Shown here piece after piece: positions 1 through 64,000 of a stretch of 64,000 nt of DNA. How positions within the stretch are numbered: the first letter of the stretch is position 1; every line of letters starts with the position of its first letter. Position numbers and translations under genes: made by a program. Below the pieces are notes generated by a model. It ran no database searches. It had not been told where the DNA came from and was given only the letters and a program-made list of their open reading frames with translations. Source of the DNA: an uncultured Pseudomonadales bacterium (GTDB lineage: Bacteria; Patescibacteriota; Microgenomatia; UBA1400; CAYNMC01). The stretch lies in assembly GCA_964414895.1 (NCBI GenBank), contig CAYPXO010000001.1, positions 26,999 through 90,998 on the forward strand, written 5' to 3'.

Positions 1-118
1 GCAATCCTCTTTTTCAGCTTTGCCGTCGCCAGAGGCTTAGACCGCAGTTTTGAAAACAAAGATCGCATGTTGTGCAACTCAGCCAAAGTAAGCGGGAACG
101 AAGAATGGCTTAAAAAAT

Positions 119-1051
119 GTGAGTGTTTTTATAACGGCGCACCGATTAGGTGCATTCAAAACTATGACCGAGAATAAACAACCAGACAACCAAAGCCTAG
201 TGATCGCCCAGCCAGCCCAGCAGCTAGATCAATTCGGCGACAGAAAAAAGAGCATGCGCAAGCTGGTGAAGACCCAAATGAAAGAAGGGATTGACTACGG
301 CGTCATCCCAGGAACAAACAAAAAAACCCTCCTGCAGCCAGGAGCAGAAAAGCTGGCAAACCTATACACCTTAATTCCCACCTTTGAATTGACTAAGGAG
401 ATCGAAGACTGGAAAAAGGGCTTTTTTTACTACCGCTACCTTTGCAAGCTCTCCTACAATGTCCCGCTGACCAAAGAGGGCGGGAACGGCAACCTTGAAG
501 TCTACGATGCCAAAACAGTCCCCGCAGGGGAAGCAGAGCGCAGCTGCAATTCCAGGGAGAAAAAATACCTCTACATCAATGTGCCAGAACGCTTCGCCAC
601 CGCAGACCAGAAGGCAAATGCAATCTCGCAATTCACTAGGAAAGAAAAAGGCTACACCAACATATACCTGCGGATTAAAAAGACTCCAGAGGAAAGCGCC
701 GATGACGCCAACACCATTCAATCGATGGCACAGAAGCGGGCGCTAGTGGCTGCAGTGAGAACGGCAACAATGGCAAGCGACATCTTCCTAGAGGAAGTCT
801 CAGACGCCGATCCAGCTCCAACAACCAAAGAGGAAGACCTAGTCAGAGTCAACCAGATTAAAAAACTCCATGCGGTAGCCAGACCTAGAGGATTCGATAA
901 CGGCAAGCTCCACGAAACAATTGAGGCACTTTATCAGAAAGACTCAATCACCAAACTGACTGGGCAGCAAATCTACGAACTGACAGAAAAGCTCATGGAA
1001 TACGAGATTGTTGGCAACGGCGATCCGCCAGAGAGGAGGGTAACAGCATGA
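119..1051 (+). CDS. hypothetical phage early protein (possibly recombination- or replication-associated)
   Basis: 310-aa ORF that opens the co-directional phage gene string. Its stop overlaps the start of the next gene (ATGA). No motif I can assign with confidence. Confidence 0.5.
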   Translation: MSVFITAHRLGAFKTMTENKQPDNQSLVIAQPAQQLDQFGDRKKSMRKLVKTQMKEGIDYGVIPGTNKKTLLQPGAEKLANLYTLIPTFELTKEIEDWKKGFFYYRYLCKLSYNVPLTKEGGNGNLEVYDAKTVPAGEAERSCNSREKKYLYINVPERFATADQKANAISQFTRKEKGYTNIYLRIKKTPEESADDANTIQSMAQKRALVAAVRTATMASDIFLEEVSDADPAPTTKEEDLVRVNQIKKLHAVARPRGFDNGKLHETIEALYQKDSITKLTGQQIYELTEKLMEYEIVGNGDPPERRVTA

Positions 1052-1878
1052 CGCAAACCAGATTTAAAATCATCGACGAATCTCAAGACCGAAAGTATTT
1101 TGCAATCGTCCCAAACTACATTATCAACCACTCCACCCTGAAAGAGCGGGGATTTTACCTGACCTTGAAAAGAATCGCTGGCGAGGAAGGGCGGGTTTAT
1201 TACTCGATGAGAGAACTGGCAAAGCAATGCGGAGTCAGCAAAGACACAGTAAACAGGCTTCTAAAATCGCTTCTGAAAAGAGGGTGGATCAGAGAAGCAG
1301 GCACAATTCCAGCCAAGACCAAACCCAGGATGACCTACGCAATCGTTGATTTATGGGACAAAAACAACGAATTCTATAAAAACAAAAAGATTGTCTCAAA
1401 ACAAGGACAATCTCCGATGAAAAAAAAGATTGTCGCAAACCAGGGACAAAGATCGGCGCAAACCAGGGACACAAAAGAAGAACCAGGTAAAGAAGAACTT
1501 AATAATACAGTTGAGGCTAAAGCCTCCGTTAATAGAAAAAATGTGGATAACTCTGGGGATAAACGCACTCCCACCCCAATAGGAGAAATCCTTAAAAGGC
1601 TAGAACGCAAACCCGACGCATTCCAAAAAAGCAGGATTAAATACCAATGGCAAGACGAGGCAATAAGAATGTGGCATGAAATCGGGCTAAGCAAATCTCC
1701 GTCAAGTAGTTTTTTCAAGCTGTTTAAACTCGCCCACCGAAAGGGTGAACAAGGCAAACTCTCAATTTGTCTGAGCTACTGCAAGGATGCAGAAGGAATC
1801 AGAGACATGGAGAAGTTATTTTACTGGCGCTTTGCCAACGAGCCAGGGAAGGCTGGCGACAGAAAGCATGACCTATGA
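1048..1878 (+). CDS. HTH-domain replication initiator / replisome organizer-like protein
   Basis: N-terminal winged-HTH-like segment (RELAKQCGVSKDTVNRLLKSLLKRGWI) typical of phage replication-initiator N-domains. The gene contains internal iteron-like palindromic repeats, as lambda O does. Confidence 0.5.
   Translation: MTQTRFKIIDESQDRKYFAIVPNYIINHSTLKERGFYLTLKRIAGEEGRVYYSMRELAKQCGVSKDTVNRLLKSLLKRGWIREAGTIPAKTKPRMTYAIVDLWDKNNEFYKNKKIVSKQGQSPMKKKIVANQGQRSAQTRDTKEEPGKEELNNTVEAKASVNRKNVDNSGDKRTPTPIGEILKRLERKPDAFQKSRIKYQWQDEAIRMWHEIGLSKSPSSSFFKLFKLAHRKGEQGKLSICLSYCKDAEGIRDMEKLFYWRFANEPGKAGDRKHDL
1384..1474 (+). repeat. iteron-like direct repeats of the palindrome TTGTC-N10-GACAA (two full copies and one partial) inside the replication gene; putative origin or operator
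   Basis: AAAAAGATTGTCTCAAAACAAGGACAA at 1384-1410 and AAAAAGATTGTCGCAAACCAGGGACAA at 1423-1449, plus a partial GCGCAAACCAGGGACACA. These encode the repeated peptide KKIVSKQGQ / KKIVANQGQ. Confidence 0.5.
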
Positions 1879-2600
1879 GAAAAAGAACGATCCTAATTTT
1901 ATTAACAGCAGCCCTGGCGATAGCGGGAATCACCGCCAAAATAACCTATGAAAAAAACCGCACACCAGCAATACAGAAGGGTGATGAGGAGACTCAGCAG
2001 CAAGCTGAACCGACCCCTACCCCTGAACCCGATCCACGCATTGAGATCGTGGCTGAGCGACTGGCTGAAGAAGGCAGCCCGCTCACTGACAAAGCTGGCG
2101 TCTTTGTTAACTGTGGGAGCGATAACGGCATCGATCCGTATCTGCTGGTTGGCATCACAAGCATTGAAAGCAGCTTCGGAAAACAGTCGTGCGGAGGGAA
2201 TGCCTGGGGCTGGGCAAACTGCAGAATTCAACATTCCTCGCTTGAAGCTGCGTGCCAGTCCGTCGCCGAAGGAATTGCAGAAAAACCTTATTACAGTCGA
2301 TACCGCCAAACAGGTCGAGTCGAGGATTTGGGAAGTGTGTATTGCCCCTCAAATTCAGGCTGCGACACGGCAAACTGGGTGGCAAAAGTTAAAGAGGTGG
2401 TTGCCGATCTTCAGGATCGGGAATTTGAAAAAGCAATGTTAGACCTAACCAAATACCTCCCAGGCGATAAGAGCAAAGAGGAAATGCAAAAGAACCTAGA
2501 GGAGCTGAAAAAGCGCCTGGAGAAAGCATCAGGCACAAACAAAGAGGTGGTCGAAATTCTAATCAGAGCCAACAAAAGGGCTTTAGAAAAACAAAAATGA
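1875..2600 (+). CDS. membrane-anchored lytic transglycosylase-like (SLT/GH23-like) protein
   Basis: N-terminal hydrophobic anchor (ILILLTAALAIAGI). LLVGITSIESSFGKQ resembles the catalytic E-S-x-F motif of SLT domains. C-terminal coiled coil. Confidence 0.35.
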   Translation: MRKRTILILLTAALAIAGITAKITYEKNRTPAIQKGDEETQQQAEPTPTPEPDPRIEIVAERLAEEGSPLTDKAGVFVNCGSDNGIDPYLLVGITSIESSFGKQSCGGNAWGWANCRIQHSSLEAACQSVAEGIAEKPYYSRYRQTGRVEDLGSVYCPSNSGCDTANWVAKVKEVVADLQDREFEKAMLDLTKYLPGDKSKEEMQKNLEELKKRLEKASGTNKEVVEILIRANKRALEKQK

Positions 2601-3121
2601 AAACCATCGAAGAAGCAAAACAATATGTATTTGACGAGGAAAATTGGACAAGGGGCTGTCGATGCTCCGTGTGCGGTCACTATGTCAGAAAATACCGCAA
2701 GACAATTTACAATGTCAGTGCCTACGCTCTGATCCTGATTTATAAACTGACCCTGAAATTAAACCCTGACGGCGGGTGGCTACACATCACTAAAGAATTC
2801 GCAAAGCACTTCGGATTGCATGCCTCTGCTTACGATTACAGCCAGCTTGAAAGATGGGGGTTGACTGAAAGAAAGAAGCCTAATCTAGAGAAAAATAAAC
2901 CGAGCAATGGCTTTTATCGCATAACCCAACTAGGAATAGATTTTGTTGAGGGTCGAGCAAAAGTCAAAAAATACCTCTGGATGTATAACGGCAAAGTCCT
3001 AGAGTGGGAAGACGAAGAAACCACACTTAAAGAAGCCCTGGGGAAAAAATTCGACTATCAGGAATTGATGGCAGATTGTCCAGCGCCAAAGTTACCAGCG
3101 CAGCAAACTCTAATCTTATGA
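2597..3121 (+). CDS. hypothetical Zn-finger protein
   Basis: CRCSVCGHY CxxC-type motif. Start overlaps the previous gene; part of the early gene string. Confidence 0.45.
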   Translation: MKTIEEAKQYVFDEENWTRGCRCSVCGHYVRKYRKTIYNVSAYALILIYKLTLKLNPDGGWLHITKEFAKHFGLHASAYDYSQLERWGLTERKKPNLEKNKPSNGFYRITQLGIDFVEGRAKVKKYLWMYNGKVLEWEDEETTLKEALGKKFDYQELMADCPAPKLPAQQTLIL

Positions 3122-3456
3122 ACAAAACAGAAAAAATAGCATTCGACGAATTAAGAGTGGCAGGCTACGAGGTCGAGCAGCCAATCAACAAGACCCTCAG
3201 AACGAAGCGGGGGTATATTACGCTCCGCCACGACCTTTGGGGGATTTGGGATTTTTGTGCGGTCAATAAAAAAGAGATCAGATTTATACAGGTTTCGGAA
3301 AAATACATGAGCCAGAAAACGAAAGCCGACCAACTGCGAATGATTGAATTCCCTAGACCGCCACACGCCAAAAAAGAATACTGGCGTTGGGATAAAAAGA
3401 AGGGCGATTTTATCATCGAAAAAATAGGAGGGGAGGTGAAGAATCATGGCAGATAA
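3118..3456 (+). CDS. hypothetical protein
   Basis: ORF trimmed to the ATG at 3118, which overlaps the upstream stop (ATGA). Confidence 0.4.
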   Translation: MNKTEKIAFDELRVAGYEVEQPINKTLRTKRGYITLRHDLWGIWDFCAVNKKEIRFIQVSEKYMSQKTKADQLRMIEFPRPPHAKKEYWRWDKKKGDFIIEKIGGEVKNHGR

Positions 3457-3604
3457 AAAACCTAAATATCACTTTGAAGGCAAGCGCAAAAACGCCAGGG
3501 GCAAGGAAGTCTATGTGGTCATGGAATTAAAAACAAACAAGATGCTAGAGCTGGACGAAAAGGCATTTAACAAAAAAGACAAAGCAGGGGAGGTGGAAAA
3601 ATAA
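3446..3604 (+). CDS. small hypothetical protein (52 aa)
   Basis: Not in the ORF track because it is under 60 aa. Preceded by GGGAGGTGAAG SD. Basic, Lys-rich. Confidence 0.35.
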   Translation: MADKKPKYHFEGKRKNARGKEVYVVMELKTNKMLELDEKAFNKKDKAGEVEK

Positions 3605-3608
3605 GCCT

Positions 3609-3872
3609 ATGAAAACCAGAAAACAACACCTACAAGCGATGGTCGAAAGCCTGGAGCAGGACTTAATCATTGGTGAAATCAATCAGGCTTTTATTAAGGG
3701 TCTCGATCCGAGCCAGCCATATGGCATCGGGCAAAAGACTAAAGCGGAAGCCCTCGCCGTTGAAGAAATAAACGAGAGAAAGCAGCGCAAATGTCTAGAG
3801 ATTGCAAAAAAACTACTTGCCAAAGAAGAAGCAGCAAACATTGAGGAAGGAGGTGATAAACATGCTAACTGA
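3609..3872 (+). CDS. hypothetical protein
   Basis: 87-aa ORF in the early string. Confidence 0.4.
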   Translation: MKTRKQHLQAMVESLEQDLIIGEINQAFIKGLDPSQPYGIGQKTKAEALAVEEINERKQRKCLEIAKKLLAKEEAANIEEGGDKHAN

Positions 3873-4020
3873 CAAACAAACAAAAAGGCTCGAAGAACTG
3901 CGCACCAAAGCAGGGCTAGACGAGAAGGAATGGGAGGAGCTGAGGAAGCTCGACAGATTGGAGGAGGGCGCAGCCAAGAAGGAGGCAGGAGAAGACGAGG
4001 AGGACAAGAGTGCTGAGTAA
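3862..4020 (+). CDS. small charged coiled-coil protein
   Basis: ATG at 3862 is preceded by AGGAGGTGATAAAC. The longer track ORF 3802.. probably over-extends the start. Confidence 0.4.
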   Translation: MLTDKQTKRLEELRTKAGLDEKEWEELRKLDRLEEGAAKKEAGEDEEDKSAE

Positions 4021-4128
4021 TCCTCTGAATCCTGGGGGCGGGAGGGCAGCGCCCCTGGGATTGAAAGGATTAAAACACATGACCAAAAACCTATTAAAAA
4101 ATCAAAAACTGAAAGGAGGTGAGAATCC

Positions 4129-4326
4129 GTGAAGCAAGTAGTGCGATGCGTAGGATGCAGCAAAATCGTAGGGCTTTATAAGACCTACAGCGTCCAAGTG
4201 ACAGAGACTCCGATTGTAAACGGCACACGAATGCCAGAAATAAAATATAAAGGCAGGATTTGCAAAGAATGCGCCCAGGGTGCAGGTTACAAAATCGGAA
4301 TCAAACATGAACCAAAAAAAAGCTAG
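4129..4326 (+). CDS. Zn-ribbon protein (CxxC...CxxC)
   Basis: GTG start preceded by AAAGGAGGTGAGAATCC. Motifs CVGC and CKEC. Confidence 0.45.
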   Translation: MKQVVRCVGCSKIVGLYKTYSVQVTETPIVNGTRMPEIKYKGRICKECAQGAGYKIGIKHEPKKS

Positions 4327-4459
4327 GTTGCTAAAGAAGCTGGCGAGAAGTCTGGGACTACCCTACAAGGTAATTAAAAAGCGATACCAGAGCTTTAATT
4401 CCTTACAGCGTGACGAAATGGCAAAAGAGCTAAAGCGGATTCAAAAAGCAAACCTATGA
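4307..4459 (+). CDS. small basic protein (50 aa)
   Basis: Unlisted short ORF MNQKKARLLKKLARSLGL... whose stop overlaps the next start (ATGA). Confidence 0.3.
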   Translation: MNQKKARLLKKLARSLGLPYKVIKKRYQSFNSLQRDEMAKELKRIQKANL

Positions 4460-4641
4460 AAAACACAAAACTAATCGAGCCAATACTGAGAGAAGACTAT
4501 GTCTCCCCTCACTTGAAAGAAGAAGCCCGCAAGCGGGAGATCGAACCCCTCCCGCCAGAGACAGAGGGTTTAAGTTGGGGGGAACGACTGTGGCTTTTTA
4601 TAGTGCGGGTGATTACTAAATTCTTAAGGAAATATGGTTAA
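4456..4641 (+). CDS. hypothetical protein
   Basis: 61-aa ORF translationally coupled to the following methyltransferase gene. Confidence 0.4.
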   Translation: MKNTKLIEPILREDYVSPHLKEEARKREIEPLPPETEGLSWGERLWLFIVRVITKFLRKYG

Positions 4642-5890
4642 CAAAACAGACTACCCGAAAATCGCAATAAGCACCCTGAGATTTGCCGAATACAATCCTA
4701 GGCAGATCACTAGGAGCGTGATCGAATCGCTTAAAAAATCAATGAAGCGGTTCAAGTGCGTCGTGCCGATAGTAATTAACACCTACAAAGGCAGGGGAAA
4801 TGTAGTAGTTGGTGGCGAAAAAAGAGTGCGGGCAGCAACCGAGCTAGGCTGGAAGGAAATCGAATACACCACAGTCAACATTCCCCTAGAAGACGAGAAG
4901 GCGCTAAACCTGGCATTAAACAAGATCGAAGACAAGTGGGACGATGCAAAACTGGCAGCCGTGGTGACCGACCTAGCCAAAAAGGACTTTGATTTATCAG
5001 TGACAGGATTCAACGAGGTGGAAATTAGCAACCTGCTCGACACTACAATGATGCTTAACCTCGAAGAAGAACCCTGGGACACGGAAAAAGAGCTGGCAAA
5101 AATAACCGAGCCGACCTCAAAACTCGGTGAGGTTTATCAGATCGGCGATCATCGGCTTATGTGCGGGGACGCCACCAAACCAGAGGATGTGGCGAAACTG
5201 ATGGACGGTAAGAAAGCGGACATGGTCTTTACTGACCCGCCCTACAATGTCGCTCATACCAGCAAGGAAAAGAAGGGTAAATTCCATACAGAAGAAGGCA
5301 CGATCCTTGGGGATGACCAGAGCCAGGAGGACTTCCGAGCTTTTACTCAAGCGTTTTTCAAAAACTACAATGAAATCCTAAAGCCAGGCGGGATAATTTA
5401 TGTCTGCACAGGCTACAGCTCCTACCCCCTGTTTTATTACCAGATGCTCAATGCAGGGTTTGTTTTTAGCTCGACGATAGTCTGGGTCAAACCAAGCTAT
5501 GCCATCGGTTGGGGGGATTATAAAAAGCAATACGAGCAGGTGATGCGAGGCAGGAGAAGGACTGGCAAAGCCAAAGGCGAGCCGATCCTCTACGGCTGGA
5601 GACAAGGAGAGCGCCATCAATTCGAAGGTGACAGAACCGAAAGCGATGTCTGGGAATTCCCCAGGAAGGCAATTACCGACATGGTTCACCCGACGGAAAA
5701 GCCAGAGTGGTTAATTATGAAAGCGATCAAAGGCGGATGCAGAGTCGGACAGCTAGTCGTCGATTTATTCGGCGGATCGGGAAGCACGCTGATGGCAGCA
5801 CACAAACTAAGCAGAGTCAGTTATTTAATGGAGCTAGACCCCAAGTTCTGTGATTTGATCAGAAAGAGGGCGGAAAGGTTAAAAATCTAG
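4634..5890 (+). CDS. ParB-like nuclease N-terminal domain fused to a DNA methyltransferase (DPPY motif; N6-adenine or N4-cytosine)
   Basis: N-terminus matches the ParB-N fold (GGEKRVRAATELGW). MTase motif IV is VFTDPPYN and the FGGSGST motif is present. Confidence 0.8.
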   Translation: MVNKTDYPKIAISTLRFAEYNPRQITRSVIESLKKSMKRFKCVVPIVINTYKGRGNVVVGGEKRVRAATELGWKEIEYTTVNIPLEDEKALNLALNKIEDKWDDAKLAAVVTDLAKKDFDLSVTGFNEVEISNLLDTTMMLNLEEEPWDTEKELAKITEPTSKLGEVYQIGDHRLMCGDATKPEDVAKLMDGKKADMVFTDPPYNVAHTSKEKKGKFHTEEGTILGDDQSQEDFRAFTQAFFKNYNEILKPGGIIYVCTGYSSYPLFYYQMLNAGFVFSSTIVWVKPSYAIGWGDYKKQYEQVMRGRRRTGKAKGEPILYGWRQGERHQFEGDRTESDVWEFPRKAITDMVHPTEKPEWLIMKAIKGGCRVGQLVVDLFGGSGSTLMAAHKLSRVSYLMELDPKFCDLIRKRAERLKI

Positions 5891-5970
5891 CCTTGTCGAC
5901 GCCACCAGATCGATTCTGTGGGGCGTTTGACAGGCGGGTGGGACATAGAACCACCCAAAAACAATAAAGA

Positions 5971-6132
5971 ATGTCAAAAAGTAAAAAAAGGCGCAATTTA
6001 TCAAAGCGAAGACGCAAAAAACTAAGAAAACTTAAAAGAAAACAGCAAAAAGGTATCCAAGAAGACATTAAAAAGCTGGTGATCGCCAGAATTAAAACGA
6101 TGCCAGACAATCTGAGAATTAGTATTGGCTAA
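5971..6132 (+). CDS. small highly basic protein (53 aa)
   Basis: Unlisted ORF MSKSKKRRNLSKRRRKKLRKLKRKQQKG...; possibly DNA-binding. Confidence 0.3.
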   Translation: MSKSKKRRNLSKRRRKKLRKLKRKQQKGIQEDIKKLVIARIKTMPDNLRISIG

Positions 6133-6137
6133 AAACT

Positions 6138-6767
6138 ATGGCAAAAAAACAAATAAAACCAACCAAGAAAACTGTCGACAAAAGTCCACAAGTGCCTACG
6201 GAAGATAAACCTCCCAAACTGTCGACAGAGAAAATGAAGGGCGAAACCAATCGCCACTTTTTAGCATGGTTACTTTACTGCCAAGCTGGGAGTCTTAGAA
6301 AAACTTTAGCTGTGTGGGATAAAGCACTGGGCATAGAAGGAGAAGTCGATTACAGAAAGCTAGGGAAGAAACCTTCCTTAAAAACTCTTAACAGGTGGTC
6401 AATGAAATACCGCTGGGGCGAAAGGGATGAGCTGCGGTTCGAGGAGACTCTCGCAGGTTTGAAAAAAGAAACGATCCGTATTGACAAGGAGCGCAAAGAC
6501 AGAGTCGCTCAGCTTTTCAAAATTGCAATGAACAAGAAACTCAGACAACTCAATATCCCCCAGGGAGAGGCAGTGAGCGACACCCTGCTTAATTACCTGT
6601 GGAGGATGCACCGAGTCGAAATGGGGTTGCCAACAGACTACAGCAAGCATGATGTCTACACGCCGATCAGGGAAGAAGACCAACAGCCATTGACACCAGA
6701 AGAAACTGTGCTAAGCCAAAAAATTACTCAGTTAGAAAAAGAACACAATGACAAAATCAACCAGTAA
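6138..6767 (+). CDS. putative terminase small subunit
   Basis: Called from its position immediately upstream of, and overlapping, the terminase large subunit, and from its size (209 aa); no diagnostic motif. Confidence 0.4.
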   Translation: MAKKQIKPTKKTVDKSPQVPTEDKPPKLSTEKMKGETNRHFLAWLLYCQAGSLRKTLAVWDKALGIEGEVDYRKLGKKPSLKTLNRWSMKYRWGERDELRFEETLAGLKKETIRIDKERKDRVAQLFKIAMNKKLRQLNIPQGEAVSDTLLNYLWRMHRVEMGLPTDYSKHDVYTPIREEDQQPLTPEETVLSQKITQLEKEHNDKINQ

Positions 6768-8310
6768 TAAATACCAACGATTAAATATCCTAACCTGGAT
6801 TCGGGAAAACAATATTAAGAACGAGCGTGGCGAGCCGATAGAATTCGAGCAGCACCGCTTCATGCAGGATTTATATGCCGATGTCGCCCCGATTCAGGTC
6901 GTCAGAAAAGGGTCGCAGATCGGCGCAAGTTTAATGGAAATCCTCAAGGTGCTTCATGCAGCCCGCTTCTGGGGCATCAACCAGATTTATACCCTTCCGA
7001 CCAGCGATGATGTCTTCAAATTCGTGCCAGGCAAAGTTAATCGAATCATCAGATTAAATCCCTGCATCAAGGAAGGAATCCCTCCAAAAAGTGTAGACGC
7101 CATTGAACAAAAGCAGATAGGCAAAAGCTGGCTTTACTTCAAAGGGACATTCACCGAAAGAGAAGCTATTATCTTAACCTCAGATCGCAATATTCACGAC
7201 GAGCTGGACAAGTCAAACCCAGATGTGGTGCGAGACTACCTCTCCCGTATGAGCTACTCAAAAATTAGAAGCCAGCACTACTTCAGCACGCCCACGATCC
7301 CCGACTTCGGCATTGACAAGCTATTCCAAGACTCAGACCAGAAGCACTGGCGCTTTAACTGCCCCCACTGCACCTACCGCCAGCACATGGACTGGGAGAA
7401 GAATGTCGATGAGAAGCGGGGCATTTATGTCTGCCAGAAATGCAAAAAGGAAATCACGCCAAAAAACATCAACAAATACGGCAGCTGGGAGGCACGCTAC
7501 CCAGGCAAACCAGTATCTGGCTACTGGATCAGCCAGATGAACTGCCCCTGGCGCACCGCAGCCGACCTAATCAAAGAGCGTGAAGACGCTGAAGACGACA
7601 CCTATTTTTACAATTTCATCCTGGGGCTGCCTTACCTCTCAGCCGAGCAGCGCATCCCAGCCAGCCTATTCCTGCGCAATCTGACAGAGGCAGAAGCCGA
7701 AGCAGCCGAAGACTACAATGTGATGGGCATTGACACAGGCTCAGGCTCAGGCAAAGGCAACCATGTCATCATCGGTAACCAGAAGGGAATCTTCTGGATG
7801 GGCATTTTAACCGACAAGCCAGACAAAGACCGTTGGGAGCAGATCGCCGAGCTTATAAAATTCTATGACATCAGGGTAACGATCATCGACGGACAGCCTT
7901 ACACTGTGGAAGCCCTGAGTCTAGCCAGGCAATTCCCCTACCGAGTCTACCTCTGCTGGTTCAAAGACGACCCCAAAATGCTCGAAATCGTCCGTTTTTT
8001 TGACGAAGAAGAAGGCAAGGAAAAAGACCTAGAAGACGAAATCAAAGTGCTTGCCTCAAGAACCAGAATCATCGACGACACAATAACCGCTCTCCACAAG
8101 CACGAAATCAAGTTCGCCATGAAGCCAGACAGCCCCACCTTCAAAATGCTAATCAAGCATGCCCAGACAATGTATGCCAGATCGGTGACGGATAAGTTAG
8201 AACAGGTAAAAAGAGAGTGGGCAAGCACAGGAGCAAATGACTTCTTCCTGGCGCTGATTTACTGGCACATCGGACTTAAAAAAAGAAATAAATATGAACC
8301 AAACAAATAA
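6748..8310 (+). CDS. terminase large subunit
   Basis: 520 aa. N-terminal ATPase region with Walker-A-like VRKGSQIGAS. C-terminal nuclease-like region (GIDTGSGSGKGNHVIIG; IDGQPY). C4 Zn motif CPHC...CQKC. Lies upstream of the portal gene. Confidence 0.75.
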   Translation: MTKSTSNKYQRLNILTWIRENNIKNERGEPIEFEQHRFMQDLYADVAPIQVVRKGSQIGASLMEILKVLHAARFWGINQIYTLPTSDDVFKFVPGKVNRIIRLNPCIKEGIPPKSVDAIEQKQIGKSWLYFKGTFTEREAIILTSDRNIHDELDKSNPDVVRDYLSRMSYSKIRSQHYFSTPTIPDFGIDKLFQDSDQKHWRFNCPHCTYRQHMDWEKNVDEKRGIYVCQKCKKEITPKNINKYGSWEARYPGKPVSGYWISQMNCPWRTAADLIKEREDAEDDTYFYNFILGLPYLSAEQRIPASLFLRNLTEAEAEAAEDYNVMGIDTGSGSGKGNHVIIGNQKGIFWMGILTDKPDKDRWEQIAELIKFYDIRVTIIDGQPYTVEALSLARQFPYRVYLCWFKDDPKMLEIVRFFDEEEGKEKDLEDEIKVLASRTRIIDDTITALHKHEIKFAMKPDSPTFKMLIKHAQTMYARSVTDKLEQVKREWASTGANDFFLALIYWHIGLKKRNKYEPNK

Positions 8311-8518
8311 ACCAAAACCAATCACGCTCACGAAGGCAGAGCGGGAAATCATTGAAAATATCCGCCAGGTTAACTACGGCAGAGTGGTAATTTTCATTGA
8401 CAACGGCAAACCCTTCCGCAAAGAGATCGTCGCCCAAAAGAGAATCGGCAAAGAGGAGGGCGGAAGTGCTGGGCAGTATATCACCAAGCCAAAAGGAGGT
8501 GCAGGCGTAGAAATATGA
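8294..8518 (+). CDS. hypothetical protein
   Basis: 74-aa ORF overlapping the terminase large subunit stop. Confidence 0.4.
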   Translation: MNQTNKPKPITLTKAEREIIENIRQVNYGRVVIFIDNGKPFRKEIVAQKRIGKEEGGSAGQYITKPKGGAGVEI

Positions 8519-8688
8519 TGTTGAGAACCTACCCTACCAAAAAGAGCTGCGAGGAGGCATGCTTCCGCAGCCCAGTCCATAGGACGCCAGTCAAACTTAA
8601 GAATGGGCGCTGGGCAGCGATGACCTTCGACGAGCAACAAGAGTATGAGCGTAGATTCAAGAACCGCTTGACTTCTGTTAAAAAATAG
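8515..8688 (+). CDS. small hypothetical protein (57 aa)
   Basis: Unlisted ORF preceded by AAAAGGAGGTGCAGG SD. Confidence 0.3.
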   Translation: MMLRTYPTKKSCEEACFRSPVHRTPVKLKNGRWAAMTFDEQQEYERRFKNRLTSVKK

Positions 8689-8703
8689 AGATAATGTAAC
8701 CAA

Positions 8704-8901
8704 ATGGTAAGTAATAAGCAAGTCAAACCAGGCAAGCTACTCAAACTAACCGAGGTTAGCAAGATGCTCAATGTTCACCCCAACACACTTCGGAAATGGG
8801 ATGAAAAAGGAATCCTCAAAGCGATCCGCTTCGGGCAGAGGCAAGACAGGCGCTACCGCAAAAAAGACATAGAAAAGTTAATTGAGAGGAGGCAGAAATG
8901 A
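8704..8901 (+). CDS. excisionase/MerR-type HTH DNA-binding protein
   Basis: KLLKLTEVSKMLNVHPNTLRKWDEKGIL matches the excisionase-family HTH pattern. Confidence 0.6.
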   Translation: MVSNKQVKPGKLLKLTEVSKMLNVHPNTLRKWDEKGILKAIRFGQRQDRRYRKKDIEKLIERRQK

Positions 8902-9107
8902 AAGCAGCCCTAGAATTTATCGGCGAAACTGTAGGTTACTGGCTCTGGCTGGCAGGCTTTACCCTGGCACTAGGGGTTATAGGGCTGGGGATGGAGACAG
9001 ATGTAGGCTGGGCAATCATGATAATTTTTACAATAGCCTTGCTCATTAAAATCGCATACGGAATGATCGGCAAAGAGAAAAGCAACACCTATGACAAAAG
9101 CAAATAA
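8898..9107 (+). CDS. small membrane protein
   Basis: Two predicted TM helices. Confidence 0.4.
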   Translation: MKAALEFIGETVGYWLWLAGFTLALGVIGLGMETDVGWAIMIIFTIALLIKIAYGMIGKEKSNTYDKSK

Positions 9108-9291
9108 AGAATCACCAACCAGAAAAGAAGCCAAGCGGATACTCGGAGAATTAGCCTGCTTTATTTACCGCTCAGACGCCCACTACGACAGGCAAAACTA
9201 CGAGAGCGACCTAGACATTATCGAAGATTTAATAAATAAAGCACAGAAAGGAGGTGAGAAAGAAAAATGGCAAGACACACTAAAATCTTAA
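9091..9291 (+). CDS. hypothetical protein
   Basis: 66-aa ORF. Confidence 0.35.
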   Translation: MTKANKESPTRKEAKRILGELACFIYRSDAHYDRQNYESDLDIIEDLINKAQKGGEKEKWQDTLKS

Positions 9292-10082
9292 TGATAGGGT
9301 TTGTAGTTTTGATTGTAGGCATGGGAGTATTCGCCACTCTCAGAAAGGGAACGGCAAGTAACGAGGTTAGCCCAACGCTCCCCGATCCAAAAACGGAAAG
9401 AGTTCAAGAGCTGGAAGGCATCATGGCAGCCAATCCTAACAAGGATTCCCAAGAGTATCAGGCAGCCAGGCAGGAGTATTGTCTCCTAAAATCCAGACCA
9501 GCTACAGAAAGAGAGCAAGCAGTCGCCAATGTTAAGAAATTCCTGGGGATGCCAGATGTGCCTGTAGAATTTACCTGCGGAAGGGGCAATTCAGAGTATT
9601 ACACGGCAGCAGGGTTCAGCCTCAAGGTTGATCCTGAAACCAACTACATCATGGAAGTAGGCGAAGCAGAGCGCAGGTGGGGAACGAAAGAAGATGGCAC
9701 TCGCTGGTTTGACCCGATGCCAGAATACGATTACACAGTCCGCTACACCACGCCAGAGGCAATCAAACCAGTCGCTGAAGAATTCATGCGCAAGCACCAG
9801 GACATCCTGGGAGTGGACATCGACCAGATGACCTACGAATTTAGAGGCACGAAGCCTGGCAATTTCTTCCTTAAGTGGCATGACCAAGACTACCCGTCGG
9901 TGGAAGAACACGAAGAGTGCGGAGATGTTGACCCTGACGCAATGCCGATTGAAAACCGCTCGGGCGCTTACCAAAATGACCAAGGGGTTTGGTGCATTAA
10001 AAGCAAAGTAACCAGATACCCCTCGGTTTACATGACGATCACTCAGGGCGGGCAGGTAATCGTCTACAGTAAAGACAGCTGA
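9267..10082 (+). CDS. membrane-anchored hypothetical protein
   Basis: AAAGGAGGTGAG SD. N-terminal TM helix followed by a 240-aa predicted extracytoplasmic domain. Confidence 0.5.
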   Translation: MARHTKILMIGFVVLIVGMGVFATLRKGTASNEVSPTLPDPKTERVQELEGIMAANPNKDSQEYQAARQEYCLLKSRPATEREQAVANVKKFLGMPDVPVEFTCGRGNSEYYTAAGFSLKVDPETNYIMEVGEAERRWGTKEDGTRWFDPMPEYDYTVRYTTPEAIKPVAEEFMRKHQDILGVDIDQMTYEFRGTKPGNFFLKWHDQDYPSVEEHEECGDVDPDAMPIENRSGAYQNDQGVWCIKSKVTRYPSVYMTITQGGQVIVYSKDS

Positions 10083-10104
10083 GGATAAACCAGCCAGGCA
10101 AAGG

Positions 10105-10130
10105 TCTAGCCCCAGAAAAAGGGGGCTAGA
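10105..10130 (+). terminator. GC-rich stem-loop (TCTAGCCCC-AGAAAAAG-GGGGCTAGA) downstream of 9267..10082
   Basis: Perfect 9-bp inverted repeat. No strong U-tract. Confidence 0.35.
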
Positions 10131-10140
10131 TCAGTTCAAT

Positions 10141-10169
10141 TTGATAAATTTTTAATAAAAGCCTATAAT
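10141..10169 (+). promoter_or_regulatory. sigma70-like promoter TTGATA-17-TATAAT driving the moron cassette
   Basis: Near-consensus hexamers with 17-bp spacing, 23 nt upstream of the 10192 start. Confidence 0.55.
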
Positions 10170-10191
10170 TCAGGCAGAATCAGGAAAACGA

Positions 10192-11181
10192 ATGAAAAGA
10201 CTATTTGAAGGCAAAACGAAACTGATTACAATTCCCCTTATAGGGATTTTATCCCTTGCATTCCTCCCCATTGCCCTAGGGCTAGGACTGGGCTGGCTGG
10301 TTTATAAAAAGGTCGGCAGTCCGAAATTAAAATATTCCCTGCTGACAGTGATCGCCCTTTTTACCCTATTCACAGGCACTGCTTGGGTCTCAGCGATAAC
10401 CTCCCCCAGCAAGCCAGAATCAAAGCAAGAGCAAACTGCACAAGCCACCCCAACCCCTGAAGCCGAAACAGCAGCTGTAGAAATGACTCAAGAACCATCA
10501 CCCACTCAGGAATCGACATCAACCACAACGACCCCCGCAAATATGCAGACCGCTAAGGTGACCAGGGTCATCGACGGCGACACAATCGATGTCTCCTTTG
10601 ACGGAAAAACAGAAAGAATTAGGATTATAGGAATCGACACACCAGAGACAGTCGACCCCAGAAAACCAGTGGAATGCTTTGGGCAAGAAGCGTCAGCAGT
10701 TGCAAAAGAACAACTTACAGACGAAACAGTGCAGCTTGAATCCGATCCAACTCAAGGTGAAAGAGACAAATACAATCGGCTCTTGAGGTATGTGTGGATG
10801 GATGACGGCACTGTTGACTTCGGCAAACTGATGATCGCCACAGGTTACGCTCACGAATATACTTACAATCTCCCCTACAAATACCAAAAAGAATATAAAC
10901 AAGCCCAGAAGGACGCAGAAGAAGGCAAAAAAGGGCTGTGGGCTGATGATGCCTGTCCTCCACCCACTGAAAAACCCGCCACCGCACCAACCCAACCATC
11001 TTCAGGGGGAGGGTCGTGCAAATACTCCTGCACCAGTCCAGACAGGGACTGCGCCGATTTTTCAACCCATGCCGAAGCACAAGCGTTTTTTGAATGTTGC
11101 GGGTTTACCGCCACCAATGACCCGATGAGGCTAGACTCAGTCGGAATTGGAAACGGCATCGCCTGCGAATCATTACCATGA
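10192..11181 (+). CDS. membrane-anchored micrococcal (SNase-like) nuclease with C-terminal Excalibur Ca-binding domain
   Basis: Two N-terminal TM helices. SNase motifs (VIDGDTIDV; RIIGIDTPE; YNRLLRYVW). The C-terminal DRDCADF...GNGIACE fits the Excalibur pattern. Confidence 0.75.
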   Translation: MKRLFEGKTKLITIPLIGILSLAFLPIALGLGLGWLVYKKVGSPKLKYSLLTVIALFTLFTGTAWVSAITSPSKPESKQEQTAQATPTPEAETAAVEMTQEPSPTQESTSTTTTPANMQTAKVTRVIDGDTIDVSFDGKTERIRIIGIDTPETVDPRKPVECFGQEASAVAKEQLTDETVQLESDPTQGERDKYNRLLRYVWMDDGTVDFGKLMIATGYAHEYTYNLPYKYQKEYKQAQKDAEEGKKGLWADDACPPPTEKPATAPTQPSSGGGSCKYSCTSPDRDCADFSTHAEAQAFFECCGFTATNDPMRLDSVGIGNGIACESLP

Positions 11182-11522
11182 AGAAACTAGCCATAGCCAT
11201 TTTTATTGCCACAATCCTCTTGATACGGGGAGTCAGCCCAGCCCTTGCTAGACAAGGATGCTGTTCTCATCACAAAGGAGTTTGCGGTTGCCATTGTTGC
11301 GACGGCACGCCCCTCTCCGCAAAGTGCGCTCCTTACTACCCAAGCTGCAACAAGGCAAGCACCAGCACCTACAAAGCCCCTCAAAAAGAGGAAAAGAAGT
11401 GGTATCAAAGTGGGTGGACATATGTGATCGGCGGGCTTGGACTCTGGATGGGAGGCGCTTGGGTAAAAGAGAAAATTGACGAAAGAAGAAAAAGAAAAGA
11501 AGAAGAAAAAAACCATGAGTAA
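11178..11522 (+). CDS. Cys-rich type-I membrane protein (signal peptide, GCCSxHxGVCGC..CCDGT motif, TM helix, basic tail)
   Basis: Signal peptide ..ALA. Eight Cys within 35 aa. TM helix WTYVIGGLGLWMGGAWV followed by a KR-rich tail. Confidence 0.55.
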   Translation: MKKLAIAIFIATILLIRGVSPALARQGCCSHHKGVCGCHCCDGTPLSAKCAPYYPSCNKASTSTYKAPQKEEKKWYQSGWTYVIGGLGLWMGGAWVKEKIDERRKRKEEEKNHE

Positions 11523-11982
11523 AAACATTGTAAAACTAGCAACAATTCTGATATTTACCCCTCTGTTTTTATTTGCGTCAACTGCAAACATAGAAGCCAG
11601 AAGGGGATGTTGCTCTTGGCATGGTGGGGTTTGTGGCTGTGATACCGATGTTGGCAGGCAAGTTTGCTGCGACGGCACATACAGCCCCAGCTGCGGATGC
11701 GCTTATATTCCTAAGACCATGCCTACGCCAATGCCGACAAAAAAACCAACTCCCACCCCCACCAAGAAACCGACACCAGAGCCTACGAAAATAAGCACTC
11801 CAACCCCTCAACCAGCCGTTCAAACAACGACTAGCGACTCAGGCAGCTCAGACGACAGCACGATAGGCTGGCTAACACTGGCAGCGCTGGGCGGGGGCGG
11901 ATACTGGTTATACAAACGAGCTAAAAATAAAAAGAAGCCAGAGGAAACAAATAACTCTGAGCCAACAAACCAAAATGGATGA
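11515..11982 (+). CDS. paralogous Cys-rich type-I membrane protein with Pro/Thr-rich linker
   Basis: Same architecture and Cys spacing (RRGCCSWHGGVCGC...CCDGTYSPSCGC), then a PT-linker, a TM helix and a basic tail. Start trimmed to the ATG at 11515. Confidence 0.55.
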   Translation: MSKNIVKLATILIFTPLFLFASTANIEARRGCCSWHGGVCGCDTDVGRQVCCDGTYSPSCGCAYIPKTMPTPMPTKKPTPTPTKKPTPEPTKISTPTPQPAVQTTTSDSGSSDDSTIGWLTLAALGGGGYWLYKRAKNKKKPEETNNSEPTNQNG

Positions 11983-12223
11983 AGAAAACAACGGCTTCGG
12001 TGGCATCATCGGAGTAATAATTTTTATCGTTATAATTTACTTTGCCTTCAAGTGGATTGGTGGCTGGGGCAAATACGAAGGCATGAGTGCAGAGGAATGG
12101 GCAGACGAAGCATATTACTGGGAAGACAGATACAATGAGTTTAGGGGGTGCGTGGAAGATTTCGACAGCATGGACATACGAGATCAGATCGACTACGGCG
12201 GGGTTTTTTATTACTGCGAATAA
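11975..12223 (+). CDS. small membrane protein
   Basis: One TM helix; last gene of the cassette. Confidence 0.4.
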   Translation: MDEENNGFGGIIGVIIFIVIIYFAFKWIGGWGKYEGMSAEEWADEAYYWEDRYNEFRGCVEDFDSMDIRDQIDYGGVFYYCE

Positions 12224-12228
12224 AGCAC

Positions 12229-12258
12229 TTGCATTTTTATTTTCAACTTTGTTAGAAT
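12229..12258 (+). promoter_or_regulatory. sigma70-like promoter (TTGCAT-18-TAGAAT) upstream of the portal gene
   Basis: Hexamers with 18-bp spacing; followed by the conserved 22-mer box and a hairpin. Confidence 0.5.
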
Positions 12259-12277
12259 GAATACAGTAAAGTAAACC

Positions 12278-12346
12278 GCCTAACGAATTGATCGGGGCTT
12301 GGGTTTCTCTATTCACAAGAGTAGGAAAACCTAAGCCCCGTTTTTA
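12278..12346 (+). terminator. conserved 22-mer GCCTAACGAATTGATCGGGGCT followed by hairpin GGGGCTTGGGTTT...AAACCTAAGCCCC and a U-tract; terminator/attenuator directly downstream of the promoter
   Basis: 13-bp stem with one G-U pair, then GTTTTTATTT. A second copy of the same architecture lies at 14296-14372. Confidence 0.5.
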
Positions 12347-12361
12347 TTTGAGGAAAAACTT

Positions 12362-14233
12362 ATGCCAAAAGTCAAAGAAGAAAAAATCACTCAAACAGCC
12401 CGCTATGATCCGCCAGAAGCCGATGAGAAATTGATCGAGAAGTGGAAAAAAAGATTTAAGCGAGCAAAAGACTTCCGTGATCCATACCAGGCGAAGTGGC
12501 TGAGACTTTATCAGCTATACCGAGCCTATCAAAATAAGAAAAACTACGCTTACAATACCCGCCTGATGCCCCCGATTGCCTTTGAAATTGTCAAAACAGT
12601 CGTCTCAAGACTGGCAACAGCAAAGCGCCAGACCAGAATTATACCCAGAGAGAAAGCCGACCTTAAATCCCCAGCCCTTGATTCCTGGGACAACCTGGTG
12701 AATTATGACTTTGACATTATAGAACTGGCAAAGAAGCTCCCCAACTGGATCGAAGCCTCCACCCTCTACGGCAACGGCATCATCAAATTGGCGTGGAAGG
12801 TGCTGACCACCACCGACGATGATGGCAAAGCAACTACCATCTATGACGACCCCAACATGAGCCTGAGCGACCTGTGGGACATCCTCCCCGCCCCTGAAAC
12901 CACCGACTTACAAGAAGACTGCCCTTGGCTCATCCACCGCATCGTCAAACCCAAAGCCAGGATTGTAAAAGAGGAAAAAGCCAGAGGTGAAGGCAAGATT
13001 TATAAGAACCTGGAATTTGTAGAGGACAAGAAAGTCGAGGATTGGAAAAAAGAGCGCTACGAAATCAATGCCAAAAAGATGTCTCAGATGGGCGGAGGGG
13101 AAAAGGAAAATGAGAGCGGAGAGAGTAAAATCCTGCCCGAAAAAAGCGAAGGCGAAAAGCAGGTAGAGATTTGGGAATGCTGGGACTGGGAGGAAGACAA
13201 ACTGGTTGTAATTATGAACCAGGAAGTCCTCACCAGAGATGATGAGAACCCTTACCTGGCAATCAATGGCGGGCGGATTTATGTTGACTTGCCAGACATG
13301 CCACTCCTCTGGGAATTCTGGGCAACAGGACACATCGAGCCAGTCGAAACCACCATCCTGGAGATTGCCGACCTCAGAAACCAGAGAATGGACGACATCA
13401 TTTTAATGCTCGACCCTGTGGTTAAAATCAGAAAAGACTCAGGCATTACTAAAAACGACATTGTCTTTGCACCAGGCGCAGTCTGGGAGCTGAGAAAAAT
13501 GACCGATGCTGTGATTGAAAGACCACCTGAAATAAGCCTCATGGGAGTAAACGAAGACAAGCTAATGCGAGACGAAATCAGCCGAACCCTGGCGCTTGGC
13601 GAGTATATGCAGGGCATGCCCCAGTCCAGCCAAGAGCCTCTGGGTAAAGTAGCAATGCTTCTAGGACAGAGCAACCTGCGCCTAAGCATGAACGCCAGCA
13701 ACATTGCAGTAGCCCTGACCCAGGTGGCAAACATTCTAATCGAAATGAACCGAGAATTTATCGATAAAGACAAACTCTATCGAGTCGTCGGCGAGGAGGT
13801 CGAATTCAAGGAATTTAAGAAAGAAGATAAAAAGGTCAAAGTCGACGCCATCGTTAAAGTTGACCCAGTAATTCCCCCAGACCAGACAGCCAGAATCAAC
13901 CAGATTTTGATGCTTTACGACAAGCTGATCGCCCAGGACAAACCCGATCCCAAAGACCCAGAGGACATCAAACGCTGGCTCAAGAGAAAAAGAACCCTGC
14001 AGAAGATGCTCCTGGAAGAGCTAGACCTTGATCAGTATATCGAGCTTTTGTTAGGGAAAGATGAAGAAGAAGGCAAAGAGACGACAGAAACACCCGCCGT
14101 TGCCCCTGTGTCACCCGCTAAAGAGGCTTTGCCAGCGCAGTCGGCTGGGTATAATGCCCCCGCAAACCAAGCAGGCGCAGGAATCAGAAGGGTGCTGCAG
14201 CAAATTCCTTTGCTCGGTAGAATGGTGGGATAA
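12362..14233 (+). CDS. portal protein
   Basis: 623-aa protein in the canonical position after terminase and before the head module. Acidic C-terminal tail. The assignment rests on size and position rather than on a diagnostic motif. Confidence 0.6.
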   Translation: MPKVKEEKITQTARYDPPEADEKLIEKWKKRFKRAKDFRDPYQAKWLRLYQLYRAYQNKKNYAYNTRLMPPIAFEIVKTVVSRLATAKRQTRIIPREKADLKSPALDSWDNLVNYDFDIIELAKKLPNWIEASTLYGNGIIKLAWKVLTTTDDDGKATTIYDDPNMSLSDLWDILPAPETTDLQEDCPWLIHRIVKPKARIVKEEKARGEGKIYKNLEFVEDKKVEDWKKERYEINAKKMSQMGGGEKENESGESKILPEKSEGEKQVEIWECWDWEEDKLVVIMNQEVLTRDDENPYLAINGGRIYVDLPDMPLLWEFWATGHIEPVETTILEIADLRNQRMDDIILMLDPVVKIRKDSGITKNDIVFAPGAVWELRKMTDAVIERPPEISLMGVNEDKLMRDEISRTLALGEYMQGMPQSSQEPLGKVAMLLGQSNLRLSMNASNIAVALTQVANILIEMNREFIDKDKLYRVVGEEVEFKEFKKEDKKVKVDAIVKVDPVIPPDQTARINQILMLYDKLIAQDKPDPKDPEDIKRWLKRKRTLQKMLLEELDLDQYIELLLGKDEEEGKETTETPAVAPVSPAKEALPAQSAGYNAPANQAGAGIRRVLQQIPLLGRMVG

Positions 14234-14241
14234 AGGACGAC

Positions 14242-14271
14242 TTGACAAAGGTTAGAAGACTTTATTACAAT
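14242..14271 (+). promoter_or_regulatory. sigma70-like promoter (TTGACA-18-TACAAT) upstream of the head module
   Basis: Consensus -35 hexamer and a good -10 hexamer. Confidence 0.5.
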
Positions 14272-14295
14272 GAAAACAGTTAAATAGAAGACAAA

Positions 14296-14372
14296 GCCTA
14301 ACGAATTGATCGGGGCTAAGACTTCTAGACATACGCATTGAGCGTGTGCTTAGGAGTTTTAGCCCCTTTTTT
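14296..14372 (+). terminator. second copy of the conserved 22-mer GCCTAACGAATTGATCGGGGCT with hairpin (GGGGCTAAGAC...GTTTTAGCCCC) and T6 tract
   Basis: The 22-mer is identical to 12278-12299. GC stem followed by TTTTTT, then a CAGGAGGTGA SD. Confidence 0.5.
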
Positions 14373-14394
14373 GTTGGTCAGGAGGTGAAAAAAT

Positions 14395-14829
14395 ATGCCT
14401 AAACAACTAGAACAAAACTTCGCAAAAGCAAACACAATCCCCATTCAATTAGTCGCTGATCCAGGAGACATCAACGGAGCAGCAATCGACACTTACGACT
14501 CAGGTGGACATCCCCAATTTGATACCGCTCTAGCAATGATTGAGATCGGTTTAATCACAGGAACACCGACAAAGGTGGAAATTTCAGTTGAGGAAGACGA
14601 CGACGCAGCATTCGGCGGGGCAACCATAGCGGAAGGCGGGGCAATCGTGGAAGTGACAGCCCAGCACAGCTATTTAATGCAGATTAAAAGGAAAAAGAGA
14701 TACCTGAGAGTGGTTGTAGACACGACAGCAGGAACGACACCGACAGTTCAGGCTTTTGCAGCATTTATTTTGTTCAACGCCCAGAAGCCGTTCCCATGCT
14801 TGACGGCAGCTGATGTTGACAACAGCTAA
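14395..14829 (+). CDS. head-module hypothetical protein
   Basis: 144-aa acidic ORF with a strong SD. Confidence 0.5.
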   Translation: MPKQLEQNFAKANTIPIQLVADPGDINGAAIDTYDSGGHPQFDTALAMIEIGLITGTPTKVEISVEEDDDAAFGGATIAEGGAIVEVTAQHSYLMQIKRKKRYLRVVVDTTAGTTPTVQAFAAFILFNAQKPFPCLTAADVDNS

Positions 14830-15178
14830 AAAAACTATGCCAAACGAAGCGAATCAAACACCAGCAGGTGCTGCACCTCCAGCAGAGGGAGCAGCCCCAG
14901 CAGCGAGCTTAAAACAAGCTCCCGCCGAAAATAAGCAGGCAATTTGGGCGAAGGTTGAAGCTGTGTATAACGCAGCGAAAAAGGCATATTTATCAGGAGG
15001 ATCGACCTTAGCCGATGTCCTGGACAGCCTTACGGCAACACTAATGGACATTCACGCAGCCGAAACCCAAGCAATGGGGGGATTAGGAGCAGGACAGCCA
15101 GAGATGGAATTACCAGCGCCTCCGCCTCCAACACCCGCAGCACCAGCTGCAGGGGAGGAAAAAGCGCCAGTAGCTTAA
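14813..15178 (+). CDS. Ala/Pro-rich hypothetical protein
   Basis: 121-aa low-complexity ORF (PAPAA...). Confidence 0.4.
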   Translation: MLTTAKKTMPNEANQTPAGAAPPAEGAAPAASLKQAPAENKQAIWAKVEAVYNAAKKAYLSGGSTLADVLDSLTATLMDIHAAETQAMGGLGAGQPEMELPAPPPPTPAAPAAGEEKAPVA

Positions 15179-15182
15179 AACT

Positions 15183-15437
15183 ATGACAACCGACATCGAT
15201 GAGAAGCTAGACAAAGGCAATAAAGTTTGGGAGATGACCCAGACTGAAGGCTGGCAGATCATTAAAAGTCAAGTTGAAGACGAAGCACGGATCGAAACCG
15301 ATGAGCTTCTTGACTGTCCAGAGGACGAGGTCAAAGAACATCGTGGGGCAATCAAGGCTTATAGGAAAGTCCTAAGCATGGTTGAGACTGCCGAGAAAGA
15401 AAAACAAGAGGCAGCCAAAGCCGTCCGAAAGGAATAG
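15183..15437 (+). CDS. hypothetical protein
   Basis: 84-aa acidic ORF. Confidence 0.4.
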   Translation: MTTDIDEKLDKGNKVWEMTQTEGWQIIKSQVEDEARIETDELLDCPEDEVKEHRGAIKAYRKVLSMVETAEKEKQEAAKAVRKE

Positions 15438-15439
15438 AC

Positions 15440-15766
15440 ATGACAGACGAAAAAGAAAATAAAAAACCAGAAGAAGGCAAGGAAAACACAGAAGGCAATG
15501 TGGTGCTTGCCAAGTTTAAAAAAGATCAGAAAAAAGAAAATCGTCACAAGCGGTGGCGGGTAGTCGAAGATTCCGTCTCCGCAGCCAGAAAAGCCTATAC
15601 AGGAGGCTACGGAGAACCTGACAAAGACGCAAAACTTGTTAGTTTTGAAACCGCCGTCAAGGACTTAGTCGAAGTCCTAGAAAAAGTCCTTGCTGGTGAA
15701 GTCAAATTAGGAGGTCTAGGCGAAGACCAGGGAGGCATTGACCTTCCTGCCGAAGCCAGCGAATAA
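15440..15766 (+). CDS. hypothetical protein
   Basis: 108-aa ORF. Confidence 0.4.
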   Translation: MTDEKENKKPEEGKENTEGNVVLAKFKKDQKKENRHKRWRVVEDSVSAARKAYTGGYGEPDKDAKLVSFETAVKDLVEVLEKVLAGEVKLGGLGEDQGGIDLPAEASE

Positions 15767-15771
15767 AAACT

Positions 15772-15987
15772 ATGCCATTCGGAATCAAAGGTAAAACCAA
15801 AAAATGGGAGGAAAAGACCAAGACAGGGCAAAAAGTAGATGCCAGGATCGAAAAGTGTGTCAAAGGTCGCATGGCTGACCCAGACTTTAAGCCCCAAAAG
15901 GGCAGGACAAAAAAAGAATCAGCCATAGCAGTATGCAAATCAGCAATTACTAGGTCAAAAGAATTTAGCAAGCAATTATCAAAGTGA
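15772..15987 (+). CDS. hypothetical basic protein
   Basis: 71-aa Lys-rich ORF. Confidence 0.4.
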   Translation: MPFGIKGKTKKWEEKTKTGQKVDARIEKCVKGRMADPDFKPQKGRTKKESAIAVCKSAITRSKEFSKQLSK

Positions 15988-15988
15988 G

Positions 15989-16882
15989 GTGATGACTATG
16001 CCAGACGAACCAAACAAAGAACAAGCCGAACTCGAAAAGCTATTAAACGAACCGCCTGAAGACGAGGAGGAAGGTAAAGACGAGCCAGGGAAGGGCGAGG
16101 AAGGCAAGGATAAAGGTGGAGAAGGTGGCGAAGGCACGGAGGGCGAAGAAGGCGGAGAAGAAGGCTCAGAGCCAGGAGTGACTAAAATCAAGCCTGAAGG
16201 TTCTGAGGAGGGTGAAGAAGGGGAAGAAGGCAAGGATAAAGGTAAAAAAAGCGGGGGCGAGGAGGACGAATTTAAAGGCAAAAGTCGTGAAGAAGTCATC
16301 GAAATGCTAAAAGAGCAGCGAAAGAAAGCTGCCAAGCCCGACGAAAAAAGTAAAGGCAAAGAGGGCGAAGAAGGTGCTGAGGAAGGTGAGGAGGGCAAAG
16401 AACCGACAGTCCCGACAGCAGAAGAACTGCAAAAAATGACACCCTCAGATTTTGCAAAGTGGGTCTTAGCACGCATTGACGAAGGGGTAAAAAGGACTAT
16501 CGAAAGCCAGGATAAAGTCAGAGGCGCTGTCAAAAAAGAGATCGCAGATGCCAAAAAAGAGCATAACTTAGGCGATCCCGACTACAGAAAAATGGTCTTA
16601 GCAATTATCGAGGCATCCAGCGCTAAAGGCACTGTAATGCCACTTAAAGACGCTTGCAAGCAGGTAGACGCCTTCTTAGGCAAGCACAAAGGAAAAACTA
16701 AAGGTGAATCTGAAGAATTATCAGATGAGGAAAAGAGCCGACTCAAAAAAGCAAAGGCTCAAGTAGAGAGCGGAGCGGGCGCTCCGACTAAACCCGAAGG
16801 CTCGGATGCCGAGACAAAACGCATCCAGAAAGCTCTCGGAGGTAGCGGTCAAACAAGCCCTCTAGGAGGGTTAGGAATATAA
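15989..16882 (+). CDS. putative scaffolding protein (highly acidic, EEGEEGKDKG repeats)
   Basis: Extremely acidic, repetitive, helical protein immediately upstream of the major capsid gene. Confidence 0.5.
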   Translation: MMTMPDEPNKEQAELEKLLNEPPEDEEEGKDEPGKGEEGKDKGGEGGEGTEGEEGGEEGSEPGVTKIKPEGSEEGEEGEEGKDKGKKSGGEEDEFKGKSREEVIEMLKEQRKKAAKPDEKSKGKEGEEGAEEGEEGKEPTVPTAEELQKMTPSDFAKWVLARIDEGVKRTIESQDKVRGAVKKEIADAKKEHNLGDPDYRKMVLAIIEASSAKGTVMPLKDACKQVDAFLGKHKGKTKGESEELSDEEKSRLKKAKAQVESGAGAPTKPEGSDAETKRIQKALGGSGQTSPLGGLGI

Positions 16883-16930
16883 ATAACCCCCTCCTAAATC
16901 ATTAAACAGAAAGGGGGTGAATAAAAAAAT

Positions 16931-18115
16931 ATGCCATCAGCAACAGGAATCAGAGGAACAGCAACACCAGACGACGCATCAGTGGTCATGCCGACCAGGA
17001 AATATGATGTAGCCGATGTTATTTCGCTATTGGATGTCAACCGATATCCGCTTTTAGCGATCTTAACTAACGCAGGAAAAGACCCAGTGACTAAGCAAGG
17101 AAAAGCCATGAAAAAGGTCGAGACTCTCGACCCGCAATTTAAGTGGTTTGAGGACGAATTCGGAAAAAGACAATTGACAGGCTCAGGCACAGTCGACCCA
17201 GACGGAGGCAACTTAACCGTCACAGCGCAAACGCAATACTTGCAGGTAGGAGATGTGGTTTTGGTAGCACTACAGAAATGGGTATTCGAAGTGACCGCAA
17301 TTACCGACGCCAATGTGGTTGTCGTAGGGGCAGAGCTAGGAGGGGCAACGGGAGCAGCAGCATCAGCAGTAGGCGATGTTTGGTTGATCGGGAATGTGAA
17401 CGAGGAAGGTGCGGGCTTGCGAGCCATCAAATCGACCCTTGCAGCCGAGGTTTACAACTACTGTCAAATTTTCAGAACGCCAATCGGTATTACGGAGACA
17501 GCCAAAAATACCAAGATGTGGACTAAGGAAAATGACTTTGACTACCAGAGACGCAAGAAAGGGATCGAACACATGGTTGACATTGAAAGAGCATTCTTAT
17601 TCGGAAAGAGAGGAATTGTCACCACAGGAACGCATCCCAAGAGATTTTCAGCAGGAATTTTGAGCAGAATCAGCACTTACGCTACTGCCAGTGTGGACAC
17701 GGAATCAGAGTTTGAGACATGGCTAGAAAGCTTATTCGCACACGGAAATGTGGAGAAATACCTCTTTGCAGCAGCCTCGGTGATCTCGATGATCAACCAG
17801 TGGGCAAAAGGGAAACTCCAAGTAATGAGCAAAGACAAGACCTACGGACTCGCCATCGTCACTTACGAATCGCCACACGGAACGCTGCACATGATCAAGC
17901 ATCCGCTATTGACTGGAACGACCTATGGAAACTACGCAGTAGGATTAGACATGGAGACGCTGACATACCGCTACCTCAGCAACCGAGACACTAAACTCTT
18001 GACCAACCGACAAGCACGAGGGGAAGACAGCCAAGTAGACGAATACTTGAGCGAAGTTGGATTGCAAATGGAGCAGGAAAAAAGACACGCCATCATGAGC
18101 ATGGGTGCGCTCTAA
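16931..18115 (+). CDS. major capsid protein
   Basis: 394-aa protein following the scaffold, with a strong terminator-like structure downstream. Size and position are typical of an HK97-fold capsid protein; no motif check was possible. Confidence 0.6.
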   Translation: MPSATGIRGTATPDDASVVMPTRKYDVADVISLLDVNRYPLLAILTNAGKDPVTKQGKAMKKVETLDPQFKWFEDEFGKRQLTGSGTVDPDGGNLTVTAQTQYLQVGDVVLVALQKWVFEVTAITDANVVVVGAELGGATGAAASAVGDVWLIGNVNEEGAGLRAIKSTLAAEVYNYCQIFRTPIGITETAKNTKMWTKENDFDYQRRKKGIEHMVDIERAFLFGKRGIVTTGTHPKRFSAGILSRISTYATASVDTESEFETWLESLFAHGNVEKYLFAAASVISMINQWAKGKLQVMSKDKTYGLAIVTYESPHGTLHMIKHPLLTGTTYGNYAVGLDMETLTYRYLSNRDTKLLTNRQARGEDSQVDEYLSEVGLQMEQEKRHAIMSMGAL

Positions 18116-18285
18116 AGTTAACAACTGAAAGGATTGATATGCCTAAACGGATTGAAGCTAGGAAGTCACTACACACTTTCTTACTCAGTGTAGTCGCCTG
18201 AGCAGGGGTGAGCGTAATCATCCCTGCAAACTAAAAATCAAATGATTTTATTTAAAAAAACTAAAACGAAAAGAGGTGACAAACG

Positions 18286-18879
18286 ATGACCGACCAAGAA
18301 AGCAAACCATTAAAAGAAATGTCCATGCCCGAACTTTGGCAGGAAGCCAAAAGACTCGGCATCTCGAAGGGGGGCAAGAAAGCCAAACTGATCGAGAGGA
18401 TACAAGCAGCCCAAGAGGAAGGAGGTGAAAACATGCCTAAAAGTAAATCAAAAGCAGCCAAATCAGGAAAACAGCCAAAAGAGCAGGTTTACATTTCCAA
18501 GTATCACGAGCTGAGACTGGTGAATAAATCCTCCTACAACAAGGAAGTTGGAGGCAGAGTGGTCACAGTCCCAGGCACAGCGATCCAATTCCATGAAGGA
18601 GTCTATAGGACAAGCGAACCAGGCGAAATTGAATTCCTAGACAGCCATCCTAACTTCGGAAACACTTTTACCAAAGTCGAAAGAAAAGACCAGAAGAAAG
18701 CCGTCGATGAAGTGATTGCAGAGCGCTACAAGGACTTAGAGCAGCGTGAGAAAGAAGTAGCAGCCAAAGAGGAAGCCTTAAAGAAAAAAGAAATGGCAGC
18801 CAAAGGGCAAGAGGAAGGCGCAGAAAAGCCAAAAACAGTCTCAGGAGTGCGCAGCACGGCTGACAAGCCGAAGTTTTAA
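18286..18879 (+). CDS. structural-module protein with N-terminal Rho-N/SAP-like domain
   Basis: MSMPELWQEAKRLGISKGGKKAKLIERI resembles the Rho N-terminal/SAP helix-extension-helix. Lys/Glu-rich C-terminus. Confidence 0.45.
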   Translation: MTDQESKPLKEMSMPELWQEAKRLGISKGGKKAKLIERIQAAQEEGGENMPKSKSKAAKSGKQPKEQVYISKYHELRLVNKSSYNKEVGGRVVTVPGTAIQFHEGVYRTSEPGEIEFLDSHPNFGNTFTKVERKDQKKAVDEVIAERYKDLEQREKEVAAKEEALKKKEMAAKGQEEGAEKPKTVSGVRSTADKPKF

Positions 18880-18897
18880 TTGAAAGGCTAAAAAACT

Positions 18898-19221
18898 ATG
18901 TCAAACGCAAGTAGACCAGATTTCATGACCAATGAAAAAGTCTGCACGCTGGATGTGAACAACGGCGGGGCTTGGAGTAATTACTACCTTCTAGTCGACG
19001 CCAACACATACAAGGCAGGCGAAGGATGTCCTGTGGTCGTGAGATCAAGAAAAACCAATACAGGGCTTATTTATGTCGCCAAAAATGTCTATGCCTCAAA
19101 GGTAGCACCATGCAGATTGTCGCCAGGAGAAGCAATCGAATTAAGAGTAAAGGATTTAAGCGGAATCTTAGTCGGCTCGGAAATAGCAGGAGATGTCGTC
19201 GACTGGATCGTTGAAACTTAA
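18898..19221 (+). CDS. hypothetical structural protein
   Basis: 107-aa ORF. Confidence 0.4.
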   Translation: MSNASRPDFMTNEKVCTLDVNNGGAWSNYYLLVDANTYKAGEGCPVVVRSRKTNTGLIYVAKNVYASKVAPCRLSPGEAIELRVKDLSGILVGSEIAGDVVDWIVET

Positions 19222-19233
19222 AAGGAAAAAACA

Positions 19234-19830
19234 ATGGCTAAATTAAGACCAGATAATAAACTCGAAAAAAGCCTTCTTCAAAAGCTGCTGGTGCTTATAA
19301 ACAGCGATGACGGCGAAGAAGATGCAGATACCACTTGGTATCCGAATGGCTTTGGTAGCAATCAAATTACAATCGGACACGACGGCACTGGCAGTTGCGA
19401 TGCGGGCTTAAGATTCCTGCGCTCAATAATTCCTAACAACGCCAAGATAGTCAAAGCGGTCTTAAGAGTAAAGGCAGCCGTCAACTCAACCAATCGACCA
19501 GTCTTTGTGATCAAGGGTATTAAAGAAGTTAGCCCGAACACATTTGCAGCAGACGGAAGCGATAGACCATCAACCAGAGCCAAAACAACGGCAACAGTCG
19601 CCTGGAGTCCAGGAGCAGACTGGGCAATCAACACCTGGTATGACAGCCCAGATATTAAAACGATCATCCAGGAGCTTATAGATCAGGCAGAATTTACAGG
19701 CAAGGCACTAGGTTTAGTCATCGAGGACAATGCCAGCCCAGCCAGCAATTACAACAACATTTGGGACTTTAATAGCGGACAAGCCAATGCAGTAAGGCTC
19801 ATCCTAACGATAGCACCGAATGTGCCTTAA
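19234..19830 (+). CDS. stand-alone copy of an unrecognised ~185-aa domain (DDGEED..TWYPNG..GHDG..C signature)
   Basis: Clear paralogy to three tandem domains in 21122..23710 (for example DDGEEDADTTWYPNGFGSNQITIGHDGTGSCDAGL versus DDGEEDYDTTWYPNGYSANRTTIGHDGSGSCDAGL). Confidence 0.55.
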   Translation: MAKLRPDNKLEKSLLQKLLVLINSDDGEEDADTTWYPNGFGSNQITIGHDGTGSCDAGLRFLRSIIPNNAKIVKAVLRVKAAVNSTNRPVFVIKGIKEVSPNTFAADGSDRPSTRAKTTATVAWSPGADWAINTWYDSPDIKTIIQELIDQAEFTGKALGLVIEDNASPASNYNNIWDFNSGQANAVRLILTIAPNVP

Positions 19831-19866
19831 AGTTAAAAGTTACGCCTGAAGGAGGTGAAAAAAGGA

Positions 19867-20151
19867 ATGCAAGAAAGCGACGCAGCATTACTAGAACAGA
19901 TTATAAAAGCCTTTGTTGACGAGCCAGAGAAGGTAGAAGTTGAGCGCAAAGTCGACGAAATGGGAGTGCTTCTTTTAGTCAGACTTGACGAAAAAGATGC
20001 AGGCTTGGTGATCGGAAAGGCAGGCAGCACGATAGCAGCGATCAGAAAGATCATGGGAGTGATCGGAATGAAGACCAACGCCAGATACAACATCAAACTG
20101 GATGTCCCAGAGCGAAAAGGGAGCGCAAGACCTCCCAGAAATAAAGTTTAA
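19867..20151 (+). CDS. KH-domain RNA-binding protein (KhpA-like)
   Basis: VIGKAGSTIAAIRKIMG matches the type-II KH GxxG loop. Start trimmed to the ATG at 19867, downstream of the GGAGGTGA SD. Confidence 0.55.
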   Translation: MQESDAALLEQIIKAFVDEPEKVEVERKVDEMGVLLLVRLDEKDAGLVIGKAGSTIAAIRKIMGVIGMKTNARYNIKLDVPERKGSARPPRNKV

Positions 20152-20161
20152 TTAAAAAATT

Positions 20162-20665
20162 ATGGCAGCAACAGTAAGAATCAACGAATACAACGGAGCA
20201 GGCGAAGTCGAAACTGTCAACATCGGCGACACCGATATGGGGGCAGTCGACCAAGCTAATCTCGATCCAGTCGCCAACCCCATCGTGCCTGGGGAAAACT
20301 CCTTTGAGAAATGGCAAAAGCTGGAAGTCACGGCAATGGGCGGATCTTCAAAAATCCACAACCTGAAGATTTGGAGAACAGGAGCTTTGGGAGGATCGGC
20401 AGTCCACCTAACCAATGCTAGAGAAGCAAGCTATGGAGGAGCAGAAACCTACGCTCAGCCAGTCGCTACAGACTCCACAGTCGCCACCCAAACCATGCCA
20501 TCAAGCGAACCATCAGGAGCAAACTTGGGGATCGGAGGGGCGCTGGCAGGCGAACTAACAGCCGTCGGCTACTCAGACTACCTGGTGCATCAGATTCAAA
20601 GCGACGCAGGCGATGTGGCAGGCTCAACCAGCACACTAAACTACCAATACGATGAGGTAGCTTAA
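20162..20665 (+). CDS. hypothetical structural protein
   Basis: 167-aa ORF. Confidence 0.4.
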   Translation: MAATVRINEYNGAGEVETVNIGDTDMGAVDQANLDPVANPIVPGENSFEKWQKLEVTAMGGSSKIHNLKIWRTGALGGSAVHLTNAREASYGGAETYAQPVATDSTVATQTMPSSEPSGANLGIGGALAGELTAVGYSDYLVHQIQSDAGDVAGSTSTLNYQYDEVA

Positions 20666-20705
20666 GTTAAAAAAAGCGCAATACAATGCGCCTTCGAGCA
20701 ATACA

Positions 20706-21125
20706 ATGCAAAAAAAAGATTTCATTTTCAAAAGACCAGAAACAGGCAAGACCGAGATCGTCAAGCGGGAACGCTGGCGATGGGTAGTGCATTATAAAGA
20801 CGGCACAAAACTTCACCAATTCGATGGCGAGGCGGGCATTTTTCACCAATTCAGAGAGATCGATCAAAGCAGAGTCGAGTCCTTCCAAATGGTCTCGGAC
20901 AAAAACCCAGAGGGCATCAACCTTTTAATTCCCCCAAACGGCGCAGACTTGATCCATTTTTACCGCAATGTAAGGCTGGCAGGCAGAAAAGATTGGATCA
21001 AACTATACTTCTTCGGCTGGAAAATCAAAGACCAAAGAGGCAGAAGCCTCCAAAAGCTAATTTGTATTTACCCCAACGACAAAATCGCATTGGTAGAAGA
21101 AGCAGAAGGAGGTGAGGCTGCGTGA
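20706..21125 (+). CDS. hypothetical protein
   Basis: 139-aa ORF overlapping the next start. Confidence 0.4.
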   Translation: MQKKDFIFKRPETGKTEIVKRERWRWVVHYKDGTKLHQFDGEAGIFHQFREIDQSRVESFQMVSDKNPEGINLLIPPNGADLIHFYRNVRLAGRKDWIKLYFFGWKIKDQRGRSLQKLICIYPNDKIALVEEAEGGEAA

Positions 21126-23710
21126 TTCTGGAGATTTTAATTAACACTGACGATGGCGAAGAAGACTACGATACAACTTGGTATCCCAACGGCTACTCCG
21201 CTAACCGAACCACAATCGGTCATGACGGCTCAGGAAGCTGCGATGCAGGCTTGTTATTTGATAATTCAGGTATTGCCGAGGCAGCCAGTGTCCTCAGTGC
21301 CAAAATAAGAGTAAAGTGCTCTGGCAACTCAACCAAAAGACCGACCCTGAAAATAAGAGGAATTCTGCAAGCCGACCCCGCAACCTGGGCGCAGGCAACC
21401 AGACCATCAACCAGACCCAAGACTACCGCATTTGTAGACTGGGATATAGCTGCAGACTGGGTGTTGAACACCTGGTATGAGTCCCCAGACATTACCGCCA
21501 TCATCCAAGAGATCGTCAACCAATCAGGCTTTGCAGGAGCAATCGCCCTAGTGATCGAGGACGACGGCAGTCCAAGCGGAGATTACGAGCTAATCTGGGA
21601 CTACAACAACGCTGCTGCCGATGCGCCAGAGTTGGTGGTAACTCTAGGATCAACAACAAAAATCCAGAAATCCCTCACCTATATTCTCGAACCGCAATTA
21701 GCCACGATCAATCTCCCAAAACAGCTTCAGTATGCGATTAACTCCACGCCTGCAGCGATTGAGAAAGAGCTGAGATATGTTATTTATCTGGGGGACACGA
21801 CGATCCAAAAAGCCCTTAAATACTGCATCAAAACCGAACCAGCAGCGATCACAAAATCCCTCAAGTATGCGATTAAAACTACCCCAGCAGCGAGCACAAA
21901 AGGATTACGATATTCAGTCATTCCCAACCTGCTGATCCAAAAAAGCCTGCAATATGCAATCAAGACAGAGCAGGTAATCCAGAAAATATTGCGATACTTT
22001 ATTAAGCCCGAAGAACCGCCAACAGAAAAGAGCAGAAATCAGGTCTTGAAAGTCGCCAGGATCGTCGCCGAGAATATCGATGATGGCAGAGAGGACAGCG
22101 ACAACAACTGGTATAAAGACGGCAACGCCAGCCACCTCATCACAATGGGCAACCTGGACGGCAAGACCCACACAGGAGCATTCCGCTTCCGCCATGTCGA
22201 CATCCCTCGCAATGCCAAGATATTCTTCGCCAGACTAAAACTGCGCTGCGCTTACACCGACGCCACTGACTTCACCACCAAACTAAGGATCAAGGGCATT
22301 AAAGAAGCCGATGTTAAACCATTTAGCAGCACCAACAAACCAAGCAGCAAAACAAAGACGGCAGACAGCGTCTCCTGGGAGATTTATAAAAAGTGGAACA
22401 TCAACGAGTGGGTGCAAACCCCTAACCTGCTTTTGATCGTGGAGGAGTTGGTGCGCCAGAGCCAGTGGAAGGCAGGCAATGCAATGGCGTTTGTGATTGA
22501 GGATGACGGCAGTGTAGCTGGCAACTCCAAAACCTGTTGGGACAGCTCAAGCGGGGTCGAGGATAAAGCCGAGCTGGAGATTTATTACTTTGATAAAGAA
22601 ATCAATGTCTCCTTCCTCCAGCTTAATGACCGAGACGGCGAAGAAGACTACAGAGATTTAGACCCACCAGACAACGCCTGGTATCCCGACGGCTGGGGCA
22701 ACAATCGAATCACCCTGGGAGACGACGGTGTGCATGAGCCAGAGTCGCCCAACGACGCAGGTTTTATCTTCTCCCCTGTTCAAATTCCTAAAGGAGCAAA
22801 AATCATCTCGGCTCGCATACTACTCACCGAAGATTCCCAAAACAATAACATGTGCAACTGGATTATAAAAGGATTCGCCGAAGACAATGCAGCTCCATTC
22901 AGTGGCGACGGCTCAAACCGCCCTTCAACCAGGACTAAAACCACTGCTAAAAAACAATGGTTTATAGGGCATGTGGAGGCAGGCATTTTACTCGGTGACC
23001 ACTGGACAGCCCAGAGCGTCTACGAATCACCAGAAATCAAGGAAATCATTCAGGAAATAGTGGATCGGGCAGGCTGGGTTGGAGACTCAAGCCAGAAGCT
23101 GGGCTTGGTGATTGAAAGCCACCACAGCCAGAGCGTCAAATACATCGTCGACTACAGCAAAGGAGGGGCAGGAAAATGGGCAGCGCAACTGATAATCGCC
23201 TGGCAATACATCAGGAGAACGACCACTGTTAAAAAGGATTTGGCAGCCTATGACAAAGCCAATTACCCAGAGTTTATTATCGTCCACCACTCAGCCACAG
23301 CCAGGGATACTACCCTATTTATTACCATCAAAAACGCCCATATAGGATATGGCTGGGAAGACATCGGCTACCACAAGTGGGTTTGTGGGGCAGCAGACGG
23401 AGATGGTATACTGAAACAAGGTAGACCAGACAACGAAATCGGAGCGCATTGCGACGACAACAAGATGAACTATCGCTCCATCGGAGCGTGTGTATGCGGA
23501 GACTTCCACTCGACAGGACTGAATGAAACCCCGACAGCAGCACAGTTAGCCACACTACAGCAACTCCTCGACGACACTCGAAAGCAGCGAGGTATTCCCA
23601 AAGAAAGAGTATTAGGACACGGCGAAGTTCCTGGTGCAGCCACCGACTGCCCAGGAGATAACCTGTTGCCTTATATCGTTAATTACCGAAACACAGGTAG
23701 TTTGACCTGA
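21122..23710 (+). CDS. virion-associated lysin or receptor-binding protein: three copies of the unrecognised ~185-aa domain, short tandem peptide repeats and a C-terminal amidase_2 (PGRP-type) N-acetylmuramoyl-L-alanine amidase
   Basis: The three domain copies lie at about 21122-21660, 22060-22600 and 22610-23200. The repeats xKxLxYxIKTxPAAx lie at 21660-22020. The amidase_2 region (23260-23700) carries VHHSAT, GYHKW, GAHC and TDCPGDN zinc-ligand motifs. Confidence 0.65.
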   Translation: MILEILINTDDGEEDYDTTWYPNGYSANRTTIGHDGSGSCDAGLLFDNSGIAEAASVLSAKIRVKCSGNSTKRPTLKIRGILQADPATWAQATRPSTRPKTTAFVDWDIAADWVLNTWYESPDITAIIQEIVNQSGFAGAIALVIEDDGSPSGDYELIWDYNNAAADAPELVVTLGSTTKIQKSLTYILEPQLATINLPKQLQYAINSTPAAIEKELRYVIYLGDTTIQKALKYCIKTEPAAITKSLKYAIKTTPAASTKGLRYSVIPNLLIQKSLQYAIKTEQVIQKILRYFIKPEEPPTEKSRNQVLKVARIVAENIDDGREDSDNNWYKDGNASHLITMGNLDGKTHTGAFRFRHVDIPRNAKIFFARLKLRCAYTDATDFTTKLRIKGIKEADVKPFSSTNKPSSKTKTADSVSWEIYKKWNINEWVQTPNLLLIVEELVRQSQWKAGNAMAFVIEDDGSVAGNSKTCWDSSSGVEDKAELEIYYFDKEINVSFLQLNDRDGEEDYRDLDPPDNAWYPDGWGNNRITLGDDGVHEPESPNDAGFIFSPVQIPKGAKIISARILLTEDSQNNNMCNWIIKGFAEDNAAPFSGDGSNRPSTRTKTTAKKQWFIGHVEAGILLGDHWTAQSVYESPEIKEIIQEIVDRAGWVGDSSQKLGLVIESHHSQSVKYIVDYSKGGAGKWAAQLIIAWQYIRRTTTVKKDLAAYDKANYPEFIIVHHSATARDTTLFITIKNAHIGYGWEDIGYHKWVCGAADGDGILKQGRPDNEIGAHCDDNKMNYRSIGACVCGDFHSTGLNETPTAAQLATLQQLLDDTRKQRGIPKERVLGHGEVPGAATDCPGDNLLPYIVNYRNTGSLT

Positions 23711-23724
23711 GAGGAGGTGAAAAT

Positions 23725-24408
23725 ATGCAATTTCAAGAATTTTTACAAGACCTAGACGCCAGAATCGCAGCCAGCAAAGTCACAGGCTTCTGGAAACCTG
23801 AAAACAAAGAGCGCTGGATTAACAAATCGGTGGTAAGAGCCTGCAATTATGCACGCTGGAAATTCCTCAGTAAGCACGCCACTCAAGCAATCGAGCTGGA
23901 GAGCGGAGAGATAAAAGAAAATTACTACCTTCCCTTTGACTACAAACCAGGCGGGATGATTTTAATCAAGGTCTATGACCCCGTCACCGAAAAGAGCCTA
24001 AAACACTTCAAGATCGACAACGACAGTTATCACTCAAAAGCCTACGAATACACCAGGGTTTATACCATCGTGGGAGACGAATACTTCCTCAACCTGCAAG
24101 AACTAGCCGAAGACTCAGGGCTGGCAGCCTCCGAAATGGAAGGCAAGATAATCGACCTTTATTACAAAAGACGCCCAGTGAAGCTGGTCGAGCCAACTGA
24201 TGAGCCAATCACCCCAGAAGAAATGGACGAGCCGATTATCAAGTTTGCTTTTTCAATCTGCCTTTCAAAGACGCCAGGAAGGGCAAAAGAAGCGGTCAAG
24301 GAAATCCAGGAAGCCAACTCGATGCTGCAGCAGATCAAGGACAGAGAGGAGGAAGAACCGCAGGCGGTGTTTAAGGGGCAGGCAACGAGCATGCGTTGGC
24401 AAAGGTAA
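23725..24408 (+). CDS. hypothetical structural protein
   Basis: 227-aa ORF preceded by GAGAGGAGGTGAAAA SD. Confidence 0.45.
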   Translation: MQFQEFLQDLDARIAASKVTGFWKPENKERWINKSVVRACNYARWKFLSKHATQAIELESGEIKENYYLPFDYKPGGMILIKVYDPVTEKSLKHFKIDNDSYHSKAYEYTRVYTIVGDEYFLNLQELAEDSGLAASEMEGKIIDLYYKRRPVKLVEPTDEPITPEEMDEPIIKFAFSICLSKTPGRAKEAVKEIQEANSMLQQIKDREEEEPQAVFKGQATSMRWQR

Positions 24409-24461
24409 GCCCGTCAGATCGATTCTGTGGGGTTTGAGAAGGCAAGGTGGGCTGGTAAACC

Positions 24462-25937
24462 TTGAAATTGCATAAAAATATGACATTAAACGCCTATCGA
24501 ATACAAGGATTCCGAGGAGGGATCGCCGACGATCCCTACAAAGGAGTGCGGGAAGCATTCAGATTCGGCTATGGGCTAAACATCAGAGGAGAAGAAAACA
24601 CCTTAAAATGCAACCAGGCACTTAAAAAAGACTCGCTAACCACAGTCACTGACCTGATTTTATTCTTCGTCCCCGCCTCAAACGGACAGCTTTATGGCTT
24701 CGGTGATACAGGAAAGATTTATAGAAAAGCCACTCCAACCTCAGCATGGGAATTGGTGTATACAGACGCCAATGGCAAGATCACAGGCGCAGCCGAATAC
24801 ACCAACAACAACGGCGCAGACAGCTATGTCCCCTACCTTTACTGGATAACCGAAACCAAAGCCTCAAGAATTTTACTGAGTAAAGCCGATGAGAATAACT
24901 GGGCAACTGATGTCGAACACAACTGGCAATCCTTAAATGGCGATCCCTCCTGGCACACGGCAGTCGAAGCTCTGGGCGTGCTTTTAATCTGCGACGCCCA
25001 GAACCTGGCAATGGTTGACTATGAGGGAGGCTTCAACCTCGAAGCCTTGGATGTTCCCAAAGGACACCGCCACAAAGCCCTGCTGGGGCAAGATCAGCTC
25101 GTTTTAATCGGCTCGCACAAAGGAGACAAAGTAGAGCAAGGCTGGCTGTGGACATGGGATAAAATCCAGCCCTCCTGGATTCAAAGACGAATGGTAGCAG
25201 AGCGTGGTGTCAACGCCATGCTTCAAGGGGAATTCCTAACGATCCAAGCAGGCATCAAAGGGGCGCTTTATTACTGGGACACGGCAACCCTAATGAGAAT
25301 TAAGAAATTCCCAGGAGAATACGGCTGGGTTAACCCAGGAGCGGTCTGCAACTTCGGCGGGCTTCCGCTCTACGGACTAAACGGCTCAGACAAATGCGGG
25401 ATTTATTCTTACGGCAGGCTGACCAAAAACGATCCCTACGCCCTAAATCTCGAATATATCCCTTCACACGGCAAGATGGACAATGTCCTAATCGGAGCGA
25501 TAACAGTTTATGGCGACCAGCCTTACATCTCCACGAAGGACGGCACAACCTTTGGTGTCGAGACTATCGATGAAGCCAACAAAGCCGAGGCTAGATTTGA
25601 AGGTTTAGTGTTTGATGGCGGGGAGAGCTTCACTCAAAAAGGATTCCGACACATCAAACTGGTAACCAAACCCCTTCCAGCCGACTGCAGTATCGAAGTT
25701 TTTTACAAGGTTAATCAGGAAGCAGATTGGCAAACCGCCACCATGCAAGACGGCGCAGAGCAATTCGATAAGGTCGGGCAAACAAAAGCGATTTTCACCA
25801 TTGAAACAGGCGGAGACGAAGACAACCCAGGTGAAGGCGAAGAATACGAACTTGCCATGAGCCTGCATCCAAACGGCAACAACACACCAGAAATTATCTC
25901 GGCAACAACTTATTTTGAGCCATTAGGAATTTTATAA
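24462..25937 (+). CDS. hypothetical tail/baseplate-like protein
   Basis: 491-aa ORF. The true start may be the ATG at 24480. Confidence 0.45.
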   Translation: MKLHKNMTLNAYRIQGFRGGIADDPYKGVREAFRFGYGLNIRGEENTLKCNQALKKDSLTTVTDLILFFVPASNGQLYGFGDTGKIYRKATPTSAWELVYTDANGKITGAAEYTNNNGADSYVPYLYWITETKASRILLSKADENNWATDVEHNWQSLNGDPSWHTAVEALGVLLICDAQNLAMVDYEGGFNLEALDVPKGHRHKALLGQDQLVLIGSHKGDKVEQGWLWTWDKIQPSWIQRRMVAERGVNAMLQGEFLTIQAGIKGALYYWDTATLMRIKKFPGEYGWVNPGAVCNFGGLPLYGLNGSDKCGIYSYGRLTKNDPYALNLEYIPSHGKMDNVLIGAITVYGDQPYISTKDGTTFGVETIDEANKAEARFEGLVFDGGESFTQKGFRHIKLVTKPLPADCSIEVFYKVNQEADWQTATMQDGAEQFDKVGQTKAIFTIETGGDEDNPGEGEEYELAMSLHPNGNNTPEIISATTYFEPLGIL

Positions 25938-25941
25938 AACT

Positions 25942-27273
25942 ATGTCACTAACAGATCAAATCAAAAAGATATTCACTAACAGGGAGGTCGTAGACCAGCC
26001 CTTCCCTGAAGTGCAGGCGCACACTCACAACGGCATGGACTCCCTCCCCCTTGCACCGCAGTCGGTAGGCAGCAGCCAGCTCAAAGAAAATGCTGTCGGT
26101 GATGGTAATTTAATGGACTTGTCAGTGACTGAGGAGAAGCTGGCAGCAGCAGCCGTAGCCACCAGCAAAATAAAAGATGATGCGGTGACGGCAGCCAAAG
26201 TGTGGAAGGGCGGGGCTGTAATTACCCTCTCCGCCCAGATTGAAGAAGCGGTAATTATAACCGCCCACATTCAAGACCTGGCGGTGAAATGGGCAAAAAT
26301 CGGCAACCTTGAAGTCGGCAATAGCAAGATCATGGAGGCTGCAATCAGCAGAGCGAAAATCCAAGACCTAGCAGTCGACAACAGCAAAATAGAAAACGCC
26401 ACCATCACCAACGGAAAAATCGGTGAATTGCAGGTCGGCAATTCCAGGATTATGAACGCAGCCATCAGCACCGCTAAAATTCAAGACCTGGCGGTAGGCT
26501 GGGCAGAGATAGCAAATGCAGCCGTAGGAAACAGTAAGATCATGAACGCAGCCATCTCGACAGCCAAGATTCAAGACCTGGCAGTGACCAACGCCGAGAT
26601 CTCCTGGCTCAACGCAGGCAAAGTAACTGCAGGATCAATGTCAGCCGAGAGAATCTACGGCGGGATAATTTACTTAAATTCGGTTCAGGTTAATGTTTGC
26701 GGATCAGAAGCAGTTAATGTAGCAGGCAACATCTGGAAGACAGGCTGGTGCAGTTTTGTCATCAATCACCCACTTAAACCAGGACGCAAGCTGATTTATA
26801 CAGGTATAGAGTCACCAGAAGTGCTGCTCGCCCATAGAGGCTCAAACAAGCTAAGCAATGGAGAAAAAAGAATCGACCTACCAGATCACTTCCAAGCAGT
26901 CAGCGATGCCAGAAAAATAACCGCCTATGTGACCCCCAGGAGCGATTGTAAGGGCTTGTTTGTCAGTGAAGCGACCAAGAGCCATATCACAGTCAAAGAA
27001 AACGGCGGAGGCAACTCAAACAGCGACTTTGATTACATCATTTTCACCATCAGAAAAGGAGCGTTTGATTATGATTTTGAACCCGAAGGTGAGCTACTTA
27101 TCAAAGAAAAAGACGAAACCGAGGAGTCATTCAAAAAGAGATATTTTGATCATCGAGTCAAGCAGATCAGAGAAGCAGGCGGGGCGGATGTCAAAAAAAG
27201 AGTGACTGAATTTACCAGAGCCTGGCAGACCACGCCTGGCGTAGTAAAGGAGCAACATGTTCAAAAAAACTAA
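25942..27273 (+). CDS. tail fiber-like protein with internal tandem repeats
   Basis: Repeated 11-aa units (NSKIM(E/N)AAIS(R/T)AKIQDLAV...) typical of beta-helix fiber shafts; the DNA repeats lie at about 26280-26600. Confidence 0.5.
   Translation: MSLTDQIKKIFTNREVVDQPFPEVQAHTHNGMDSLPLAPQSVGSSQLKENAVGDGNLMDLSVTEEKLAAAAVATSKIKDDAVTAAKVWKGGAVITLSAQIEEAVIITAHIQDLAVKWAKIGNLEVGNSKIMEAAISRAKIQDLAVDNSKIENATITNGKIGELQVGNSRIMNAAISTAKIQDLAVGWAEIANAAVGNSKIMNAAISTAKIQDLAVTNAEISWLNAGKVTAGSMSAERIYGGIIYLNSVQVNVCGSEAVNVAGNIWKTGWCSFVINHPLKPGRKLIYTGIESPEVLLAHRGSNKLSNGEKRIDLPDHFQAVSDARKITAYVTPRSDCKGLFVSEATKSHITVKENGGGNSNSDFDYIIFTIRKGAFDYDFEPEGELLIKEKDETEESFKKRYFDHRVKQIREAGGADVKKRVTEFTRAWQTTPGVVKEQHVQKN
26280..26600 (+). 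repeat. imperfect in-frame tandem repeats inside the fiber gene
   Basis: Recurring ATTCAAGACCTGGCGGT / ATCATGAACGCAGCCATC blocks at about 96-nt periodicity. Confidence 0.5.
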
Positions 27274-27490
27274 AAAACTAACCAAAGAAGACCTGGCAGA
27301 GTTAAAAGAAAAAGACAAGTTGGTGAGGCAACACATCGCCATCAGCCAGGCTTTAGAAGCCCAGAAAAATGTCTGGCTGGTGAGCCTATTTTCAAAATAT
27401 GGCTTAGACGGCAATAAAGAGTGGAGCTTTAACTTAATCACAGGCGAAATTACTGAAAAAAAACAACCACAGAAAGGAGGTGAGAAATAA
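27257..27490 (+). CDS. hypothetical protein
   Basis: 77-aa ORF overlapping the fiber stop. Confidence 0.4.
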   Translation: MFKKTKKLTKEDLAELKEKDKLVRQHIAISQALEAQKNVWLVSLFSKYGLDGNKEWSFNLITGEITEKKQPQKGGEK

Positions 27491-27492
27491 AC

Positions 27493-28557
27493 ATGGCAAA
27501 GCAATACGGAGGTTGGTATGACAACCCCGCAACAGGCAGAAACCAGAGATGGTGGGGGGAGGGTATTTGGACAGAAGGAGAAGAACCCGCAGGAGGCGGA
27601 CAGCAATCAGTAGGAAGCCTAGCCACAGGACTGGGTAGCTTGGGCAGCATGAGCAATTTATTCGGTTATGACCTGGGAACGCTGCAAACAAACTTTCAAG
27701 ACACCTACAGCAAACTGCAGGGAGCAGAATCAGAGCTGCAGGGATACCAAACGAGGCGCTACGAGGAGGAATACAGCAAAGCAGGACTGGAGGGAATCAA
27801 AGGAGAAATCGACAAGCTAGACACCAGCATCTCAACGGAAAAGAACCTAAGAGACGAATCGGTAGCCAAAGTTAGGAAAAACCCAGGTTACTCGGCAGCG
27901 ACGATAACAGGAGAAGTCGGCGAAATTCAAAGACTGGCAAACGCCAAAATCAACAATTTAATCGACGAGAGAAACACGAAAGCAGGCACATACAACGCCA
28001 AACTCGGAGAAATCACCAACAAAGTCGGCATGGAAACAAGAGACAAAGAAGCATCAGTCAACAGCATGAGATACAACCTACAATTCCTGGGAGGCTTATT
28101 AGACACCTACCAAAAGACAAGAACGGCAGAACTGGCAGCAAAAACAGAATCAGAGCGATGGGAGAAGGAATTCGAACTCAAACTCTACAGCGCACAGACA
28201 TCCAGAATCAGCGCCACGAAAGCAGGCGGAGCAACGAGAGCCATGCAGCAGGTTAAAGACGCCTGGGGCAATGTGGTCGGATACTTTGACCCAGTAAGCG
28301 GAAAGACAGTCTACTACGAGCAAGCAGGAGGCGGAGAGGCAGCAGCAGCACAAACAGTGGCATCAAGCGGATTGAGAATGAAAATCAGGAACGCCTGGAA
28401 GCAAGGATACACAGCCGATCAACTTAAAAGCGCCTACGGAGGAGCGATCACGGATAAAGGAGAAAATGTCTCAAACATCATCGACGACGAATGGAGAATA
28501 AAAACAGCAACAGGAGTCGGTGGCTTCTTAGGCAGGCTGTTCAGGCTAGGAGTCTAA
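27493..28557 (+). CDS. hypothetical structural protein
   Basis: 354-aa ORF preceded by AAAGGAGGTGAGAAATAAAC SD. Confidence 0.45.
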   Translation: MAKQYGGWYDNPATGRNQRWWGEGIWTEGEEPAGGGQQSVGSLATGLGSLGSMSNLFGYDLGTLQTNFQDTYSKLQGAESELQGYQTRRYEEEYSKAGLEGIKGEIDKLDTSISTEKNLRDESVAKVRKNPGYSAATITGEVGEIQRLANAKINNLIDERNTKAGTYNAKLGEITNKVGMETRDKEASVNSMRYNLQFLGGLLDTYQKTRTAELAAKTESERWEKEFELKLYSAQTSRISATKAGGATRAMQQVKDAWGNVVGYFDPVSGKTVYYEQAGGGEAAAAQTVASSGLRMKIRNAWKQGYTADQLKSAYGGAITDKGENVSNIIDDEWRIKTATGVGGFLGRLFRLGV

Positions 28558-28615
28558 CCACTCCCCAACCGCAAGCTAATGCCATGAAGCCCATCGAAAG
28601 AAGGGTAAAAAGACT

Positions 28616-31600
28616 ATGCCGACATTTTGGGATCAACTAAAAACAAACATACTAAGCCCTTTAGAAAAGGGAGTGTCCTCTATTGGTCAAACTTTGGGGG
28701 ATATTTTCAAGCCAGTAGGAGGGGCAGTCAGCGATCTATTCAAGCCAATCGGAACACTTAAACCAGAGCAGTCTGAATTTGCCATTAAAACAGAACAAGG
28801 CGAATACAGACCTTACACCAGCATCTATGCGGAATCAGCAGCACAAATGATAGGTCTTGGTGCAAGGGAAACTGATTTTTGGGAAAGACTCCCCCACGCA
28901 ACACTGGGGGCGGTCAAAGGATTTGGGGTGGGAGTAGCCAAAGCCCTCACCCTCGGCTGGTGGCAGCCAGAGGTTAAATATACCCACGACGCAGAAAAGA
29001 TGGCAGGCGAGCTGACCGAAATCGAGGGAGAGATTATGGGAACTATCGGGACATTCCTGATCGGCGGGGAGATCGTTCAGGCAGTGGGCAGAGGCATTCC
29101 CGCCGTCGCAAAATTCGCTCAGATCGCCCCCAAAACCTACCAGCTATTAACTAGCGGAGTCACCTTCGCAGGATTAGGGCAAGCGCACCACGACGCTACC
29201 CTGCTTGATGCACAAGGCAGAGCAAAAACATTCGTGGCAGACTTCGCCCTGGGCGGAGCATACTCGCTGGCGGGCATGAACCCAAACTACTTCAAAGGGA
29301 CAGGCATTATCGCCCCAGCAGCCTATGTCACTTCACTAATTAAGGGTGACACACCAGAAGACGCATTGAAAACAACGGCAGCCGTGATCGGACTGCATTC
29401 AATCAACTTCGCTCTAGCAAAAGCCTTCCCATCAAAAGCCGAGCAGCTGAGAAGAAACATGGACAAAGCAGCAACTGAGCAACTAGGAGTGACCAGAGCG
29501 CAAGCCAGAGAATACCTGGGAGTGACTGAAAAAATGTCGCCAGCAGAAATCAAGAAAGCCTGGCACAAAAAAGTGATCGAAATAACAAAGAGCTTCCCAG
29601 CCTATGTGGAGATGACACCCCAGCAAAATGCTAAATACACGGCAGACTACAACACCGCCAACCGAGCTTATGAGTTTTTAGCAAAGGTGCAAAACCCGAC
29701 AGGCTATACAGGCAAAACCTTCCGAAAAGAATTTGAGGACTTATTCTACGAACTCTGGGTAAAAGTCCCAGACAAGCGGGCATTGGTGGTCAGCGCCGTC
29801 AGAAACATGCCTGCAGGATTATCGATCCGATCCACCCTAACCCCAGAGCAAAGAGCGCAGATTATAGAAAAATTGGGAGGAGAAGAAGTCAAGACCAAAT
29901 TCGGATTGACGGCAGGCAAACTGACAAACCAGGACTTAATTACATTGGCAAAAGAAAAGAAAATCGAGGTGACACCGAGCAAAATAACACCAGAAAAAGC
30001 GATCACGAAAGCACCAGAGCCAAAAGTAGAACGCAAAGAAATCTGGTCACTCCCTGGCGACTTAATGCCAGCCAGAGGCAAGCCCACCTGGAAGCATAGC
30101 AAAATGCTCTGGAACACCATGCGCAATCAATACGGCATGACCAACACCTGGAGCAAAGACATCACTGTAAACAAAGGGGCGGTTTCCTGGATTATCGACA
30201 CCCTCGAAAACGGACTGGCAAGCAAAAAGGATTTAATGACCGAAGCCAGAAAAACCAAAGGTATCCGCATGGACAGCAGGCAATACAAAAAGCTCTACGC
30301 CATGTTTAAGTCCAGAGATTATGACATCGAAGGCTACAAGAAAGTGATGTCGGTTTTGAAAGGAATTAAACCAGCGATAATTGAAAAAACCATTGAGCCT
30401 GCAAAATCAGCACCAAAAGCCCCGCCAATCAAACTAAAAACAGCTGAGGAGTTGATAAAAGAGGATAGATTAAGACCCCAAACTTCAGGATTCGGGCAAG
30501 GAAAATTCTGGCAATACAGAGCTGAGGACGGCATTTATACAGTAGCCCCAAATAAAGAGGAAGCGATAAAAAGAGCCAACGAAGCCCTGGCAGCAAAACC
30601 AAGCAAACCAGCAACCAAGCCCATATCGAAACCAGAGCCAGAGGTGCAGCCAACCGAAGGCTTCCAATTTGATGCTGACTCAACCGCCAAAGCAGGAAAA
30701 GTCACAGTCAAAGACCCTGGTATTTTTGAGAAAGGCACGCTATTCAGACAGAAAGGGAAAGATGCGGGAGTATCCTACTTGATGGGCAAGAACACCCAAA
30801 CAGGCAATACAGAAGTCCAGACAATTTACTTCGACAAAAAGCTATTCACTGAGGGGGAGGCAGCCAAGTGGTGGACGAAAAACGGCGATAAATTCACCAA
30901 ACCTTGGAGCATTAAAGAGGAAAAACTGCCAGCAAAGCCAGAACCGAAACCAGCAGCCAAGCCAAAAGAAACACTGGCAGGGCGCTTTTATCACGGCACA
31001 TCAAGAGAAGCAGCCCAAGCGATCCAAAAAGAAGGCTTTGTCATTGAGAGCTTCGAAGAAGGCAGAGGATTAGGCAATGCAATCTACCTCAGCCCGAAAC
31101 CAGAATACGCCAGAAACTACGCCATCAAAGGCGGGATCAGCAAAGAAGGCGAGATCATGGGAGTGGTGTTGGAGACAAAAGTAAAAGTCGACAATGTCCT
31201 CCGCTTAAAAGACGCAGCAGCCAGGAGAAAACTCGCTGACCTTGCCATGAAAGAAACAGGCTTGCCAGAAGACGAGGCATTGACAAAATATGTTCAAGAC
31301 CAGGGCTACGATGCCATTCTCACCCAGGAGGATATTATCGGCACGGCGACTCCATCGCTGGCAATTTTTGATCCCAGTAAAATCAAAGTGGTAGGGATCG
31401 CCGAACCAGTAATGGCAGGCGAAAAACCGACTCCATTGCCAAAAAGAGATGGCAAATTCACGGCGCAGGAAAAGAAGGCAGCCAAAGCCGAGGAGATCAG
31501 ACTTAAATACCGACCAGAAGAAAAAGAGTTGTTAGAAGCAGAGCGAGTCCCCAGCGTCGGCGAGATTATGAAAAGCAAGAAATTCCAGGATCGTATAAAA

Positions 31601-34339
31601 GGCAAGGTCAAGGCGTCGAGCCAGATGAGATTGGATGAGGCAAAGCCTGCACCTCCAGGAAGCCCGCCAAGACCGCCAAAAGAAGTGCCTATCGCTCAAG
31701 CCCCTCCTCCACCAGAAGGAAGCGGACTGGAGGCAATCGACAAAATGGTCGGCAAAGTCGGCGCACCGCAAAAAATAGGAGAATTCCTCAAAGGACTAAC
31801 GCCTAAATTCAGACGCAATTTTACCGACAGATTTGCCTTAATGAAAGACTTCGAGGAAAAAGTGAGCAAGCTACAAGGGCAGCCAATCGACATCAACTCC
31901 AGTCCCTATGTGGCAGCCAGACTGTATGCGGGCAGATTCGGGACGATAGAGGCAGCCTTCCGAGATTTGCAAAAGATCGTCACACCAGTGAGGAAACATC
32001 GACCAGACTTCACCCGCTATGTGTTGGCACAGCGTGCCATCGAAAGAGCGGATCGGGGCTTTGATAACCCTGCAGGAGTGACCAAAGAGCAGGCAGAGCT
32101 GGCACTCACCGAGCTGAAAGCCAAAGTTGGTGACAAGGTTTATAAGCAATTCGAGCAAGGAGGGCAAGCGATCCAAAACTGGTCGATCAGACAAATCCTA
32201 GAACCAATGCGAGACACAGGGTTGATCAGCAAAAAGGCATTCAACGCCATAGTTGAAAAGAATAAAAACTGGATGCCGTTCCATGTCCTCGACTACCTCC
32301 CCGATACCAAACAAGCAGACCAGATGCAATCGGGCAGCGAAACCTTCTCGGTCAGCAAACAGGGCGTGATTAAAGGATTAAAAGGCACGGAGAAAATCAT
32401 CCGTGACCCCTTCGAATCAATAGTCGATAACCTAAGCAAAGCTATCAGCCTAACCAAGAGAAATGAGGTGGCACGCAAGCTCATTGACCTAAGAAAAACC
32501 CACCCAGAAGCAAAAGAGTCTATAAAATACCTGCACAAAAACGCCAAAGCCCCCAAAGATTGGGACACCATCAGCGCATTTATTAACGGCAAGGTAACCC
32601 GCTGGGCTGTGCCAAAAGGGTTGAGTGACGCCATGCACTCCATGAGTCCAGTCGAAGCGGGACTCTTGGGTAAACTGGCGAAGACATCAACCAAAGCATT
32701 CAAAGCAGGAGTGACGACTTTTTACATTCCCTTCACCCTAACCAATGCCATCAGGGACTACCAGACAGCAACAGTCGTCAACAAATGGGGATTCAACCCA
32801 GTGACCTGGCTATCGGGATTCAAAGACAGCATTAAAGGAGCATTCAGGTGGGATTCAAAAGCCTACGACGAATTCCTGCGCAACGAGGGAGGCTACGGAG
32901 GCTACATCGGCAGCACCAGACAGCTCTCGATAGCAGCCAAAGAGTTATTTACACCGAGCTGGTGGACAAAAACAAAAGCGGTCATCAACCCTCTTAATTT
33001 GATCAGCAACTTCGCCGAGGCAATCGAACTGTCGCCAAGACTGGGAATTTATAAAAAGGGAATTAAAAAGCCAGGAGTGACCGAGTTGGAGGCAGCCTTC
33101 GAAGCCAGAAACTCGACTGTCGACTTTGCAAAATCAGGTAAAGAGATGCGGATTATCAACCAGTGGATTCCCTTTGTAAACGCCAGGTGGCAAGGAGTCC
33201 TCAGAGTCAAAGACGCCTTCAAAGAGCATCCGTTCAAATCGGCAATAAAAGCAATGGCAATGATTGTCATGCCAGGAGTGGCAACCTATTTTTACAACAT
33301 CCTCAATTACGAAGAACTGTGGGATGACATCCCCCAGTGGGCAAAAGATAACTACTTCATCGTTATTCTAGGATCGGAGCTGGATGAAGAAGGCAAAACA
33401 GTCCCAAAGGTGCTGCAGATTCCCAAAGGCGACATGGGGCAGATTTTTTTCAATCCCCTGCAATACACCTTTGAGTATGTCAGAAAGCAAGAACCGCAAA
33501 ACCTATTTAAACTAGCCTTAGAGTGGACAAGCCAAATCTCCCCGATCCCATTCACCAGGGACGGCGAATTATCGGGCAGCTCATTCCTGGCTGGGGCGCT
33601 ACCGCCAGCATTGAAAACCCTGGTCGAGGAAGTCACTAACATGAACCTATTTACAGGCTTCCCGCTCATTCCAAGAAAACTGGAGAAGGTCGCCCCAACC
33701 GAGCAATACAACGAAAGGACTCCAGGTGTGGCAGTAGGAATTGGGCGAGCCGTCGGCATCAGCCCAATGAGACTGGCTCATGTCGCAAGCGGATTGTTCG
33801 GCTCAAGCAGCAGGTATGTTTATAACCCAGCTGACCTGCTCGGTTTATCAGTAAAAAGATTTGTCAGAACTCAGGGCGGGGCAAAAGAAAGAGAAGCCTG
33901 GAAGGTGCGGGATGAAGCCGAAATCGGCTATAACACCACCCGACTATTCGTCCAGCAAGCGCTGCAAGCAGGTGATCTGCAGAAAGCCCAGAGCCTGGCA
34001 ACCGAGTGGAATAACAAAGTTCAGCAATACATTCCCCAGATTGTGCCTTACCTGATGGCAGACGATCCGAAAGAGGCGGTGAGCTTCCAGAAAAGCATCA
34101 TGTTTGACGCTGCAGACCTAAGACGACTTATGAAGCTTAATGCTCCTCCAGGAGCAGCGCTAAAGCCACCCAGTCGAGCCGTAGGCACACCTTCAAGGCA
34201 AGCTGACCCATTAGGGATATTCGGAGGGCAAAGTCCAGCAGGAGCGCCTCCAACACCGACAGGGACACAACCGACGATGGGGCAAATGTTCCCGACAGAG
34301 GGAGGAGGACAAAACGATCCACTAGGATTGTTTAAGTAA
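28616..34339 (+). CDS. giant (1907 aa) virion or ejection protein with a degenerate J-like domain and a KptA/Tpt1 (PARP-fold)-like domain; possible tape-measure or internal-core analogue
   Basis: Single uninterrupted ORF. J-like segment at about 29480-29690 (EYLGVTEKMSPAEIKKAWHKK...ANRAYEFLAK, with HPD replaced by FPA). KptA-like segment at about 30975-31215 (RFYHGTSREAAQAIQKEGF...AIYLSPKPE, compare E. coli KptA FLYHGTASRFLDEIKKQGL...YVHLSADE). Multiple Pro/Lys linkers and a Gly/Pro-rich C-terminus. Confidence 0.6.
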   Translation: MPTFWDQLKTNILSPLEKGVSSIGQTLGDIFKPVGGAVSDLFKPIGTLKPEQSEFAIKTEQGEYRPYTSIYAESAAQMIGLGARETDFWERLPHATLGAVKGFGVGVAKALTLGWWQPEVKYTHDAEKMAGELTEIEGEIMGTIGTFLIGGEIVQAVGRGIPAVAKFAQIAPKTYQLLTSGVTFAGLGQAHHDATLLDAQGRAKTFVADFALGGAYSLAGMNPNYFKGTGIIAPAAYVTSLIKGDTPEDALKTTAAVIGLHSINFALAKAFPSKAEQLRRNMDKAATEQLGVTRAQAREYLGVTEKMSPAEIKKAWHKKVIEITKSFPAYVEMTPQQNAKYTADYNTANRAYEFLAKVQNPTGYTGKTFRKEFEDLFYELWVKVPDKRALVVSAVRNMPAGLSIRSTLTPEQRAQIIEKLGGEEVKTKFGLTAGKLTNQDLITLAKEKKIEVTPSKITPEKAITKAPEPKVERKEIWSLPGDLMPARGKPTWKHSKMLWNTMRNQYGMTNTWSKDITVNKGAVSWIIDTLENGLASKKDLMTEARKTKGIRMDSRQYKKLYAMFKSRDYDIEGYKKVMSVLKGIKPAIIEKTIEPAKSAPKAPPIKLKTAEELIKEDRLRPQTSGFGQGKFWQYRAEDGIYTVAPNKEEAIKRANEALAAKPSKPATKPISKPEPEVQPTEGFQFDADSTAKAGKVTVKDPGIFEKGTLFRQKGKDAGVSYLMGKNTQTGNTEVQTIYFDKKLFTEGEAAKWWTKNGDKFTKPWSIKEEKLPAKPEPKPAAKPKETLAGRFYHGTSREAAQAIQKEGFVIESFEEGRGLGNAIYLSPKPEYARNYAIKGGISKEGEIMGVVLETKVKVDNVLRLKDAAARRKLADLAMKETGLPEDEALTKYVQDQGYDAILTQEDIIGTATPSLAIFDPSKIKVVGIAEPVMAGEKPTPLPKRDGKFTAQEKKAAKAEEIRLKYRPEEKELLEAERVPSVGEIMKSKKFQDRIKGKVKASSQMRLDEAKPAPPGSPPRPPKEVPIAQAPPPPEGSGLEAIDKMVGKVGAPQKIGEFLKGLTPKFRRNFTDRFALMKDFEEKVSKLQGQPIDINSSPYVAARLYAGRFGTIEAAFRDLQKIVTPVRKHRPDFTRYVLAQRAIERADRGFDNPAGVTKEQAELALTELKAKVGDKVYKQFEQGGQAIQNWSIRQILEPMRDTGLISKKAFNAIVEKNKNWMPFHVLDYLPDTKQADQMQSGSETFSVSKQGVIKGLKGTEKIIRDPFESIVDNLSKAISLTKRNEVARKLIDLRKTHPEAKESIKYLHKNAKAPKDWDTISAFINGKVTRWAVPKGLSDAMHSMSPVEAGLLGKLAKTSTKAFKAGVTTFYIPFTLTNAIRDYQTATVVNKWGFNPVTWLSGFKDSIKGAFRWDSKAYDEFLRNEGGYGGYIGSTRQLSIAAKELFTPSWWTKTKAVINPLNLISNFAEAIELSPRLGIYKKGIKKPGVTELEAAFEARNSTVDFAKSGKEMRIINQWIPFVNARWQGVLRVKDAFKEHPFKSAIKAMAMIVMPGVATYFYNILNYEELWDDIPQWAKDNYFIVILGSELDEEGKTVPKVLQIPKGDMGQIFFNPLQYTFEYVRKQEPQNLFKLALEWTSQISPIPFTRDGELSGSSFLAGALPPALKTLVEEVTNMNLFTGFPLIPRKLEKVAPTEQYNERTPGVAVGIGRAVGISPMRLAHVASGLFGSSSRYVYNPADLLGLSVKRFVRTQGGAKEREAWKVRDEAEIGYNTTRLFVQQALQAGDLQKAQSLATEWNNKVQQYIPQIVPYLMADDPKEAVSFQKSIMFDAADLRRLMKLNAPPGAALKPPSRAVGTPSRQADPLGIFGGQSPAGAPPTPTGTQPTMGQMFPTEGGGQNDPLGLFK

Positions 34340-34343
34340 ACCT

Positions 34344-35465
34344 ATGAAAAAGAAACTAAAACTACCAATCACATTCAGCCAAAACGATCCCAGGTGGAAG
34401 AACAGCCCACTAGGGACTAAAGGGACGATAGGAAATTACGGCTGCCTCATGGTTGACGGCACGATGGTGGTTAACTACTACGGCTTCCGAGAAACACCGC
34501 TGACCATGAACCAGAAACTGACAGAGAACGGCGGATACATGAGTGGCAACCTGTTCGTGTGGGGGGCAATCCCCAAGCTATTCCCAGGGCTGAAATACAA
34601 AGGAAAATGGTCAAATAAAAACCCACTGACTCAAGCCCAAATGAACCAGATTAGAGAGGCAATTAACAAAGGCTACCCAGTATTCCTGCAAATTGACACC
34701 ATTCCTTCAACCTCAGCTTTAGACGAACACTGGGTGCTGGCAATCGGTTACGACGGCGATGACTTTATAATTCAAGACCCCTGGGACGGAGCAGAAAAAA
34801 GAATCACCAGCTGGGGTGTGACACCGCAAAAGCTAATTTATTCTTGGTGTTGGTATGAAGGCAAACCAGCTGAAACCGATCCAGCAGAAGGCTGCTTAGT
34901 GCCAAACACCCCAGAGTGGCGAGAAAAATACGAGGACATCGTCAGCTCAGCCACGAAATGGGCAGACTCCCTCAAGATTATGGAGATCGAAGGCGACCCA
35001 TCAACGACCCCAACCGACAAAGTTAAGAGTGTCATTGCAGGGTATAAATCAAGGGAAACTGATCTTAAAAACCAGCTCAGCGATAGACAAAAAGACCTGG
35101 ATGTTGCCAACCAGGAAATTAAAAACCGCATAGAACAAGTTAGCAGACTGGAAGGCGATCTGCGAGAAAAGGATAAATACTATAAAGACCTTATCAATGC
35201 GCTAAAATCGGACATCAAAAATCTGCCAAAAATACTGGAGCAAGCGCAGGGTAGGATCGGGGTGCTGGAGGGGGAAGTCGACGAAGCCAACAAAGCCAAA
35301 GGCAGGGCGCTAAACCAGGCAGCAGAGTATAAAAGTCGCCTTGAAACCTGCGAAAAAGGACAACTGCCAGTGCCAACAAAGAACCTAATAAATACAGCAA
35401 TAGAAATTTTGATTAACCTAATCAAGGATTTTTTCAAAAAGAAGGAGGTGAAAAAAGATGGGTAG
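34344..35465 (+). CDS. endolysin: peptidase C39-like (Peptidase_C39_2) cell-wall hydrolase with C-terminal coiled coil
   Basis: FSQNDPRW...GNYGCLMV...HWVLAIGYDGDDFIIQDPWDG gives the Cys/His arrangement of C39-like phage lysins. Sits immediately upstream of the holin. Confidence 0.6.
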   Translation: MKKKLKLPITFSQNDPRWKNSPLGTKGTIGNYGCLMVDGTMVVNYYGFRETPLTMNQKLTENGGYMSGNLFVWGAIPKLFPGLKYKGKWSNKNPLTQAQMNQIREAINKGYPVFLQIDTIPSTSALDEHWVLAIGYDGDDFIIQDPWDGAEKRITSWGVTPQKLIYSWCWYEGKPAETDPAEGCLVPNTPEWREKYEDIVSSATKWADSLKIMEIEGDPSTTPTDKVKSVIAGYKSRETDLKNQLSDRQKDLDVANQEIKNRIEQVSRLEGDLREKDKYYKDLINALKSDIKNLPKILEQAQGRIGVLEGEVDEANKAKGRALNQAAEYKSRLETCEKGQLPVPTKNLINTAIEILINLIKDFFKKKEVKKDG

Positions 35466-35739
35466 TTTTAGTGATATCGGCAAAGCATATCCAGAGTGGA
35501 AGAAGGATGCCTGGCAGCTCTTGCGAACCTTTATCTCGGCATTTTTAGTCGGCGGATCGATAGTTTTAATCAATGCGGGAACGGATGCATTCATGAGCTG
35601 GGCAAACTTCCTGCACCTTTTAGTCTACCCCTTCCTGCTTGCAGGAGCGGTGGCAGGAGTGAACGCCGTTGGGAAGCTGCTGCGAAGTTTATTCGGAGCA
35701 GAAACAAAAGACAGCTTAATTGATAAGCTGCCGTTCTAA
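35458..35739 (+). CDS. holin-like protein (two TM helices)
   Basis: 93 aa with two hydrophobic helices and a charged C-terminus; overlaps the endolysin stop. Confidence 0.5.
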   Translation: MGSFSDIGKAYPEWKKDAWQLLRTFISAFLVGGSIVLINAGTDAFMSWANFLHLLVYPFLLAGAVAGVNAVGKLLRSLFGAETKDSLIDKLPF

Positions 35740-35761
35740 CAAAGGCGGTGAGCAGAAAAAT

Positions 35762-36013
35762 ATGGCAAAATCAAAAGAAGCAACTATGATGGACATTATC
35801 GAAAGAGTCGCCAAACTTGAGGAGCGGGTGGATGGTGGCTTTGGCTACATAAAAGAGGAGCTAAAGGATATAAAAGAGAACCACCTCTACACCCTTCAAA
35901 CAGATGTGAACGACCTTAAAATTAAGGTTAACACCCTCGCAGTAAAAATGGGGGTAATTGTGGCAGTTGTAACGATTGTAATCGACATCGCAATTCGCTT
36001 CCTTTTCAAATAA
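35762..36013 (+). CDS. XhlA-like lysis-associated protein (coiled coil plus C-terminal TM)
   Basis: Coiled-coil N-terminus and a C-terminal TM helix (GVIVAVVTIVIDIAI), reminiscent of the XhlA hemolysin family. Start trimmed to the ATG at 35762. Confidence 0.4.
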   Translation: MAKSKEATMMDIIERVAKLEERVDGGFGYIKEELKDIKENHLYTLQTDVNDLKIKVNTLAVKMGVIVAVVTIVIDIAIRFLFK

Positions 36014-36064
36014 AAATGATACAGTAAATCATAGTTAGGTCTGCGACCCAAAAAAGCAGAAATT

Positions 36065-36092
36065 GCCAGCAATTTTCAGGCTGGCTTTTTTG
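36065..36092 (+). terminator. intrinsic terminator GCCAGC-N9-GCTGGC followed by T6
   Basis: Perfect 6-bp stem followed by TTTTTT after the lysis cassette. Confidence 0.6.
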
Positions 36093-36279
36093 ATGCGTAG
36101 CCAGAAGACCGAAAAAGTGGACTTGACAAGTTTTTTTTACCACTCCACCAGAAGGGACTCCCCCAAATCTTCAGCGTAGACATCGCCAAAAAAAACTCAT
36201 GAGATAATTATATTAGAGCGAAACATCGGGTAAAACCATCGCTCAAGCACATTAAAAAAAGAAAGGAGGTGAAAAAAGA

Positions 36280-36459
36280 ATGAAGAATTACTATGTGAAT
36301 GTCTACGCCTTCATGCCCTACAAAAGGGAATACGACCTGAGAGTAAAAGGATCGAGGGAGGCGATTGCAATTAAAAGGGCGGTTGATCTTTTTAGGCAAT
36401 TCCCCCAGGTGAAAGGCAGACAGATCAAAGAGCTTTTTGTTAAATGCACCAGGCTCTAA
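36280..36459 (+). CDS. small moron-like hypothetical protein (59 aa)
   Basis: Unlisted ORF with AAAGGAGGTGAAAAAAGA SD, lying between the lysis genes and the integrase. Confidence 0.35.
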   Translation: MKNYYVNVYAFMPYKREYDLRVKGSREAIAIKRAVDLFRQFPQVKGRQIKELFVKCTRL

Positions 36460-36486
36460 AGGGAATGGGCGGGCAAAACACCCCGC

Positions 36487-36777
36487 CTATTCTCGTGCCA
36501 ATTCTCCATCCTTAGCGTGTTTTTTGACAAAATCCATCAGAAGTTCGAACCCCTCGGCGTGGTTAGTTTGAATCTTTTTCAAAATCTCCCTGCACTGGCG
36601 GACGGCTTTATCAGAACACTTATACCGCTCAGAATTCTCGCCGAACTTCTTACGATGTTTTTCTTTGATTTCGTCCAGAAAATTAAAAAAATCCTCCACC
36701 GACTCCTCAAAGGCATCAGAGAGGTTATAAGCACGAATGAGAATCTCCTGCGCTTTTTTAGTGTGATCTTTAGCCAT
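36487..36777 (-). CDS. hypothetical lysogeny-region protein
   Basis: 96-aa ORF co-oriented with the integrase. Confidence 0.45.
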   Translation of the reverse strand: MAKDHTKKAQEILIRAYNLSDAFEESVEDFFNFLDEIKEKHRKKFGENSERYKCSDKAVRQCREILKKIQTNHAEGFELLMDFVKKHAKDGELARE

Positions 36778-36836
36778 AACAAAAAGGGCGGGCAGAAGCT
36801 ATTATACTACAAAAAAGGGGGCGGGTTACGCATTCA

Positions 36837-37925
36837 CTACGCCTTTTTTAGTGTCAGCTCAAAAGCCAACCCACCTGACTTCTCCACCAGTTTATACTCA
36901 AAACGAGCATCGTCCTGCAGCTGAAAGGATTTGATCTCCTCCTTAACATTTTTCATTATCATTTTAGGGTCTTGAGACTTGCGAATTAAGGGGTGCTTGA
37001 GCATGGCGTCCCGAAGATCGTCCGTGACCATGTGGGTGTAGATCATGGTAGTATCAACCTTGCGGTGACCGACGATCCGCTGGACTTTGGAAATCGCCAC
37101 ATCCACCCGCAGAAGCTCGGTTATAAACGAGTGACGGAAGGCATGGGCATGGAAACGGCGGTCAACATGAAGACCAGCCCGCCTAGCACGCTCCCGCAGC
37201 GCTTTATTAACCATCGTCCCGCCGACCCGACGATTGGGACTGGTGCGCCGAAAGTGCATAGAAACGAATAAGGGCGCTGTTGGTGGAGCGCCCTTGCGGT
37301 GAGCATTGACCCAAGATTTAAGTTTAATAACCATGTCGGGAGGGATCGGCACGATCCGCTGCTCGTCGGTTTTAGTCTCCCGAATAATAAACTCCTCCGA
37401 TCCAAAATTCAGGTCGCCAAGATTGAGATTAAGCACCTCCCCGACACGGCAGCCAGTCTTAGCCAGAAACTCAAAGAAGATAGACCACATCTCATCGACC
37501 TCGACATACTTAGGATACAAGTGAGGTACATCAGGGCAGTTGTTGGTGGGCTTGCGGGCAGGAGGATTGATGACCTTTTCAATCTCCTCCAGCGAAAGAG
37601 TCTGGTATAAAACGATTTTTTTCTTAGGACGCAAGGCGTTCAGGCGGGAGGTAATATCCTTAAGAGGCAAATGCTGCTCGGCAATCAGGAAGCGAATAAA
37701 GGAATTAAGGGTAGTGATGAGGACATTGATGTAGTTGGGGGAAAGGTTGGATTTTTTATAGGAGCGGATCTGGTCACGGATATTTTCAAAAGAAAAATCA
37801 CCCTCACCCAAGTCCGAGAAGAACTTCGAAAGCCACTGGCGTCTAACTTTAACAGTCTGCTCGGACAGGTCTCGATCATATTTAATGAACTCGATGTAAT
37901 CCTGCTGGAGATTCGAGTATTTCAT
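36837..37925 (-). CDS. int: tyrosine-type site-specific integrase
   Basis: Catalytic region HAHAFRHSFITEL...VGHRKVDTTMIYTHM (R..H-x-x-R..Y). Last phage gene, lying next to the disrupted host comM. Confidence 0.85.
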   Translation of the reverse strand: MKYSNLQQDYIEFIKYDRDLSEQTVKVRRQWLSKFFSDLGEGDFSFENIRDQIRSYKKSNLSPNYINVLITTLNSFIRFLIAEQHLPLKDITSRLNALRPKKKIVLYQTLSLEEIEKVINPPARKPTNNCPDVPHLYPKYVEVDEMWSIFFEFLAKTGCRVGEVLNLNLGDLNFGSEEFIIRETKTDEQRIVPIPPDMVIKLKSWVNAHRKGAPPTAPLFVSMHFRRTSPNRRVGGTMVNKALRERARRAGLHVDRRFHAHAFRHSFITELLRVDVAISKVQRIVGHRKVDTTMIYTHMVTDDLRDAMLKHPLIRKSQDPKMIMKNVKEEIKSFQLQDDARFEYKLVEKSGGLAFELTLKKA

Positions 37926-38029
37926 AGCCCTTTACGGGCAGGATTTAGATTGATTATATCAGAAAAACAACTACCACTTGACATCGTTGACTTTTTGTGA
38001 TTGACTGAAAATAGCAACATTTACATTCA

Positions 38030-38085
38030 GGAGTTAGCTGCCCCTTGAAGGGGAAGATTAGAAGCAAGAAACCTTCGAGAACTCC
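38030..38085. other. putative prophage-host attachment junction inside comM
   Basis: Both the GC-content shift and the divergence of the comM reading frame from the conserved ...LFLDELSEF continuation occur here. Confidence 0.35.
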
Positions 38086-39011
38086 GACAACTCGTCCAAA
38101 AACAAAACTCCCCGGTGAGCCAAGGAAATTTCTCCAGGAGCCGGTTTAGAGCCACCGCCAATAAGACCAATCCGAGAAATAGTGTGGTGAGGACTTCTAA
38201 AAGGGCGGTGTTTAACAATGGAAAATTGAGCGGGTAAGTTGCCAGTTATAGAATAAGTCTTGGTTACTTCTAATGCCTCTTCTTCTGTCAACTTAGGTAA
38301 AATTGAAGGAAAACTGCGCGCCAGCATTGTTTTACCGGCACCCGGGGGGCCAATCATCAAAACATTGTGTCCGCCAGCCGCCGCTATTTCCAAAGCTCTT
38401 TTGGCATTCTCCTGACCGCTAATCTCTGCCATATCAAATTCAAAATCAAATTTCTTGTTTAGTTGACTAAATCTGACATGCTTTTGGAAAATTATCTCTT
38501 TTAATCCCGAAAAATGATGAAAAAGCTGCAATAGAGAAACAACCGGAAATACCTTTATTCTTTTTATAATCGCTGCTTCTTTGGCATTGACTGCTGGCAA
38601 AAACAGATTTCTTAACTTTAACTGTCTAGCTAAGATCGCCATTGGCAGCACCCCATTAGTATGGCGAAGAGAGCCATCTAGCGACAATTCCCCTAAAACT
38701 AGAGAGTCAGAAAGAGAACTATCAAGCTGGCCTGAAGCTATCAAAATCCCCAAAGCCATCGGTAAATCATAAGCCGGTCCTTCTTTGGGTAAATCGGCGG
38801 GAGTTAAATTAATAGTAATTCTGTGAATAGGAAAATCGCAGCCAGTATTTTTTAAAGCTGCCCTTATTCTTTCTTTGGCTTCTTCAACTGCTTTGCCAGG
38901 CAAACCAACAATGTTAAAACGGGGAAGGCTCTTTGAAGAAATATCTACCTCTACCTCAACAGGGACAGATTCCAAACCAACAGTTGCTCCGGAAATAACT
39001 TTAGCCAACAT
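38058..39011 (-). pseudogene. comM: comM/yifB Mg-chelatase-like ATPase, N-terminal ~315 aa only; truncated by prophage insertion
   Basis: Canonical ComM N-domain and Walker A (MIGPPGAGKT). The ORF ends right after VLFLDELSEF, where full-length ComM continues for about 180 more residues. Confidence 0.7.
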
Positions 39012-39147
39012 AACAGTTACTTGTCATCCTGAAGCGTAGTGAATCCAGTTCCGATTAAATCAAACTGCATAAATACGCTCTTACTAGATCCTATCACTCG
39101 GCTTTCAGCCGGGTTCCAGAATGACAAATGACAAGGTGCCAGGAAAC

Positions 39148-40104
39148 TCATGGAAACTCATTTCTTTCACAGCTCCCTTGAGAAAAAATTTGGTAAACTT
39201 GAGAGGAAAAATCGGCAATTTTTGTTTCCGCTTGAGGGACACTGTTAGTCAAAACCACTAAGATATAAGGAGTCTTGGCAAAAACAAAACCAGCATCATG
39301 AACATTTCCCTGCCAAGTGCCGTATTTGTGGGCAACAATAACCTCTTTTGGCACACCGGCCGGAATTCGATTTTCATTAATAGTATTTTGCATCACTCTA
39401 AATAAAAATTCCTGGTCCTTTTTATCTGCCAGTTTTCTTTCATAAATCTTTCCCAAAAGCAAAAAGACATCTTCTGCTGTCATTGTGTTGGTATAAATAT
39501 TAGAATTTCTCAAGCCATTCTCTTCCAAAATCTTCTGGGTTCTAGCCAAGCTGGCTAAAGCCCCCAAGTCTGCCCATTGATTATTATCACTTCTGTTGAC
39601 CATCAAAGTAAGCTTTTCTTTTAGACTCATACCCCCAAAAGAAAACTCAAGCTCTTTTTTATTTTCCTTCATCCAATCAAAAACAGAAACAGCGGTTGCC
39701 AGTTTCATTACCGAAGCGACGTGAAATTTATCTTCACTTCTAAAAGAAAATTTCTCATTCCGGATCAAATCATAAACAACCACACCCCACCGGCCTTCTT
39801 GATTAGACAACCAGAAAGAAAGCTTCTCTTGACAAGCCTCTGAGTCTAAAAGTGGCGCCTGATCAACAACCAGTCGATAGGGTATTGGGTAAGGAATTGG
39901 CAAATTCTTTGTCCCTAAAACCATCTCTTCTGGCAAAAATTGATCAACTTCTTGCAATCCTCCTTTAGAAAAAACTCCTGCGCGGCGCAAAGAAATGGGG
40001 ACTTGAGGAAAAATTGGATAAGAAACGCTAGGGAAAGAAAAAAATAAAACTAAAAAAAGCGCTATAATAGAAAGAATAATCAAAGGAGGATTTCTTTTTT
40101 TCAC
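39148..40104 (-). CDS. class A beta-lactamase-like serine hydrolase (secreted)
   Basis: N-terminal TM/signal peptide. SxxK (ASVMKL), SDN (RSDNN) and KYG (KTG-like) motifs. Confidence 0.55.
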   Translation of the reverse strand: MKKRNPPLIILSIIALFLVLFFSFPSVSYPIFPQVPISLRRAGVFSKGGLQEVDQFLPEEMVLGTKNLPIPYPIPYRLVVDQAPLLDSEACQEKLSFWLSNQEGRWGVVVYDLIRNEKFSFRSEDKFHVASVMKLATAVSVFDWMKENKKELEFSFGGMSLKEKLTLMVNRSDNNQWADLGALASLARTQKILEENGLRNSNIYTNTMTAEDVFLLLGKIYERKLADKKDQEFLFRVMQNTINENRIPAGVPKEVIVAHKYGTWQGNVHDAGFVFAKTPYILVVLTNSVPQAETKIADFSSQVYQIFSQGSCERNEFP

Positions 40105-40202
40105 TAGAAGATATTATTGACAAGAAAATAAAAAAAAGCAAATTGACAAAAAAAGGCTCTTTGCTATATTCAAAAAATCTTACGATGAAAGAGTAAAAAC
40201 AA

Positions 40203-41018
40203 ATGACTAGCGAAACCAAAACCAACCCTCAATATTTTTATAAACTATTACAAGAAGTTCTTAAAGAAGAAGAGTTTAGTCTTTTCTCTCTCAAAGAAAT
40301 AGAACAAAGATATGCCCAATATTATATTAAAGTAGATCCAACTCAAGGTGACAGATGTGTTGATGATCGCTTTATTTTAGAAAACCTCGGTGAAGAATAT
40401 TCATATGACAAAGGTAAATACACCGGCCGCCAGTTCCCCGGCGGCACTTTTGGCATAATTGGCGTCTTAAGGGTACTGACAGGGTTAAATGAAGAGCAGG
40501 TAAGAAAACTTGTGCTGCAAGTTTATGAAGAAAATGGCTGGCAGATTGGCGACCATATTGATGACGACCACAACCAAATCACCGATGTTGAGATTCTGGA
40601 CTTGCGAAATAGGGGTTGTGGCCATGAGGACAAAATAAGAGAAGGAGCTCTTCCTTTATATCAAAAGATTGTTACTTCACAAGAAGTAGATAAAAGATTT
40701 GAGTGGATAAGGAAACAAGGCGGCTATTTACCAGTTTTAACAGGAAACCATTTGGCAGAAGCGGCTGGCGTCAACCTGATTGCCAATGAAACTTTTGGTA
40801 ATAAAGAGGCGGTTTCCAACAAAGATCATTTTTTTAACTGTGATTTGGCTACGGTTGCCGAAGTTGCCCAAAAACTATATCAGCCAATTAGCAACGAAAG
40901 TTGGTTCTCGGGAGACAAACAAATTTTTGTTGATAAATTTATCAAAACAGTGACTAGAGACTATCTGCAAACCTTAGCCGCTCTAAGTGAGATAAGAGAA
41001 ATACAAGTCTTCCAATAA
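40203..41018 (+). CDS. hypothetical protein
   Basis: 271-aa ORF with His/Asp-rich motifs (GDHIDDDH, CGHEDK). Confidence 0.45.
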   Translation: MTSETKTNPQYFYKLLQEVLKEEEFSLFSLKEIEQRYAQYYIKVDPTQGDRCVDDRFILENLGEEYSYDKGKYTGRQFPGGTFGIIGVLRVLTGLNEEQVRKLVLQVYEENGWQIGDHIDDDHNQITDVEILDLRNRGCGHEDKIREGALPLYQKIVTSQEVDKRFEWIRKQGGYLPVLTGNHLAEAAGVNLIANETFGNKEAVSNKDHFFNCDLATVAEVAQKLYQPISNESWFSGDKQIFVDKFIKTVTRDYLQTLAALSEIREIQVFQ

Positions 41019-41029
41019 AATATAAACCT

Positions 41030-41731
41030 CTATTTTTTCTTTTTCATCTCTTTTCTAAAACCTTCATACCACTCCGTTAAAATCTGAGAAACAACATCTT
41101 TGGCTCCCAGACCAATAGCCAAACCCAGGCCCAAAGCAAACATTGCCACCACACCAATAAAAAGAATGTTTATCAACGATTGGGCAATTCCCAGTTCATT
41201 GACGGTCGCCAAAACAGCAAAAATAACTACTAAGTAGCTGGCAAATTTACCGGCCAACCGAGCAACTTTTATATCTACCTGACCAACCGCTCCTTTAACC
41301 AAACTTTCCACCAAGCCAGCCAACAAAACTCCGGCAGTTAAAATAAAAGCAGCCGATAAAACCTTAGGCACATAACCCAAAACTCTATCCAAAAGGGTAG
41401 AAACGCTAGAAAGACCTAGAATATTAACAGTGGCAATAAAAAAAACAAAAATGACAATCCATTTAACTACATTGCCCAAAATTTCCTCCATTTTTATTTT
41501 AACCTCTGCCTTCTCAAGAAATTTTTCTAAACCGGTCTTTTTAAGAATGTGGCTTAATCTTAGTCTTGAAAGCAAATCTGTTGTTAGGCTTTTTAACCAT
41601 CTGGCTAAAAGTAAACCAATAAGAAAAACACAAACAGCCGCTAAAAGACTGGGCAAAAAAGAAAAAACACTTTGCAAAACTGAAGTTGAAGCATTCAGTA
41701 AGGCATCTTGCCAATTAGACATTTTATTCAC
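41030..41731 (-). CDS. membrane protein with repeated conserved TM-helix motifs (MscS-like N-terminal type)
   Basis: Multiple hydrophobic helices; KK-rich C-terminus. Confidence 0.45.
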   Translation of the reverse strand: MNKMSNWQDALLNASTSVLQSVFSFLPSLLAAVCVFLIGLLLARWLKSLTTDLLSRLRLSHILKKTGLEKFLEKAEVKIKMEEILGNVVKWIVIFVFFIATVNILGLSSVSTLLDRVLGYVPKVLSAAFILTAGVLLAGLVESLVKGAVGQVDIKVARLAGKFASYLVVIFAVLATVNELGIAQSLINILFIGVVAMFALGLGLAIGLGAKDVVSQILTEWYEGFRKEMKKKK

Positions 41732-41734
41732 CCC

Positions 41735-41779
41735 CTTCCTTGCCCGCCTAAATTTCTGGCAGTCCGCCTCTGGCGGATG
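41735..41779 (-). promoter_or_regulatory. conserved 45-nt leader element containing the palindrome ATCCGCC-AGA-GGCGGAC and the SD
   Basis: Near-identical copy at 57065-57109 upstream of HU; partial copy at 45546-45561 upstream of miaB. Confidence 0.45.
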
Positions 41780-41870
41780 AGCGCGCCATAAAAATTTGGC
41801 GGGTCTGTGTCTCTACTTACTTCCATTCTAACTAATCTTTAAAACAGATGTCAAATCTGGTATAATCAGG

Positions 41871-42292
41871 TTGGGGAAATTGAAGTGACACCCGTCTAAC
41901 TTTCTAGGCGATATTTACCCGTCAAGATTTCAGGCGATATAGCCTGAAATATCGCCGGGCAAGCCTGAAAGTTTGTTGGGAGGAAAGTCCAGACTGCTGG
42001 AAGCAAGGTGGTCCGCCGCAAGGCGGACAGTCCGATGTAATCTCGGACCTCGATAGGACCACAGAAACTAAGTCGGCCCTGTACCGTCTGGTATGGGGTA
42101 CGAGTGAAAAGTCCCCAAAAGGGGAATCCCGACGTTACGTCGGGAGGGTAACCCGCCCTGCAGCAACTTCCGACCGGCTCCCTTGAGGATGCTTCCCCAA
42201 ACCCTGACGTCACGTCGGGGGAGAGCCAAAGTTTGAAGGCAAAGAGAGATGTCACTATAAAACAGAATCTGGCTTACAAATTTTTCCCAAGA
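41871..42292 (+). ncRNA. rnpB: RNase P RNA (bacterial type)
   Basis: P4 strands GGAGGAAAGTCCAGAC (41990-) and ACAGAATCTGGCTTA (42263-) with compensatory changes. GGTAACCCGCCCTGCAGCAA matches the GGTAAAC..CCCGGAGCAA region. ACCACAGAAAC motif present. P1 pairing TTGGGGAAATT / AATTTTTCCCAA. Upstream TATAAT at 41861. Confidence 0.7.
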
Positions 42293-42296
42293 AAAA

Positions 42297-43271
42297 TCAA
42301 GAACCTCTTTTAAGAAGATAAAATTCTGCTACTACTGTCTTTAAAACTAAAAAAGTAGGCAAAGACAAAATCGCCCCTCCTGCTCCTCCCAGTTTAAAAC
42401 CAATAAGTAAACAAATCAAACTTATAATTGGGTTAATGCCAGCCGCATGCTGCATCACTTGAGGAACAACAATATGGTTCTCTAACTGCTGGACAGCAAT
42501 GGAAAGAAACAAAGCCCCTAACGCCAAAGCCGGAGACATAGATAAACCAACCAAAATTGCCGGAATCGCAGCTAGGGTCGGGCCAATATTGGGCACCAGT
42601 TCCAAAAGACCAGCTAAAACTGCCAAAGGAACAGCAAACTCCAAACCTAAAATCTTAAAACCAATATAAGAAATAAAACCAACTATCAACATCAATAAAA
42701 ATTGGCCTCTAACCCAACCGCCAATATGTTTCTCTACTTTATTAACAACTTCCAAAACTATCTTCTCTTTCCTTTTATTGGCAAAAAGAACCTTCAAATA
42801 TTTGGGTAGTCTTTTTCTCTCCAGTAAAAAATAAAAAGTGAGAACCAAAACCGTAAATGTTCCCAGTAAATTAGAAAAAGCGCTCAGTAGGAATTTAAAA
42901 ACACTTCCGGGAACAGCAGCCAATTCAGGAACAATCATGTCCGGCTTAACACTATCGATCACTCCTGTTTCTTTTAAAATATCAGGAAGACTATTTAAGA
43001 AAACAACACTTTGTTCAACAATTGGAGGAATTATAGAATAAAAAGTAGCTACTAAGATAGCAATTATAAAGAGATAAATAAAAAAAATCGCCAGGGATCG
43101 GGGGAGTCTTACTTTTTCTAAAAAATTAACTAAAGACCCAAAAGCAGCGGTTAAGATAAGGGAAATAAAAATAAGAAGCAAAATTACTCTAATTTGGTAT
43201 AAAAACCAAAGAGAAATTAAAAAAGAAACAGTAAAAATGACAGTTCGGTGAGAGATCTCAATTTTCTCCAA
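42297..43271 (-). CDS. AI-2E family transporter (PerM/YhhT-like)
   Basis: Eight TM helices; conserved GLELVPNIGP-type segment. Confidence 0.65.
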   Translation of the reverse strand: MEKIEISHRTVIFTVSFLISLWFLYQIRVILLLIFISLILTAAFGSLVNFLEKVRLPRSLAIFFIYLFIIAILVATFYSIIPPIVEQSVVFLNSLPDILKETGVIDSVKPDMIVPELAAVPGSVFKFLLSAFSNLLGTFTVLVLTFYFLLERKRLPKYLKVLFANKRKEKIVLEVVNKVEKHIGGWVRGQFLLMLIVGFISYIGFKILGLEFAVPLAVLAGLLELVPNIGPTLAAIPAILVGLSMSPALALGALFLSIAVQQLENHIVVPQVMQHAAGINPIISLICLLIGFKLGGAGGAILSLPTFLVLKTVVAEFYLLKRGS

Positions 43272-43327
43272 GAAGATTCATTAATCGTTACCCATCGAGC
43301 AACAATCAATATTTTGATATTTGATAT

Positions 43328-44332
43328 TTAATTTTTGATATTTTTAATATACCATTGCTTAACCACCTTTTCAATCCGCACCTGATAGTTAGAGCTTTCT
43401 ATATCAAACCATTTAACTCCTTTTAGTTTCTTAAAAAAAGTCAGCTGCCGACGGGCTAGACCATGCTCGTTATATTTCCATCGCTGGCTAATTTCTGGTA
43501 AAGTTTTTTTACCTTCAAAGCAGTCCTGCCAAACTCGATAGCCAGTAGCAGAAAAAGAAGGCAGATCAAAACTATGACCTTTTTGCAAAAGCGATTTTAC
43601 TTCTTTCTCTGCTCCTTGTTTGATCCTTTTATCGACTCGTTTATCAATTCTTTGATACAAAATCTTGCAATCTTTTGTCCTCAAGCCCATAATCAACAAT
43701 TTATTAATTTTTAATTTTGAATTGCAGTTTTGAATTTTGAATTTTGAATTTTGAATTTTCTTTGCTATTTCTATTGCTCGAATTAGCCTCCTGGGGTTAT
43801 TTCTATCCGACTCGTTCATCCTCTTTAATCTCTCCGGGTCTACTCTCTTTAATTTTCCCCTCAATTGCTCAATTGCCTCATTGCTCAATTGCTTGCGTAA
43901 TTCCCAATCCGGTTTTAGTCCTAGCGACTCCGCTCCTTCAAGCAGAGCCTTTATCCAAAAACCGCTTCCACCAACTACAATCGGCAACTTTTTTCTTTTC
44001 CAAATATCTTCAATAACAATTTTGGCAAACCTAACAAAATGGGCAACACTAAACTTTTGGTCCGGCTGACAAATATCAATCAACCAAATAGGAACATTGT
44101 CAAGCAACCTATAACCAATCTCGTAATTTTTAATTTTAAGTTTCAATTTGGAATTTGGAATTTGGAATTTGGAATTTTGAGGTATATCCTTTCCTGTCCC
44201 AATACTCATCTCTTTATAGACCTGCCTGGAATCGGCCGAAACAATCTCGCCAGAGAACTTTTTCGCCAGCTTCACTCCCAAAGCGGTTTTTCCCGTTGCC
44301 GTTGGTCCGCCAATAACAAGAAGTTTATTCAT
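43328..44332 (-). CDS. miaA: tRNA dimethylallyltransferase
   Basis: N-terminal P-loop LLVIGGPTATGKTALGVKLAKKF..IVSADSRQVYKEMSIGT. Two internal insertions encoded by heptanucleotide tandem repeats. Confidence 0.8.
   Translation of the reverse strand: MNKLLVIGGPTATGKTALGVKLAKKFSGEIVSADSRQVYKEMSIGTGKDIPQNSKFQIPNSKLKLKIKNYEIGYRLLDNVPIWLIDICQPDQKFSVAHFVRFAKIVIEDIWKRKKLPIVVGGSGFWIKALLEGAESLGLKPDWELRKQLSNEAIEQLRGKLKRVDPERLKRMNESDRNNPRRLIRAIEIAKKIQNSKFKIQNCNSKLKINKLLIMGLRTKDCKILYQRIDKRVDKRIKQGAEKEVKSLLQKGHSFDLPSFSATGYRVWQDCFEGKKTLPEISQRWKYNEHGLARRQLTFFKKLKGVKWFDIESSNYQVRIEKVVKQWYIKNIKN
43707..43750. repeat. heptanucleotide tandem repeat (TTTTGAA)x5 within the miaA coding sequence
   Basis: Direct reading of gttttgaattttgaattttgaattttgaatttt. 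Confidence 0.7.
44144..44178. repeat. heptanucleotide tandem repeat (AATTTGG)x4 within the miaA coding sequence
   Basis: caatttggaatttggaatttggaatttggaatttt. Confidence 0.7.
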
Positions 44333-45516
44333 CTTCTATTTATCATCTTTTCTAGAATTTGCCATCTTCGTTTTTTCTCTTTGTAAGAAACAGGGTCACC
44401 CAGCCTGTAAGCAGCCGTACCTGGGCGAGGGGAATATTTGGCAATATAGGCTTTTTCAAAACCGACTTGCCTGCAGAGTTTAACCGTATTTTCAAATTGT
44501 TTTTTAGTTTCTCCAGGAAAACCAACAATAATATCAGTGCCGATTTTAATATCCGGAATCCTCTCTCTAATTCGTTTAATTAAACCAAGATACTTTTTGG
44601 CCGTGTATTGACGGTTCATTTTTTTTAAAATCTCATCATCGCCAGATTGAGCTGGTAAATGTAAATAGCGGTCAATTTTTGGTAACCTTATCGCCTCAAT
44701 AATATCGTCAGTTAAGTCTTGAGGGTTGGAAGTAATAAAAGAAATCTTCTCCAAGCCCTTAATTTTATGCAATTCTCTCAGAAGTTTCGCAAATGGAGTA
44801 ATCTCAGTATTCTCAGCAAAATTCTGTGATCTCAGTGTTGCAGTTTTTCCATTCGAGCGGTCTCCCAACCTCTTCCCATATGAATTAACATTCTGTCCCA
44901 GCAAGGTTACATGCTTATAGTCGCGCTTAACCAATTCTTTTACCTCACAAACAATCTCCTCGAATGGACGGGAGACTTCCCGACCCCGGCCATAGGGAAC
45001 AACACAATAGGTGCAAAAATTATCACAACCTCTCATAATCGGCACCCACTTGCCCGCCGAAGCATCCCGAACGGAACGCGGCTGAATAAGCCGATGTGGA
45101 GTTTCGAGAGCGGAGGCGGGAGCATCAGACAAAGATTTAACATCCTTAATCAAATCTTGAAGTTTAACAAACTCGTCCACCCCTGGTAACATCTTTTTTA
45201 ATCTCGAAAGACTATACCGCAACATGCAACCAGTAAGAATAATTTTGGGCTTATTAACTTTTAAGTTTTTCGCTATAGCTTTTAGCTTGTAGCTTTTAGC
45301 TTGTAGCTTGGTCAAGTTTCTAACCTGACCGATCACCCGATCTTCCGCACTTTGTCTCACTGAACAAGTATTAATAACCACCACATCAGCTTCTTCAACT
45401 AACTTTGCTGGTTTGTAACCCTTCTGTTCATAACCTGCAGCAATTTTCTCCGAATCCGCCTTATTCATCTGACACCCATAAGTCTTAATATAATAGGTTC
45501 TTGATCTACTTGACAT
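44329..45516 (-). CDS. miaB: radical-SAM methylthiotransferase (MiaB-like)
   Basis: N-terminal MTTase domain YIKTYGCQMNKADSEKIA. Radical SAM CxxxCxxC (CDNFCTYC). Adjacent to miaA. Confidence 0.65.
   Translation of the reverse strand: MSSRSRTYYIKTYGCQMNKADSEKIAAGYEQKGYKPAKLVEEADVVVINTCSVRQSAEDRVIGQVRNLTKLQAKSYKLKAIAKNLKVNKPKIILTGCMLRYSLSRLKKMLPGVDEFVKLQDLIKDVKSLSDAPASALETPHRLIQPRSVRDASAGKWVPIMRGCDNFCTYCVVPYGRGREVSRPFEEIVCEVKELVKRDYKHVTLLGQNVNSYGKRLGDRSNGKTATLRSQNFAENTEITPFAKLLRELHKIKGLEKISFITSNPQDLTDDIIEAIRLPKIDRYLHLPAQSGDDEILKKMNRQYTAKKYLGLIKRIRERIPDIKIGTDIIVGFPGETKKQFENTVKLCRQVGFEKAYIAKYSPRPGTAAYRLGDPVSYKEKKRRWQILEKMINRR
45284..45320. repeat. tandem repeat (TAGCTTT/TAGCTTG heptamers, 14-mer x2.5) within the miaB coding sequence
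   Basis: tagcttttagcttgtagcttttagcttgtagcttg. Confidence 0.65.
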
Positions 45517-45892
45517 ATAAAGTTATAAGAGTTATTAAATCTGCCTGCCCGCCTAAATTTCCTGAATGAAACACGGCGGAATACGCCGAGTGAAATATCA
45601 AGAATATTTGGTGGGGCAGCCAAAGGTCTTAATAAAGTAAGTCTTATTCATAGCCTATTTTACCATCTCTTCTCTAAAAACCTGAGAGAAATGGAGAGAC
45701 TAAAAGAGAAGTAATAATAATTGCGGAAAGATATCCAGGTCAGTTTAACCTAAACAAAACAAATTATTTGCCAAAAAACATTTCTTGCTTATTACCAGCT
45801 GAAATTATTAAAACCTCTCAAATCAAAAAGAGTTAATACTTGTTATTAAATTTCTCTTATGGAATACTAAAATGAGGGCAAATTGAATATTA

Positions 45893-47062
45893 TTGAATAT
45901 TATGGAAGCAAAAAATCCAGCAACTCAAAACCAAAATCTTCCTCCAACAGGCCAACAAACACCACCTCTTACTACCTTGCAACCACAACCTGATGTACAA
46001 AAAAAAGATAACAAATTTTTTAAAATTTTTATCTATGTTTTAATTAGCGTATTTCTTGTGGGTTCTTTGGTTTTTGGTTTTTGGTTTTATCAAAAAGAGA
46101 AAGTAACTAAAGAGCCTGAACTTTCACCAGCTCCATTTACTAAACCTACTCCGAGCTCATTAACAAACTCCACAACTAAGCCAGATAGTCTGATGTCCGA
46201 ATGTAAATCTAATGAAAAAAAACATGTCAATAACTATATAGGGCTTTCTTTCTGCTACCCATCAAATCTGGAATATTATAGAACAACTAAAGAAGGAGCT
46301 TTTTCAGGTTCCATAAATGAATACTTCAAAGAGTCTGGCTCAAATAAAAAAGACCTATTCAATTTTTATTTTATAAGAAAAAAATTTGATAAAGATAAGC
46401 ATTATGAACAGGGCTGGGACATCAAACAAATTTCATCAAACCTAATTATTAATCCAATATACGCCATGACAGCTCCCAAAGATTACCTTATAAAAAATAT
46501 AAAGGAAAAGAAATTTAATGATAATACTTACTACACTTACAGATACAGCTCAGGTAAAAACAATTACTCTGTATATATTTACCCTAGAAATGATTGCTAT
46601 TATAAATTTACCTTCAATGAGGATAATGAAGCATTAATAAAAAGGGGCCTCAGTTCAGCAATATACCATGACAGTGTATATTTAAATATTTTTAAATTGG
46701 GAAAGACTACTAGCAACTCCAGGATAAATCTGGAAGAGTCATATGTTCCGCTTGGATGGGAATATGAAAATACCAACAATGAAACAAAACTATTCTATAA
46801 AGGAAAAGTAGGAGAGGCTACTGTAAAAATTATAGCAGATGGTAAAAGCGAGCTTTATAAATACTTAAAAGAAAGGTGTGATTATCGCACTGGCCGTTTC
46901 AGCTATGATACTCCTGATAATGAAATTGAAGAAATAAAAAATAAGTTTGGTTGCGAAAAAGTCAATTATTTCCGAACAGTAGTTATTAGACCTAAAACAG
47001 CTAGGCTGTTCTTTCTAAATTCACTTTTCATAACTTTTCAAGTTCATCTTCAAAGCATATGA
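45893..47062 (+). CDS. secreted or membrane-anchored hypothetical protein
   Basis: N-terminal TM helix after a Q/P/T-rich segment. The 3' end overlaps repeat copy A, so the real stop may lie earlier. Confidence 0.45.
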   Translation: MNIMEAKNPATQNQNLPPTGQQTPPLTTLQPQPDVQKKDNKFFKIFIYVLISVFLVGSLVFGFWFYQKEKVTKEPELSPAPFTKPTPSSLTNSTTKPDSLMSECKSNEKKHVNNYIGLSFCYPSNLEYYRTTKEGAFSGSINEYFKESGSNKKDLFNFYFIRKKFDKDKHYEQGWDIKQISSNLIINPIYAMTAPKDYLIKNIKEKKFNDNTYYTYRYSSGKNNYSVYIYPRNDCYYKFTFNEDNEALIKRGLSSAIYHDSVYLNIFKLGKTTSNSRINLEESYVPLGWEYENTNNETKLFYKGKVGEATVKIIADGKSELYKYLKERCDYRTGRFSYDTPDNEIEEIKNKFGCEKVNYFRTVVIRPKTARLFFLNSLFITFQVHLQSI

Positions 47063-47082
47063 TCGTGAGTCAATCTGGTGAA
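47021..47082. repeat. ~62-bp repeat copy A (..TTCAAGTTCATCTTCAAAGCATATGATCGTGAGTCAATCTGGTGA)
   Basis: 58 of 62 positions identical to copy B at 49299-49360. Confidence 0.7.
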
Positions 47083-47103
47083 GTAAAAACTGCTAAATTA
47101 GGA

Positions 47104-47526
47104 TTACTTTTCTAAAATTTTTAAAAACTCTCTTGGAGTAACAATTTTAATATTTTTAAAACTTTTTAACTTCAAAAGATGCTTATCACCAGAAATAATC
47201 CATTTTGCTTTACCTTGCAAAGCACAAGCTAAAAACTTATCATCAGCTGGATCCTCAACAATAATTTCTAATTTCTGTTTTGGCTCAATTATTGCGCAAT
47301 CCTTTTCTAAAGACTTTTTTACTCTTTTTATCTTTTCTTCTGATAACTGATATCTTCTTTTGATTTTTGGCCGCTTTAAAACATCCAAGATCTCATCAAT
47401 AACCTTCTGCGAAACTACCAAGTTGATCTTTTTTGTTTGCCAGAGTTTGAGAATTTTTCTTGGGGCTCCTTTGGGAGAAATTAGTCCGCTAACAACTACA
47501 TTTGTATCCAAAACCACCTTGCTCAT
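47104..47526 (-). CDS. PIN-domain toxin (VapC-like)
   Basis: VLDTNVVV PIN N-terminal motif with a conserved acidic residue pattern; overlaps the upstream antitoxin gene. Confidence 0.7.
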   Translation of the reverse strand: MSKVVLDTNVVVSGLISPKGAPRKILKLWQTKKINLVVSQKVIDEILDVLKRPKIKRRYQLSEEKIKRVKKSLEKDCAIIEPKQKLEIIVEDPADDKFLACALQGKAKWIISGDKHLLKLKSFKNIKIVTPREFLKILEK

Positions 47527-47804
47527 TTACCTCTCACTTTATCAACTGCTTCAGCCACATCGTTCTTAACTTGAGAAAAAGGAACATTTTTGTTTTCCTC
47601 GGCAATCGCAAAAAGTTCTCGAAAACGTTCTTCTCTTGCCCTCTCTGCCTGTCTACTTAATTCCAGCAAATCCTCTAGGTTAATCAAAACTGCCATTGGC
47701 CGACCCATTTTTTGTAGTAAAAACTGCTGACCTTGATAATATACCTGGCTTAAAAGCTCAGAAAAATTATTTCTTGCCTGACTGACGCTTATTGTTCTGG
47801 TCAT
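47523..47804 (-). CDS. Phd/YefM-family antitoxin
   Basis: TISVSQARNNFSELL is the typical Phd/YefM N-terminus; 4-nt overlap with the PIN gene. Confidence 0.65.
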   Translation of the reverse strand: MTRTISVSQARNNFSELLSQVYYQGQQFLLQKMGRPMAVLINLEDLLELSRQAERAREERFRELFAIAEENKNVPFSQVKNDVAEAVDKVRGK

Positions 47805-47868
47805 ATTTTATCTCCTTTCTGTCTTTAGAATAGCAATAATTGTACAATTTGTCAATTTTGTATTTTTT

Positions 47869-48303
47869 TCAGCCTGTAGGCTTTTCATTAACTAAAAAAG
47901 GATTAAAATTGATCTTTAATAAATTTCTAATCGGTACAAAGAGTAGTCTGGGTAAATTTCTCCACTCAAACCAATCCCATCCGATACATTTATCAGGCTC
48001 TTTAATTTTTACTTTACCAGATTTATAGTCTGCTATCACAAAACAAGTAATATAATGCTTACCTTCTTTTTTGAAAATATCATTAGTATAAGGACCTTGT
48101 TTAAGGTTTTTTATCTTTATTCCTGCTTCTTCTAAAACCTCTCTTTTGGCACAACTAAAAACATCTCCATTAAAATCTAGGTGCCCGCCCGGAAAATTCC
48201 AATCACCCTCTCCATGAGAACCCTTTCTCTTGCCCATCAAGACTTTATTATCTTTTATAACAATTACGCCAATGCCTATTCTTGGGTATTTGTTGTTTTT
48301 CAT
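47869..48303 (-). CDS. NUDIX hydrolase
   Basis: Nudix box GGHLDFNGDVFSCAKREVLEEAGI. Confidence 0.7.
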   Translation of the reverse strand: MKNNKYPRIGIGVIVIKDNKVLMGKRKGSHGEGDWNFPGGHLDFNGDVFSCAKREVLEEAGIKIKNLKQGPYTNDIFKKEGKHYITCFVIADYKSGKVKIKEPDKCIGWDWFEWRNLPRLLFVPIRNLLKINFNPFLVNEKPTG

Positions 48304-48324
48304 TGTTTTATCTCTTGCCAGAAA

Positions 48325-49212
48325 TCATTTTTTGATATTGATTACCATCGTCGCTCCAATAAAAGCCAAAATAGAACCAGCGATAAAACCCAAAGTCAAT
48401 CTTTCTCCCAGCATTAAAGCAGACCAGATAAAAGCAGAAACAGGCTGAAGATAAAAAACCATAGAAACAATAATTGGGTTGGCTTTTTTAATTGCCAGCT
48501 GGTAGACAATATAATAGCCGGCTGTGCCAAGTATCCCCACATAAACTAAGCTTGCCCAGCTGGCGAAAGAAACATTTTTAAGCAAACCCAAATTGCCTTC
48601 AGTTTCTGACAAAGCTAAGAAACTTTGAACAATGAGAGTTGTGGCAATAAAAATAGTTGTCAAGGCCAGCGGAGAAAAGTATTTTTGTAGTTTTTTGGAA
48701 AAAACTGAATACAAAGAATAAGAAAAAACAGCAATAAATACTAAAAGGTTGCCTAAAAGATCGCCGCTAAAAACAAAGCTTTTCCCCAACACAGGCAGAA
48801 GAACAATTAACAAAACTCCAATAAAACCAATAATAACTCCTAAAATTTTTTTTAAACTCATTTTTGTTTTGAGAATAAAATATGAAGTGATAGCAACAAT
48901 AATTGGCACTGCAGCATATAACATTTGGGAAATTGTAGCGGTAGTCTTTCTAACACCTAGGGCAAAAAAAGTAACATTTGAAGTAGCCAATAAAGAAATC
49001 AGAACAGCCAGTTTTATTTTTTTTAAGTTTAACTTTTTTTCTTTGGATAGAAATAAAGGGCCTAAAACTAAGCCGGCCAAAATAAACCTTAAAAATATAA
49101 AGGTAAAAGGAGTTATCTGTTTTAGGGCAATTTTAGAAAATGGAGGAACCCCACCACCGATAAAAGCTGCTAATAAAACTAAAACTATTGATGTAAAAAT
49201 ATCATTTCTCAT
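48325..49212 (-). CDS. EamA/DMT-family transporter
   Basis: Ten TM helices in two EamA-like halves. Confidence 0.6.
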   Translation of the reverse strand: MRNDIFTSIVLVLLAAFIGGGVPPFSKIALKQITPFTFIFLRFILAGLVLGPLFLSKEKKLNLKKIKLAVLISLLATSNVTFFALGVRKTTATISQMLYAAVPIIVAITSYFILKTKMSLKKILGVIIGFIGVLLIVLLPVLGKSFVFSGDLLGNLLVFIAVFSYSLYSVFSKKLQKYFSPLALTTIFIATTLIVQSFLALSETEGNLGLLKNVSFASWASLVYVGILGTAGYYIVYQLAIKKANPIIVSMVFYLQPVSAFIWSALMLGERLTLGFIAGSILAFIGATMVINIKK

Positions 49213-49298
49213 CTTCTCTTATATTTCATCAGTCATAACATTACGCCTGATTTTATTTTATCCGAGAAATTTAATAAAGACTAGCTATTTTTTCGAAT

Positions 49299-49360
49299 TG
49301 ACTTTTCACAATTCTTCAAGTTCATCTTCAAAGCATATGATCGTGAGTCAATCTGGTGAG
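49299..49360. repeat. ~62-bp repeat copy B
   Basis: See copy A. A degenerate third copy (GATCGTGGGTCAATC) lies at 50153-50172. Confidence 0.7.
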
Positions 49361-49384
49361 CTAAAGAGAGCAAATTTGTAAAAT

Positions 49385-50032
49385 TTATTGAAGTTTTAAG
49401 ATTCTAAGCTTTATTTTTTTCTTCTCAAGTTTAAACTGAAAAATCACTGGAAAGTCAAAATTATTTTTAATATAAAGATTTTTTTCTTTGCTTTCCTTAC
49501 TTCCTTCTTCATAAGAAATTAAAGTCCCGTATTCTCTTGGCACACCGGGAATAGGGGAGAAGTCGTGATTTCTTTTGGCAATTACTTCCAATCCTGCCTC
49601 ACTAGCCGTCCAGTTCATCAAAGAAGCCAAGTGGCAAACTCCATTACCATGAATTCCATAGGCTTTTTTAAAACCCTGTTCGGCGGAAAATTGGCTGCCA
49701 ACAGTCATAACCAGCCCTTTTTCATACTCTGGCAAAATATTTTTATGAAAAGCAAAAACCGCCCCGGAAGGCAAGACAAAAGAAAAATCATCACTAATCT
49801 TGCCAGCAAAATAGTAAAGGTTCAAAAGAATGTTGTCAGTAAAAATCTCGTTTATTTCTTTATTTTCATCTCTGTTTGTCAAATCAAGGCTGTTTTGAGC
49901 CAAAAATCCTTTCTCTCTATCGGCAACTTGGTTTATAAGCTCGCTTTGAGGAATTGGTGTTAATAAAACCTTCTTCTGAAAAGGGAGACCTGGTAGTAGA
50001 AAAGAAAGCAAAGAAACAACAACTGTTTTCAT
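49385..50032 (-). CDS. VanW-like protein
   Basis: Signal peptide; GIHGNGVCHLASLM resembles the VanW G-G-G-V-C core. Confidence 0.4.
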   Translation of the reverse strand: MKTVVVSLLSFLLPGLPFQKKVLLTPIPQSELINQVADREKGFLAQNSLDLTNRDENKEINEIFTDNILLNLYYFAGKISDDFSFVLPSGAVFAFHKNILPEYEKGLVMTVGSQFSAEQGFKKAYGIHGNGVCHLASLMNWTASEAGLEVIAKRNHDFSPIPGVPREYGTLISYEEGSKESKEKNLYIKNNFDFPVIFQFKLEKKKIKLRILKLQ

Positions 50033-50183
50033 TTTAAAAATTAAAAACCTCTGTTTTTAACCAGAGGCAGGCTTTTTATTCTTCTCCTATTTTCTCAAAT
50101 CATTCCCTAATTTTCAATCCCTGCTTGCTTTTATATCTACTCTAATAAGCCTACGATCGTGGGTCAATCAGAGTAACTTAAAT

Positions 50184-51662
50184 TCACTCGGGAGTAAAAC
50201 GGTAAACACCAAAATAACTTTCTTTCTCTGGTTTGTAGAATCGTGCCTTTTCTATAAGACAATCTTCTAGGCCTCCTTTATGCTCACTGCGGCTGACAAA
50301 ATAAACCGGCTTTTTAAAAGAAAATTCTTCTATCTTTCCTTTTAATAGCTGTTTATCCAAATAAACTACTTTGATTCTTGGATTTTCAAAATAATAAGCA
50401 AAAAGAGCATTCTCTGGATTGCCAGCATCCAAACGAACGCCCAGGACGATAGGTTGTTTCTCTGCTTTTTCTTCCAAAAATTGTCTCACTTTGTCCAAGC
50501 CATAACCGGCAGTGTTCCCGGTAACATACTCCTTTTTTTGAGAAAAGGCAGGGATAAAGTTGTTCAACAAGCTAAAGTAGGCAAGAGGCTTGAAAATCAA
50601 TAAAAAAGTCACATATAAAGGAAAAAATAGTGCAAACAGTCCAAAAAAGCCAAGAAATTTTTGCTTTATAAAAAGAAAGGCGACTGCCAAAGCAGCTAAA
50701 ATTGAAGTCAGTGGTAAAAGAGGCATTATATAACGAGGATTAAGATTCCTAGCAGTTAATATTGTTATTGCCAAACTCCCAAAAAACCAAAATAAAAACA
50801 GATAATATCTTTCCTTAATTGCCTTAATTAAGCCAAGAATTATCAATAAAAAAACTGCTGGTGTTAGCTGCCAAAAACTTATTTTTAAAAAAGCTGAAAT
50901 ATTGCCCCACCATTTATCAAAAGGAAAAAAAAGCAATTCTTTAATGGTCAAATTAAAACGATTGCTCATTTTAATAATATTAAGAAAGTCAGGCTGGATA
51001 ATAAGAGGCAAAATAAAAAAGAAAGTAAAAAATAAAATCAAAGCCAGTGCCCAAAAATAATTTTGTTTTTCTTTAATTTTTCTCTCTTTCAGAAGAAAAA
51101 AACCCAAACTAACAACTGTTAATAAAAAAAAGATAAATGTGTTTGATTTAATAAAAAGACCAATTCCTAAAATACTACCAATAAAAAAAGAGATAACTAA
51201 ACTTCTTCTTTTAAAATAAAGGCTTAAAAGATAAAAACTCCAAATATTAACAGAACAAACAGCACTCTCCATTAAGGCCTGTCGATCAAAAAAGACAAAA
51301 ATTGGCACGATAATATAAATAAGCGGTGCAATTAGTAAAAAAGGCCAAGGTAAAAAAAGAGCACTTAATAAATATATCCCTAATACCCCTAATCCTCCTA
51401 AGGCCACTGACACCAATCTCCCGGCAAGCAAAGGATCAGGAATTATTTTATTTGTAATTCCAAAAACCCACATCAAAAAAGGCTGCTTACCGTCATAAAG
51501 GGAATAAAAAGCAAAACCAGGAATATTAATCATCCGCTGCCCCCAATCAAGGTAAATCGCTTCGTCATTAAAAATCGGCAGTAAGGTAAGGTTAACAACT
51601 CGTACAAATAAAAAAAGAAAAAAGACTAAAAGAAGCAAAAGAAACTTTTTATTGCTTATCAT
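50184..51662 (-). CDS. PMT/ArnT-family (GT39/GT83-like) membrane glycosyltransferase
   Basis: More than ten TM helices; N-terminal LPIFNDEAIYLDWG matches the D-E loop of PMT/ArnT enzymes. Confidence 0.55.
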   Translation of the reverse strand: MISNKKFLLLLLVFFLFLFVRVVNLTLLPIFNDEAIYLDWGQRMINIPGFAFYSLYDGKQPFLMWVFGITNKIIPDPLLAGRLVSVALGGLGVLGIYLLSALFLPWPFLLIAPLIYIIVPIFVFFDRQALMESAVCSVNIWSFYLLSLYFKRRSLVISFFIGSILGIGLFIKSNTFIFFLLTVVSLGFFLLKERKIKEKQNYFWALALILFFTFFFILPLIIQPDFLNIIKMSNRFNLTIKELLFFPFDKWWGNISAFLKISFWQLTPAVFLLIILGLIKAIKERYYLFLFWFFGSLAITILTARNLNPRYIMPLLPLTSILAALAVAFLFIKQKFLGFFGLFALFFPLYVTFLLIFKPLAYFSLLNNFIPAFSQKKEYVTGNTAGYGLDKVRQFLEEKAEKQPIVLGVRLDAGNPENALFAYYFENPRIKVVYLDKQLLKGKIEEFSFKKPVYFVSRSEHKGGLEDCLIEKARFYKPEKESYFGVYRFTPE

Positions 51663-51809
51663 CAGTTTCTACGAGGAAAAAGCATCTTTATACCACTTGT
51701 TAAAAAAGCAATCACAAAGCGGAAAAGATCTCCTGCTTTTCTGCCTAAAAACTGCAAAAAATCTTCCCCAAAATAGCGCAAATGACGCTGTTCTTCTTCT
51801 CCCAGCATT

Positions 51810-52028
51810 TTATTTTATCTTAGCAGAATCTGTTGATTCTAACCTTTCTTTTTCTAATTCTTGAATCTCATTTTTCAATCTTTCTATTTCTTCTTTCATC
51901 TCCTTAGTTTTTCTAAGATGCCAACCATAGCCCCACAAACTATAAATAGCCAAAAAAAGGGCGCACAAAAAAATAATCAGCCAAGCAATCGAGCTATTAT
52001 TCCTCCTTTTCATATCCAACTTTATCAT
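51810..52028 (-). CDS. FtsB/DivIC-like septum formation initiator
   Basis: Single TM helix followed by a Leu-zipper coiled coil (EIERLKNEIQELEKERL). Confidence 0.45.
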   Translation of the reverse strand: MIKLDMKRRNNSSIAWLIIFLCALFLAIYSLWGYGWHLRKTKEMKEEIERLKNEIQELEKERLESTDSAKIK

Positions 52029-52046
52029 ATCATAAAAAAGGAGAAA

Positions 52047-52865
52047 TCAGCTGGAGGCAGAGGAATATTTGGTCAAAGAAAAGCGCCATAGTTTTAAAGA
52101 GAGAAAAAATAGTGTTATTGAAATAAAAAAAGCGTAAATCAACCATTGCCAAGACAAAAGTCCCATCAAGGCCTTAGCAGGAAAAGTAAAAACAACCCCA
52201 ATAGGAACAACAAAAGTCAAAAAAGCCCTTACCGAGTCAATATAAATATCAACCGGCACCCGAGCCATCAAAGATAAATCTCTGTAGATCAAAATCGCAT
52301 GATCAACTTCTGTAGTAATCACCCCAATTGAAGCAACTAGAATATGAACAGCCGTAACAATCAAAAAACCACAAAATGTTATCAAGAGAAATAAAAGAAA
52401 GTTTATAAGTGAAATAGCCATATTTTGTTTAATTAACGCCCAAATAATAACCATCAACAGGGGTAAATCTAAGATATCAGTTCTATTAGTCAAAATTTGA
52501 AAAAGAGGACTGAGTGGTTTAACCAAAGCCAGGTCAAATTTACCGGAAACAACATCTCCTCTAAACCAATAAATTCCCCGGAAAAAAAGCTGACCCAAAA
52601 TATCCAAAAGATTAAAAACCAAAAAGAAAACTATCATCTGTTCCAAATTATAGCCAGCTAGGCTCTTTGTTTTTCCCAAAACAACCAAAAGTAAAACCAG
52701 AAAAAAGGCAAAGCGAATAAATTTGCCAAGAAGGTACATTAATGAGGCTCCTTGAGTAAATAAAGGCGTCTGGATTGACAGAATGGTAGTCTTTAGCCAA
52801 ACTTTTAAGTATTTCTTAATATTCATATCCCAGCCGCAGTATAGGATTTTAGTCCTCTCCGCCAA
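52047..52865 (-). CDS. ABC-2 family transporter permease
   Basis: Six TM helices; paralog of 55040..55828 (shared ...WRFSLTKYSSASS / ...WQFNLKHYSSASS C-termini). Confidence 0.55.
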   Translation of the reverse strand: MAERTKILYCGWDMNIKKYLKVWLKTTILSIQTPLFTQGASLMYLLGKFIRFAFFLVLLLVVLGKTKSLAGYNLEQMIVFFLVFNLLDILGQLFFRGIYWFRGDVVSGKFDLALVKPLSPLFQILTNRTDILDLPLLMVIIWALIKQNMAISLINFLLFLLITFCGFLIVTAVHILVASIGVITTEVDHAILIYRDLSLMARVPVDIYIDSVRAFLTFVVPIGVVFTFPAKALMGLLSWQWLIYAFFISITLFFLSLKLWRFSLTKYSSASS

Positions 52866-53665
52866 AGTAAATTAACCAAAAACTTAAGAATAAAAATCCA
52901 AAGAGCCATCACAGTAAAACCGGTAATAATCCCCGTTCTATCTACTCTTCCTAAATAAACTTGCAAGGGAAAGAAAATAAAATAAGAAGAGGGTAAAAAT
53001 CTCAAAAAATTAAAAACTAGTCTTGGCAGGATATCCAAAGGCAATAGGCCTCCAGAGAAAAACCTGAGAAGGACTGTAAATAAAAACCTGGCCGGCCAGC
53101 CGTTATGTTCCGGATACCAAAAAGTAGTTAAACTTATAATTAGGCTTAAATAAAAATAGACAAAGATGCTCAAAATAGAAAAACCAATAAAACCAAAAAG
53201 ATAAAAAAGGTTTGTTTGGAGAAAAAAAGGTGGCTTCAACAGCCAAAAAATCAAAGCTAACTCAAAAATAAGAAAGACCAAATTAAGTAACTTGTCCGAA
53301 AAGTCTCGACTAAGCCAATAAAAAAAATAATTAATCGGTTTTAATAAACAATTGCTTAACTTGCCGGTGCTAATCTCGCCGGCAACATCAATGCTACGGG
53401 AGCCTAAAACCAAAGAATGAAGGAGTGAACTAGCTAAAATATAGGTCAACATCATTTCCTCATCATAGCCACCAATATTTTGATTAAAACGATAGACGGC
53501 ATACCAAAAAAAGTAAGCACTTAATCTTAAAATTACTGTTCTTATTCGCCAAACAACAAAGTTAAAACGATAAACAAGGCTCTCTTGCCAAGAAATTTTG
53601 AAAATTTGGAAGTATTTTTTAAGCATAATCTTTGCCGGTAAAGAGCTCGCGGATGATATTTTCAA
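52823..53665 (-). CDS. ABC-2 family transporter permease
   Basis: Paralog of 55975..56775 (..LWRRGLKSYTAAGI / ..LWRRGLKVYSTYGG). Confidence 0.55.
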   Translation of the reverse strand: MKISSASSLPAKIMLKKYFQIFKISWQESLVYRFNFVVWRIRTVILRLSAYFFWYAVYRFNQNIGGYDEEMMLTYILASSLLHSLVLGSRSIDVAGEISTGKLSNCLLKPINYFFYWLSRDFSDKLLNLVFLIFELALIFWLLKPPFFLQTNLFYLFGFIGFSILSIFVYFYLSLIISLTTFWYPEHNGWPARFLFTVLLRFFSGGLLPLDILPRLVFNFLRFLPSSYFIFFPLQVYLGRVDRTGIITGFTVMALWIFILKFLVNLLWRRGLKSYTAAGI

Positions 53666-54602
53666 TCGAAGCCTCAGAAATGTTTAAATCTTTAACTGAA
53701 TAAGAGTGCAAAAGCTTGGCAGCTATCTTATTGGACTCTTCCTTTTTTACCTTTAAAACTACCCGAGGAAAATCAAACTCAACCACCTCGCCCATCTCTG
53801 CCAATCTTCGCAAGTTGATTTCCTTTCCTAAGGTTATTTCCAAGAGCTTGTGGTCAGCATATCTTTCTATCACTTCAGTAAGCTGGCCATCAAAAACAAT
53901 TTTCCCCTTGTCAATAATAATCACTCTCTTGCAAAGCTCTTGAACATCTCCCATATAGTGAGAAGTCAAAATTATTGTTGACTTAAATTCTTTATTATAA
54001 TTTTTGATAAAATCCCTGATTTTTTTTTGCATGACCACATCTAATCCAATCGTCGGTTCATCCAAAAACAAAACTTTAGGGGAGTGAAGTAGGGCAGCAA
54101 TCAGTTCACATTTCATCCTCTGGCCAAGCGACAGTTTTCTTACCTGAACATTGATAATTTTTTCTATTTCCAAAAGAGCAACCAACTTATCCAAAGTTTC
54201 CCTAAACTTTTCATCCGGAATTTCATAGATCTCCTTGTTAAGAAGAAAAGTTTCCATTGCCGGTAAATCCCACCAAAGCTGGTTTTTTTGCCCCATTACA
54301 AGAGAAATCTGCTTAAGAAAGTCATGTTTTCTCTTCCAAGGATCAAAACCCAAAACAGATAGCTTTCCCCCATCAGAGTAGAGAAGTCCGGAAAGGCATT
54401 TTAAAGTAGTTGTCTTACCCGCCCCATTAGGTCCGATAAAACCAACAAGTTCCCCTTTCTTTATGGAAAAAGAGACTCTGTCAACCGCTTTAACTTCCTC
54501 ATATTCTCTTTTAAACAAAGACTTAAGAGAACCCACCAAGCCTGGTTCTTTTTTATGAACTTTGTAGTATTTCTTTAAATTTTTAACGTTAATGACGCTC
54601 AT
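53619..54602 (-). CDS. ABC transporter ATP-binding protein
   Basis: Walker A GPNGAGKTT, signature LSLGQRMK, Walker B LFLDEPT. Confidence 0.8.
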   Translation of the reverse strand: MSVINVKNLKKYYKVHKKEPGLVGSLKSLFKREYEEVKAVDRVSFSIKKGELVGFIGPNGAGKTTTLKCLSGLLYSDGGKLSVLGFDPWKRKHDFLKQISLVMGQKNQLWWDLPAMETFLLNKEIYEIPDEKFRETLDKLVALLEIEKIINVQVRKLSLGQRMKCELIAALLHSPKVLFLDEPTIGLDVVMQKKIRDFIKNYNKEFKSTIILTSHYMGDVQELCKRVIIIDKGKIVFDGQLTEVIERYADHKLLEITLGKEINLRRLAEMGEVVEFDFPRVVLKVKKEESNKIAAKLLHSYSVKDLNISEASIENIIRELFTGKDYA

Positions 54603-54955
54603 TAATGAATAATATTATAAATCTTCCATCCTTCAACACTATTTACTAAATGATAAATCAATAAAGCAGAGTGGGATTTTTTCCCTTTAAAGAAGTAGGT
54701 TTCTTTAGAAACCACAACAGTAGCTAATTTATCTTCACTACGAAAATCGATTGCCAAAATTTTCGTTTCCAGCTTATCAATCGAAAGATAACCATGCGAG
54801 GAAGAACCAGCAATTTCATCAATCTGAGTGGAAAGAAAAAGTTTTCTATCCTTTTGCTTTACTGCTCTTTCTCTCAATAAAAATATCTCCTTTATCTCCC
54901 TATTTACCCTCATTCTCTCAAGTATACTATAATCAAAGTTATAATTCACTCCCAT
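54602..54955 (-). CDS. hypothetical protein
   Basis: 117-aa ORF. Confidence 0.35.
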   Translation of the reverse strand: MGVNYNFDYSILERMRVNREIKEIFLLRERAVKQKDRKLFLSTQIDEIAGSSSHGYLSIDKLETKILAIDFRSEDKLATVVVSKETYFFKGKKSHSALLIYHLVNSVEGWKIYNIIH

Positions 54956-55039
54956 AACACTCCTTATAACAACAATTTTCGAAGAAACGTAAAAAAAAAT
55001 TATTACTCAATGTGGCGATCGCAGCACGAAATAATAATT

Positions 55040-55828
55040 TTATGAGGAGGCGCTGGAGTAATGCTTGAGATTAAACTGCCAGACCTTATGGGAAAGAAAA
55101 AGCAAGAAAAGGGATATAAAAATTCCGTAAAAAACCGTTGGCCAAGAAATCAAACCCAATAAAGTCTTAACCGGAATAGTAATAACAAAAGCTAAAGGAA
55201 ACACAAAAAAGAAAAAGTGTTTTAAAATTGGCGGCAGGATATCTAAAGGAATTACTGTCAAACGCAGAATTGGATGGAAAAATTCATAGATATTTGATAT
55301 ATTGCCGAGCCAAAAAACCAAATTAAGGCTCATAAACCACAAAGAATAAACAATGACAATAGAAAAAACAAGCATTGCTAAAAAAAGAGCAAAATTTAAA
55401 AAACTAATTTCTATCTTTGAGCTAGTTGCTACTACGAGCAAGACCGAACAACCCATCAAGAAACGTAAAAGAGTATGCCAAGAAAATTCCCTTAAAGAAA
55501 CATAAAATTGAGAAGAAAGTGGCTTGACTAAGACTAAATCTAGCTCTCCGTAATAAACCAAGCTAGCGAGCTTTTTGAAATTGTGACTGAAAAAAACTTT
55601 GGTTAAAGAGTTAATTACCAAAAAGGTAGCAGCCAAAACAAGAAGCTCCTCATAGTGCCAATTACCCACTCTTTGGATGTGACCAAAAATGAATTTGTAT
55701 AATAAAAGATACACTAATCCCCATAAAAAATTAATAAAAGATATAAGGAAAAAGTTGAAGCGATATTGACCTTCTCTTATCAAAGAGTTTTTTATAAAAG
55801 AAAGGTAAAGTTTAAAATATCTTTTCAT
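55040..55828 (-). CDS. ABC-2 family transporter permease (paralog)
   Basis: See 52047..52865. Confidence 0.5.
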   Translation of the reverse strand: MKRYFKLYLSFIKNSLIREGQYRFNFFLISFINFLWGLVYLLLYKFIFGHIQRVGNWHYEELLVLAATFLVINSLTKVFFSHNFKKLASLVYYGELDLVLVKPLSSQFYVSLREFSWHTLLRFLMGCSVLLVVATSSKIEISFLNFALFLAMLVFSIVIVYSLWFMSLNLVFWLGNISNIYEFFHPILRLTVIPLDILPPILKHFFFFVFPLAFVITIPVKTLLGLISWPTVFYGIFISLFLLFLSHKVWQFNLKHYSSASS

Positions 55829-55974
55829 CGTCTCTTATACTTCGAGCGGGTCTCGAGTTGTGTCGAGAGAGAAGTCGAGAAGCTTGCCTCAGATTTATCG
55901 AAGAGTTCTCGACTCACTGCGTTCGCTCGAACAATAAAAAACTTACCTCACTCACTCGTCAATTTGTTCCTATT

Positions 55975-56775
55975 TTATCCTCCATAAGTTGAATAAACTT
56001 TCAAACCTCTTCGCCACAAACTCCTGGTTAAGAACAAAAAAATTACAATCCAAAAAAACTGTATTGAAAAAGTCAGTAAAATCTCTCTAACTCCAAGATT
56101 TCCCAAAAAAATCTGTGTAGGAACAAAAACTTCAAAACGAAAAGGCAGAAACAAAGAAATCTTATAAAGACTTTCTGGTAAAAACTGCAGAGGAAAAAGC
56201 GTCCCTCCAAAAAGTAAAAGCAAAAAATCTGTCAGATTATTCAACCAACCAATCTCATTAAACCAGAAAGCAGACAGGCCAATGATAAGCTTAAACAAAA
56301 AAAATAAAATAAAGCTAAAGCTTATAAAAATAAAAAATAAGGATATATCTCTCCAAGAAAAATTTAAACTACCCAAAGAAACAGGGTAAAAAAGCAAAAA
56401 AAGGCCAATTACAGGAAATAGGAAAATTAAACGTAAAATTTTATAGGCTAGCTCATATATAAATCTTAAAAACAAAACTCTGGCTGGTCTCATTAAGTAA
56501 AAAGAGCTCAATTTACCAGTAGAAATATCAACTTGCAAAGCATGATCAGGATGGGTAAAAACAACGGCACGAATAAACATCACCAAAAGATAATAAACAA
56601 ACATCGAAGAGATGCTATAACCAGCAATCTTCTCTTGCCTAGCAAAAGCCGCCTGCCAGAAAAGAAGCATAATAGTCGGCGGAACAACATCCCAAAAAAA
56701 CCAAATAACACTTCTTGCCCTATAGGCAAAAACTAGCTGGAGTATGGTTTTAAAAAAGGCCCAATACTTTCTCAC
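55975..56775 (-). CDS. ABC-2 family transporter permease (paralog)
   Basis: See 52823..53665. Confidence 0.5.
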   Translation of the reverse strand: MRKYWAFFKTILQLVFAYRARSVIWFFWDVVPPTIMLLFWQAAFARQEKIAGYSISSMFVYYLLVMFIRAVVFTHPDHALQVDISTGKLSSFYLMRPARVLFLRFIYELAYKILRLIFLFPVIGLFLLFYPVSLGSLNFSWRDISLFFIFISFSFILFFLFKLIIGLSAFWFNEIGWLNNLTDFLLLLFGGTLFPLQFLPESLYKISLFLPFRFEVFVPTQIFLGNLGVREILLTFSIQFFWIVIFLFLTRSLWRRGLKVYSTYGG

Positions 56776-57051
56776 TTAGCGAACTTTCTTTTTTAAATTC
56801 TTAGAAACTATAAAACGGACCGCCCGGTGGGCTTTGTGGACTACTGGTGTTGGGTCATCAACGCTTTTCCTTCCTTTTTTGTCGGCCACCTTTTTAACAA
56901 CAAAAGTTCCGAAACCGGAAAGAACGACTTTCTCTCCTTTCCTTAAAGCTTTTCTAATTTCCTCAAGCATCACCTCAACTGCTTCTTTAGAAGCCTTTTT
57001 GGTTAAGTGAGCCTTCTTGGCTACAATCTCAATCAAATCTGATTTTTTCAC
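56776..57051 (-). CDS. hup: HU/IHF-family DNA-binding protein
   Basis: GFGTF beta-arm motif and typical length; MKKSDLIEIVA N-terminus. Confidence 0.8.
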   Translation of the reverse strand: MKKSDLIEIVAKKAHLTKKASKEAVEVMLEEIRKALRKGEKVVLSGFGTFVVKKVADKKGRKSVDDPTPVVHKAHRAVRFIVSKNLKKKVR

Positions 57052-57064
57052 TCTAGTTTCACCT

Positions 57065-57109
57065 CCTTCCTTGCCCGCCTGAATTTCTGGCAGTCCGCCT
57101 CTGGCGGAT
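57065..57109 (-). promoter_or_regulatory. second copy of the conserved 45-nt palindromic leader element
   Basis: CCTTCCTTGCCCGCCTGAATTTCTGGCAGTCCGCCTCTGGCGGAT differs from the 41735 copy at one position. Confidence 0.45.
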
Positions 57110-57205
57110 CAAATTTCTCAGCGTTACTCACCTCTCATTCGTTTCCAAATACCACTTCTGTAACCCTGAAGCACAAAACTTCACTGAGATACTGAAAAAT
57201 TAATT

Positions 57206-58726
57206 TCAGGCTACCTGCGTTTCTCTTAACTCTCTTATTACCGTTACTTTAACCTGGCCAGGAACAGAAACTTGATCTTTAACTTTATCTCTTATGTCAA
57301 TCGCCAGCTTAGCTACTGCCGGATCATTTTTTTCTTCGGGATCAACAATCACCCTCAATTCCCTGCCCGCCTGGACAGCATAAGCTTGTCTCACTCCGGA
57401 AAAACTCTTGGCGATTTCTTCCAGTTTTCTTAATCGAGCCGCATACTCTTCATAGTCTTCATAACGAGCTCCCGGCCGACTGCCAGAAATAGCATCGGCA
57501 ATATAAACTAAAACTGCCTCAACACAACTAAAATCCTCATCTCCATGATGTTGAGCAACACAGTCAATAACTTTCCGAGGCATATTGTATTTTTTCAAAA
57601 AGTTAACTCCTATTTGAACATGGCTACCTTCTTCATTAGTAATAACTTTACCAATATCGTGAAGCAGACAACCCAGCCGAACGACATTAATATCGGCCTT
57701 TACTTCATAAGCTAAAGCAACACCTATCTTCGTCTCCTCCAAGGTATGAGAAATCATATTCTGTCCATAAGAAGACCGATAGTGAAAACGTCCTAAAGTA
57801 TCCATTATTTCCCTGGGTAAATTATAAACTTTAACCCTGTGGCAAAGCTCTTCTCCGGATTGATGAATAATTCTATTTATATCTTTCTTTGTTTTTTTGA
57901 CAATTTCTTCGATTCTTACCGGCTGGATTCGACCATCACCAATAAGCTTTTCCAAGGCAACTCTGGCAATTTCTCTCCGCACCGAGTCAAAACTAGAAAG
58001 ACGAATTACTCCTTCCTCGTCCAGATCAACATCAACTCCAGTGGCTTTTTCAAAAGCACGGATATTGCGCCCCTCCCGACCAATAATCCTTCCCTTCATC
58101 TCCTCATCTCTAAGTTTAACTGTCGAAACCGTATATTCAGGAACATAATCAGTTGCTCCTCTTTGCATCGCATCAACCAAAATTTCCTGGGCTTTTTGTT
58201 CAGCAATCTGTTTTGCTTTTTCTTCCTCTTCTCTGACTTGAAGAGCAATTTCCTTTTCCAGCTTCTTCTCCCAGGCCTGAAGGAGAAGTTTTTTTGCTTT
58301 TTCCTTGCTTAAAGAAGCAATTCTCTCCAGCTTGCTTAGTTCTTTTTCTTTTATTTCTTCCAACTCTCGCCTTTTGTGAAAAAGCCGCTTTTTATCTTTT
58401 TCTAAATCTTCTTCTCTTTGTTTAATTCTTGCTATCTTCTGTTGAATTTCTGCCTGCTTTGACTGAATTTTCTGGTCAAGGTTACGCAATTCTCTTTGAC
58501 TCCGATCTAACTGCTCACTGGCCGTTTTCTTAATTTGGAAAGCTTCCTCTTTAGCCTCTAGAATTATTTCTTTAGCTCTCGTTTTCGCTTCTACTAAAAA
58601 CCTGCCATCTCTAGTGCCAACTTTAGTTTTCTTAACAGAGTCTTTGTCTAACTTTTTAGCTTTTTTGAGGGGAGACTTTTTCCCCTTTGCGGCAAAAAGA
58701 GTCCCTAAACGATTAAAAAATGACAT
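57206..58726 (-). CDS. rny: ribonuclease Y
   Basis: Coiled-coil N-terminus, KH domain (IIGREGRNIRAFEKATGVDV) and HD domain (LLHDIGK...HHGDE). Confidence 0.85.
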   Translation of the reverse strand: MSFFNRLGTLFAAKGKKSPLKKAKKLDKDSVKKTKVGTRDGRFLVEAKTRAKEIILEAKEEAFQIKKTASEQLDRSQRELRNLDQKIQSKQAEIQQKIARIKQREEDLEKDKKRLFHKRRELEEIKEKELSKLERIASLSKEKAKKLLLQAWEKKLEKEIALQVREEEEKAKQIAEQKAQEILVDAMQRGATDYVPEYTVSTVKLRDEEMKGRIIGREGRNIRAFEKATGVDVDLDEEGVIRLSSFDSVRREIARVALEKLIGDGRIQPVRIEEIVKKTKKDINRIIHQSGEELCHRVKVYNLPREIMDTLGRFHYRSSYGQNMISHTLEETKIGVALAYEVKADINVVRLGCLLHDIGKVITNEEGSHVQIGVNFLKKYNMPRKVIDCVAQHHGDEDFSCVEAVLVYIADAISGSRPGARYEDYEEYAARLRKLEEIAKSFSGVRQAYAVQAGRELRVIVDPEEKNDPAVAKLAIDIRDKVKDQVSVPGQVKVTVIRELRETQVA

Positions 58727-58854
58727 ATTAACCTCCTAAAAACAATAAACAACAAAAAACTAATAAGGGAGTCGAGGCAATGAGTAGAAATAATCGCTAA
58801 AAAATAAATTCATTGCAAATCCTTTTTTTGCTGATTATCGCTTTGACTGATATT

Positions 58855-59358
58855 CTATCTTTTTTTGAGAAAATCGTCAACCATTCTTAAAGCAAGACTG
58901 GAAGAAAAGCCCCTCCTTAAAAGGTGTTTAAATAATCGATCTTTCAGGGCAACCCCATCAAGCTCTTTGTATAAAACGATTTTTTTTTCTAATACTCTTT
59001 TTACTGCTTGAGCCAACTGGCAACTCTTGATTTTAGCTAATTTTTCTTCTATCAAATGCTTATCAACTCCTTTTTGACAGAGTTCCTTTTTTAAAGCTAT
59101 TTTCCCCTTGGGATTAAACTCCATCCGCTGATCAATCCACCAATCAACAAATTCTTCATCATTAACTAGGTTCTCTTTTTCAAGTTTTCCAACGACATCA
59201 TTAACTAAATTCTGAGTTTTATTGCAAAACTTGTTTATTTTTTTAACAAGATAGCTTTGAATTTCTTTTCTGCTTCGAGGTCTAAAACCAAGAAAGCGAA
59301 GTGAATAACTGTAAAGCTTTTCTAAAATTTCCTTTTGTGAAAAATCATCTTCTGTCAC
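58855..59358 (-). CDS. recX: RecX regulatory protein
   Basis: 167-aa helical-repeat protein immediately downstream of recA. Confidence 0.6.
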   Translation of the reverse strand: MTEDDFSQKEILEKLYSYSLRFLGFRPRSRKEIQSYLVKKINKFCNKTQNLVNDVVGKLEKENLVNDEEFVDWWIDQRMEFNPKGKIALKKELCQKGVDKHLIEEKLAKIKSCQLAQAVKRVLEKKIVLYKELDGVALKDRLFKHLLRRGFSSSLALRMVDDFLKKR

Positions 59359-59364
59359 TGTTCT

Positions 59365-60420
59365 TTATTTTTCTCTTTTCCCTTTTAAATCTTCCTCTTT
59401 AACCATTTTCCAAATTTTTTCCTCTATTCTAGCGGCTAGTTTTTTATCTTCATCTATAGCTACCTTAGCCGCCTCCCGGCCTTGACCTAAAAGTTTTCCT
59501 TCAAATTTATAAAAACTGCCGGATTTCTCAATGACATTCAGTTCTACCCCAACATCCAAAAGCCCGCCAGACCGAGAAACGCCTCCAATATTCATAATGT
59601 CAAACTCAGCTACTCTAAAAGGCGGGGCTACTTTATTTTTTACTACTCTTACTCGGTGACGACTGCCAATAATTTTATCTCCATCATTAATCTTGCCTAT
59701 TTTGCGAGTATCCAGTCGCACCGATGAATAAAATTTCAGAGCCATTCCCCCGGCAGTTGTTTCCGGATTGCCAAACATTACTCCAATCTTCATTCTAATC
59801 TGATTGGTAAAAATCATTGCTGTTTTCGATCGGCTGATTGCTCCGGACAACTTTCTCATCGCCTGGCTCATTAACCGAGCTTGAACACCGACTGAAGCAT
59901 CACCCATCTGGCCTTCAATTTCTGCCTTGGGCACCAAGGCAGCTACTGAATCAACACACAAAACATCAATTGCTCCCGAGCGGATCAGAGTCTCCGCTAT
60001 TTCTAAAGCCTGCTCACCGGTATCCGGCTGAGAAATAATCAAATCGTCCAAGTTAATTCCTATTGATTCGCCACGAGCGGGATCTAAAGCATGTTCGGCA
60101 TCGATAAAAGCTACCTTACCGCCTTTCTTTTGAGCCTCGGCCATTACATGAAGACAGAGCGTTGTTTTTCCAGAAGCCTCCGGCCCATAAATCTCAGTAA
60201 TTCTACCCCGAGGTAAACCACCAACTCCTAAGGCCAAGTCTAAAGCAATTGCTCCTGTTGGAATGACATCAACCTGTAAGTTTTTACTACCATCACCAAA
60301 GCGCATAATCGAACCCTTGCCATAATGCTTTTCAATCTGGGCCATTGCTACTTCAATTGCCTCTAGCTTTTGGTCTTTTACTTTAGAGTTAGAAGAAGAA
60401 TTTTTCTTCGGTCTTCCCAT
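59365..60420 (-). CDS. recA: recombinase RecA
   Basis: [16 protein letters not shown] Walker A and canonical RecA core motifs. Confidence 0.95.
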
Positions 60421-60479
60421 AAAAATTCCTTTCTCATTTCATTCCTATCATAAATAATGTTAAAATACAAGAGCAATTG

Positions 60480-60554
60480 CGGGGTATGGTCTAGTGGCTA
60501 TGATAGGCGCATGGGGTGCGTCTGACCCCAGTTCGATTCTGGGTACCCCGACCA
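60480..60554 (+). tRNA. tRNA-Pro (anticodon GGG)
   Basis: Acceptor stem CGGGGTA/TACCCCG with C1-G72 (characteristic of bacterial tRNA-Pro). Anticodon stem-loop GGCGC-AUGGGGU-GCGUC. T-arm CCCAG-TTCGATT-CTGGG. Discriminator A; CCA encoded. Confidence 0.75.
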
Positions 60555-60622
60555 TCCGACTCTCCCGACGTAGCGTCGGGATCGCTCAGGGCAAGCAAAA
60601 GGGAATAAAAAGGAGGATAAAG

Positions 60623-61162
60623 ATGGCAAATAAAAAGGCTAGTTCTCTAGCAACTCTTCTCATAATCATCATTATTTTAAACCTTTTGATTCTTAGTACT
60701 TTTCTTTTCTGGTTTTATCAAGAAAAGATAAAAAAACCTCAAACCTCTCCAAGCCCATCCCCAAGTCCCGTAATCACACCATCAATAAAGCCAACCCCTC
60801 AACCAACTTCTGCCCCTTCTATAATGCCTTCGCCAACACCTTTTCCCACTCCTCCACTTCAAACAAAAAGTGATTTAGAACTAATAAAAGAAGCTTTTGC
60901 GGAAAAATATGACAAACCCCTTGCTGATGTTGAAGTAAATATTGATAAACAAACTGGTCCTTATGCCAGTGGTGGGGTGAGATTTGCGGGAGAAATGGGT
61001 GGCGGTATGTGGTTGGCGTACAAAGATTGTGAAGAATGGGTCATTGTCCACGATGGCCATGGGACGATTTCTTGCGAAGCAATTGAGCCCTATGACTTTC
61101 CCGTTGACATCGTCCCCGAATGCTTTAGGGAAAGCGATGGAACAGTAGTCGAAAGAAGCTAA
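60623..61162 (+). CDS. membrane-anchored hypothetical protein with Pro/Ser/Thr-rich linker
   Basis: Trimmed to the ATG at 60623 (SD GGAGGATAAAG). TM helix, then a PSPSPSP linker, then a Cys-containing globular domain. Confidence 0.45.
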   Translation: MANKKASSLATLLIIIIILNLLILSTFLFWFYQEKIKKPQTSPSPSPSPVITPSIKPTPQPTSAPSIMPSPTPFPTPPLQTKSDLELIKEAFAEKYDKPLADVEVNIDKQTGPYASGGVRFAGEMGGGMWLAYKDCEEWVIVHDGHGTISCEAIEPYDFPVDIVPECFRESDGTVVERS

Positions 61163-61524
61163 ATTTCCTAGGTGTTCAGAGATTAACACCTTCCAGGTGA
61201 TGTTTTCATAACGGCTGTTAAGGCCAAGTGAGGGGCATTTTTGACATCTTTTGATATATTTTTATATATTAAACCAGTTTTTTCATTTTTCGATTTCAAA
61301 ATAATCTTTAAATTTCTAACAAAAAAAGTCTACCTCTCTGGCTAAAGTCCGTATAATATATTAGCTACTAGACTTTTTCTTTTCTTATGTTAGAATAAAT
61401 AAGTTTTAAATCTTAAATAGGTCTGTGGTCCTTTGGCTCCTTTTTTCAGGTCTCCAAAGAAGTTTCCACGAAAAAGATATTCCAGTTTTTAAAGATATCC
61501 CATTTAAAGGAGGTGAGTAAATAA

Positions 61525-61818
61525 ATGAATACCAAACTTTATGTTGGCAATTTAGACTATGCTGTAACTGACGATCAACTAAACGACCTTTTTTCTCAAA
61601 TCGGTAAAGTAGTCAGCGCTACAGTCATTACCGACAAATATTCTGGCCGCTCAAAAGGTTTCGGCTTCGTAGAAATATCTGATGAGAAAGAAGCTGAAAA
61701 AGCAATCAAAGAGCTTAACGAAAAAGAATTCCAAGGCAGAAAAATAATAGTTAATGAAGCCAGGCCAAGAAGACCACGTTCTGGTGGCTTCCGCCCAACA
61801 GGCAATAAAGGTTTCTAA
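61525..61818 (+). CDS. RRM-type RNA-binding protein (Gly/Arg-rich C-terminus)
   Basis: RNP-2 LYVGNL and RNP-1 KGFGFVEI. SD AAAGGAGGTGAG. Confidence 0.8.
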   Translation: MNTKLYVGNLDYAVTDDQLNDLFSQIGKVVSATVITDKYSGRSKGFGFVEISDEKEAEKAIKELNEKEFQGRKIIVNEARPRRPRSGGFRPTGNKGF

Positions 61819-61896
61819 AATTAACTTTAGTCTCCTGGTTAAATTTCGTCTAGTACATAATACACATAAAGTGTAAACTAATGAAAGAGGGTTTTT

Positions 61897-62088
61897 ATGG
61901 ACTGTAAAATAGACGAAAATCTAAAAAATTGCACCTGTACTTATTCGGGTTGTCCCCGAAAAGGAAAGTGTTGTCTTTGTATTGCCTATCACCGCAAAAG
62001 GAATGAGTTGCCCGGTTGTCTCTTTCCTTCAAAAGCAGAAAAAACCTATGATCGTTCAATAACTGCTTTTATAAAAGCATATTCATAA
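61897..62088 (+). CDS. small Cys-rich protein (63 aa, 7 Cys)
   Basis: CTCTYSGCP..CCLC..PGC; lies immediately upstream of the B12-binding radical SAM gene. Confidence 0.4.
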   Translation: MDCKIDENLKNCTCTYSGCPRKGKCCLCIAYHRKRNELPGCLFPSKAEKTYDRSITAFIKAYS

Positions 62089-62094
62089 AGAACA

Positions 62095-63594
62095 ATGAAA
62101 GTCGTTATTGGCTATCCCCCTTTAGACTCAAAAAAAGGTATTCCCCTTTTAAGCCAAAATCGGCAGTTTCAATGGTTTAAAGTCCCTACTTTCATTTACC
62201 CGATTATCCCTGCTTATGCGGCTACCCTAATTAACCAAGCCAACCACCAGGTAGTCTGGCTTGACGGCATAGCGGGAAAGTGGACTTTTGAAAAATGGCT
62301 TATCGAACTTAAAAAATTAAAGCCAGACTTATTGATGATGGAAGCCAAAACTCCGGTAATTAAACACCACTGGAAGATTATCAACAAATTAAAACGACTA
62401 TTCACTAATCACTTATCACTAATCACTGTATTAGTTGGCGATCATGTCACCGCTCTTCCCGAAGAGTCTTTCAAAAACTCTCAAGTTGATTATATCTTAA
62501 CTGGCGGCGATTATGATTTTTTGCTTCTCAACTTAGTTAACCACTTAACTAAAGGAGAAAAGCTCAAACCAGGAATATTGTACAAAAAGAAAATTCGAAA
62601 TTCGAAATTCGAAATTCGAAACACAGGTAAATTCAAACTAAACCATGACTTAGATAAACTCCCAGTCATAGATAGAGAGCTGACAAAGTGGCAACTTTAT
62701 GCATATAAGAATGGTAATTATAAGAAAACTCCAGGTACTTATATTATGGCTGCCCGCGATTGTTGGTGGCATCGTTGCTCTTTTTGTTCTTGGACAAGCT
62801 TGTATCCTAACTATAGAGTAAGAAAAGTAGAAAATGTCTTAAAGGAAATCGGCCAGTTAATCAAAAAGTATAAAATAAGAGAAATTATGGATGATTCCGG
62901 TACCTTTCCTGCCGGAAACTGGCTCAGAAATTTTTGTCAAGGCATGATTAACAGAGGTTATCATAAAAAAATTTATTTTGACTGCAATTTGCGCTTTGGG
63001 GCACTAACAAAAAAAGATTATAAACTGATGGCTCAGGCCGGCTTCCGTCTGCTTCTTTATGGATTGGAGTCAGCCAACCAAAAAACAATTGATAAGCTAA
63101 ACAAAGGCATAAAAATAAACGAAGTTGAGAAAGAATTAAGAATTGCTAAAGAAGCTAATAAAGAAGTTGTCGGCCATCTTGAGCCCCATCTTACTTGTAT
63201 GGTTGGTTATCCCTGGGAGAAAGAAAAAGATGCCAAAAAAACGGTTCAATTAACTAAAGAGCTCTTTAAAAAGGGTTTGATCGCCTCGCTCCAGGCAAGT
63301 CTCATTATTCCTTATCCAGGAACAAAACTGTTCACTGATTGTCAAAAAAAAAGCCTTTTAAAAACTAAAAACTGGAGACGTTTCGATATGAAGGAACCGG
63401 TTATAAAAAGCCCTATCAGCAACAAAAAACTGCTAAGTCTCACTCGCAACCTTTACCAATCGGCACTCAGTCCCCAATTTGTCCTACAAAAAGTCACCTC
63501 TATTCGCTCTTGGGAAGATATTAGATTCTTATCCAAAATTGGTATAAAATTCTTAGGCCATTTATGGAATTTTAAATACCCTCGTCATTCCTGA
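62095..63594 (+). CDS. B12-binding-domain radical SAM protein
   Basis: N-terminal Rossmann-like B12-binding region; radical SAM cluster motif CWWHRCSFC (Cx4Cx2C variant). Contains the (AATTCGA)x4 heptamer repeat. Confidence 0.55.
   Translation: MKVVIGYPPLDSKKGIPLLSQNRQFQWFKVPTFIYPIIPAYAATLINQANHQVVWLDGIAGKWTFEKWLIELKKLKPDLLMMEAKTPVIKHHWKIINKLKRLFTNHLSLITVLVGDHVTALPEESFKNSQVDYILTGGDYDFLLLNLVNHLTKGEKLKPGILYKKKIRNSKFEIRNTGKFKLNHDLDKLPVIDRELTKWQLYAYKNGNYKKTPGTYIMAARDCWWHRCSFCSWTSLYPNYRVRKVENVLKEIGQLIKKYKIREIMDDSGTFPAGNWLRNFCQGMINRGYHKKIYFDCNLRFGALTKKDYKLMAQAGFRLLLYGLESANQKTIDKLNKGIKINEVEKELRIAKEANKEVVGHLEPHLTCMVGYPWEKEKDAKKTVQLTKELFKKGLIASLQASLIIPYPGTKLFTDCQKKSLLKTKNWRRFDMKEPVIKSPISNKKLLSLTRNLYQSALSPQFVLQKVTSIRSWEDIRFLSKIGIKFLGHLWNFKYPRHS
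62591..62620. repeat. heptanucleotide tandem repeat (AATTCGA)x4 within the rSAM coding sequence
   Basis: aaattcgaaattcgaaattcgaaattcgaaa. Confidence 0.7.
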
Positions 63595-63715
63595 CTCCGA
63601 TCAGGAATCTATAAAAATAACGCAGTCATCCCGAATTTATTTCGGGATCTATACAAAATAATTACTTCTATAGATTCCGAATCATGTGCGGAATGACAAT
63701 GAATATTGATAAAAT

Positions 63716-64000
63716 ATGAAAAGAAGGTTCCCTCTTATCTCCATCATCATTACTACCAAAAATGAAGAAAAAAATATTGAAAATTGTCTAAAAAGCATCA
63801 AGCTACAAAGCTATCCGCAAGAGAAAATCGAAATCATTGTTGTCGACAACAATTCAATTGATAAAACCGTTAAGCTTGCTAAAAACTATACCAATAAAGT
63901 TTTTAACAAAGGGCCGGAAAGATCAGCACAGCGAAATTTTGGCATACTTAAAAAGTCCAAAGGGAAATACACAATGTTTCTAGACGCTGACATGACCTTG
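63716..64000 (+). CDS. family 2 glycosyltransferase (N-terminal part; runs off the window)
   Basis: ISIIITTKNEEKNIENCL...VVDNNSIDKT...FLDADM matches the GT2 DxD pattern. Confidence 0.7.
   Translation, partial: MKRRFPLISIIITTKNEEKNIENCLKSIKLQSYPQEKIEIIVVDNNSIDKTVKLAKNYTNKVFNKGPERSAQRNFGILKKSKGKYTMFLDADMTL

Follow-up and report, generated by a model that had tools for sequence, protein, structure and literature searches.

The systems described so far that come closest to the locus analysed here are the β-sandwich modules of the DNRLRE/CBM96 superfamily, the modular peptidoglycan hydrolases of tailed phages and Escherichia phage SU10 (Kuravirus). Wall hydrolases of the ejection type are represented by phi29 gp13, T7 gp16 and SU10 gp20. 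To our knowledge, phages of CPR/Patescibacteria have barely been characterised. Solved members of CBM96 include its founding member, the alginate-binding TM6-N4 (7VBO), and a chondroitin-sulfate-binding module (8WAB). TM6-N4 binds its polysaccharide via a basic or aromatic groove with Lys, Arg and Tyr residues (PMC9971899). In SU10, the Ig-like putative minor capsid protein gp10 is encoded between the major capsid protein (MCP) gp9 and the adaptor gp11 (PMC9509320).

The window analysed here, a stretch of 64,000 nucleotides in whose coordinates all positions are given, carries a SU10-like short-tailed prophage inserted in comM of a CPR/Patescibacteria bacterium. Its virion module is marked by a SU10-type MCP (16931..18115, on the forward strand like all prophage features below except the integrase), which matches PF17236 with 148 bits. 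A SU10-adaptor-like protein (23725..24408) reaches 22.6 bits against PF24175, below the cutoff of 27, and is recognised with the help of synteny, while the SU10 portal family PF23899 is matched with 24 bits against a cutoff of 30. The integrase gene (36837..37925, reverse strand) adjoins a truncated comM/Mg-chelatase gene (38058-39011), and the GC content drops here from 0.48 to 0.35. The same prophage lineage is found in MAGs of Woese-, Davies-, Shapiro-, Gottesman- and Nomurabacteria. A tblastn search against 50,697 deposited phage genomes gave a single weak match, to a Methanosarcinales virus with 32% identity, so the lineage is absent from the reference phages. In related phages the structural block reads MCP-SAP-p107-[gpA]-[KH]-[p167-p139]-gpB-adaptor-p491-fibre. 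The gene of the hydrolase discussed below, gpB, immediately precedes that of the adaptor in every related phage or prophage locus whose adaptor region was retrieved (15 of 16, L008 ending before gpB), and it joins its structural neighbours by overlap or a 14-nt junction. By this conserved synteny gpB belongs to the virion block, as would a virion-associated peptidoglycan hydrolase.

Two proteins of this block, gpA (19234..19830, 198 aa) and gpB (21122-23710, 862 aa, GTG start), share a module of about 180 residues, here termed D, which occurs once in gpA (residues ~18-193, nucleotides ~19285-19812, preceded by an N-terminal helix of ~20 aa, MAK...) and three times in gpB. An earlier sequence-only reading had described both open reading frames and a collinear signature repeated in four copies, and our analysis bears this out. 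BLASTP aligns gpA with three collinear segments of gpB, namely residues 3-175 (55% identity, E 3.5e-64), 302-485 (36%, E 8e-32) and 491-692 (38%, E 1e-34), and a four-way alignment reproduces the signature with 31 invariant columns and the consensus N..DG.ED.D..WY..G...T.G...F....I...A....A...I.G...PS..KT...W...W...P...I..E...VIE..S...D. When the window was scanned with HMMs in all six frames, no copies beyond these four appeared at E ≤ 10; since the models were built including the copies of the window, the scan is informative solely on the absence of extra ones. Contrary to that reading, the copies in gpB are not all in tandem: a repeat region of ~120 aa parts D1 from D2, and just D2 and D3 adjoin.

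Which family does this module belong to? DNRLRE_dom (NF033679, curated cutoff 34 bits) is the sole NCBIfam family matched. D1 of gpB aligns to model positions 19-164 of 164 with 31.2 bits (E 2.1e-7), and the module of gpA reaches 22.8-23.1 bits (E about 7e-5), so that the E-values are significant though the scores are below the cutoff. This model, and no other, was matched by 15 of 24 diverse relatives (best E 2.2e-10). Scans of gpA and gpB with Pfam and PHROGs left D unmatched, without a match to CBM96 (PF24517, gathering score 26 bits) at E ≤ 0.1. None of 24 members of profile A3 matched PF24517 either; a distant relative (P0154) scores 25.6 bits against it, and Pfam gave a single weak match, to Disaggr_repeat (2e-4), on the 24 diverse members.

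The AF2 model of gpA is a β-sandwich with a pLDDT of 89. Among the best matches of the D model in the PDB, Foldseek lists 8wab_A (E 1.4e-8, TM 0.61/0.67, probability 1.00) and 7vbo (E 2.7e-6, TM 0.53/0.57, probability 1.00), so that the model is superposable on both CBM96 structures, and pro-BMP9 prodomains (the pro-TGF-β/BMP9 arm domain) are also found among the top fold matches. In BFVD the top viral match is a Brevibacillus phage protein named as CBM96, and tail proteins, tail fibres as well as a pectate lyase are also among the best ones. PDB-sequence searches with the profiles A1 and A3 and the single sequences P0154 and P0131 retrieved neither 7vbo nor 8wab; homology to the solved CBM96 modules thus consists of the sub-threshold HMM match together with fold similarity (TM about 0.6). 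This match and the predicted fold mark module D as a divergent member of the DNRLRE/CBM96 β-sandwich superfamily. The most strongly conserved motif of D is acidic (DDxEE). The view that no known family accommodates the module, which the sequence-only reading would have given up for a high-probability match to a known carbohydrate-binding module, has to be largely revised: such a match exists at the level of structure, while curated sequence thresholds are not reached and Pfam and PHROGs miss the module.

Beyond the window, an exhaustive HMM search for D matched 16,282 representative proteins, each standing for a cluster at 50% identity. The relatives typically have 1,000-5,800 aa and 3-8 copies each, and D stands in them beside PKD, fn3, Big, VWA and T9SS sorting domains; the cluster names of the top multi-copy relatives are mostly blank. 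On an unrelated siphovirus-like contig, one D forms part of a fibre-like protein of 707 aa whose gene lies downstream of those for the tape measure, Dit and Tal. D belongs to a very large and divergent subfamily, for which Pfam and PHROGs have no model, and the adhesin-type distribution of its carriers would be consistent with a glycan-binding superfamily.

The architecture of gpB begins with D1 (21122..21649, residues 1-176), the copy most similar to gpA, which is followed by the repeat region (21662..22021, residues ~181-300), D2 (22034..22591, residues ~305-490), D3 (22604..23212, residues ~495-697, with two insertions) and the amidase. D2 and D3 are kept in all orthologues. D1 is missing from those of 686 aa and ~550 aa; the 686-aa form carries the repeat region N-terminally, and the short form starts straight with D2. 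The short repeats, already recognised in the sequence-only reading, are eight basic units of ~15 aa (14-17 aa each at residues 183-300) with the pattern I.K.L(K/R)Y.IK..P..., and a 45-bp tandem repeat in the DNA underlies part of them. No homologues were returned by a search with this region, and as an AF2 monomer it has a pLDDT of about 25. We can only speculate that it forms a trimeric fibre shaft resembling a triple β-spiral.

The fusion of the repeated module to a Zn amidase, as had been proposed, is clear. The C-terminal domain (23261..23659, residues 714-846) matches Amidase_2 (N-acetylmuramoyl-L-alanine amidase, PF01510) with 64 bits against a gathering score of 26 (E 2.2e-17), and PHROG families for amidase and endolysin. 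Its predicted Zn ligands are H722, H833 and C843, and Y750 is the predicted catalytic Tyr. H722 and Y750 align to H17 and Y46 of T7 lysozyme, GH(833)GEVPGAATDC(843)PG aligns to the H...C motif of PGRPs, and all four residues are invariant across 32 orthologues; judged by these residues, the site is intact. NCBI labels the orthologues merely amidase or PGRP. Neither a signal peptide nor a recognisable virion-attachment domain was found in gpB.

Taking these features together, we lean towards gpB being a virion-borne wall hydrolase of this SU10-like prophage, docked by glycan-binding D modules of the DNRLRE/CBM96 type, with gpA as an accessory adhesin. The D modules would tether either the particle or the enzyme to a glycan of the cell envelope, be it wall polysaccharide or a glycosylated S-layer, and the amidase would locally cleave MurNAc-L-Ala bonds, opening the wall for genome delivery; the role would then lie in entry and not in exit. 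The accessory adhesin gpA, with its one module, would bind in the same manner and might be attached to the virion via its short N-terminal segment, in place of which some relatives have a tail-fibre domain, DUF2793. Surface or cell-wall-glycan binding in a virion-associated lysin or adhesin, close to what had been suggested from the sequence, is the best-supported reading, as it agrees with the position in the structural module, the synteny, the separate lysis cassette, the occurrence of D in a fibre-like protein and that of its fold in phage tail proteins. What counts against a virion lysin is that binding modules joined to an amidase are an endolysin architecture too, and that gpB has no recognisable attachment domain.

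The separate cassette lies at the end of the prophage (34344..36013, putatively for lysis). Its products are a C39-like peptidase that contains a coiled coil (34344-35465), a holin-like protein of 93 aa with two TM segments (35458-35739), which is the only small 2-TM protein of the late region, and a protein of 97 aa that has one TM segment at its C-terminal end (35720-36013). In the close relative L055 the catalytic domain is M23-like instead of C39-like, while the peptidase keeps its coiled-coil tail and the holin-like gene is retained as well, and in L018 the holin-like homologue adjoins an M23 peptidase. Because another catalytic domain has taken the place of the C39-like one in the related phage contigs, these were missed by a pattern-based search for C39 homologues. 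The assignments of these peptidases are weak, the M23 match being sub-cutoff and C39_2 not specific to wall hydrolases, and the long coiled coil is not what is usually seen in endolysins.

Could gpB be the endolysin of the phage, or one of two, acting from within late in the lytic cycle? D would then provide wall-binding domains, and gpA would be an unrelated accessory, a free competitor or a regulator of the same binding site. We regard this as rather unlikely, although binding domains with Amidase_2 are the classic lysin pattern, PHROGs name the domain accordingly, a signal peptide and an obvious virion anchor are missing and gpB orthologues are universal in the phage family. T7-type amidase lysins may also be encoded distant from the holin, as is known from T7 gp3.5 and gp17.5. 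Against it stands the location of gpB, which is embedded between the genes for capsid and adaptor and tightly joined to its structural neighbours. Further, no TM protein is predicted between 18286 and 28557, so gpB does not have the neighbouring holin of a canonical endolysin, and the prophage end has its own peptidase-holin-like cassette with swapping of catalytic domains. An endolysin of 862 aa would also be large, with its catalytic domain placed C-terminally, behind a spacer of repeats and as many as three binding modules.

The variation of gpA bears on another alternative. Homologues of ~195-200 aa number 51, and variants of 336 aa carry DUF2793 (8e-22), a domain of the RcGTA tail fibre Rcc00171 (PMC5026251). 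gpA is dispensable, as some relatives (L012-L017) have an unrelated ~192-aa protein in its slot; that this replacement might be a cryptic D module was rejected (hhalign probability 0.2%). Such swapping is often seen in accessory decoration proteins, and gpA lies three genes past the MCP gene, so D might provide capsid-surface decoration or head-fibre modules, with gpA in the slot of SU10 gp10 and gpB as a head fibre that adheres to polysaccharide matrices and does not penetrate the wall. Viral jelly-roll capsid proteins are indeed matched by Foldseek, but merely with TM 0.25-0.33, whereas the viral proteins matched best in fold belong to tails. The DUF2793 variants and the L018 protein indicate tail fibres, and an intact amidase would be of no obvious use on a head fibre, which makes this explanation improbable.

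It is very hard to maintain that D is a truly new fold or family unrelated to carbohydrate-binding modules, or an inhibitory pro-domain of the amidase by analogy with the pro-TGF-β/BMP9 arm domain: Pfam, PHROG and PDB-sequence searches miss D and pro-BMP9 is among its top fold matches, but the DNRLRE_dom match is specific, recurrent and near full length, CBM96 structures are among the best PDB and BFVD matches, the resemblance to BMP9 is a known property of CBM96 itself, and the occurrence of D in thousands of proteins without amidases speaks against a dedicated pro-domain.

For a virion-borne, glycan-docked hydrolase, a wider and more tentative extension is possible: D may be a very large glycan-binding family of at least 16,000 clusters at 50% identity that is sister to DNRLRE/CBM96, and in this prophage lineage it may serve for host recognition in a new class of virion lysins that combine N-terminal CBM-like modules, a possibly trimeric shaft of 15-residue repeats and a C-terminal amidase. 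If true, a glycan of the CPR cell envelope would gain its first sequence-defined probe. None of this overturns how phage lysins are currently understood. The locus represents a conserved and widespread CPR prophage lineage with a clear candidate for recognising the envelope and breaching the wall; uncultured CPR cells could be labelled with its D modules as fluorescent binding probes, and the gpB amidase could serve as a CPR-targeted lysin. A curated model of the family, which in more than 16,000 representatives is missed by Pfam and PHROGs and stays sub-threshold in NCBIfam, would annotate many giant surface proteins.

How does the locus compare with known systems? Module D shares with DNRLRE/CBM96 its length of about 160-185 aa, the β-sandwich (Foldseek E 1e-8 to 3e-6, TM 0.53-0.67), a near-full-length though sub-threshold HMM alignment, the resemblance to pro-BMP9 arm domains and a tandem arrangement in surface or secreted multidomain proteins as well as phage tail proteins. 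It differs by scoring under both curated cutoffs, by a signature of its own common to more than 16,000 unannotated representatives (the N-terminal, acidic DDxEE, then GLRF, IKG, RPSxxxKTT and SPDI..IIQE) and, in gpB, by fusion to a peptidoglycan amidase and not to a polysaccharide lyase or glycosidase. Like modular phage peptidoglycan hydrolases, gpB is encoded by a tailed phage and joins non-catalytic binding modules to an Amidase_2 domain with an H/H/C Zn site and a catalytic Tyr. In contrast to their SH3b, LysM, CW_binding or PG_binding domains, its modules are CBM96-like, N-terminal, up to three in number and spaced by 15-aa repeats; with gpA, a free-standing paralogue of the module is present close by, the gpB gene lies between those of MCP and adaptor, and the host belongs to the CPR. 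With SU10 the prophage shares a strong MCP match, weak portal and adaptor matches and a similar order of portal, scaffold, MCP, adaptor, fibres and large ejection-type proteins. While SU10 has a single Ig-like gene, gp10, from MCP to adaptor and employs the ejection-protein transglycosylase gp20 as its wall hydrolase, here seven genes, including SAP, KH, gpA and gpB, occupy this interval and the hydrolase is an amidase with carbohydrate-binding-type modules.

The 862-aa protein gpB (plus strand, 21122-23710, GTG start) carries three copies of a roughly 180-aa module, here called D, and a fourth copy is found in gpA, a stand-alone protein of 198 aa (plus strand, 19234-19830). In a BLASTP comparison the three gpB copies are collinear with gpA and lie at residues 3-175 (55% identity, E 3.5e-64), 302-485 (36%, E 8e-32) and 491-692 (38%, E 1e-34). 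Aligned four ways, the copies share 31 invariant columns and return the signature described in the sequence-only reading, which had proposed a four-copy module fused to an amidase_2 hydrolase. Both repeat and fusion hold; for the latter, Pfam scores the amidase domain at 64 bits (cutoff 26). A six-frame scan of the window with HMMs, trained either on the copies or on diverse relatives, recovers these four and no others at E<=10; as the models included the window copies, only the lack of further ones is informative. Along gpB, D1 (aa 1-176) is followed by eight basic repeats of 14-17 aa (aa 183-300; I.K.L[K/R]Y.IK..P..), partly underlain by a 45-bp DNA tandem repeat, and then by D2 (aa ~305-490), D3 (aa ~495-697) and the amidase domain (aa 714-846). 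The description of three tandem copies is thus right as to their number, but D1 is not in tandem with D2 and D3.

What kind of module is D? Scans of gpA and gpB gave no match to it in Pfam or PHROGs, and the sole NCBIfam family matched is DNRLRE_dom (NF033679), below its curated 34-bit cutoff for both D1 (31.2 bits, E 2.1e-7, model positions 19-164 of 164) and gpA (22.8 bits, E 7.5e-5). The same family and no other is matched by 15 of 24 diverse members of the wider D family, at best with 2.2e-10. A confident AlphaFold2 model of gpA, computed from 27 input sequences, is a beta-sandwich (pLDDT 89, pTM 0.85), whose top PDB match in Foldseek is the chondroitin-sulfate-binding module 8wab (E 1.4e-8, TM 0.61/0.67). 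The alginate-binding founder of CBM96, 7vbo, ranks fifth (E 2.7e-6), with arm domains of Pro-BMP9/TGF-beta prodomains between the two and after them. Among predicted viral structures the best match is a CBM96-named protein of Brevibacillus phage SecTim467, accompanied by several entries named "tail protein", "tail fiber" or "minor tail" and by a phage pectate lyase. Profile searches of PDB sequences with the D module retrieved neither 7vbo nor 8wab, so the relationship to CBM96 is a distant one, suggested by the recurrent sub-threshold HMM match together with the similarity of the modelled fold. D shares a common fold with CBM96/DNRLRE but fails both curated sequence thresholds, and we therefore file it as a divergent relative rather than a member; it would presumably work like these modules. 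The earlier view that the domain cannot be placed in any known family largely falls away with these two lines of evidence. A single match to gpA exists among 50,697 deposited phage and virus genomes, a hypothetical protein of a Methanosarcinales dsDNA virus (BK063674.1, 56-511; 32% identity, E 1e-6), which fits the archaeal distribution of DNRLRE domains in disaggregatases and S-layer proteins.

Searched exhaustively with HMMER, a set of 1.84 billion representative proteins yields 16,282 D-family matches at E<=1e-3, of which 10,094 reach E<=1e-10. Most matches are proteins of 1,000-5,800 aa with 3-8 copies, and their partner domains include PKD, fn3, Big, VWA, metallophosphatase and T9SS sorting domains. 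Over the D region Pfam is again blank, save for one borderline CBM96 match (25.6 against 26 bits). A consensus runs through the family: an acidic N-terminal DDxEE, GLRF, IP.GA.I..A, KTTA.V.W, SPDI..I.QEIVD and AP.L.I.Y. Given this wide occurrence and shared consensus, the module is neither rare nor lineage-specific; it belongs to a known superfamily of surface or glycan-binding modules, in which it forms a large, uncurated branch.

Both genes belong to a prophage that spans window positions 1 to about 38 kb, with its left end outside the window. It encodes a gpA-type terminase, an SU10-like portal (below cutoff), an SU10 major capsid protein (148 bits), an SU10-adaptor-like protein (below cutoff) and a tail fibre. 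Its GC content is 46-49%, against 32-41% (about 0.35 on average) in the flank beyond about 38 kb. At the right boundary, 36837-39011, the GC fraction falls from roughly 0.48 to roughly 0.35, and a tyrosine integrase (minus strand, 36837-37925) adjoins a comM/Mg-chelatase gene (38058-39011). The 317-aa product of the latter covers the Mg_chelatase profile only up to position 120 of its 207, and the gene appears to have been truncated by integration. The plus strand shows a very strong excess of A over T across the whole prophage (window positions 1-36000; AT skew 0.25-0.40); all long ORFs in this range lie on this strand, and the skew breaks down once the host flank begins. In that flank a tRNA-Pro (GGG; 60480-60554) overlaps the start of a mechanically called ORF (plus strand, 60494-61162); for this reason the ORF is likely to be spurious or to have the wrong start.

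Syntenic prophages and viral contigs elsewhere also encode gpA and gpB orthologues; the genomes concerned include a Candidatus Daviesbacteria contig of 1.10 Mb, a complete Woesebacteria genome of 0.90 Mb, and MAGs of Shapiro-, Gottesman-, Nomurabacteria and other Patescibacteria. The prophage lineage is a CPR lineage, and it is absent from the 50,697 deposited reference phage genomes. Seven contigs with the CPR-type prophage amidase (L025, L027, L029, L031, L033, L035, L036), one a single contig of 0.95 Mb, are labelled as Gammaproteobacteria, Pseudomonadales or Cyclobacteriaceae MAGs; they are probably mislabelled or mis-binned Patescibacteria.

The gene order MCP-SAP-p107-[gpA]-[KH]-[p167-p139]-gpB-adaptor-p491-fibre-p354-p1907 is kept in all 16 related loci compared (L001-L017), and wherever the region was retrieved the adaptor gene follows directly downstream of gpB. 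Some neighbours deserve mention in their own right. Directly after the major capsid gene, and kept in all relatives, comes the gene of a 197-aa protein (18286-18879) with an N-terminal SAP/Rho_N-like DNA-binding motif and a Lys/Glu-rich tail; this protein could bind DNA or sit inside the head. The 98-aa KhpA/KhpB-type RNA-binding protein with a KH domain (19855-20151; PF13083, 61 bits), encoded within the virion structural block of many but not all related phages, is unexpected amid capsid and adaptor genes. After the fibre genes lies that of a 1,907-aa protein (28616-34339; about 1,590-1,900 aa in relatives where complete) with an LPD38 'large polyvalent protein' domain at aa 1567-1762; it is probably ejected with the DNA or located inside the virion.

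Within this fixed frame gpA and gpB vary. The core of gpB, D2-D3-amidase, is present everywhere and forms the shortest version of about 550 aa; a 686-aa version adds the repeats (L054), and the long one of 862-866 aa adds D1 as well. As D1 is closest to gpA, its sequence suggests that it arose by duplication of a gpA-like module. The gpA gene itself is optional: in L012-L017 it is missing, and its slot holds a protein of ~192 aa without Pfam match (L012 8809-9384; L013 8827-9405; L014 9375-9962; L017 8820-9407). Comparison with the D profile rules this protein out as a D module (hhalign probability 0.2%), and it resembles gpA homologues only at the first residues (MADF/MSDF vs MAKF/MADF). It looks as if a small accessory protein of the virion had been exchanged in the manner of a cassette. 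In L005-L008 (9569-10579; P0025, P0027, P0035) the gpA variants are 336-338 aa long, with a DUF2793 domain (8e-22) placed after the N-terminal peptide and ahead of the D module. This added domain is known from the RcGTA tail-fibre protein Rcc00171 and from phage proteins annotated as tail fibres (PMC5026251). The unrelated, siphovirus-like contig L018, a different phage type, has one D module within a 707-aa fibre-like protein, which also shows a possible BNR/Asp-box motif (Pfam E 0.05) and is encoded just downstream of tape measure, Dit-like and Tal-like genes.

The catalytic domain of gpB is a bona fide Amidase_2. Its H722 and Y750 align with H17 and Y46 of T7 lysozyme, and H833 and C843 with the His...Cys pair of PGRPs; all four are invariant in 32 of 32 orthologues, and the amidase is, as judged from these alignments, catalytically complete. 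Does this enzyme then act in lysis, or does it travel with the particle? PHROGs match the domain to both amidase and endolysin, and that gpB is the phage's endolysin is a serious rival, albeit one we consider doubtful. No membrane protein genes lie near gpB. At the right prophage end, a C39_2-like peptidase that also has a long coiled-coil stretch (34344-35465) precedes a 93-aa holin-like protein with two TM segments (35458-35739) and a 97-aa protein with a C-terminal one (35720-36013). The close relative L055 (4935-6550) keeps the coiled-coil tail and the holin-like gene with an M23-like head (below the Pfam cutoff), the holin-like homologue of L018 (13112-14686) adjoins an M23-like peptidase and two more small TM proteins, and in L039 (3854-5644) the closest C39 homologue, with a C39_2-like head, is followed by TM proteins. 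Exchange of catalytic heads beside a gene for a holin-like protein is the picture expected of an endolysin locus, and from these comparisons we read 34344-36013 as a putative lysis cassette. The swappable head sits on a conserved tail of ~200 aa, a coiled coil unusual for an endolysin-like enzyme. With an endolysin-like cassette at the prophage end, gpB becomes a second wall hydrolase, located within the morphogenesis block, and we lean towards a virion-borne enzyme. Decoration of the head, another conceivable role, is improbable.

How might a virion-borne gpB work? The basis for a mechanism is the repeated CBM96/DNRLRE-like fold, the intact Zn amidase, the conserved position in the structural block and the separate lysis-type cassette. 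The D modules would bind an envelope glycan of the CPR host, be it a wall polysaccharide or an S-layer carrying glycans, and two or three modules would provide avidity. At the contact site the amidase would cut MurNAc-L-Ala bonds, upon which the short tail could deliver the DNA, while gpA would serve as an exchangeable single-module adhesin anchored via its N-terminus. The 15-aa repeats of gpB, for which monomer modelling gives no usable structure (pLDDT about 25), could on a more speculative view build a shaft by oligomerising or act as a basic segment that binds the wall.

Neither the reference phage collection nor the literature searched contained the full combination: two to three N-terminal CBM96-like modules, an optional spacer of 15-aa repeats, a C-terminal amidase, a free-standing module paralogue and, in CPR prophages, a fixed site upstream of the adaptor. 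What remains is a large unannotated domain family and a useful handle on phage-host recognition in CPR bacteria. Modular phage wall hydrolases are a known theme; new here is this combination.

Follow-up and report, generated by a model that had tools for sequence, protein, structure and literature searches.

The protein discussed here resembles the polyvalent proteins that contain the LPD38 domain (Iyer, Burroughs, Anand, de Souza and Aravind, 2017, J Bacteriol, PMC5512222), which are exemplified by gp47 of phage phi24B and by gene product 69 of the Bcep22-like phage JC1. These are very large multidomain proteins, with up to 15 domains, that are encoded in the structural region of podoviruses, place LPD38 near the C terminus and carry effector-type enzymatic cargo; ADP-ribosyltransferases (ARTs) are the commonest protein-modifying domains of phage polyvalent proteins, and LPD38 has been reported only from phage-type members of this class (Iyer et al., 2017; PMC5512222). 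For one LPD38-bearing protein, gp47 of the podophage phi24B, proteomics detected the protein in virions, and a role in ejection was proposed (bioRxiv 10.64898/2026.04.10.717836). Delivery of an ART by a phage also has a precedent in T4 Alt, which is carried in the phage head, enters the cell together with the DNA and modifies proteins of the host, RNA polymerase among them (summarised in PMC5512222).

The 64,000-nucleotide stretch of DNA analysed here (the window) encodes a protein of this known kind, a giant polyvalent protein that is encoded by the short-tailed prophage of a bacterium of the candidate phyla radiation (CPR). Its ORF runs from 28616 to 34339 on the + strand and specifies 1907 aa plus a stop; the single 5.7-kb ORF described in an earlier note on this DNA therefore holds with these exact ends, and the start codon is backed by conserved N termini among homologs. 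Profile scans of excised segments find J-like, BRX-like, ART and LPD38 domains in this large protein, and the gene is encoded among phage structural and late genes, as is expected of phage-type polyvalent proteins (Iyer et al., 2017), so we describe it as an LPD38-type phage polyvalent protein and a putative ejection protein. It differs from the described LPD38 proteins in being smaller and simpler, with one enzymatic domain, in lacking the MuF or zincin peptidase, the methylase-helicase pair and the lytic transglycosylase, in containing an HPD-less J-like fold and a BRX-like domain that are unmentioned in the text of PMC5512222, and in belonging to a phage with a CPR host; its link to phi24B gp47 consists of the shared Pfam domain only. 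When the full 1907-aa protein was compared with PDB sequences, the only match was to a designed repeat protein and is attributed to chance, and an NCBIfam scan of this gene and three of its upstream neighbours assigned no family to it.

The element that surrounds the gene is an SU10-type podovirus prophage of a bacterium of the Microgenomates group of the CPR, a host lineage recognised through the names of homologs and a scan of genome contigs. It encodes an SU10-type major capsid protein (16931..18115, + strand; PF17236, E 5.3e-43; PHROG 1328), a portal that is also of the SU10 podovirus type, a weak match to the SU10-type adaptor (23725..24408, + strand; PF24175, E 1.6e-4, 22.6 bits, under the cut-off of 27) and a tail fibre protein (25942..27273, + strand; PHROGs 7660 and 892, E 1e-22). 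Inside this structural module, the polyvalent gene is placed between tail fibre genes and a probable lysis cassette, which is made up of a C39-like peptidase with a coiled-coil C-terminal half (34344..35465, + strand; PF13529, E 5.5e-11) and two small membrane ORFs recognised from their translations (35458-36013). The C39-like peptidase was also considered as a processor of Gly-Gly sites in the polyvalent protein, but the coiled-coil half and the membrane ORFs make a lysis cassette seem the likelier assignment. A tyrosine integrase (36837..37925, − strand; PF00589, E 2.1e-29), which is conserved in L002 and L003, marks the right end of the prophage. The gene order around the polyvalent gene is identical in three CPR genomes, related copies are present in Woesebacteria and Daviesbacteria genomes, and homologs occur on two IMG/VR viral contigs of 33-35 kb. 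The earlier note had remarked on the absence of a tail tube, sheath or tape measure; no such family was found in Pfam, PHROG or NCBIfam scans of the polyvalent gene and its neighbours, and this absence is explained by the capsid, portal and adaptor genes being of the SU10 podovirus type.

The C-terminal conserved module (aa 975-1850; 31538..34165, + strand) begins with a Pro-rich linker, matches PHROG 9854 (E 3.8e-64) and is 59-90% identical in 34 relatives, while a core of ~760 aa within it is common to large podophage proteins and has tblastn matches in 48 phage records. It contains the LPD38 domain (Pfam PF18857; aa 1567-1762; 33314..33901, + strand), which scores 77.6 bits against a cut-off of 27 (E 1.7e-21) and 80.3 bits when excised, and it is followed by a Pro/Gly-rich tail (aa 1851-1907; 34166..34336, + strand) with two DPLG[IL]F motifs and the sequence PTMGQMFP. 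The homolog of this module in Pelagibacter phage HTVC034P is gp44 (1229 aa), whose gene follows those for tail tubular proteins A and B and for a protein like internal virion protein B and precedes the tail fibre gene, a position that we take to be the place of gp16 in the T7 gene order. The size is also similar to that of T7 gp16-type core or ejection proteins, and both are encoded in late operons of short-tailed phages. However, a profile of the C-terminal module found nothing credible among PDB sequences, T7 core proteins included. With no solved structure detectably related to this module, the proposed role as an ejection scaffold is drawn from gene position and from the LPD38 proteins of other phages.

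At the other end of the protein, a Gly/Ala-rich N-terminal module (aa 1-262; 28616..29401, + strand) is 49-84% identical in 33 relatives and 31% identical in P0035, and has no Pfam match. It contains two D[IL]FKP[VI]G motifs at aa 29-46 and, by hydropathy, moderately hydrophobic segments at aa 95-113, 140-165 and 250-268, which are weak (peak Kyte-Doolittle value of 1.2-1.4) and include no clear transmembrane helices.

The N-terminal module is followed by a J-domain-like fold (aa 291-361; 29486..29698, + strand), in which helix I (aa 294-301), helix II (aa 309-325) and helix III (aa 335-359) were recognised and the loop residues F327-P328-A329 (nt 29594-29602, + strand) occupy the position of the HPD motif of J domains. 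The Pfam DnaJ profile matches aa 300-357 of the whole protein with an E of 0.033 and the excised segment (PF00226) with an E of 7e-4, at 20.1 bits under the cut-off of 27.8, and a sub-threshold match is also seen in three of the five homologs scanned. In addition, DnaJ chains rank first, though with an E of only 0.7-1.2, when a family profile of this region is compared with PDB sequences, and hhalign against the sequences of 10 J domains gives a probability of 69% (E 4e-5). AlphaFold2 predicts the order helix I, helix II, loop and helix III with a pLDDT of 85-91 over aa 291-361, and J domains account for ~40 of the best 50 Foldseek matches of this model in the PDB (best E 0.17, probability 1.00). 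The degenerate J domain with FPA in place of HPD that the earlier note had proposed is thus borne out by the sub-threshold profile match, the predicted fold and Foldseek. The fold shares with J domains (PF00226) and the J-like Tim16/Pam16 proteins the helix I/II/loop/III topology, the pattern LGV...A...IKKAW...K and a helix II that retains its basic face (EIKKAWHKKVIEITK), but it differs from J domains in having a longer loop and helix III, in being embedded in a phage structural protein and in reading [FY]P[AP] at the HPD position in 34 of 34 relatives. It is located in the conserved scaffold of all of these relatives, outside the variable effector slot, and is followed by a conserved segment (aa 362-470; 29699..30025, + strand) with invariant NPxxYTxK, VPxKR and PAGLS motifs.

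Between the conserved N- and C-terminal modules lies a recombination-prone slot in which cargo is swapped. Alignment with relatives delimits this slot to 504 aa in the window protein (aa 471-974; 30026..31537, + strand), with a right junction that is conserved (FTAQEKKAAKAEE), and its length among relatives ranges from 29 to 601 aa. In other members of the family, the slot is occupied by other alleles of the ART, by a pair of ARTs, or by an ART together with a Pol-beta nucleotidyltransferase, and minimal members of ~1400 aa have a slot of 29-52 aa without an ART. In the 11 relatives with a full alignment, the ART segment is 27-34% identical, whereas the N- and C-terminal modules of the same proteins are 45-90% identical. 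The domains in the slot are set apart by linkers rich in Pro, Lys, Ala and Glu and include, ahead of the ART, a small BRX-like domain (Pfam PF08381; aa 721-760; 30776..30895, + strand; 30.4 bits against a cut-off of 24.5 for the excised segment), which is present in relatives too.

Profiles, AlphaFold2, Foldseek and alignment identify the second slot domain (aa 790-928; 30983..31399, + strand) as an ART of the ART-PolyVal, or H-Y-D, type. On the whole protein, Pfam PARP matches aa 791-844 (E 0.017), and ART-PolyVal (PF18760) goes unreported. The excised domain matches ART-PolyVal nearly end to end (profile positions 8-132 of 140; E 4.8e-7), at 31.1 bits against a gathering cut-off of 31.2, and also matches PARP (E 7e-4) and Exotoxin A (E 0.015). 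All 64 matches of an ART family profile among PDB sequences are ART enzymes of the H-Y-E clade, the best being PARP10 (E 0.003). The AlphaFold2 model (pLDDT 74.7, pTM 0.72) has 104 Foldseek matches in the PDB at E <= 1e-3, and the top matches listed include tankyrases, PARP4, MbcT, diphtheria toxin and ExoA, with a TM score of about 0.5. The model has the PARP/diphtheria toxin fold and includes a helical insert of ~35 residues (aa 867-895) between ART strands that sets it apart from other ART-PolyVal domains. The PARP-fold NAD-binding domain seen in the earlier note is therefore correct as to fold, but the domain extends to about aa 928, beyond the aa 870 given there.

The residues at the catalytic positions are H793 (nt 30992-30994), Y824 (nt 31085-31087) and D919 (nt 31370-31372), all on the + strand, and they lie on or beside predicted strands, with H793 in aa 790-795, Y824 in aa 823-826 and D919 just past aa 914-917. 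In an alignment of 28 sequences that includes the closest relatives, H793 is found in 28, Y824 in 27 and D919 in 25, the other three having one Glu and two Asn. Comparison of the family's majority ART allele, GETYISIFDP, with the window sequence, TATPSLAIFDP, could suggest loss of the catalytic acid through a change of a PARP-like Glu to Thr or Ser; alignment of the 25 closest relatives rules this out, as it shows variation at the site preceding the strand and places the conserved acid at the Asp of FDP, in line with what has been published for this clade. The triad agrees with the H-Y-D configuration described for ARTs of polyvalent proteins (PMC5512222), and from its sequence the domain is predicted to be an enzyme, although an intact triad is no proof of activity. 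An exhaustive HMMER search of 1.84 billion representative proteins indicates that this ART allele is rare, with 53 relatives at E <= 1e-3 and a best identity of 37%. Four of the 10 closest relatives scanned exceed the ART-PolyVal cut-off, with up to 99 bits, and the closest relatives are fused to Phage_Mu_F, Phage_min_cap2 (minor capsid protein 2), LPD1 or RadC. Among cultured phages, the sole match is a capsid maturation protease/MuF-like fusion protein from one phage, present in two records.

We place a probability of about 0.65 on the window protein being a virion-packaged ejection protein of the SU10-like prophage that delivers an ART-PolyVal effector into the host. The N-terminal module in its wider extent (aa 1-470), with its Gly/Ala-rich amphipathic part and HPD-less J-like fold, would form one half of a scaffold and the C-terminal module of ~880 aa with LPD38 the other, and this scaffold would be packaged in the capsid and exit through the tail at infection. 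The BRX-like domain and the ART would be carried as cargo in the slot, strung on flexible Pro/Lys-rich linkers. Upon ejection with the DNA, the ART may, at an early stage of infection, use NAD+ for the mono-ADP-ribosylation of a host target, which would more likely be a protein than a nucleic acid. Domain content and gene context favour the interpretation, already offered in the earlier note, of an ejected effector acting on a macromolecule of the host by ADP-ribosylation, and T4 Alt may serve by analogy as a mechanistic model for both delivery and action, even though Alt is a stand-alone ART of the R-S-E clade from a myovirus, whereas the window ART is of the H-Y-D type and is embedded in a podovirus scaffold protein.

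Some of the same observations could be accommodated by a protein that is purely structural, acting as a conduit or length-determining part of an ejection apparatus that replaces the tape measure, with the ART and J-like domains as inactive relics or spacers. The minimal members of the family indicate that the scaffold can do without cargo, HPD is missing from the J-like domain, and a conduit role was proposed for gp47 by the phi24B authors (bioRxiv 10.64898/2026.04.10.717836). However, the H-Y-D triad and the motifs YHGT, GxxxYL, GYD and FDP are retained in an ART domain that has otherwise diverged to ~30% identity, which argues for selection on catalysis, and the repeated replacement of cassettes by other ART alleles or a nucleotidyltransferase resembles effector turnover and not spacer drift. 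A structural scaffold is, moreover, compatible with effector cargo. We consider the purely structural explanation unlikely. The predicted J-domain fold and the retained basic face of helix II also raise the prospect that this domain is an Hsp70 decoy or regulator, in which helix II docks host DnaK without stimulating ATP hydrolysis, so that the chaperone would be blocked or redirected. A productive interaction with Hsp70 cannot take place without the HPD motif, which is absent here, and the sequence match to J domains is sub-threshold. The proposal is weakened further because the J-like domain is part of the conserved scaffold and not of the variable effector slot, and it strikes us as rather improbable. 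A scaffold location is built into another proposal, to which we give still less credence, that the J-like fold works like Tim16/Pam16 at the mitochondrial import motor and, on emerging where the ejection channel opens into the cytoplasm, engages or gates host DnaK; the chaperone might then help to pull and refold the unfolded polyvalent protein, and perhaps to pull the leading DNA, or it might be kept inactive by the domain.

Other alternatives concern the ART itself. Bacteria of the CPR are often episymbionts, a lifestyle in which an ART expressed during lysogeny as a toxin or virulence factor, similar to the Tox-ART-HYD2 domains of polymorphic toxins, might be aimed at neighbours or at the lysogen's own host cell instead of at the host of the phage during infection. 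Members of the HYD2 ART family occur both in caudoviruses and in the polymorphic toxin systems of bacteria, and a part in toxicity or virulence has been suggested (PMC9503650). Nevertheless, the window ART is in the middle of a 1907-aa late-operon product, no secretion or immunity gene adjoins it, and its relatives are fused to head proteins, all of which make a lysogenic toxin very improbable. Equally little weight attaches to the assignment in the earlier note, where the domain was seen as the NAD-binding lobe of a Tpt1/KptA-type RNA 2′-phosphotransferase that had lost its R-H-R-R lobe and would act on host RNA. Tpt1 falls within the same broad clade of ARTs and shares with the window domain the ART-superfamily NAD-binding fold and the strand-1 HGT motif, Tpt1 chains are among the PDB profile matches (E 0.08-0.7), and two homologs match PF01885 (E 0.027-0.045), but these matches span only ~25-30 residues around HGT. 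Neither the window protein nor its excised domain matches PF01885 at E <= 10, whereas ART-PolyVal is the best match. The window domain shares its second catalytic residue, Tyr, with PARP and diphtheria toxin, whereas KptA has His there in the alignment quoted in the earlier note; the third residue is the Asp of the ART-PolyVal family, and the nearest relatives are ARTs of MuF and polyvalent proteins. The R-H-R-R lobe is indeed absent, as a Pro/Lys linker and the BRX-like domain lie upstream instead of the RNA-binding N-terminal lobe of Tpt1, but it was not lost, since the ART-PolyVal family never had it.

The suggestion that this combination was new to phage proteins was too strong, as ART domains and LPD38 had each already been reported from phage polyvalent proteins (PMC5512222). 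The theme of an ART in a giant phage protein dates from 2017, and the current understanding of these proteins stands, with nothing overturned by this locus. The new details are the HPD-less J-like and BRX-like domains, and the J-like fold is absent from the published catalogue of polyvalent-protein domains (PMC5512222). The conservation of this fold raises the checkable question of chaperone involvement in protein ejection, and engagement or gating of DnaK, if true, would give phage protein ejection its first chaperone-coupled step. The ART cassette, with its intact H-Y-D triad, can be expressed and assayed alone. In addition, a family with a fixed scaffold and an exchangeable slot could be searched for effectors, which in turn would point to the host defences or targets that they answer. 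To our knowledge, few phages of CPR bacteria have been described and none is in culture. The organisation of this protein suggests that these phages may share with the phages of well-studied hosts the strategy of injecting a large multi-effector protein.

The large open reading frame, 1907 codons followed by a stop, occupies + strand positions 28616..34339 of the window, exactly where the earlier note had placed it, and its start codon is backed by homologs that share the initial MPxFW(D/E)xLKTNI. When the full-length protein was compared with Pfam, four matches were obtained: LPD38 (aa 1567-1762, E 1.7e-21, 77.6 bits), BRX (aa 721-760, E 1.3e-5, 24.9 bits), PARP (aa 791-844, E 0.017, 15.0 bits) and DnaJ (aa 300-357, E 0.033, 14.7 bits); the last two, both weak, fall where PARP-type and J-like resemblances had been read from the sequence. 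In PHROGs, aa 1052-1713 strongly match phrog_9854 (E 3.8e-64), a family without known function. Short linear motifs are also repeated at both protein ends (window 28700-28753, 34205-34222 and 34316-34333), with two D[IL]FKP[VI]G motifs close to the N terminus and two DPLG[IL]F motifs flanking a conserved PTMGQMFP in the Pro/Gly-rich C-terminal tail. An IKNLL / IRSLI-type pair replaces them in another family branch, both copies in a protein always being of the same type, and such motifs may be docking or processing signals.

Comparison with relatives reveals a family built as a fixed scaffold plus an exchangeable cargo cassette. Both protein ends are common to 34 of 57 homologs, and the 22 most distant have the C-terminal module alone in common. 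Identity to relatives is 41-89% over aa 1-470 (52-89% in the J-like segment, which one homolog, P0035, lacks) and 45-90% over aa 975-1850; the ADP-ribosyltransferase (ART) segment between them shows 27-34% identity in the 11 relatives with a full alignment, and is absent or a 41-aa fragment in the remainder. With its limits set by anchoring on the conserved flanks, this central slot ranges from 29 to 601 aa across the family and measures 504 aa (aa 471-974) in the window protein, and it is essentially missing from minimal members of ~1400 aa. A conserved junction, FT(A/K)QE(K/Q)xAAKAEE, forms the right slot edge, and Pro/Lys/Ala/Glu-rich linkers lie between domains.

Elsewhere in the family the slot contains other ART alleles, or, in homolog P0033, two ART domains in tandem. 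In homolog P0034 an ART is followed by a Pol-beta-type nucleotidyltransferase (NTP_transf_2, 23.6 bits versus a cut-off of 21), a domain type that a 2017 survey listed only for conjugative-element polyvalent proteins (PMC5512222). The window protein also carries a BRX-like domain (PF08381; window 30776-30895, aa 721-760) that, as an excised segment, scores 30.4 bits against a gathering cut-off of 24.5 and is present again in several relatives. This family is named after the plant BREVIS RADIX proteins, and a literature search for a role of the BRX domain in a phage protein found nothing. A weak DUF2188-like match within the slot (E 0.058; window 30509-30604, aa 632-663) may be a further small cargo domain, or chance.

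The excised ART region (aa 780-945) matches the Pfam family ART-PolyVal (E 4.8e-7, 31.1 bits, profile positions 8-132 of 140), 0.1 bit below the gathering score, followed by PARP (7e-4) and Exotoxin A (0.015); at the equivalent position Pfam finds ART-PolyVal (PF18760) in four close homologs and PARP in five. A family profile searched against PDB sequences gave 64 matches, ART enzymes only, with PARP10 best (E 0.003) and Tpt1 chains lower in the list (E 0.08 or worse). In the AlphaFold2 model (pLDDT 74.7, pTM 0.72) the strands follow one another as expected, with a helical insert at aa 867-895, and 104 PDB matches were found by Foldseek at E <= 1e-3, the best 50 being to tankyrases, PARP4, MbcT, diphtheria toxin and ExoA; structure prediction and Foldseek confirm an ART fold for the region that had been likened to the PARP-fold KptA/Tpt1. 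H793 is invariant in 28 of 28 aligned sequences, Y824 occurs in 27, and at D919, within the FDP motif, 25 sequences have Asp, one has Glu and two have Asn; the three residues form the H-Y-D configuration published for polyvalent-protein ARTs (PMC5512222).

Among 1.84 billion representative proteins, an exhaustive HMMER search retrieved just 53 ART relatives at E <= 1e-3, the best with 37% identity. ART-PolyVal was recognized in 8 of the 10 scanned (four pass the cut-off, one with 99 bits), and their fusion partners, Phage_Mu_F, Phage_min_cap2, LPD1 or RadC, are head-associated and polyvalent-protein contexts. The sole match in cultured phages is Microbacterium phage Schubert (one phage, two records), in a capsid maturation protease/MuF-like fusion protein.

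The J-like domain is part of the conserved scaffold, outside the cargo slot. Its sequence evidence is consistent but sub-threshold: the excised segment matches DnaJ in Pfam (E 7e-4, 20.1 bits), as do 3 of 5 scanned homologs at similarly weak scores, DnaJ chains rank first in a PDB profile search with the J-like family at an E of only ~1, and hhalign gives 69% probability against ten manually entered J domains. Evidence from the predicted structure is stronger, since the AlphaFold2 model of aa 291-361 is confident (pLDDT 85-91), contains helices I (294-301) and II (309-325) and, after a loop, a long helix III (335-359), and has J domains as ~40 of its top 50 Foldseek matches. The HPD position reads FPA in the window protein and [FY]P[AP] in 34 of 34 relatives; therefore, aa 291-361 form a J-like fold that, by the criterion usually applied, does not count as a functional J domain. 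The degenerate J-like domain with HPD replaced by FPA, proposed earlier, is supported.

The definition of LPD38 rests on polyvalent proteins, and reports of it are confined to the phage type (PMC5512222). Large proteins in 48 phage records, including those of Pelagibacter, Bacillus and Vibrio phages, match the wider C-terminal module of ~760 aa (24-27% identity among the matches listed), and PDB sequence searches with the whole protein and the module profile found no related solved structure. The phages recognized among these matches are podophages. In Pelagibacter phage HTVC034P the genes for tail tubular A/B, an internal-virion-protein-B-like protein and a 580-aa protein precede the matching gp44 (1229 aa), and the tail fiber follows it, which is the place of gp16 in the T7 gene order. 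In podophage phi24B, the LPD38-bearing gp47 was found in virions by proteomics, could not be seen in the cryo-EM map, and was put forward as an ejection protein (2026 preprint, bioRxiv 10.64898/2026.04.10.717836). From homology and gene position, we infer that the window protein is packaged and ejected.

Window positions 1 to ~38000 belong to a prophage. Its GC is 0.45-0.49 and its coding strand is strongly enriched in A over T (AT skew 0.25-0.40; window 1-36000), and the flanking host DNA (38000-64000) has a GC of 0.32-0.41 and little AT skew. The prophage encodes a large terminase subunit and, all of SU10 type, a major capsid protein (PF17236, E 5e-43) and weakly matching portal and adaptor proteins, together with a tail fiber protein and an 862-aa protein (window 21122-23710) with a C-terminal N-acetylmuramoyl-L-alanine amidase domain (Amidase_2, E 2e-17) and a weak N-terminal DNRLRE-domain match, which is probably a virion-associated tail cell-wall hydrolase. 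SU10 is a short-tailed phage; therefore, the lack of a tail tube, a sheath and a tape measure, which the earlier note correctly observed, is expected and offers no clue. The region at 34344-36013 looks like a lysis cassette, with a 373-aa C39-like peptidase (N-terminal peptidase domain, then a long coiled coil) and, after it, two small membrane ORFs, the first of 93 aa with two hydrophobic segments, the second of 97 aa with one in its C-terminal part; processing of the neighboring polyvalent protein by the peptidase is less likely. The prophage further codes for a protein that fuses a ParB_N domain with an N6_N4 DNA methylase and for a homologue of staphylococcal nuclease (window 4634-5890 and 10192-11181).

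The tyrosine integrase gene lies directly against a comM-like gene (window 36837-39011, - strand). The latter is truncated: it retains the ChlI domain, but its Mg_chelatase match covers just profile positions 1-120 of 207. Because this junction recurs in one Woesebacteria and one Daviesbacteria genome (loci L002 17660-19837 and L003 17131-19313), comM is the apparent site at which phages of this family attach. A genome scan found the same block (amidase-bearing protein, adaptor, 491-aa protein, fiber, 354-aa protein, large gene, C39 peptidase, small ORFs) in three CPR genomes, one a complete 0.9-Mb Woesebacteria chromosome, with the junction kept in two of the three. The large gene is also found on two IMG/VR viral contigs of 33-35 kb, and homolog source names are Candidatus Woesebacteria, Daviesbacteria and Microgenomates.

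By the criteria that can be tested, the window protein is a phage-type polyvalent protein and its ART fits ART-PolyVal to within 0.1 bit. Earlier work on polyvalent proteins already lists ART domains as their most frequent protein-modifying cargo (PMC5512222), so the central claim of novelty made earlier fails. What is new is the CPR host lineage, the clean scaffold-plus-slot organization and two domains that the text of the 2017 paper (PMC5512222) does not mention: a J-like fold without HPD, which is a fixed part of the scaffold, and a BRX-like domain scoring above the Pfam cut-off.

We propose that the scaffold, made up of an N module that is amphipathic and rich in Gly and Ala, the J-like fold and the LPD38 module, would be packaged in the capsid and exit via the short tail upon infection, that cargo domains on flexible linkers would enter together with it, and that the ART, with NAD+ as its substrate, would modify a host target at an early stage of infection, for which T4 Alt is an analogue. 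Early host modification of this kind has already been proposed for polyvalent proteins in general (PMC5512222). A purely structural role, with the domains as relics, is unlikely, and an Hsp70-directed role for the J-like fold, which lacks HPD, is somewhat less likely still. The KptA/Tpt1 identity suggested earlier is rejected because it fails three times over, on the profile match, on the N-terminal lobe and on the residue at the second catalytic position, and a Tpt1-like RNA enzyme is very improbable; we give equally little weight to a toxin acting in lysogeny. For an ejected scaffold that delivers exchangeable cargo, the fast turnover of cassettes fits an arms race against host targets or defenses.

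Follow-up and report, generated by a model that had tools for sequence, protein, structure and literature searches.

REPs are sequences of 20–40 nt, usually found 3' of genes and linked to RAYT transposases. In Firmicutes, 5' stabilisers such as 5' stem-loops, the STAB-SD of cry3A and the ermC and aprE leaders could protect mRNAs from 5'-end-dependent decay. Short genome-wide repeats (STRRs) were reportedly found by Vioque in 1997 in peripheral helices of cyanobacterial rnpB, without destroying the RNA. As for Patescibacteria, whose genomes are tiny and compact and which do not grow in isolation, to our knowledge almost nothing has been described about their non-coding repeats or post-transcriptional control. 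The ERIC/IRU and REP/BIME/REPIN elements of proteobacteria can increase the stability of mRNA segments that lie upstream or downstream of them (PMC3184786, PMC3116915; in part general knowledge). According to two reports, the hairpin RNA of the Correia repeats (CREE/NEMIS) of Neisseria can be bound, cleaved or protected by RNase III, altering the expression of neighbouring genes (PMC2649163; PMC2229807). These elements are also described, in one of the two, as having terminal inverted repeats, a TA target duplication and an IHF site, as able to create promoters and as present in hundreds of copies (PMC2649163; in part general knowledge).

The DNA analysed here, called the window, is the whole stretch of 64 kb. 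An earlier note had pointed to a 45-nt element shared by the leaders of a membrane-protein gene and of hup, with its core alone before miaB. A repeat search of the window retrieved a 52-nt pair (nt 41727–41778 and 57058–57109) with 96% identity, in which the 45-mer lies at nt 41734–41778 with no mismatch and at nt 57065–57109 with one, and none of 100 shuffles gave a match, thus bearing out the sharing. Both 45-mers are in sense to minus-strand genes and have their 3' limit at the ribosome-binding site. The 16-mer core, TGCCCGCCTAAATTTC, has three matches in the window against 0.11 expected, the third being at nt 45546–45561. The 45-mer is, in turn, a fragment of a larger hairpin repeat of 65–105 nt, laid out as a rod-like hairpin with conserved arms (CCCRCCAAAUUYUYAUGGCGCG ... 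CGCUGCCAGAAAUUUAGGCGGG) and a variable tip, and followed at the 3' end by CAAGG and then by a purine-rich ribosome-binding site. We consider it on balance probable that this is a lineage-restricted, hairpin-forming dispersed repeat, whose copies recently came to stand, in a few Microgenomates-like Patescibacteria, in the transcribed leaders of otherwise unrelated genes. The window holds three clear copies and a probable fourth.

The leader of the membrane-protein gene carries copy 1, with the complete hairpin:

41743..41803, minus strand: complete hairpin of copy 1, CCCGCCAAAUUUUUAUGGCGCGCUCA-[UCCGCC AGA GGCGGA]-CUGCCAGAAAUUUAGGCGGG, whose tip is the palindrome of the earlier note
41804..41813, minus strand: conserved 5' flank GAGACACAGA, common to L015 (GAGAGCAACAGA) and L016 (GAGGGCACAGA)
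41728..41742, minus strand: 3' flank of copy 1, CAAGG plus the purine-rich ribosome-binding site (AAGGGGGUGA)
41720-41722, minus strand: most likely start codon (ATG) of the membrane-protein gene, on the basis of P0121 and relatives
41825..41854, minus strand: promoter-like TTGACA-N18-TAGAAT, with 11 of 12 consensus matches

Copy 1 reaches about 35 nt further 5' than the 45-mer, to about nt 41813, and the added part is common to the metagenome copies described below. In its minimum free energy (MFE) structure it folds into a single long hairpin (−31.1 kcal/mol, z −2.26), and nhmmer matched it with E=1.2e-22, although this copy belonged to the training set. Judging by the predicted promoter, transcription likely starts about 15 nt from copy 1, which would then be part of the 5' UTR. 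The gene had been assumed to begin at GTG 41731, a codon that falls within the ribosome-binding site; the database protein P0121 (230 aa) and the relatives, which begin with ATGTCTAAC, make ATG 41722, 9 nt downstream, the most likely start.

The hup leader carries a truncated version:

57058..57109, minus strand: copy 2, made up of the tip hairpin, the 3' arm, CAAGG and the ribosome-binding site, with 96% identity to copy 1
57049-57051, minus strand: start codon (GTG) of hup
57110..57123, minus strand: degenerate or deleted 5' arm of copy 2 (CGCUGAGAAAUUUG), from pairwise alignment with copy 1
57124..57136, minus strand: ribosome-binding-site-like GAGAGGUGAGUAA, stranded about 70 nt 5' of the present site

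Copy 2 was matched by nhmmer (E=9.9e-8) over profile positions 53–94 only. About 13 nt (UAUGGCGCGCUC) are gone from its 5' arm, so that the long hairpin cannot form, and many pairs are broken in the covariance-model alignment (15.9 bits). It seems to derive from the copy of the membrane gene by very recent, partial copying that took in tip, 3' arm and ribosome-binding site. The rny–hup spacer measures 154 nt here versus 26–80 nt in five relatives, all with ATG starts. The stranded motif matches the functional site and spacer in L013, the closest relative (GGAGGTGAGTAATATG), and is probably the ancestral hup ribosome-binding site, and GAGGTGA occurs on both sides of the copy, upstream and downstream. 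Upstream of the hairpin, the hup spacer shared with L016 just one 16-nt ribosome-binding-site-like match, which is at chance level. RNase Y is encoded directly upstream of hup.

The miaB leader turned out to contain more than the core reported there:

45546..45615, minus strand: copy 3, a full-length diverged hairpin with conserved arms and different mid-stem and tip

The core at nt 45546–45561 is present, but as part of a full-length copy that folds. In copy 3 the 5' box (10 nt) and the 3' box (16 nt) are exact; its tip is CGGCGUAUUCCGCCG, and it lacks both CAAGG and the ribosome-binding-site tail. The long hairpin is its MFE structure (−24.9 kcal/mol, z −3.26), none of 200 shuffles folded as well, and an nhmmer profile built without this copy matched it over positions 11–83 (E=0.012). 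Because its helix is preserved solely in a register that is one base off, covariation is not claimed; the covariation check proposed earlier, a count on the model-based alignment, found no pair changed on both sides in five sequences.

A metagenome scan gave six loci, three of them distinct elements, which stand before genes for a pilin and for a small secreted protein on Microgenomates-like contigs. Their 5' arm and flank are common to copy 1 and their 3' arm to all copies; the tip is CGAUCAUYAGUCG, and one has an extra 37-nt hairpin. Across the family, the tip tolerates three unrelated hairpins and one 37-nt insertion, and the long hairpin is the MFE structure in four of five full copies. 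CAAGG directly follows the hairpin in five of six leader copies, that of miaB being the exception. This box and the other conserved flank, GAGRGCACAGA, lie outside the inverted arms (CCCRCCAAAUUU / AAAUUUAGGCGGG) and show no mutual complementarity. Each of the five independent leader copies is in sense to the downstream gene and ends 20–31 nt from its start codon; such uniformity hints at selection at the RNA level rather than neutral insertion. Between organisms the arms are about 95% identical, whereas the one comparable protein is only 55% identical, and at miaB the arms are perfect against a middle about 50% diverged, which suggests that the arms are under constraint, for mobility or for the binding of a factor. 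The downstream genes are functionally unrelated, coding for HU, an MS-channel-like membrane protein, MiaB, a pilin and a small secreted protein. The three clear copies of the window lie within 16 kb on one strand, with none in its other 48 kb.

No Rfam 15 family matched the repeat, either in the whole window at gathering thresholds or in relaxed scans of four regions, which recovered an RNase P RNA gene in one region and, on the repeat, noise (flavi_FSE with E=0.04, snoRNA, miRNA). A scan with TGCCAGAAATTYAGGCGGGCA of a collection of genomes other than that of the host returned two matches, a chance number, in proteobacterial MAGs and with no extended match; one viral-contig scan gave four chance matches and another none, and blastn against phages and plasmids gave no match. 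The 33 ORFs scanned, which span nt 36–64 kb of the window, include no transposase, let alone one whose ends match; all that this part has is a phage-type integrase at 36.8 kb. An RRM-domain protein is encoded at nt 61525–61818. Other classes were considered and set aside. A REP/RAYT (REPIN) assignment does not fit a unit of 65–105 nt lying 5' of genes, and the scanned ORFs yielded no Y1 transposase domain. An intrinsic terminator or attenuator is at odds with the CAAGG and purine tract that follow the hairpin in place of a U-tract, and no sense-strand terminator-like site overlaps copy 1 or copy 2; the tip of the miaB copy alone gives a weak terminator-like match. A leader peptide from the AUG in the 5' arm (AUGGCGCGC...) would have no ribosome-binding site, varies in frame and length and is absent from the hup copy.

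The probable fourth copy lies next to copy 1, in a gene divergent from the membrane-protein gene:

41872..42293, plus strand: RNase P RNA gene, bacterial class A (Rfam RF00010, 95.1 bits, E=8.7e-30)
41887..41964, plus strand: probable diverged fourth copy in the extended P3 helix of RNase P RNA, from a covariance-model match

Since 95.1 bits is below the RF00010 gathering score of 100, annotation at default thresholds would miss this gene, and the 119-aa ORF predicted on the opposite strand (nt 41896–42255) is probably spurious. The P3 region consists of two nested hairpin units (about nt 41890–41980). P3 is only 17–33 nt long in L021 and L026 and is extended here by about 70 nt of element-like sequence, in sense to the RNase P RNA transcript. 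The insert folds at −38.5 kcal/mol (z −4.78), and its local alignment with the 3' arm was equalled in score by only 8 of 2000 shuffles. It is the best non-training covariance-model match in the window (18.6 bits, E about 0.018), although only modestly above background, as a model search with filters off over 70 kb of related loci returned short GC-hairpin noise of up to 15.8 bits and nothing else. The P3 extension is a probable, weaker relative of the repeat.

Relatives were examined at the corresponding sites. The repeat is absent from the rny–hup spacers of relatives whose HU is 70–81% identical and from the membrane-gene leaders of relatives whose protein is 71% identical, where promoter and leader are recognisably orthologous; the orthologous promoter and leader of L021 contain no element. 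Likewise, homologs of the L015 protein (62–65% identical) have leaders without it. The earlier note held that copies confined to this genome and not conserved in related ones would suggest a chance duplication; the repeat is indeed missing from the orthologous hup and membrane-gene leaders, but it is present before other genes on other Microgenomates-like contigs. As judged from these comparisons, the pattern of presence and absence is an insertion polymorphism. Multiple dispersed copies with empty orthologous sites, as found at hup and the membrane gene, are what is expected of a MITE.

As to the mode of spread, we infer that the repeat may have moved by transposition of a MITE- or REP-like unit, or by short-patch recombination on the microhomology of ribosome-binding sites. 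With regard to a MITE, inverted arms are present but the conserved flanks extend past them, which is atypical, and no matching transposase turned up among the ORFs scanned. Purine-rich stretches resembling ribosome-binding sites border the copies on either side, as with GAGGTGA at hup, but in the other copies these are alike only loosely, and no exact target-site duplication was seen. In every case the repeat is in sense and either abuts or splits a purine-rich ribosome-binding tract; at hup, the incoming copy would have displaced the ancestral ribosome-binding site and the start codon would have changed from ATG to GTG. Decayed or partial copies exist, that of hup without the 5' arm and that of miaB without the ribosome-binding-site tail. 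Once transcribed, a full copy would form a stable rod hairpin ending 5 nt before the extended ribosome-binding site. Any effect on mRNA stability or translation would most likely be passive, the 5' stem-loop hindering 5'-end-dependent decay or marking a processing site; that it stabilises the mRNA we can only conjecture.

The original proposal of a shared cis-regulatory element holds in so far as the element is not due to chance, forms a hairpin, stands in unrelated leaders and recurs elsewhere; its operator and riboswitch-like forms were not supported. A possible, though clearly less probable, account than a dispersed repeat is that of a cis-regulatory leader RNA, the hairpin base being bound by a trans-acting protein that coordinates or processes abundant mRNAs (HU, pilin, membrane, secreted). 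The candidate site would be CCCRCC-AAAUUU / AAAUUU-A-GGCGGG, with a conserved A.C mismatch and a bulged A, and the candidate binders an RRM protein, HU itself, a ribosomal protein or an RNase; the same module may recur in P3 of RNase P RNA. In keeping with this account, the element stands strictly in sense and at a fixed position, immediately before the ribosome-binding site, in each of five independent leaders; likewise in keeping with it are arms far better conserved than tip or surroundings even in the diverged miaB copy, high identity across organisms with diverged proteins, the sense orientation of the P3 copy, the RRM-domain protein encoded in the window (61525–61818) and the fact that HU and pilin are typically very abundant proteins. 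The absence of the element from orthologous leaders, however, argues that it is not an old conserved regulon element; moreover, the long hairpin is precluded in the hup copy, the genes concerned, miaB among them, have no obvious coherence, and no compensatory pairs were counted in the five sequences. We regard as improbable the further proposal that the hairpin base is a protein-recognition module common to RNase P RNA P3 and the leaders of abundant mRNAs (HU, major pilin, membrane, secreted) in ultra-small bacteria. Were it true, this would be a mobile post-transcriptional 'expression cassette' or regulon element bringing its own ribosome-binding site, and genes capturing it would thus gain high or coordinated expression.

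The pairings of CCGCC with two GGCGG tracts proposed earlier are the arms of the long hairpin, and no pocket is conserved. A riboswitch- or thermometer-like switch is very unlikely. In such a switch, pairing of the two arms would keep the ribosome-binding site accessible; alternatively, CCCACC of the 5' arm would sequester the site through its GGUGG, and CUGCC/GGCGG would then make a local hairpin. In L016 the MFE structure does pair CCACC with that GGUGG, and CGCU pairs with GGUG in the hup leader, but such anti-site pairings are just 4–5 bp long and vary between copies; the predicted probability of the ribosome-binding site being unpaired (0.26–0.56) would suit a switch, but is inconsistent between copies. 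Most copies, besides, strongly favour the long hairpin with the site left open, the miaB copy has no ribosome-binding site after the hairpin at all, tip and internal region are replaced wholesale with no compensatory change, and Rfam 15 holds no match. We give still less weight to a single chance duplication of a leader fragment in one genome: the clustering of the clear copies on one strand and the resemblance of the hup copy to a partial copy 1 would suit it, but near-identical arms stand before different genes in contigs of other samples and organisms, and the miaB copy is diverged yet structurally intact. The least credible reading is a DNA operator, with GTCCGCC-TCT-GGCGGAT bound by a dimeric repressor common to hup and the membrane-protein gene. 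The palindrome is a perfect 7+7 in both leaders; these, however, result from one recent duplication (52 nt, 96%) and so do not count as independent evidence, and in every other family member (L015, L016, L019 and the miaB copy) the variable tip is occupied by unrelated hairpins. In copy 1, the predicted promoter is also some 40 nt or more upstream of the palindrome, and no regulator gene is adjacent.

Under the preferred reading of a dispersed repeat, landing exactly at ribosome-binding sites would show that leaders are exchanged between genes even in streamlined genomes, and if the hairpin binds a factor, it would offer a first handle on coordinated pilin and HU expression in these organisms. 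By analogy, the hairpin would most likely act as co-transcribed Correia and ERIC repeats do. With Correia, the likeness lies in inverted-repeat elements (about 100–150 bp in Correia) that are intergenic, often co-transcribed with the downstream gene and polymorphic in presence between related genomes; unlike Correia, the repeat has no sequence similarity to them, conserved flanks outside its arms and known copies that are all in sense, and no target duplication was found for it. With ERIC and REP it shares imperfect palindromes in transcribed intergenic regions, a conserved stem with variable loops and nested or clustered copies, but, unlike REP, it sits 5' of genes at the ribosome-binding site, and no RAYT/IS200/IS605-type gene was found in the scanned part of the window. 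STRRs are tandem heptamers in another helix, whereas here a nested hairpin occupies P3, with moderately supported homology (E about 0.02). As in the Firmicutes stabilisers, a stable stem-loop and/or a strong ribosome-binding-site-like sequence that could shield the mRNA stands in the 5' UTR, in a host that encodes RNase Y; those are single-gene leaders, whereas here we find a repeated sequence family.

The shared 45-mer proposed in the earlier note for the leaders of the membrane-protein gene and of hup was found to be real, with one mismatch between the two copies and no match in 100 shuffles. Repeat finding lengthened the pair to 52 nt (96% identity) and, when read on the minus strand, both 45-mer copies end at the 3' side in a purine-rich ribosome-binding site directly before the start codon. 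The 16-mer core was retrieved a third time (3 hits versus 0.11 expected in the window), and the three clear window copies all lie on one strand, clustered within 16 kb. The relevant features are the following:

41734-41778, minus strand: 45-mer before the gene of an MS-channel-like membrane protein (52-nt repeat at 41727-41778)
57065-57109, minus strand: 45-mer before hup, coding for HU (52-nt repeat at 57058-57109)
45546-45615, minus strand: miaB copy (core at 45546-45561), before the gene of a MiaB-type radical-SAM enzyme
41720-41731, minus strand: likely start of the membrane-protein gene (ATG 41722) and the GTG at 41731 assigned by mechanical ORF calling
41872-42293, plus strand: class-A (bacterial) RNase P RNA

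The GTG at 41731, given earlier as the start of the membrane-protein gene, falls within the ribosome-binding site; ATG 41722 is most likely the start codon, leading to a protein of 230 aa.

A 21-nt probe taken from the 3' half of the 45-mer identified, in a scan of metagenomes, six loci in three samples, corresponding to three distinct elements (contigs L015, L016 and L019). The probe region is common to all of them, as is the 5' block CAGACCCACCAAATTYTCATGGCGCGCTCA, located at 41779-41813 in the complete copy before the membrane-protein gene (copy 1). A scan of a genome collection without the host genome gave chance-level matches only. The larger element, from 5' to 3', is composed of:

5' flank: GAGRGCACAGA
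5' arm: CCCRCCAAAUUYUYAUGGCGCG
variable tip
3' arm: CGCUGCCAGAAAUUUAGGCGGG
CAAGG
purine-rich ribosome-binding site, then the start codon

Genes downstream of the metagenome copies code for a type IV pilin-like protein (N_methyl motif) and for a small secreted protein of unknown function. The ~400 nt upstream of the latter (L015 9330-9640 and L016 2460-2800, both minus strand) share more conserved blocks beyond the hairpin, including GTTGTAGTACTAATGYACGGATTAGCA, CTTCTTCTTCTTGTCAATAGRGACGCGAAAATTGCG and the palindrome CCTGCCTGCCGGCAGGCAGG, and orphan GGAGGTGA motifs were seen in L016; in homologs (loci L032 and L034) this gene lies after a two-component system.

When each sequence was folded alone, the minimum free energy (MFE) structure of four out of five full copies was one long imperfect hairpin. 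The pair of short hairpins and the "alternative GGCGG pairings" described previously are only local sub-structures of this rod. MFE was -31.1 kcal/mol for copy 1 (z -2.26), -45.5 for the L015 copy (z -2.31), -24.7 for the L019 copy (z -1.06) and -24.9 for the miaB copy (z -3.26). The tip is UCCGCC-AGA-GGCGGA in the window, that is the palindrome of the earlier note, a CGAU/GUCG stem in L016 and L019, the same stem plus an extra 37-nt hairpin in L015, and CGGCG/CGCCG in the miaB copy. The latter, previously considered as core only, was recovered at full length (E=0.012) by a profile trained without it; both arm boxes are exact (10 nt and 16 nt), and the mid-stem differs in sequence with pairing retained, the helix being kept only in a one-base-shifted register. 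Column-wise covariation yielded no compensatory pairs among five sequences. Support for the putative structure comes from thermodynamic prediction and from the independent upkeep of the hairpin, not from covariation statistics. Only part of the element is present at hup: between the tip hairpin and the end of the ribosome-binding site this copy is identical to copy 1 save two substitutions, its 5' arm has degenerated and ~13 nt (UAUGGCGCGCUC) are missing. The covariance model scored it at only 15.9 bits with many broken pairs, and the long hairpin cannot form there.

Homologs of HU and of the membrane protein place the window in the Patescibacteria among Microgenomates-like lineages (named matches include Beckwithbacteria, Chisholmbacteria, Collierbacteria and Curtissbacteria), and the gene order recA-recX-rny-hup is kept in relatives. 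Comparison of orthologous sites argues for an insertion and not for an ancient leader. The rny-hup spacer measures 154 nt in the window versus 26-80 nt, with the element absent, in relatives with 70-81% identity in HU. In L013, the closest relative, the sequence before hup is GGAGGTGAGTAATATG. The window reads GAGAGGTGAGTAAC at 57123-57136 (minus strand); the ribosome-binding-site-like GAGAGGTGAGTAA at 57124-57136, some 70 nt before the present hup ribosome-binding site, agrees with the spacer and the site in use in L013. On its 3' side come the element, another ribosome-binding site and a GTG start codon, the five relatives read having ATG. We read 57123-57136 as the probable ancestral hup ribosome-binding site, which would have been stranded by an insertion bringing or recreating its own. 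Repeat finding showed that extended GGAAGGAGGTGA-type ribosome-binding sites occur commonly across the window, thus the similarity of the copies in this tract may partly be convergent. At the membrane-protein gene, relatives at 71% identity still show a recognisable orthologous promoter and leader start (AAGTAGAC...), followed directly by the ribosome-binding site without an intervening hairpin. Likewise, the element is absent before genes of homologs that share 62-65% identity with the L015 protein; it is present in both L015 and L016, and their two proteins share 78% identity.

The RNase P RNA scores 95.1 bits, slightly below the Rfam gathering score of 100, and was therefore missed by the default Rfam scan; the 119-aa ORF overlapping it at 41896-42255 (minus strand), adjoining copy 1, is probably spurious. 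With filters off, the top new covariance-model hit in the window (41887-41964, plus strand; 18.6 bits, E about 0.018) falls within helix P3 of this RNA, where the Rfam alignment has a 70-nt insertion; P3 measures only 17-33 nt in the relatives' rnpB loci L021 and L026. The region folds into a 91-nt rod (-38.5 kcal/mol, z -4.78) resembling two nested units, each UUUC(N)AGGC/GCCUGAAA plus CCCG.../...GGG, and the local alignment of its 3' arm with copy 1 was equalled in only 8 of 2000 shuffles. Given these shuffles and a background of up to 15.8 bits in 70 kb of other loci, an element copy in P3 is rated as probable, not established. An inverted match of 24 nt (92%), which includes the small palindrome CCCGACGTNACGTCGGG, also links this RNA (42126-42149, plus strand) with 60559-60582, just after tRNA-Pro (60480-60554), and several rnpB helices of L021 and L026 are capped by similar stem-loops of the CCGAYNNNAYRTCGG type; CCCGACGTNACGTCGGG and CCGAYNNNAYRTCGG may represent a second, REP-like mini-hairpin family.

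Other repeats and mobile-type sequences were observed. A second dispersed repeat, of 82 nt and 87% identical, lies in intergenic or gene-end positions of a minus-strand block, after the PIN toxin gene (47018-47099; PIN/Phd toxin-antitoxin pair at 47104-47804, minus strand) and between VanW-like and EamA genes (49296-49377). Short tandem (TTTTGAA)n-like tracts occur inside the miaA/miaB coding region (43681-43759 and 44100-44178, minus strand) and, as an inverted match, in a radical-SAM gene at 62.6 kb (62586-62622). A phage-integrase family gene (36837-37925, minus strand) adjoins a 317-aa ComM/Mg-chelatase-like ORF (38058-39011, minus strand) without the C-terminal part found in the 512-aa L026 homolog, pointing to the insertion of an integrative element into comM; the ORF at 36487-36777 weakly resembles a phage tail chaperone. 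At 61525-61818 (plus strand) lies the gene of an RNA-binding protein of 97 aa with an RRM domain, and L032 also has an RRM protein.

As for the nature of the element, the earlier interpretation is borne out in part: a leader element is shared, but reading it as an operator or as a riboswitch is not supported. The palindrome is conserved only in one recent duplication and lies ~40 nt downstream of the predicted promoter, at variance with an operator. A riboswitch is disfavoured since neither an Rfam match nor a conserved pocket was found and occlusion of the ribosome-binding site is inconsistent (P(unpaired) 0.26-0.56). The hairpin is not followed by the U-tract of a terminator, and searches of phage and plasmid sequences gave no matches. 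Most likely, the element is a lineage-restricted hairpin repeat spreading into transcribed leaders, because orthologous sites are empty, target genes are functionally unrelated, partial and diverged copies exist, a probable copy lies within a non-coding RNA gene, and the arms are conserved with a varying core.

A leader RNA bound by a protein is the main rival explanation, rather unlikely in our opinion. It would account for a strictly sense orientation, seen in each of the five independent leaders and also in P3, for the constant spacing from the start codon (20-31 nt), for the perfect arms of the otherwise diverged miaB copy, and for arms ~95% identical between organisms whose sole comparable protein is 55% identical. 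For the spreading repeat, neither an exact target duplication at the copies nor, in the 36-64 kb part of the window, a transposase was seen, only the phage-type integrase at 36.8 kb, and the conserved flanks reach beyond the inverted arms. Such a repeat would abut or split the ribosome-binding tract of the leaders that it enters; for the hup copy, short-patch recombination anchored on ubiquitous ribosome-binding-site microhomology would fit well.

For Patescibacteria, the element is a hitherto undescribed dispersed repeat, small and palindromic. We only infer that it might act as a 5' stem-loop stabiliser or processing mark. The features listed in favour of a spreading repeat are those of MITE, REP, ERIC and Correia-type elements, whose co-transcribed RNA hairpins can undergo RNase III binding or cleavage and alter the expression of neighbouring genes (PMC2649163, PMC2229807, PMC10969869).
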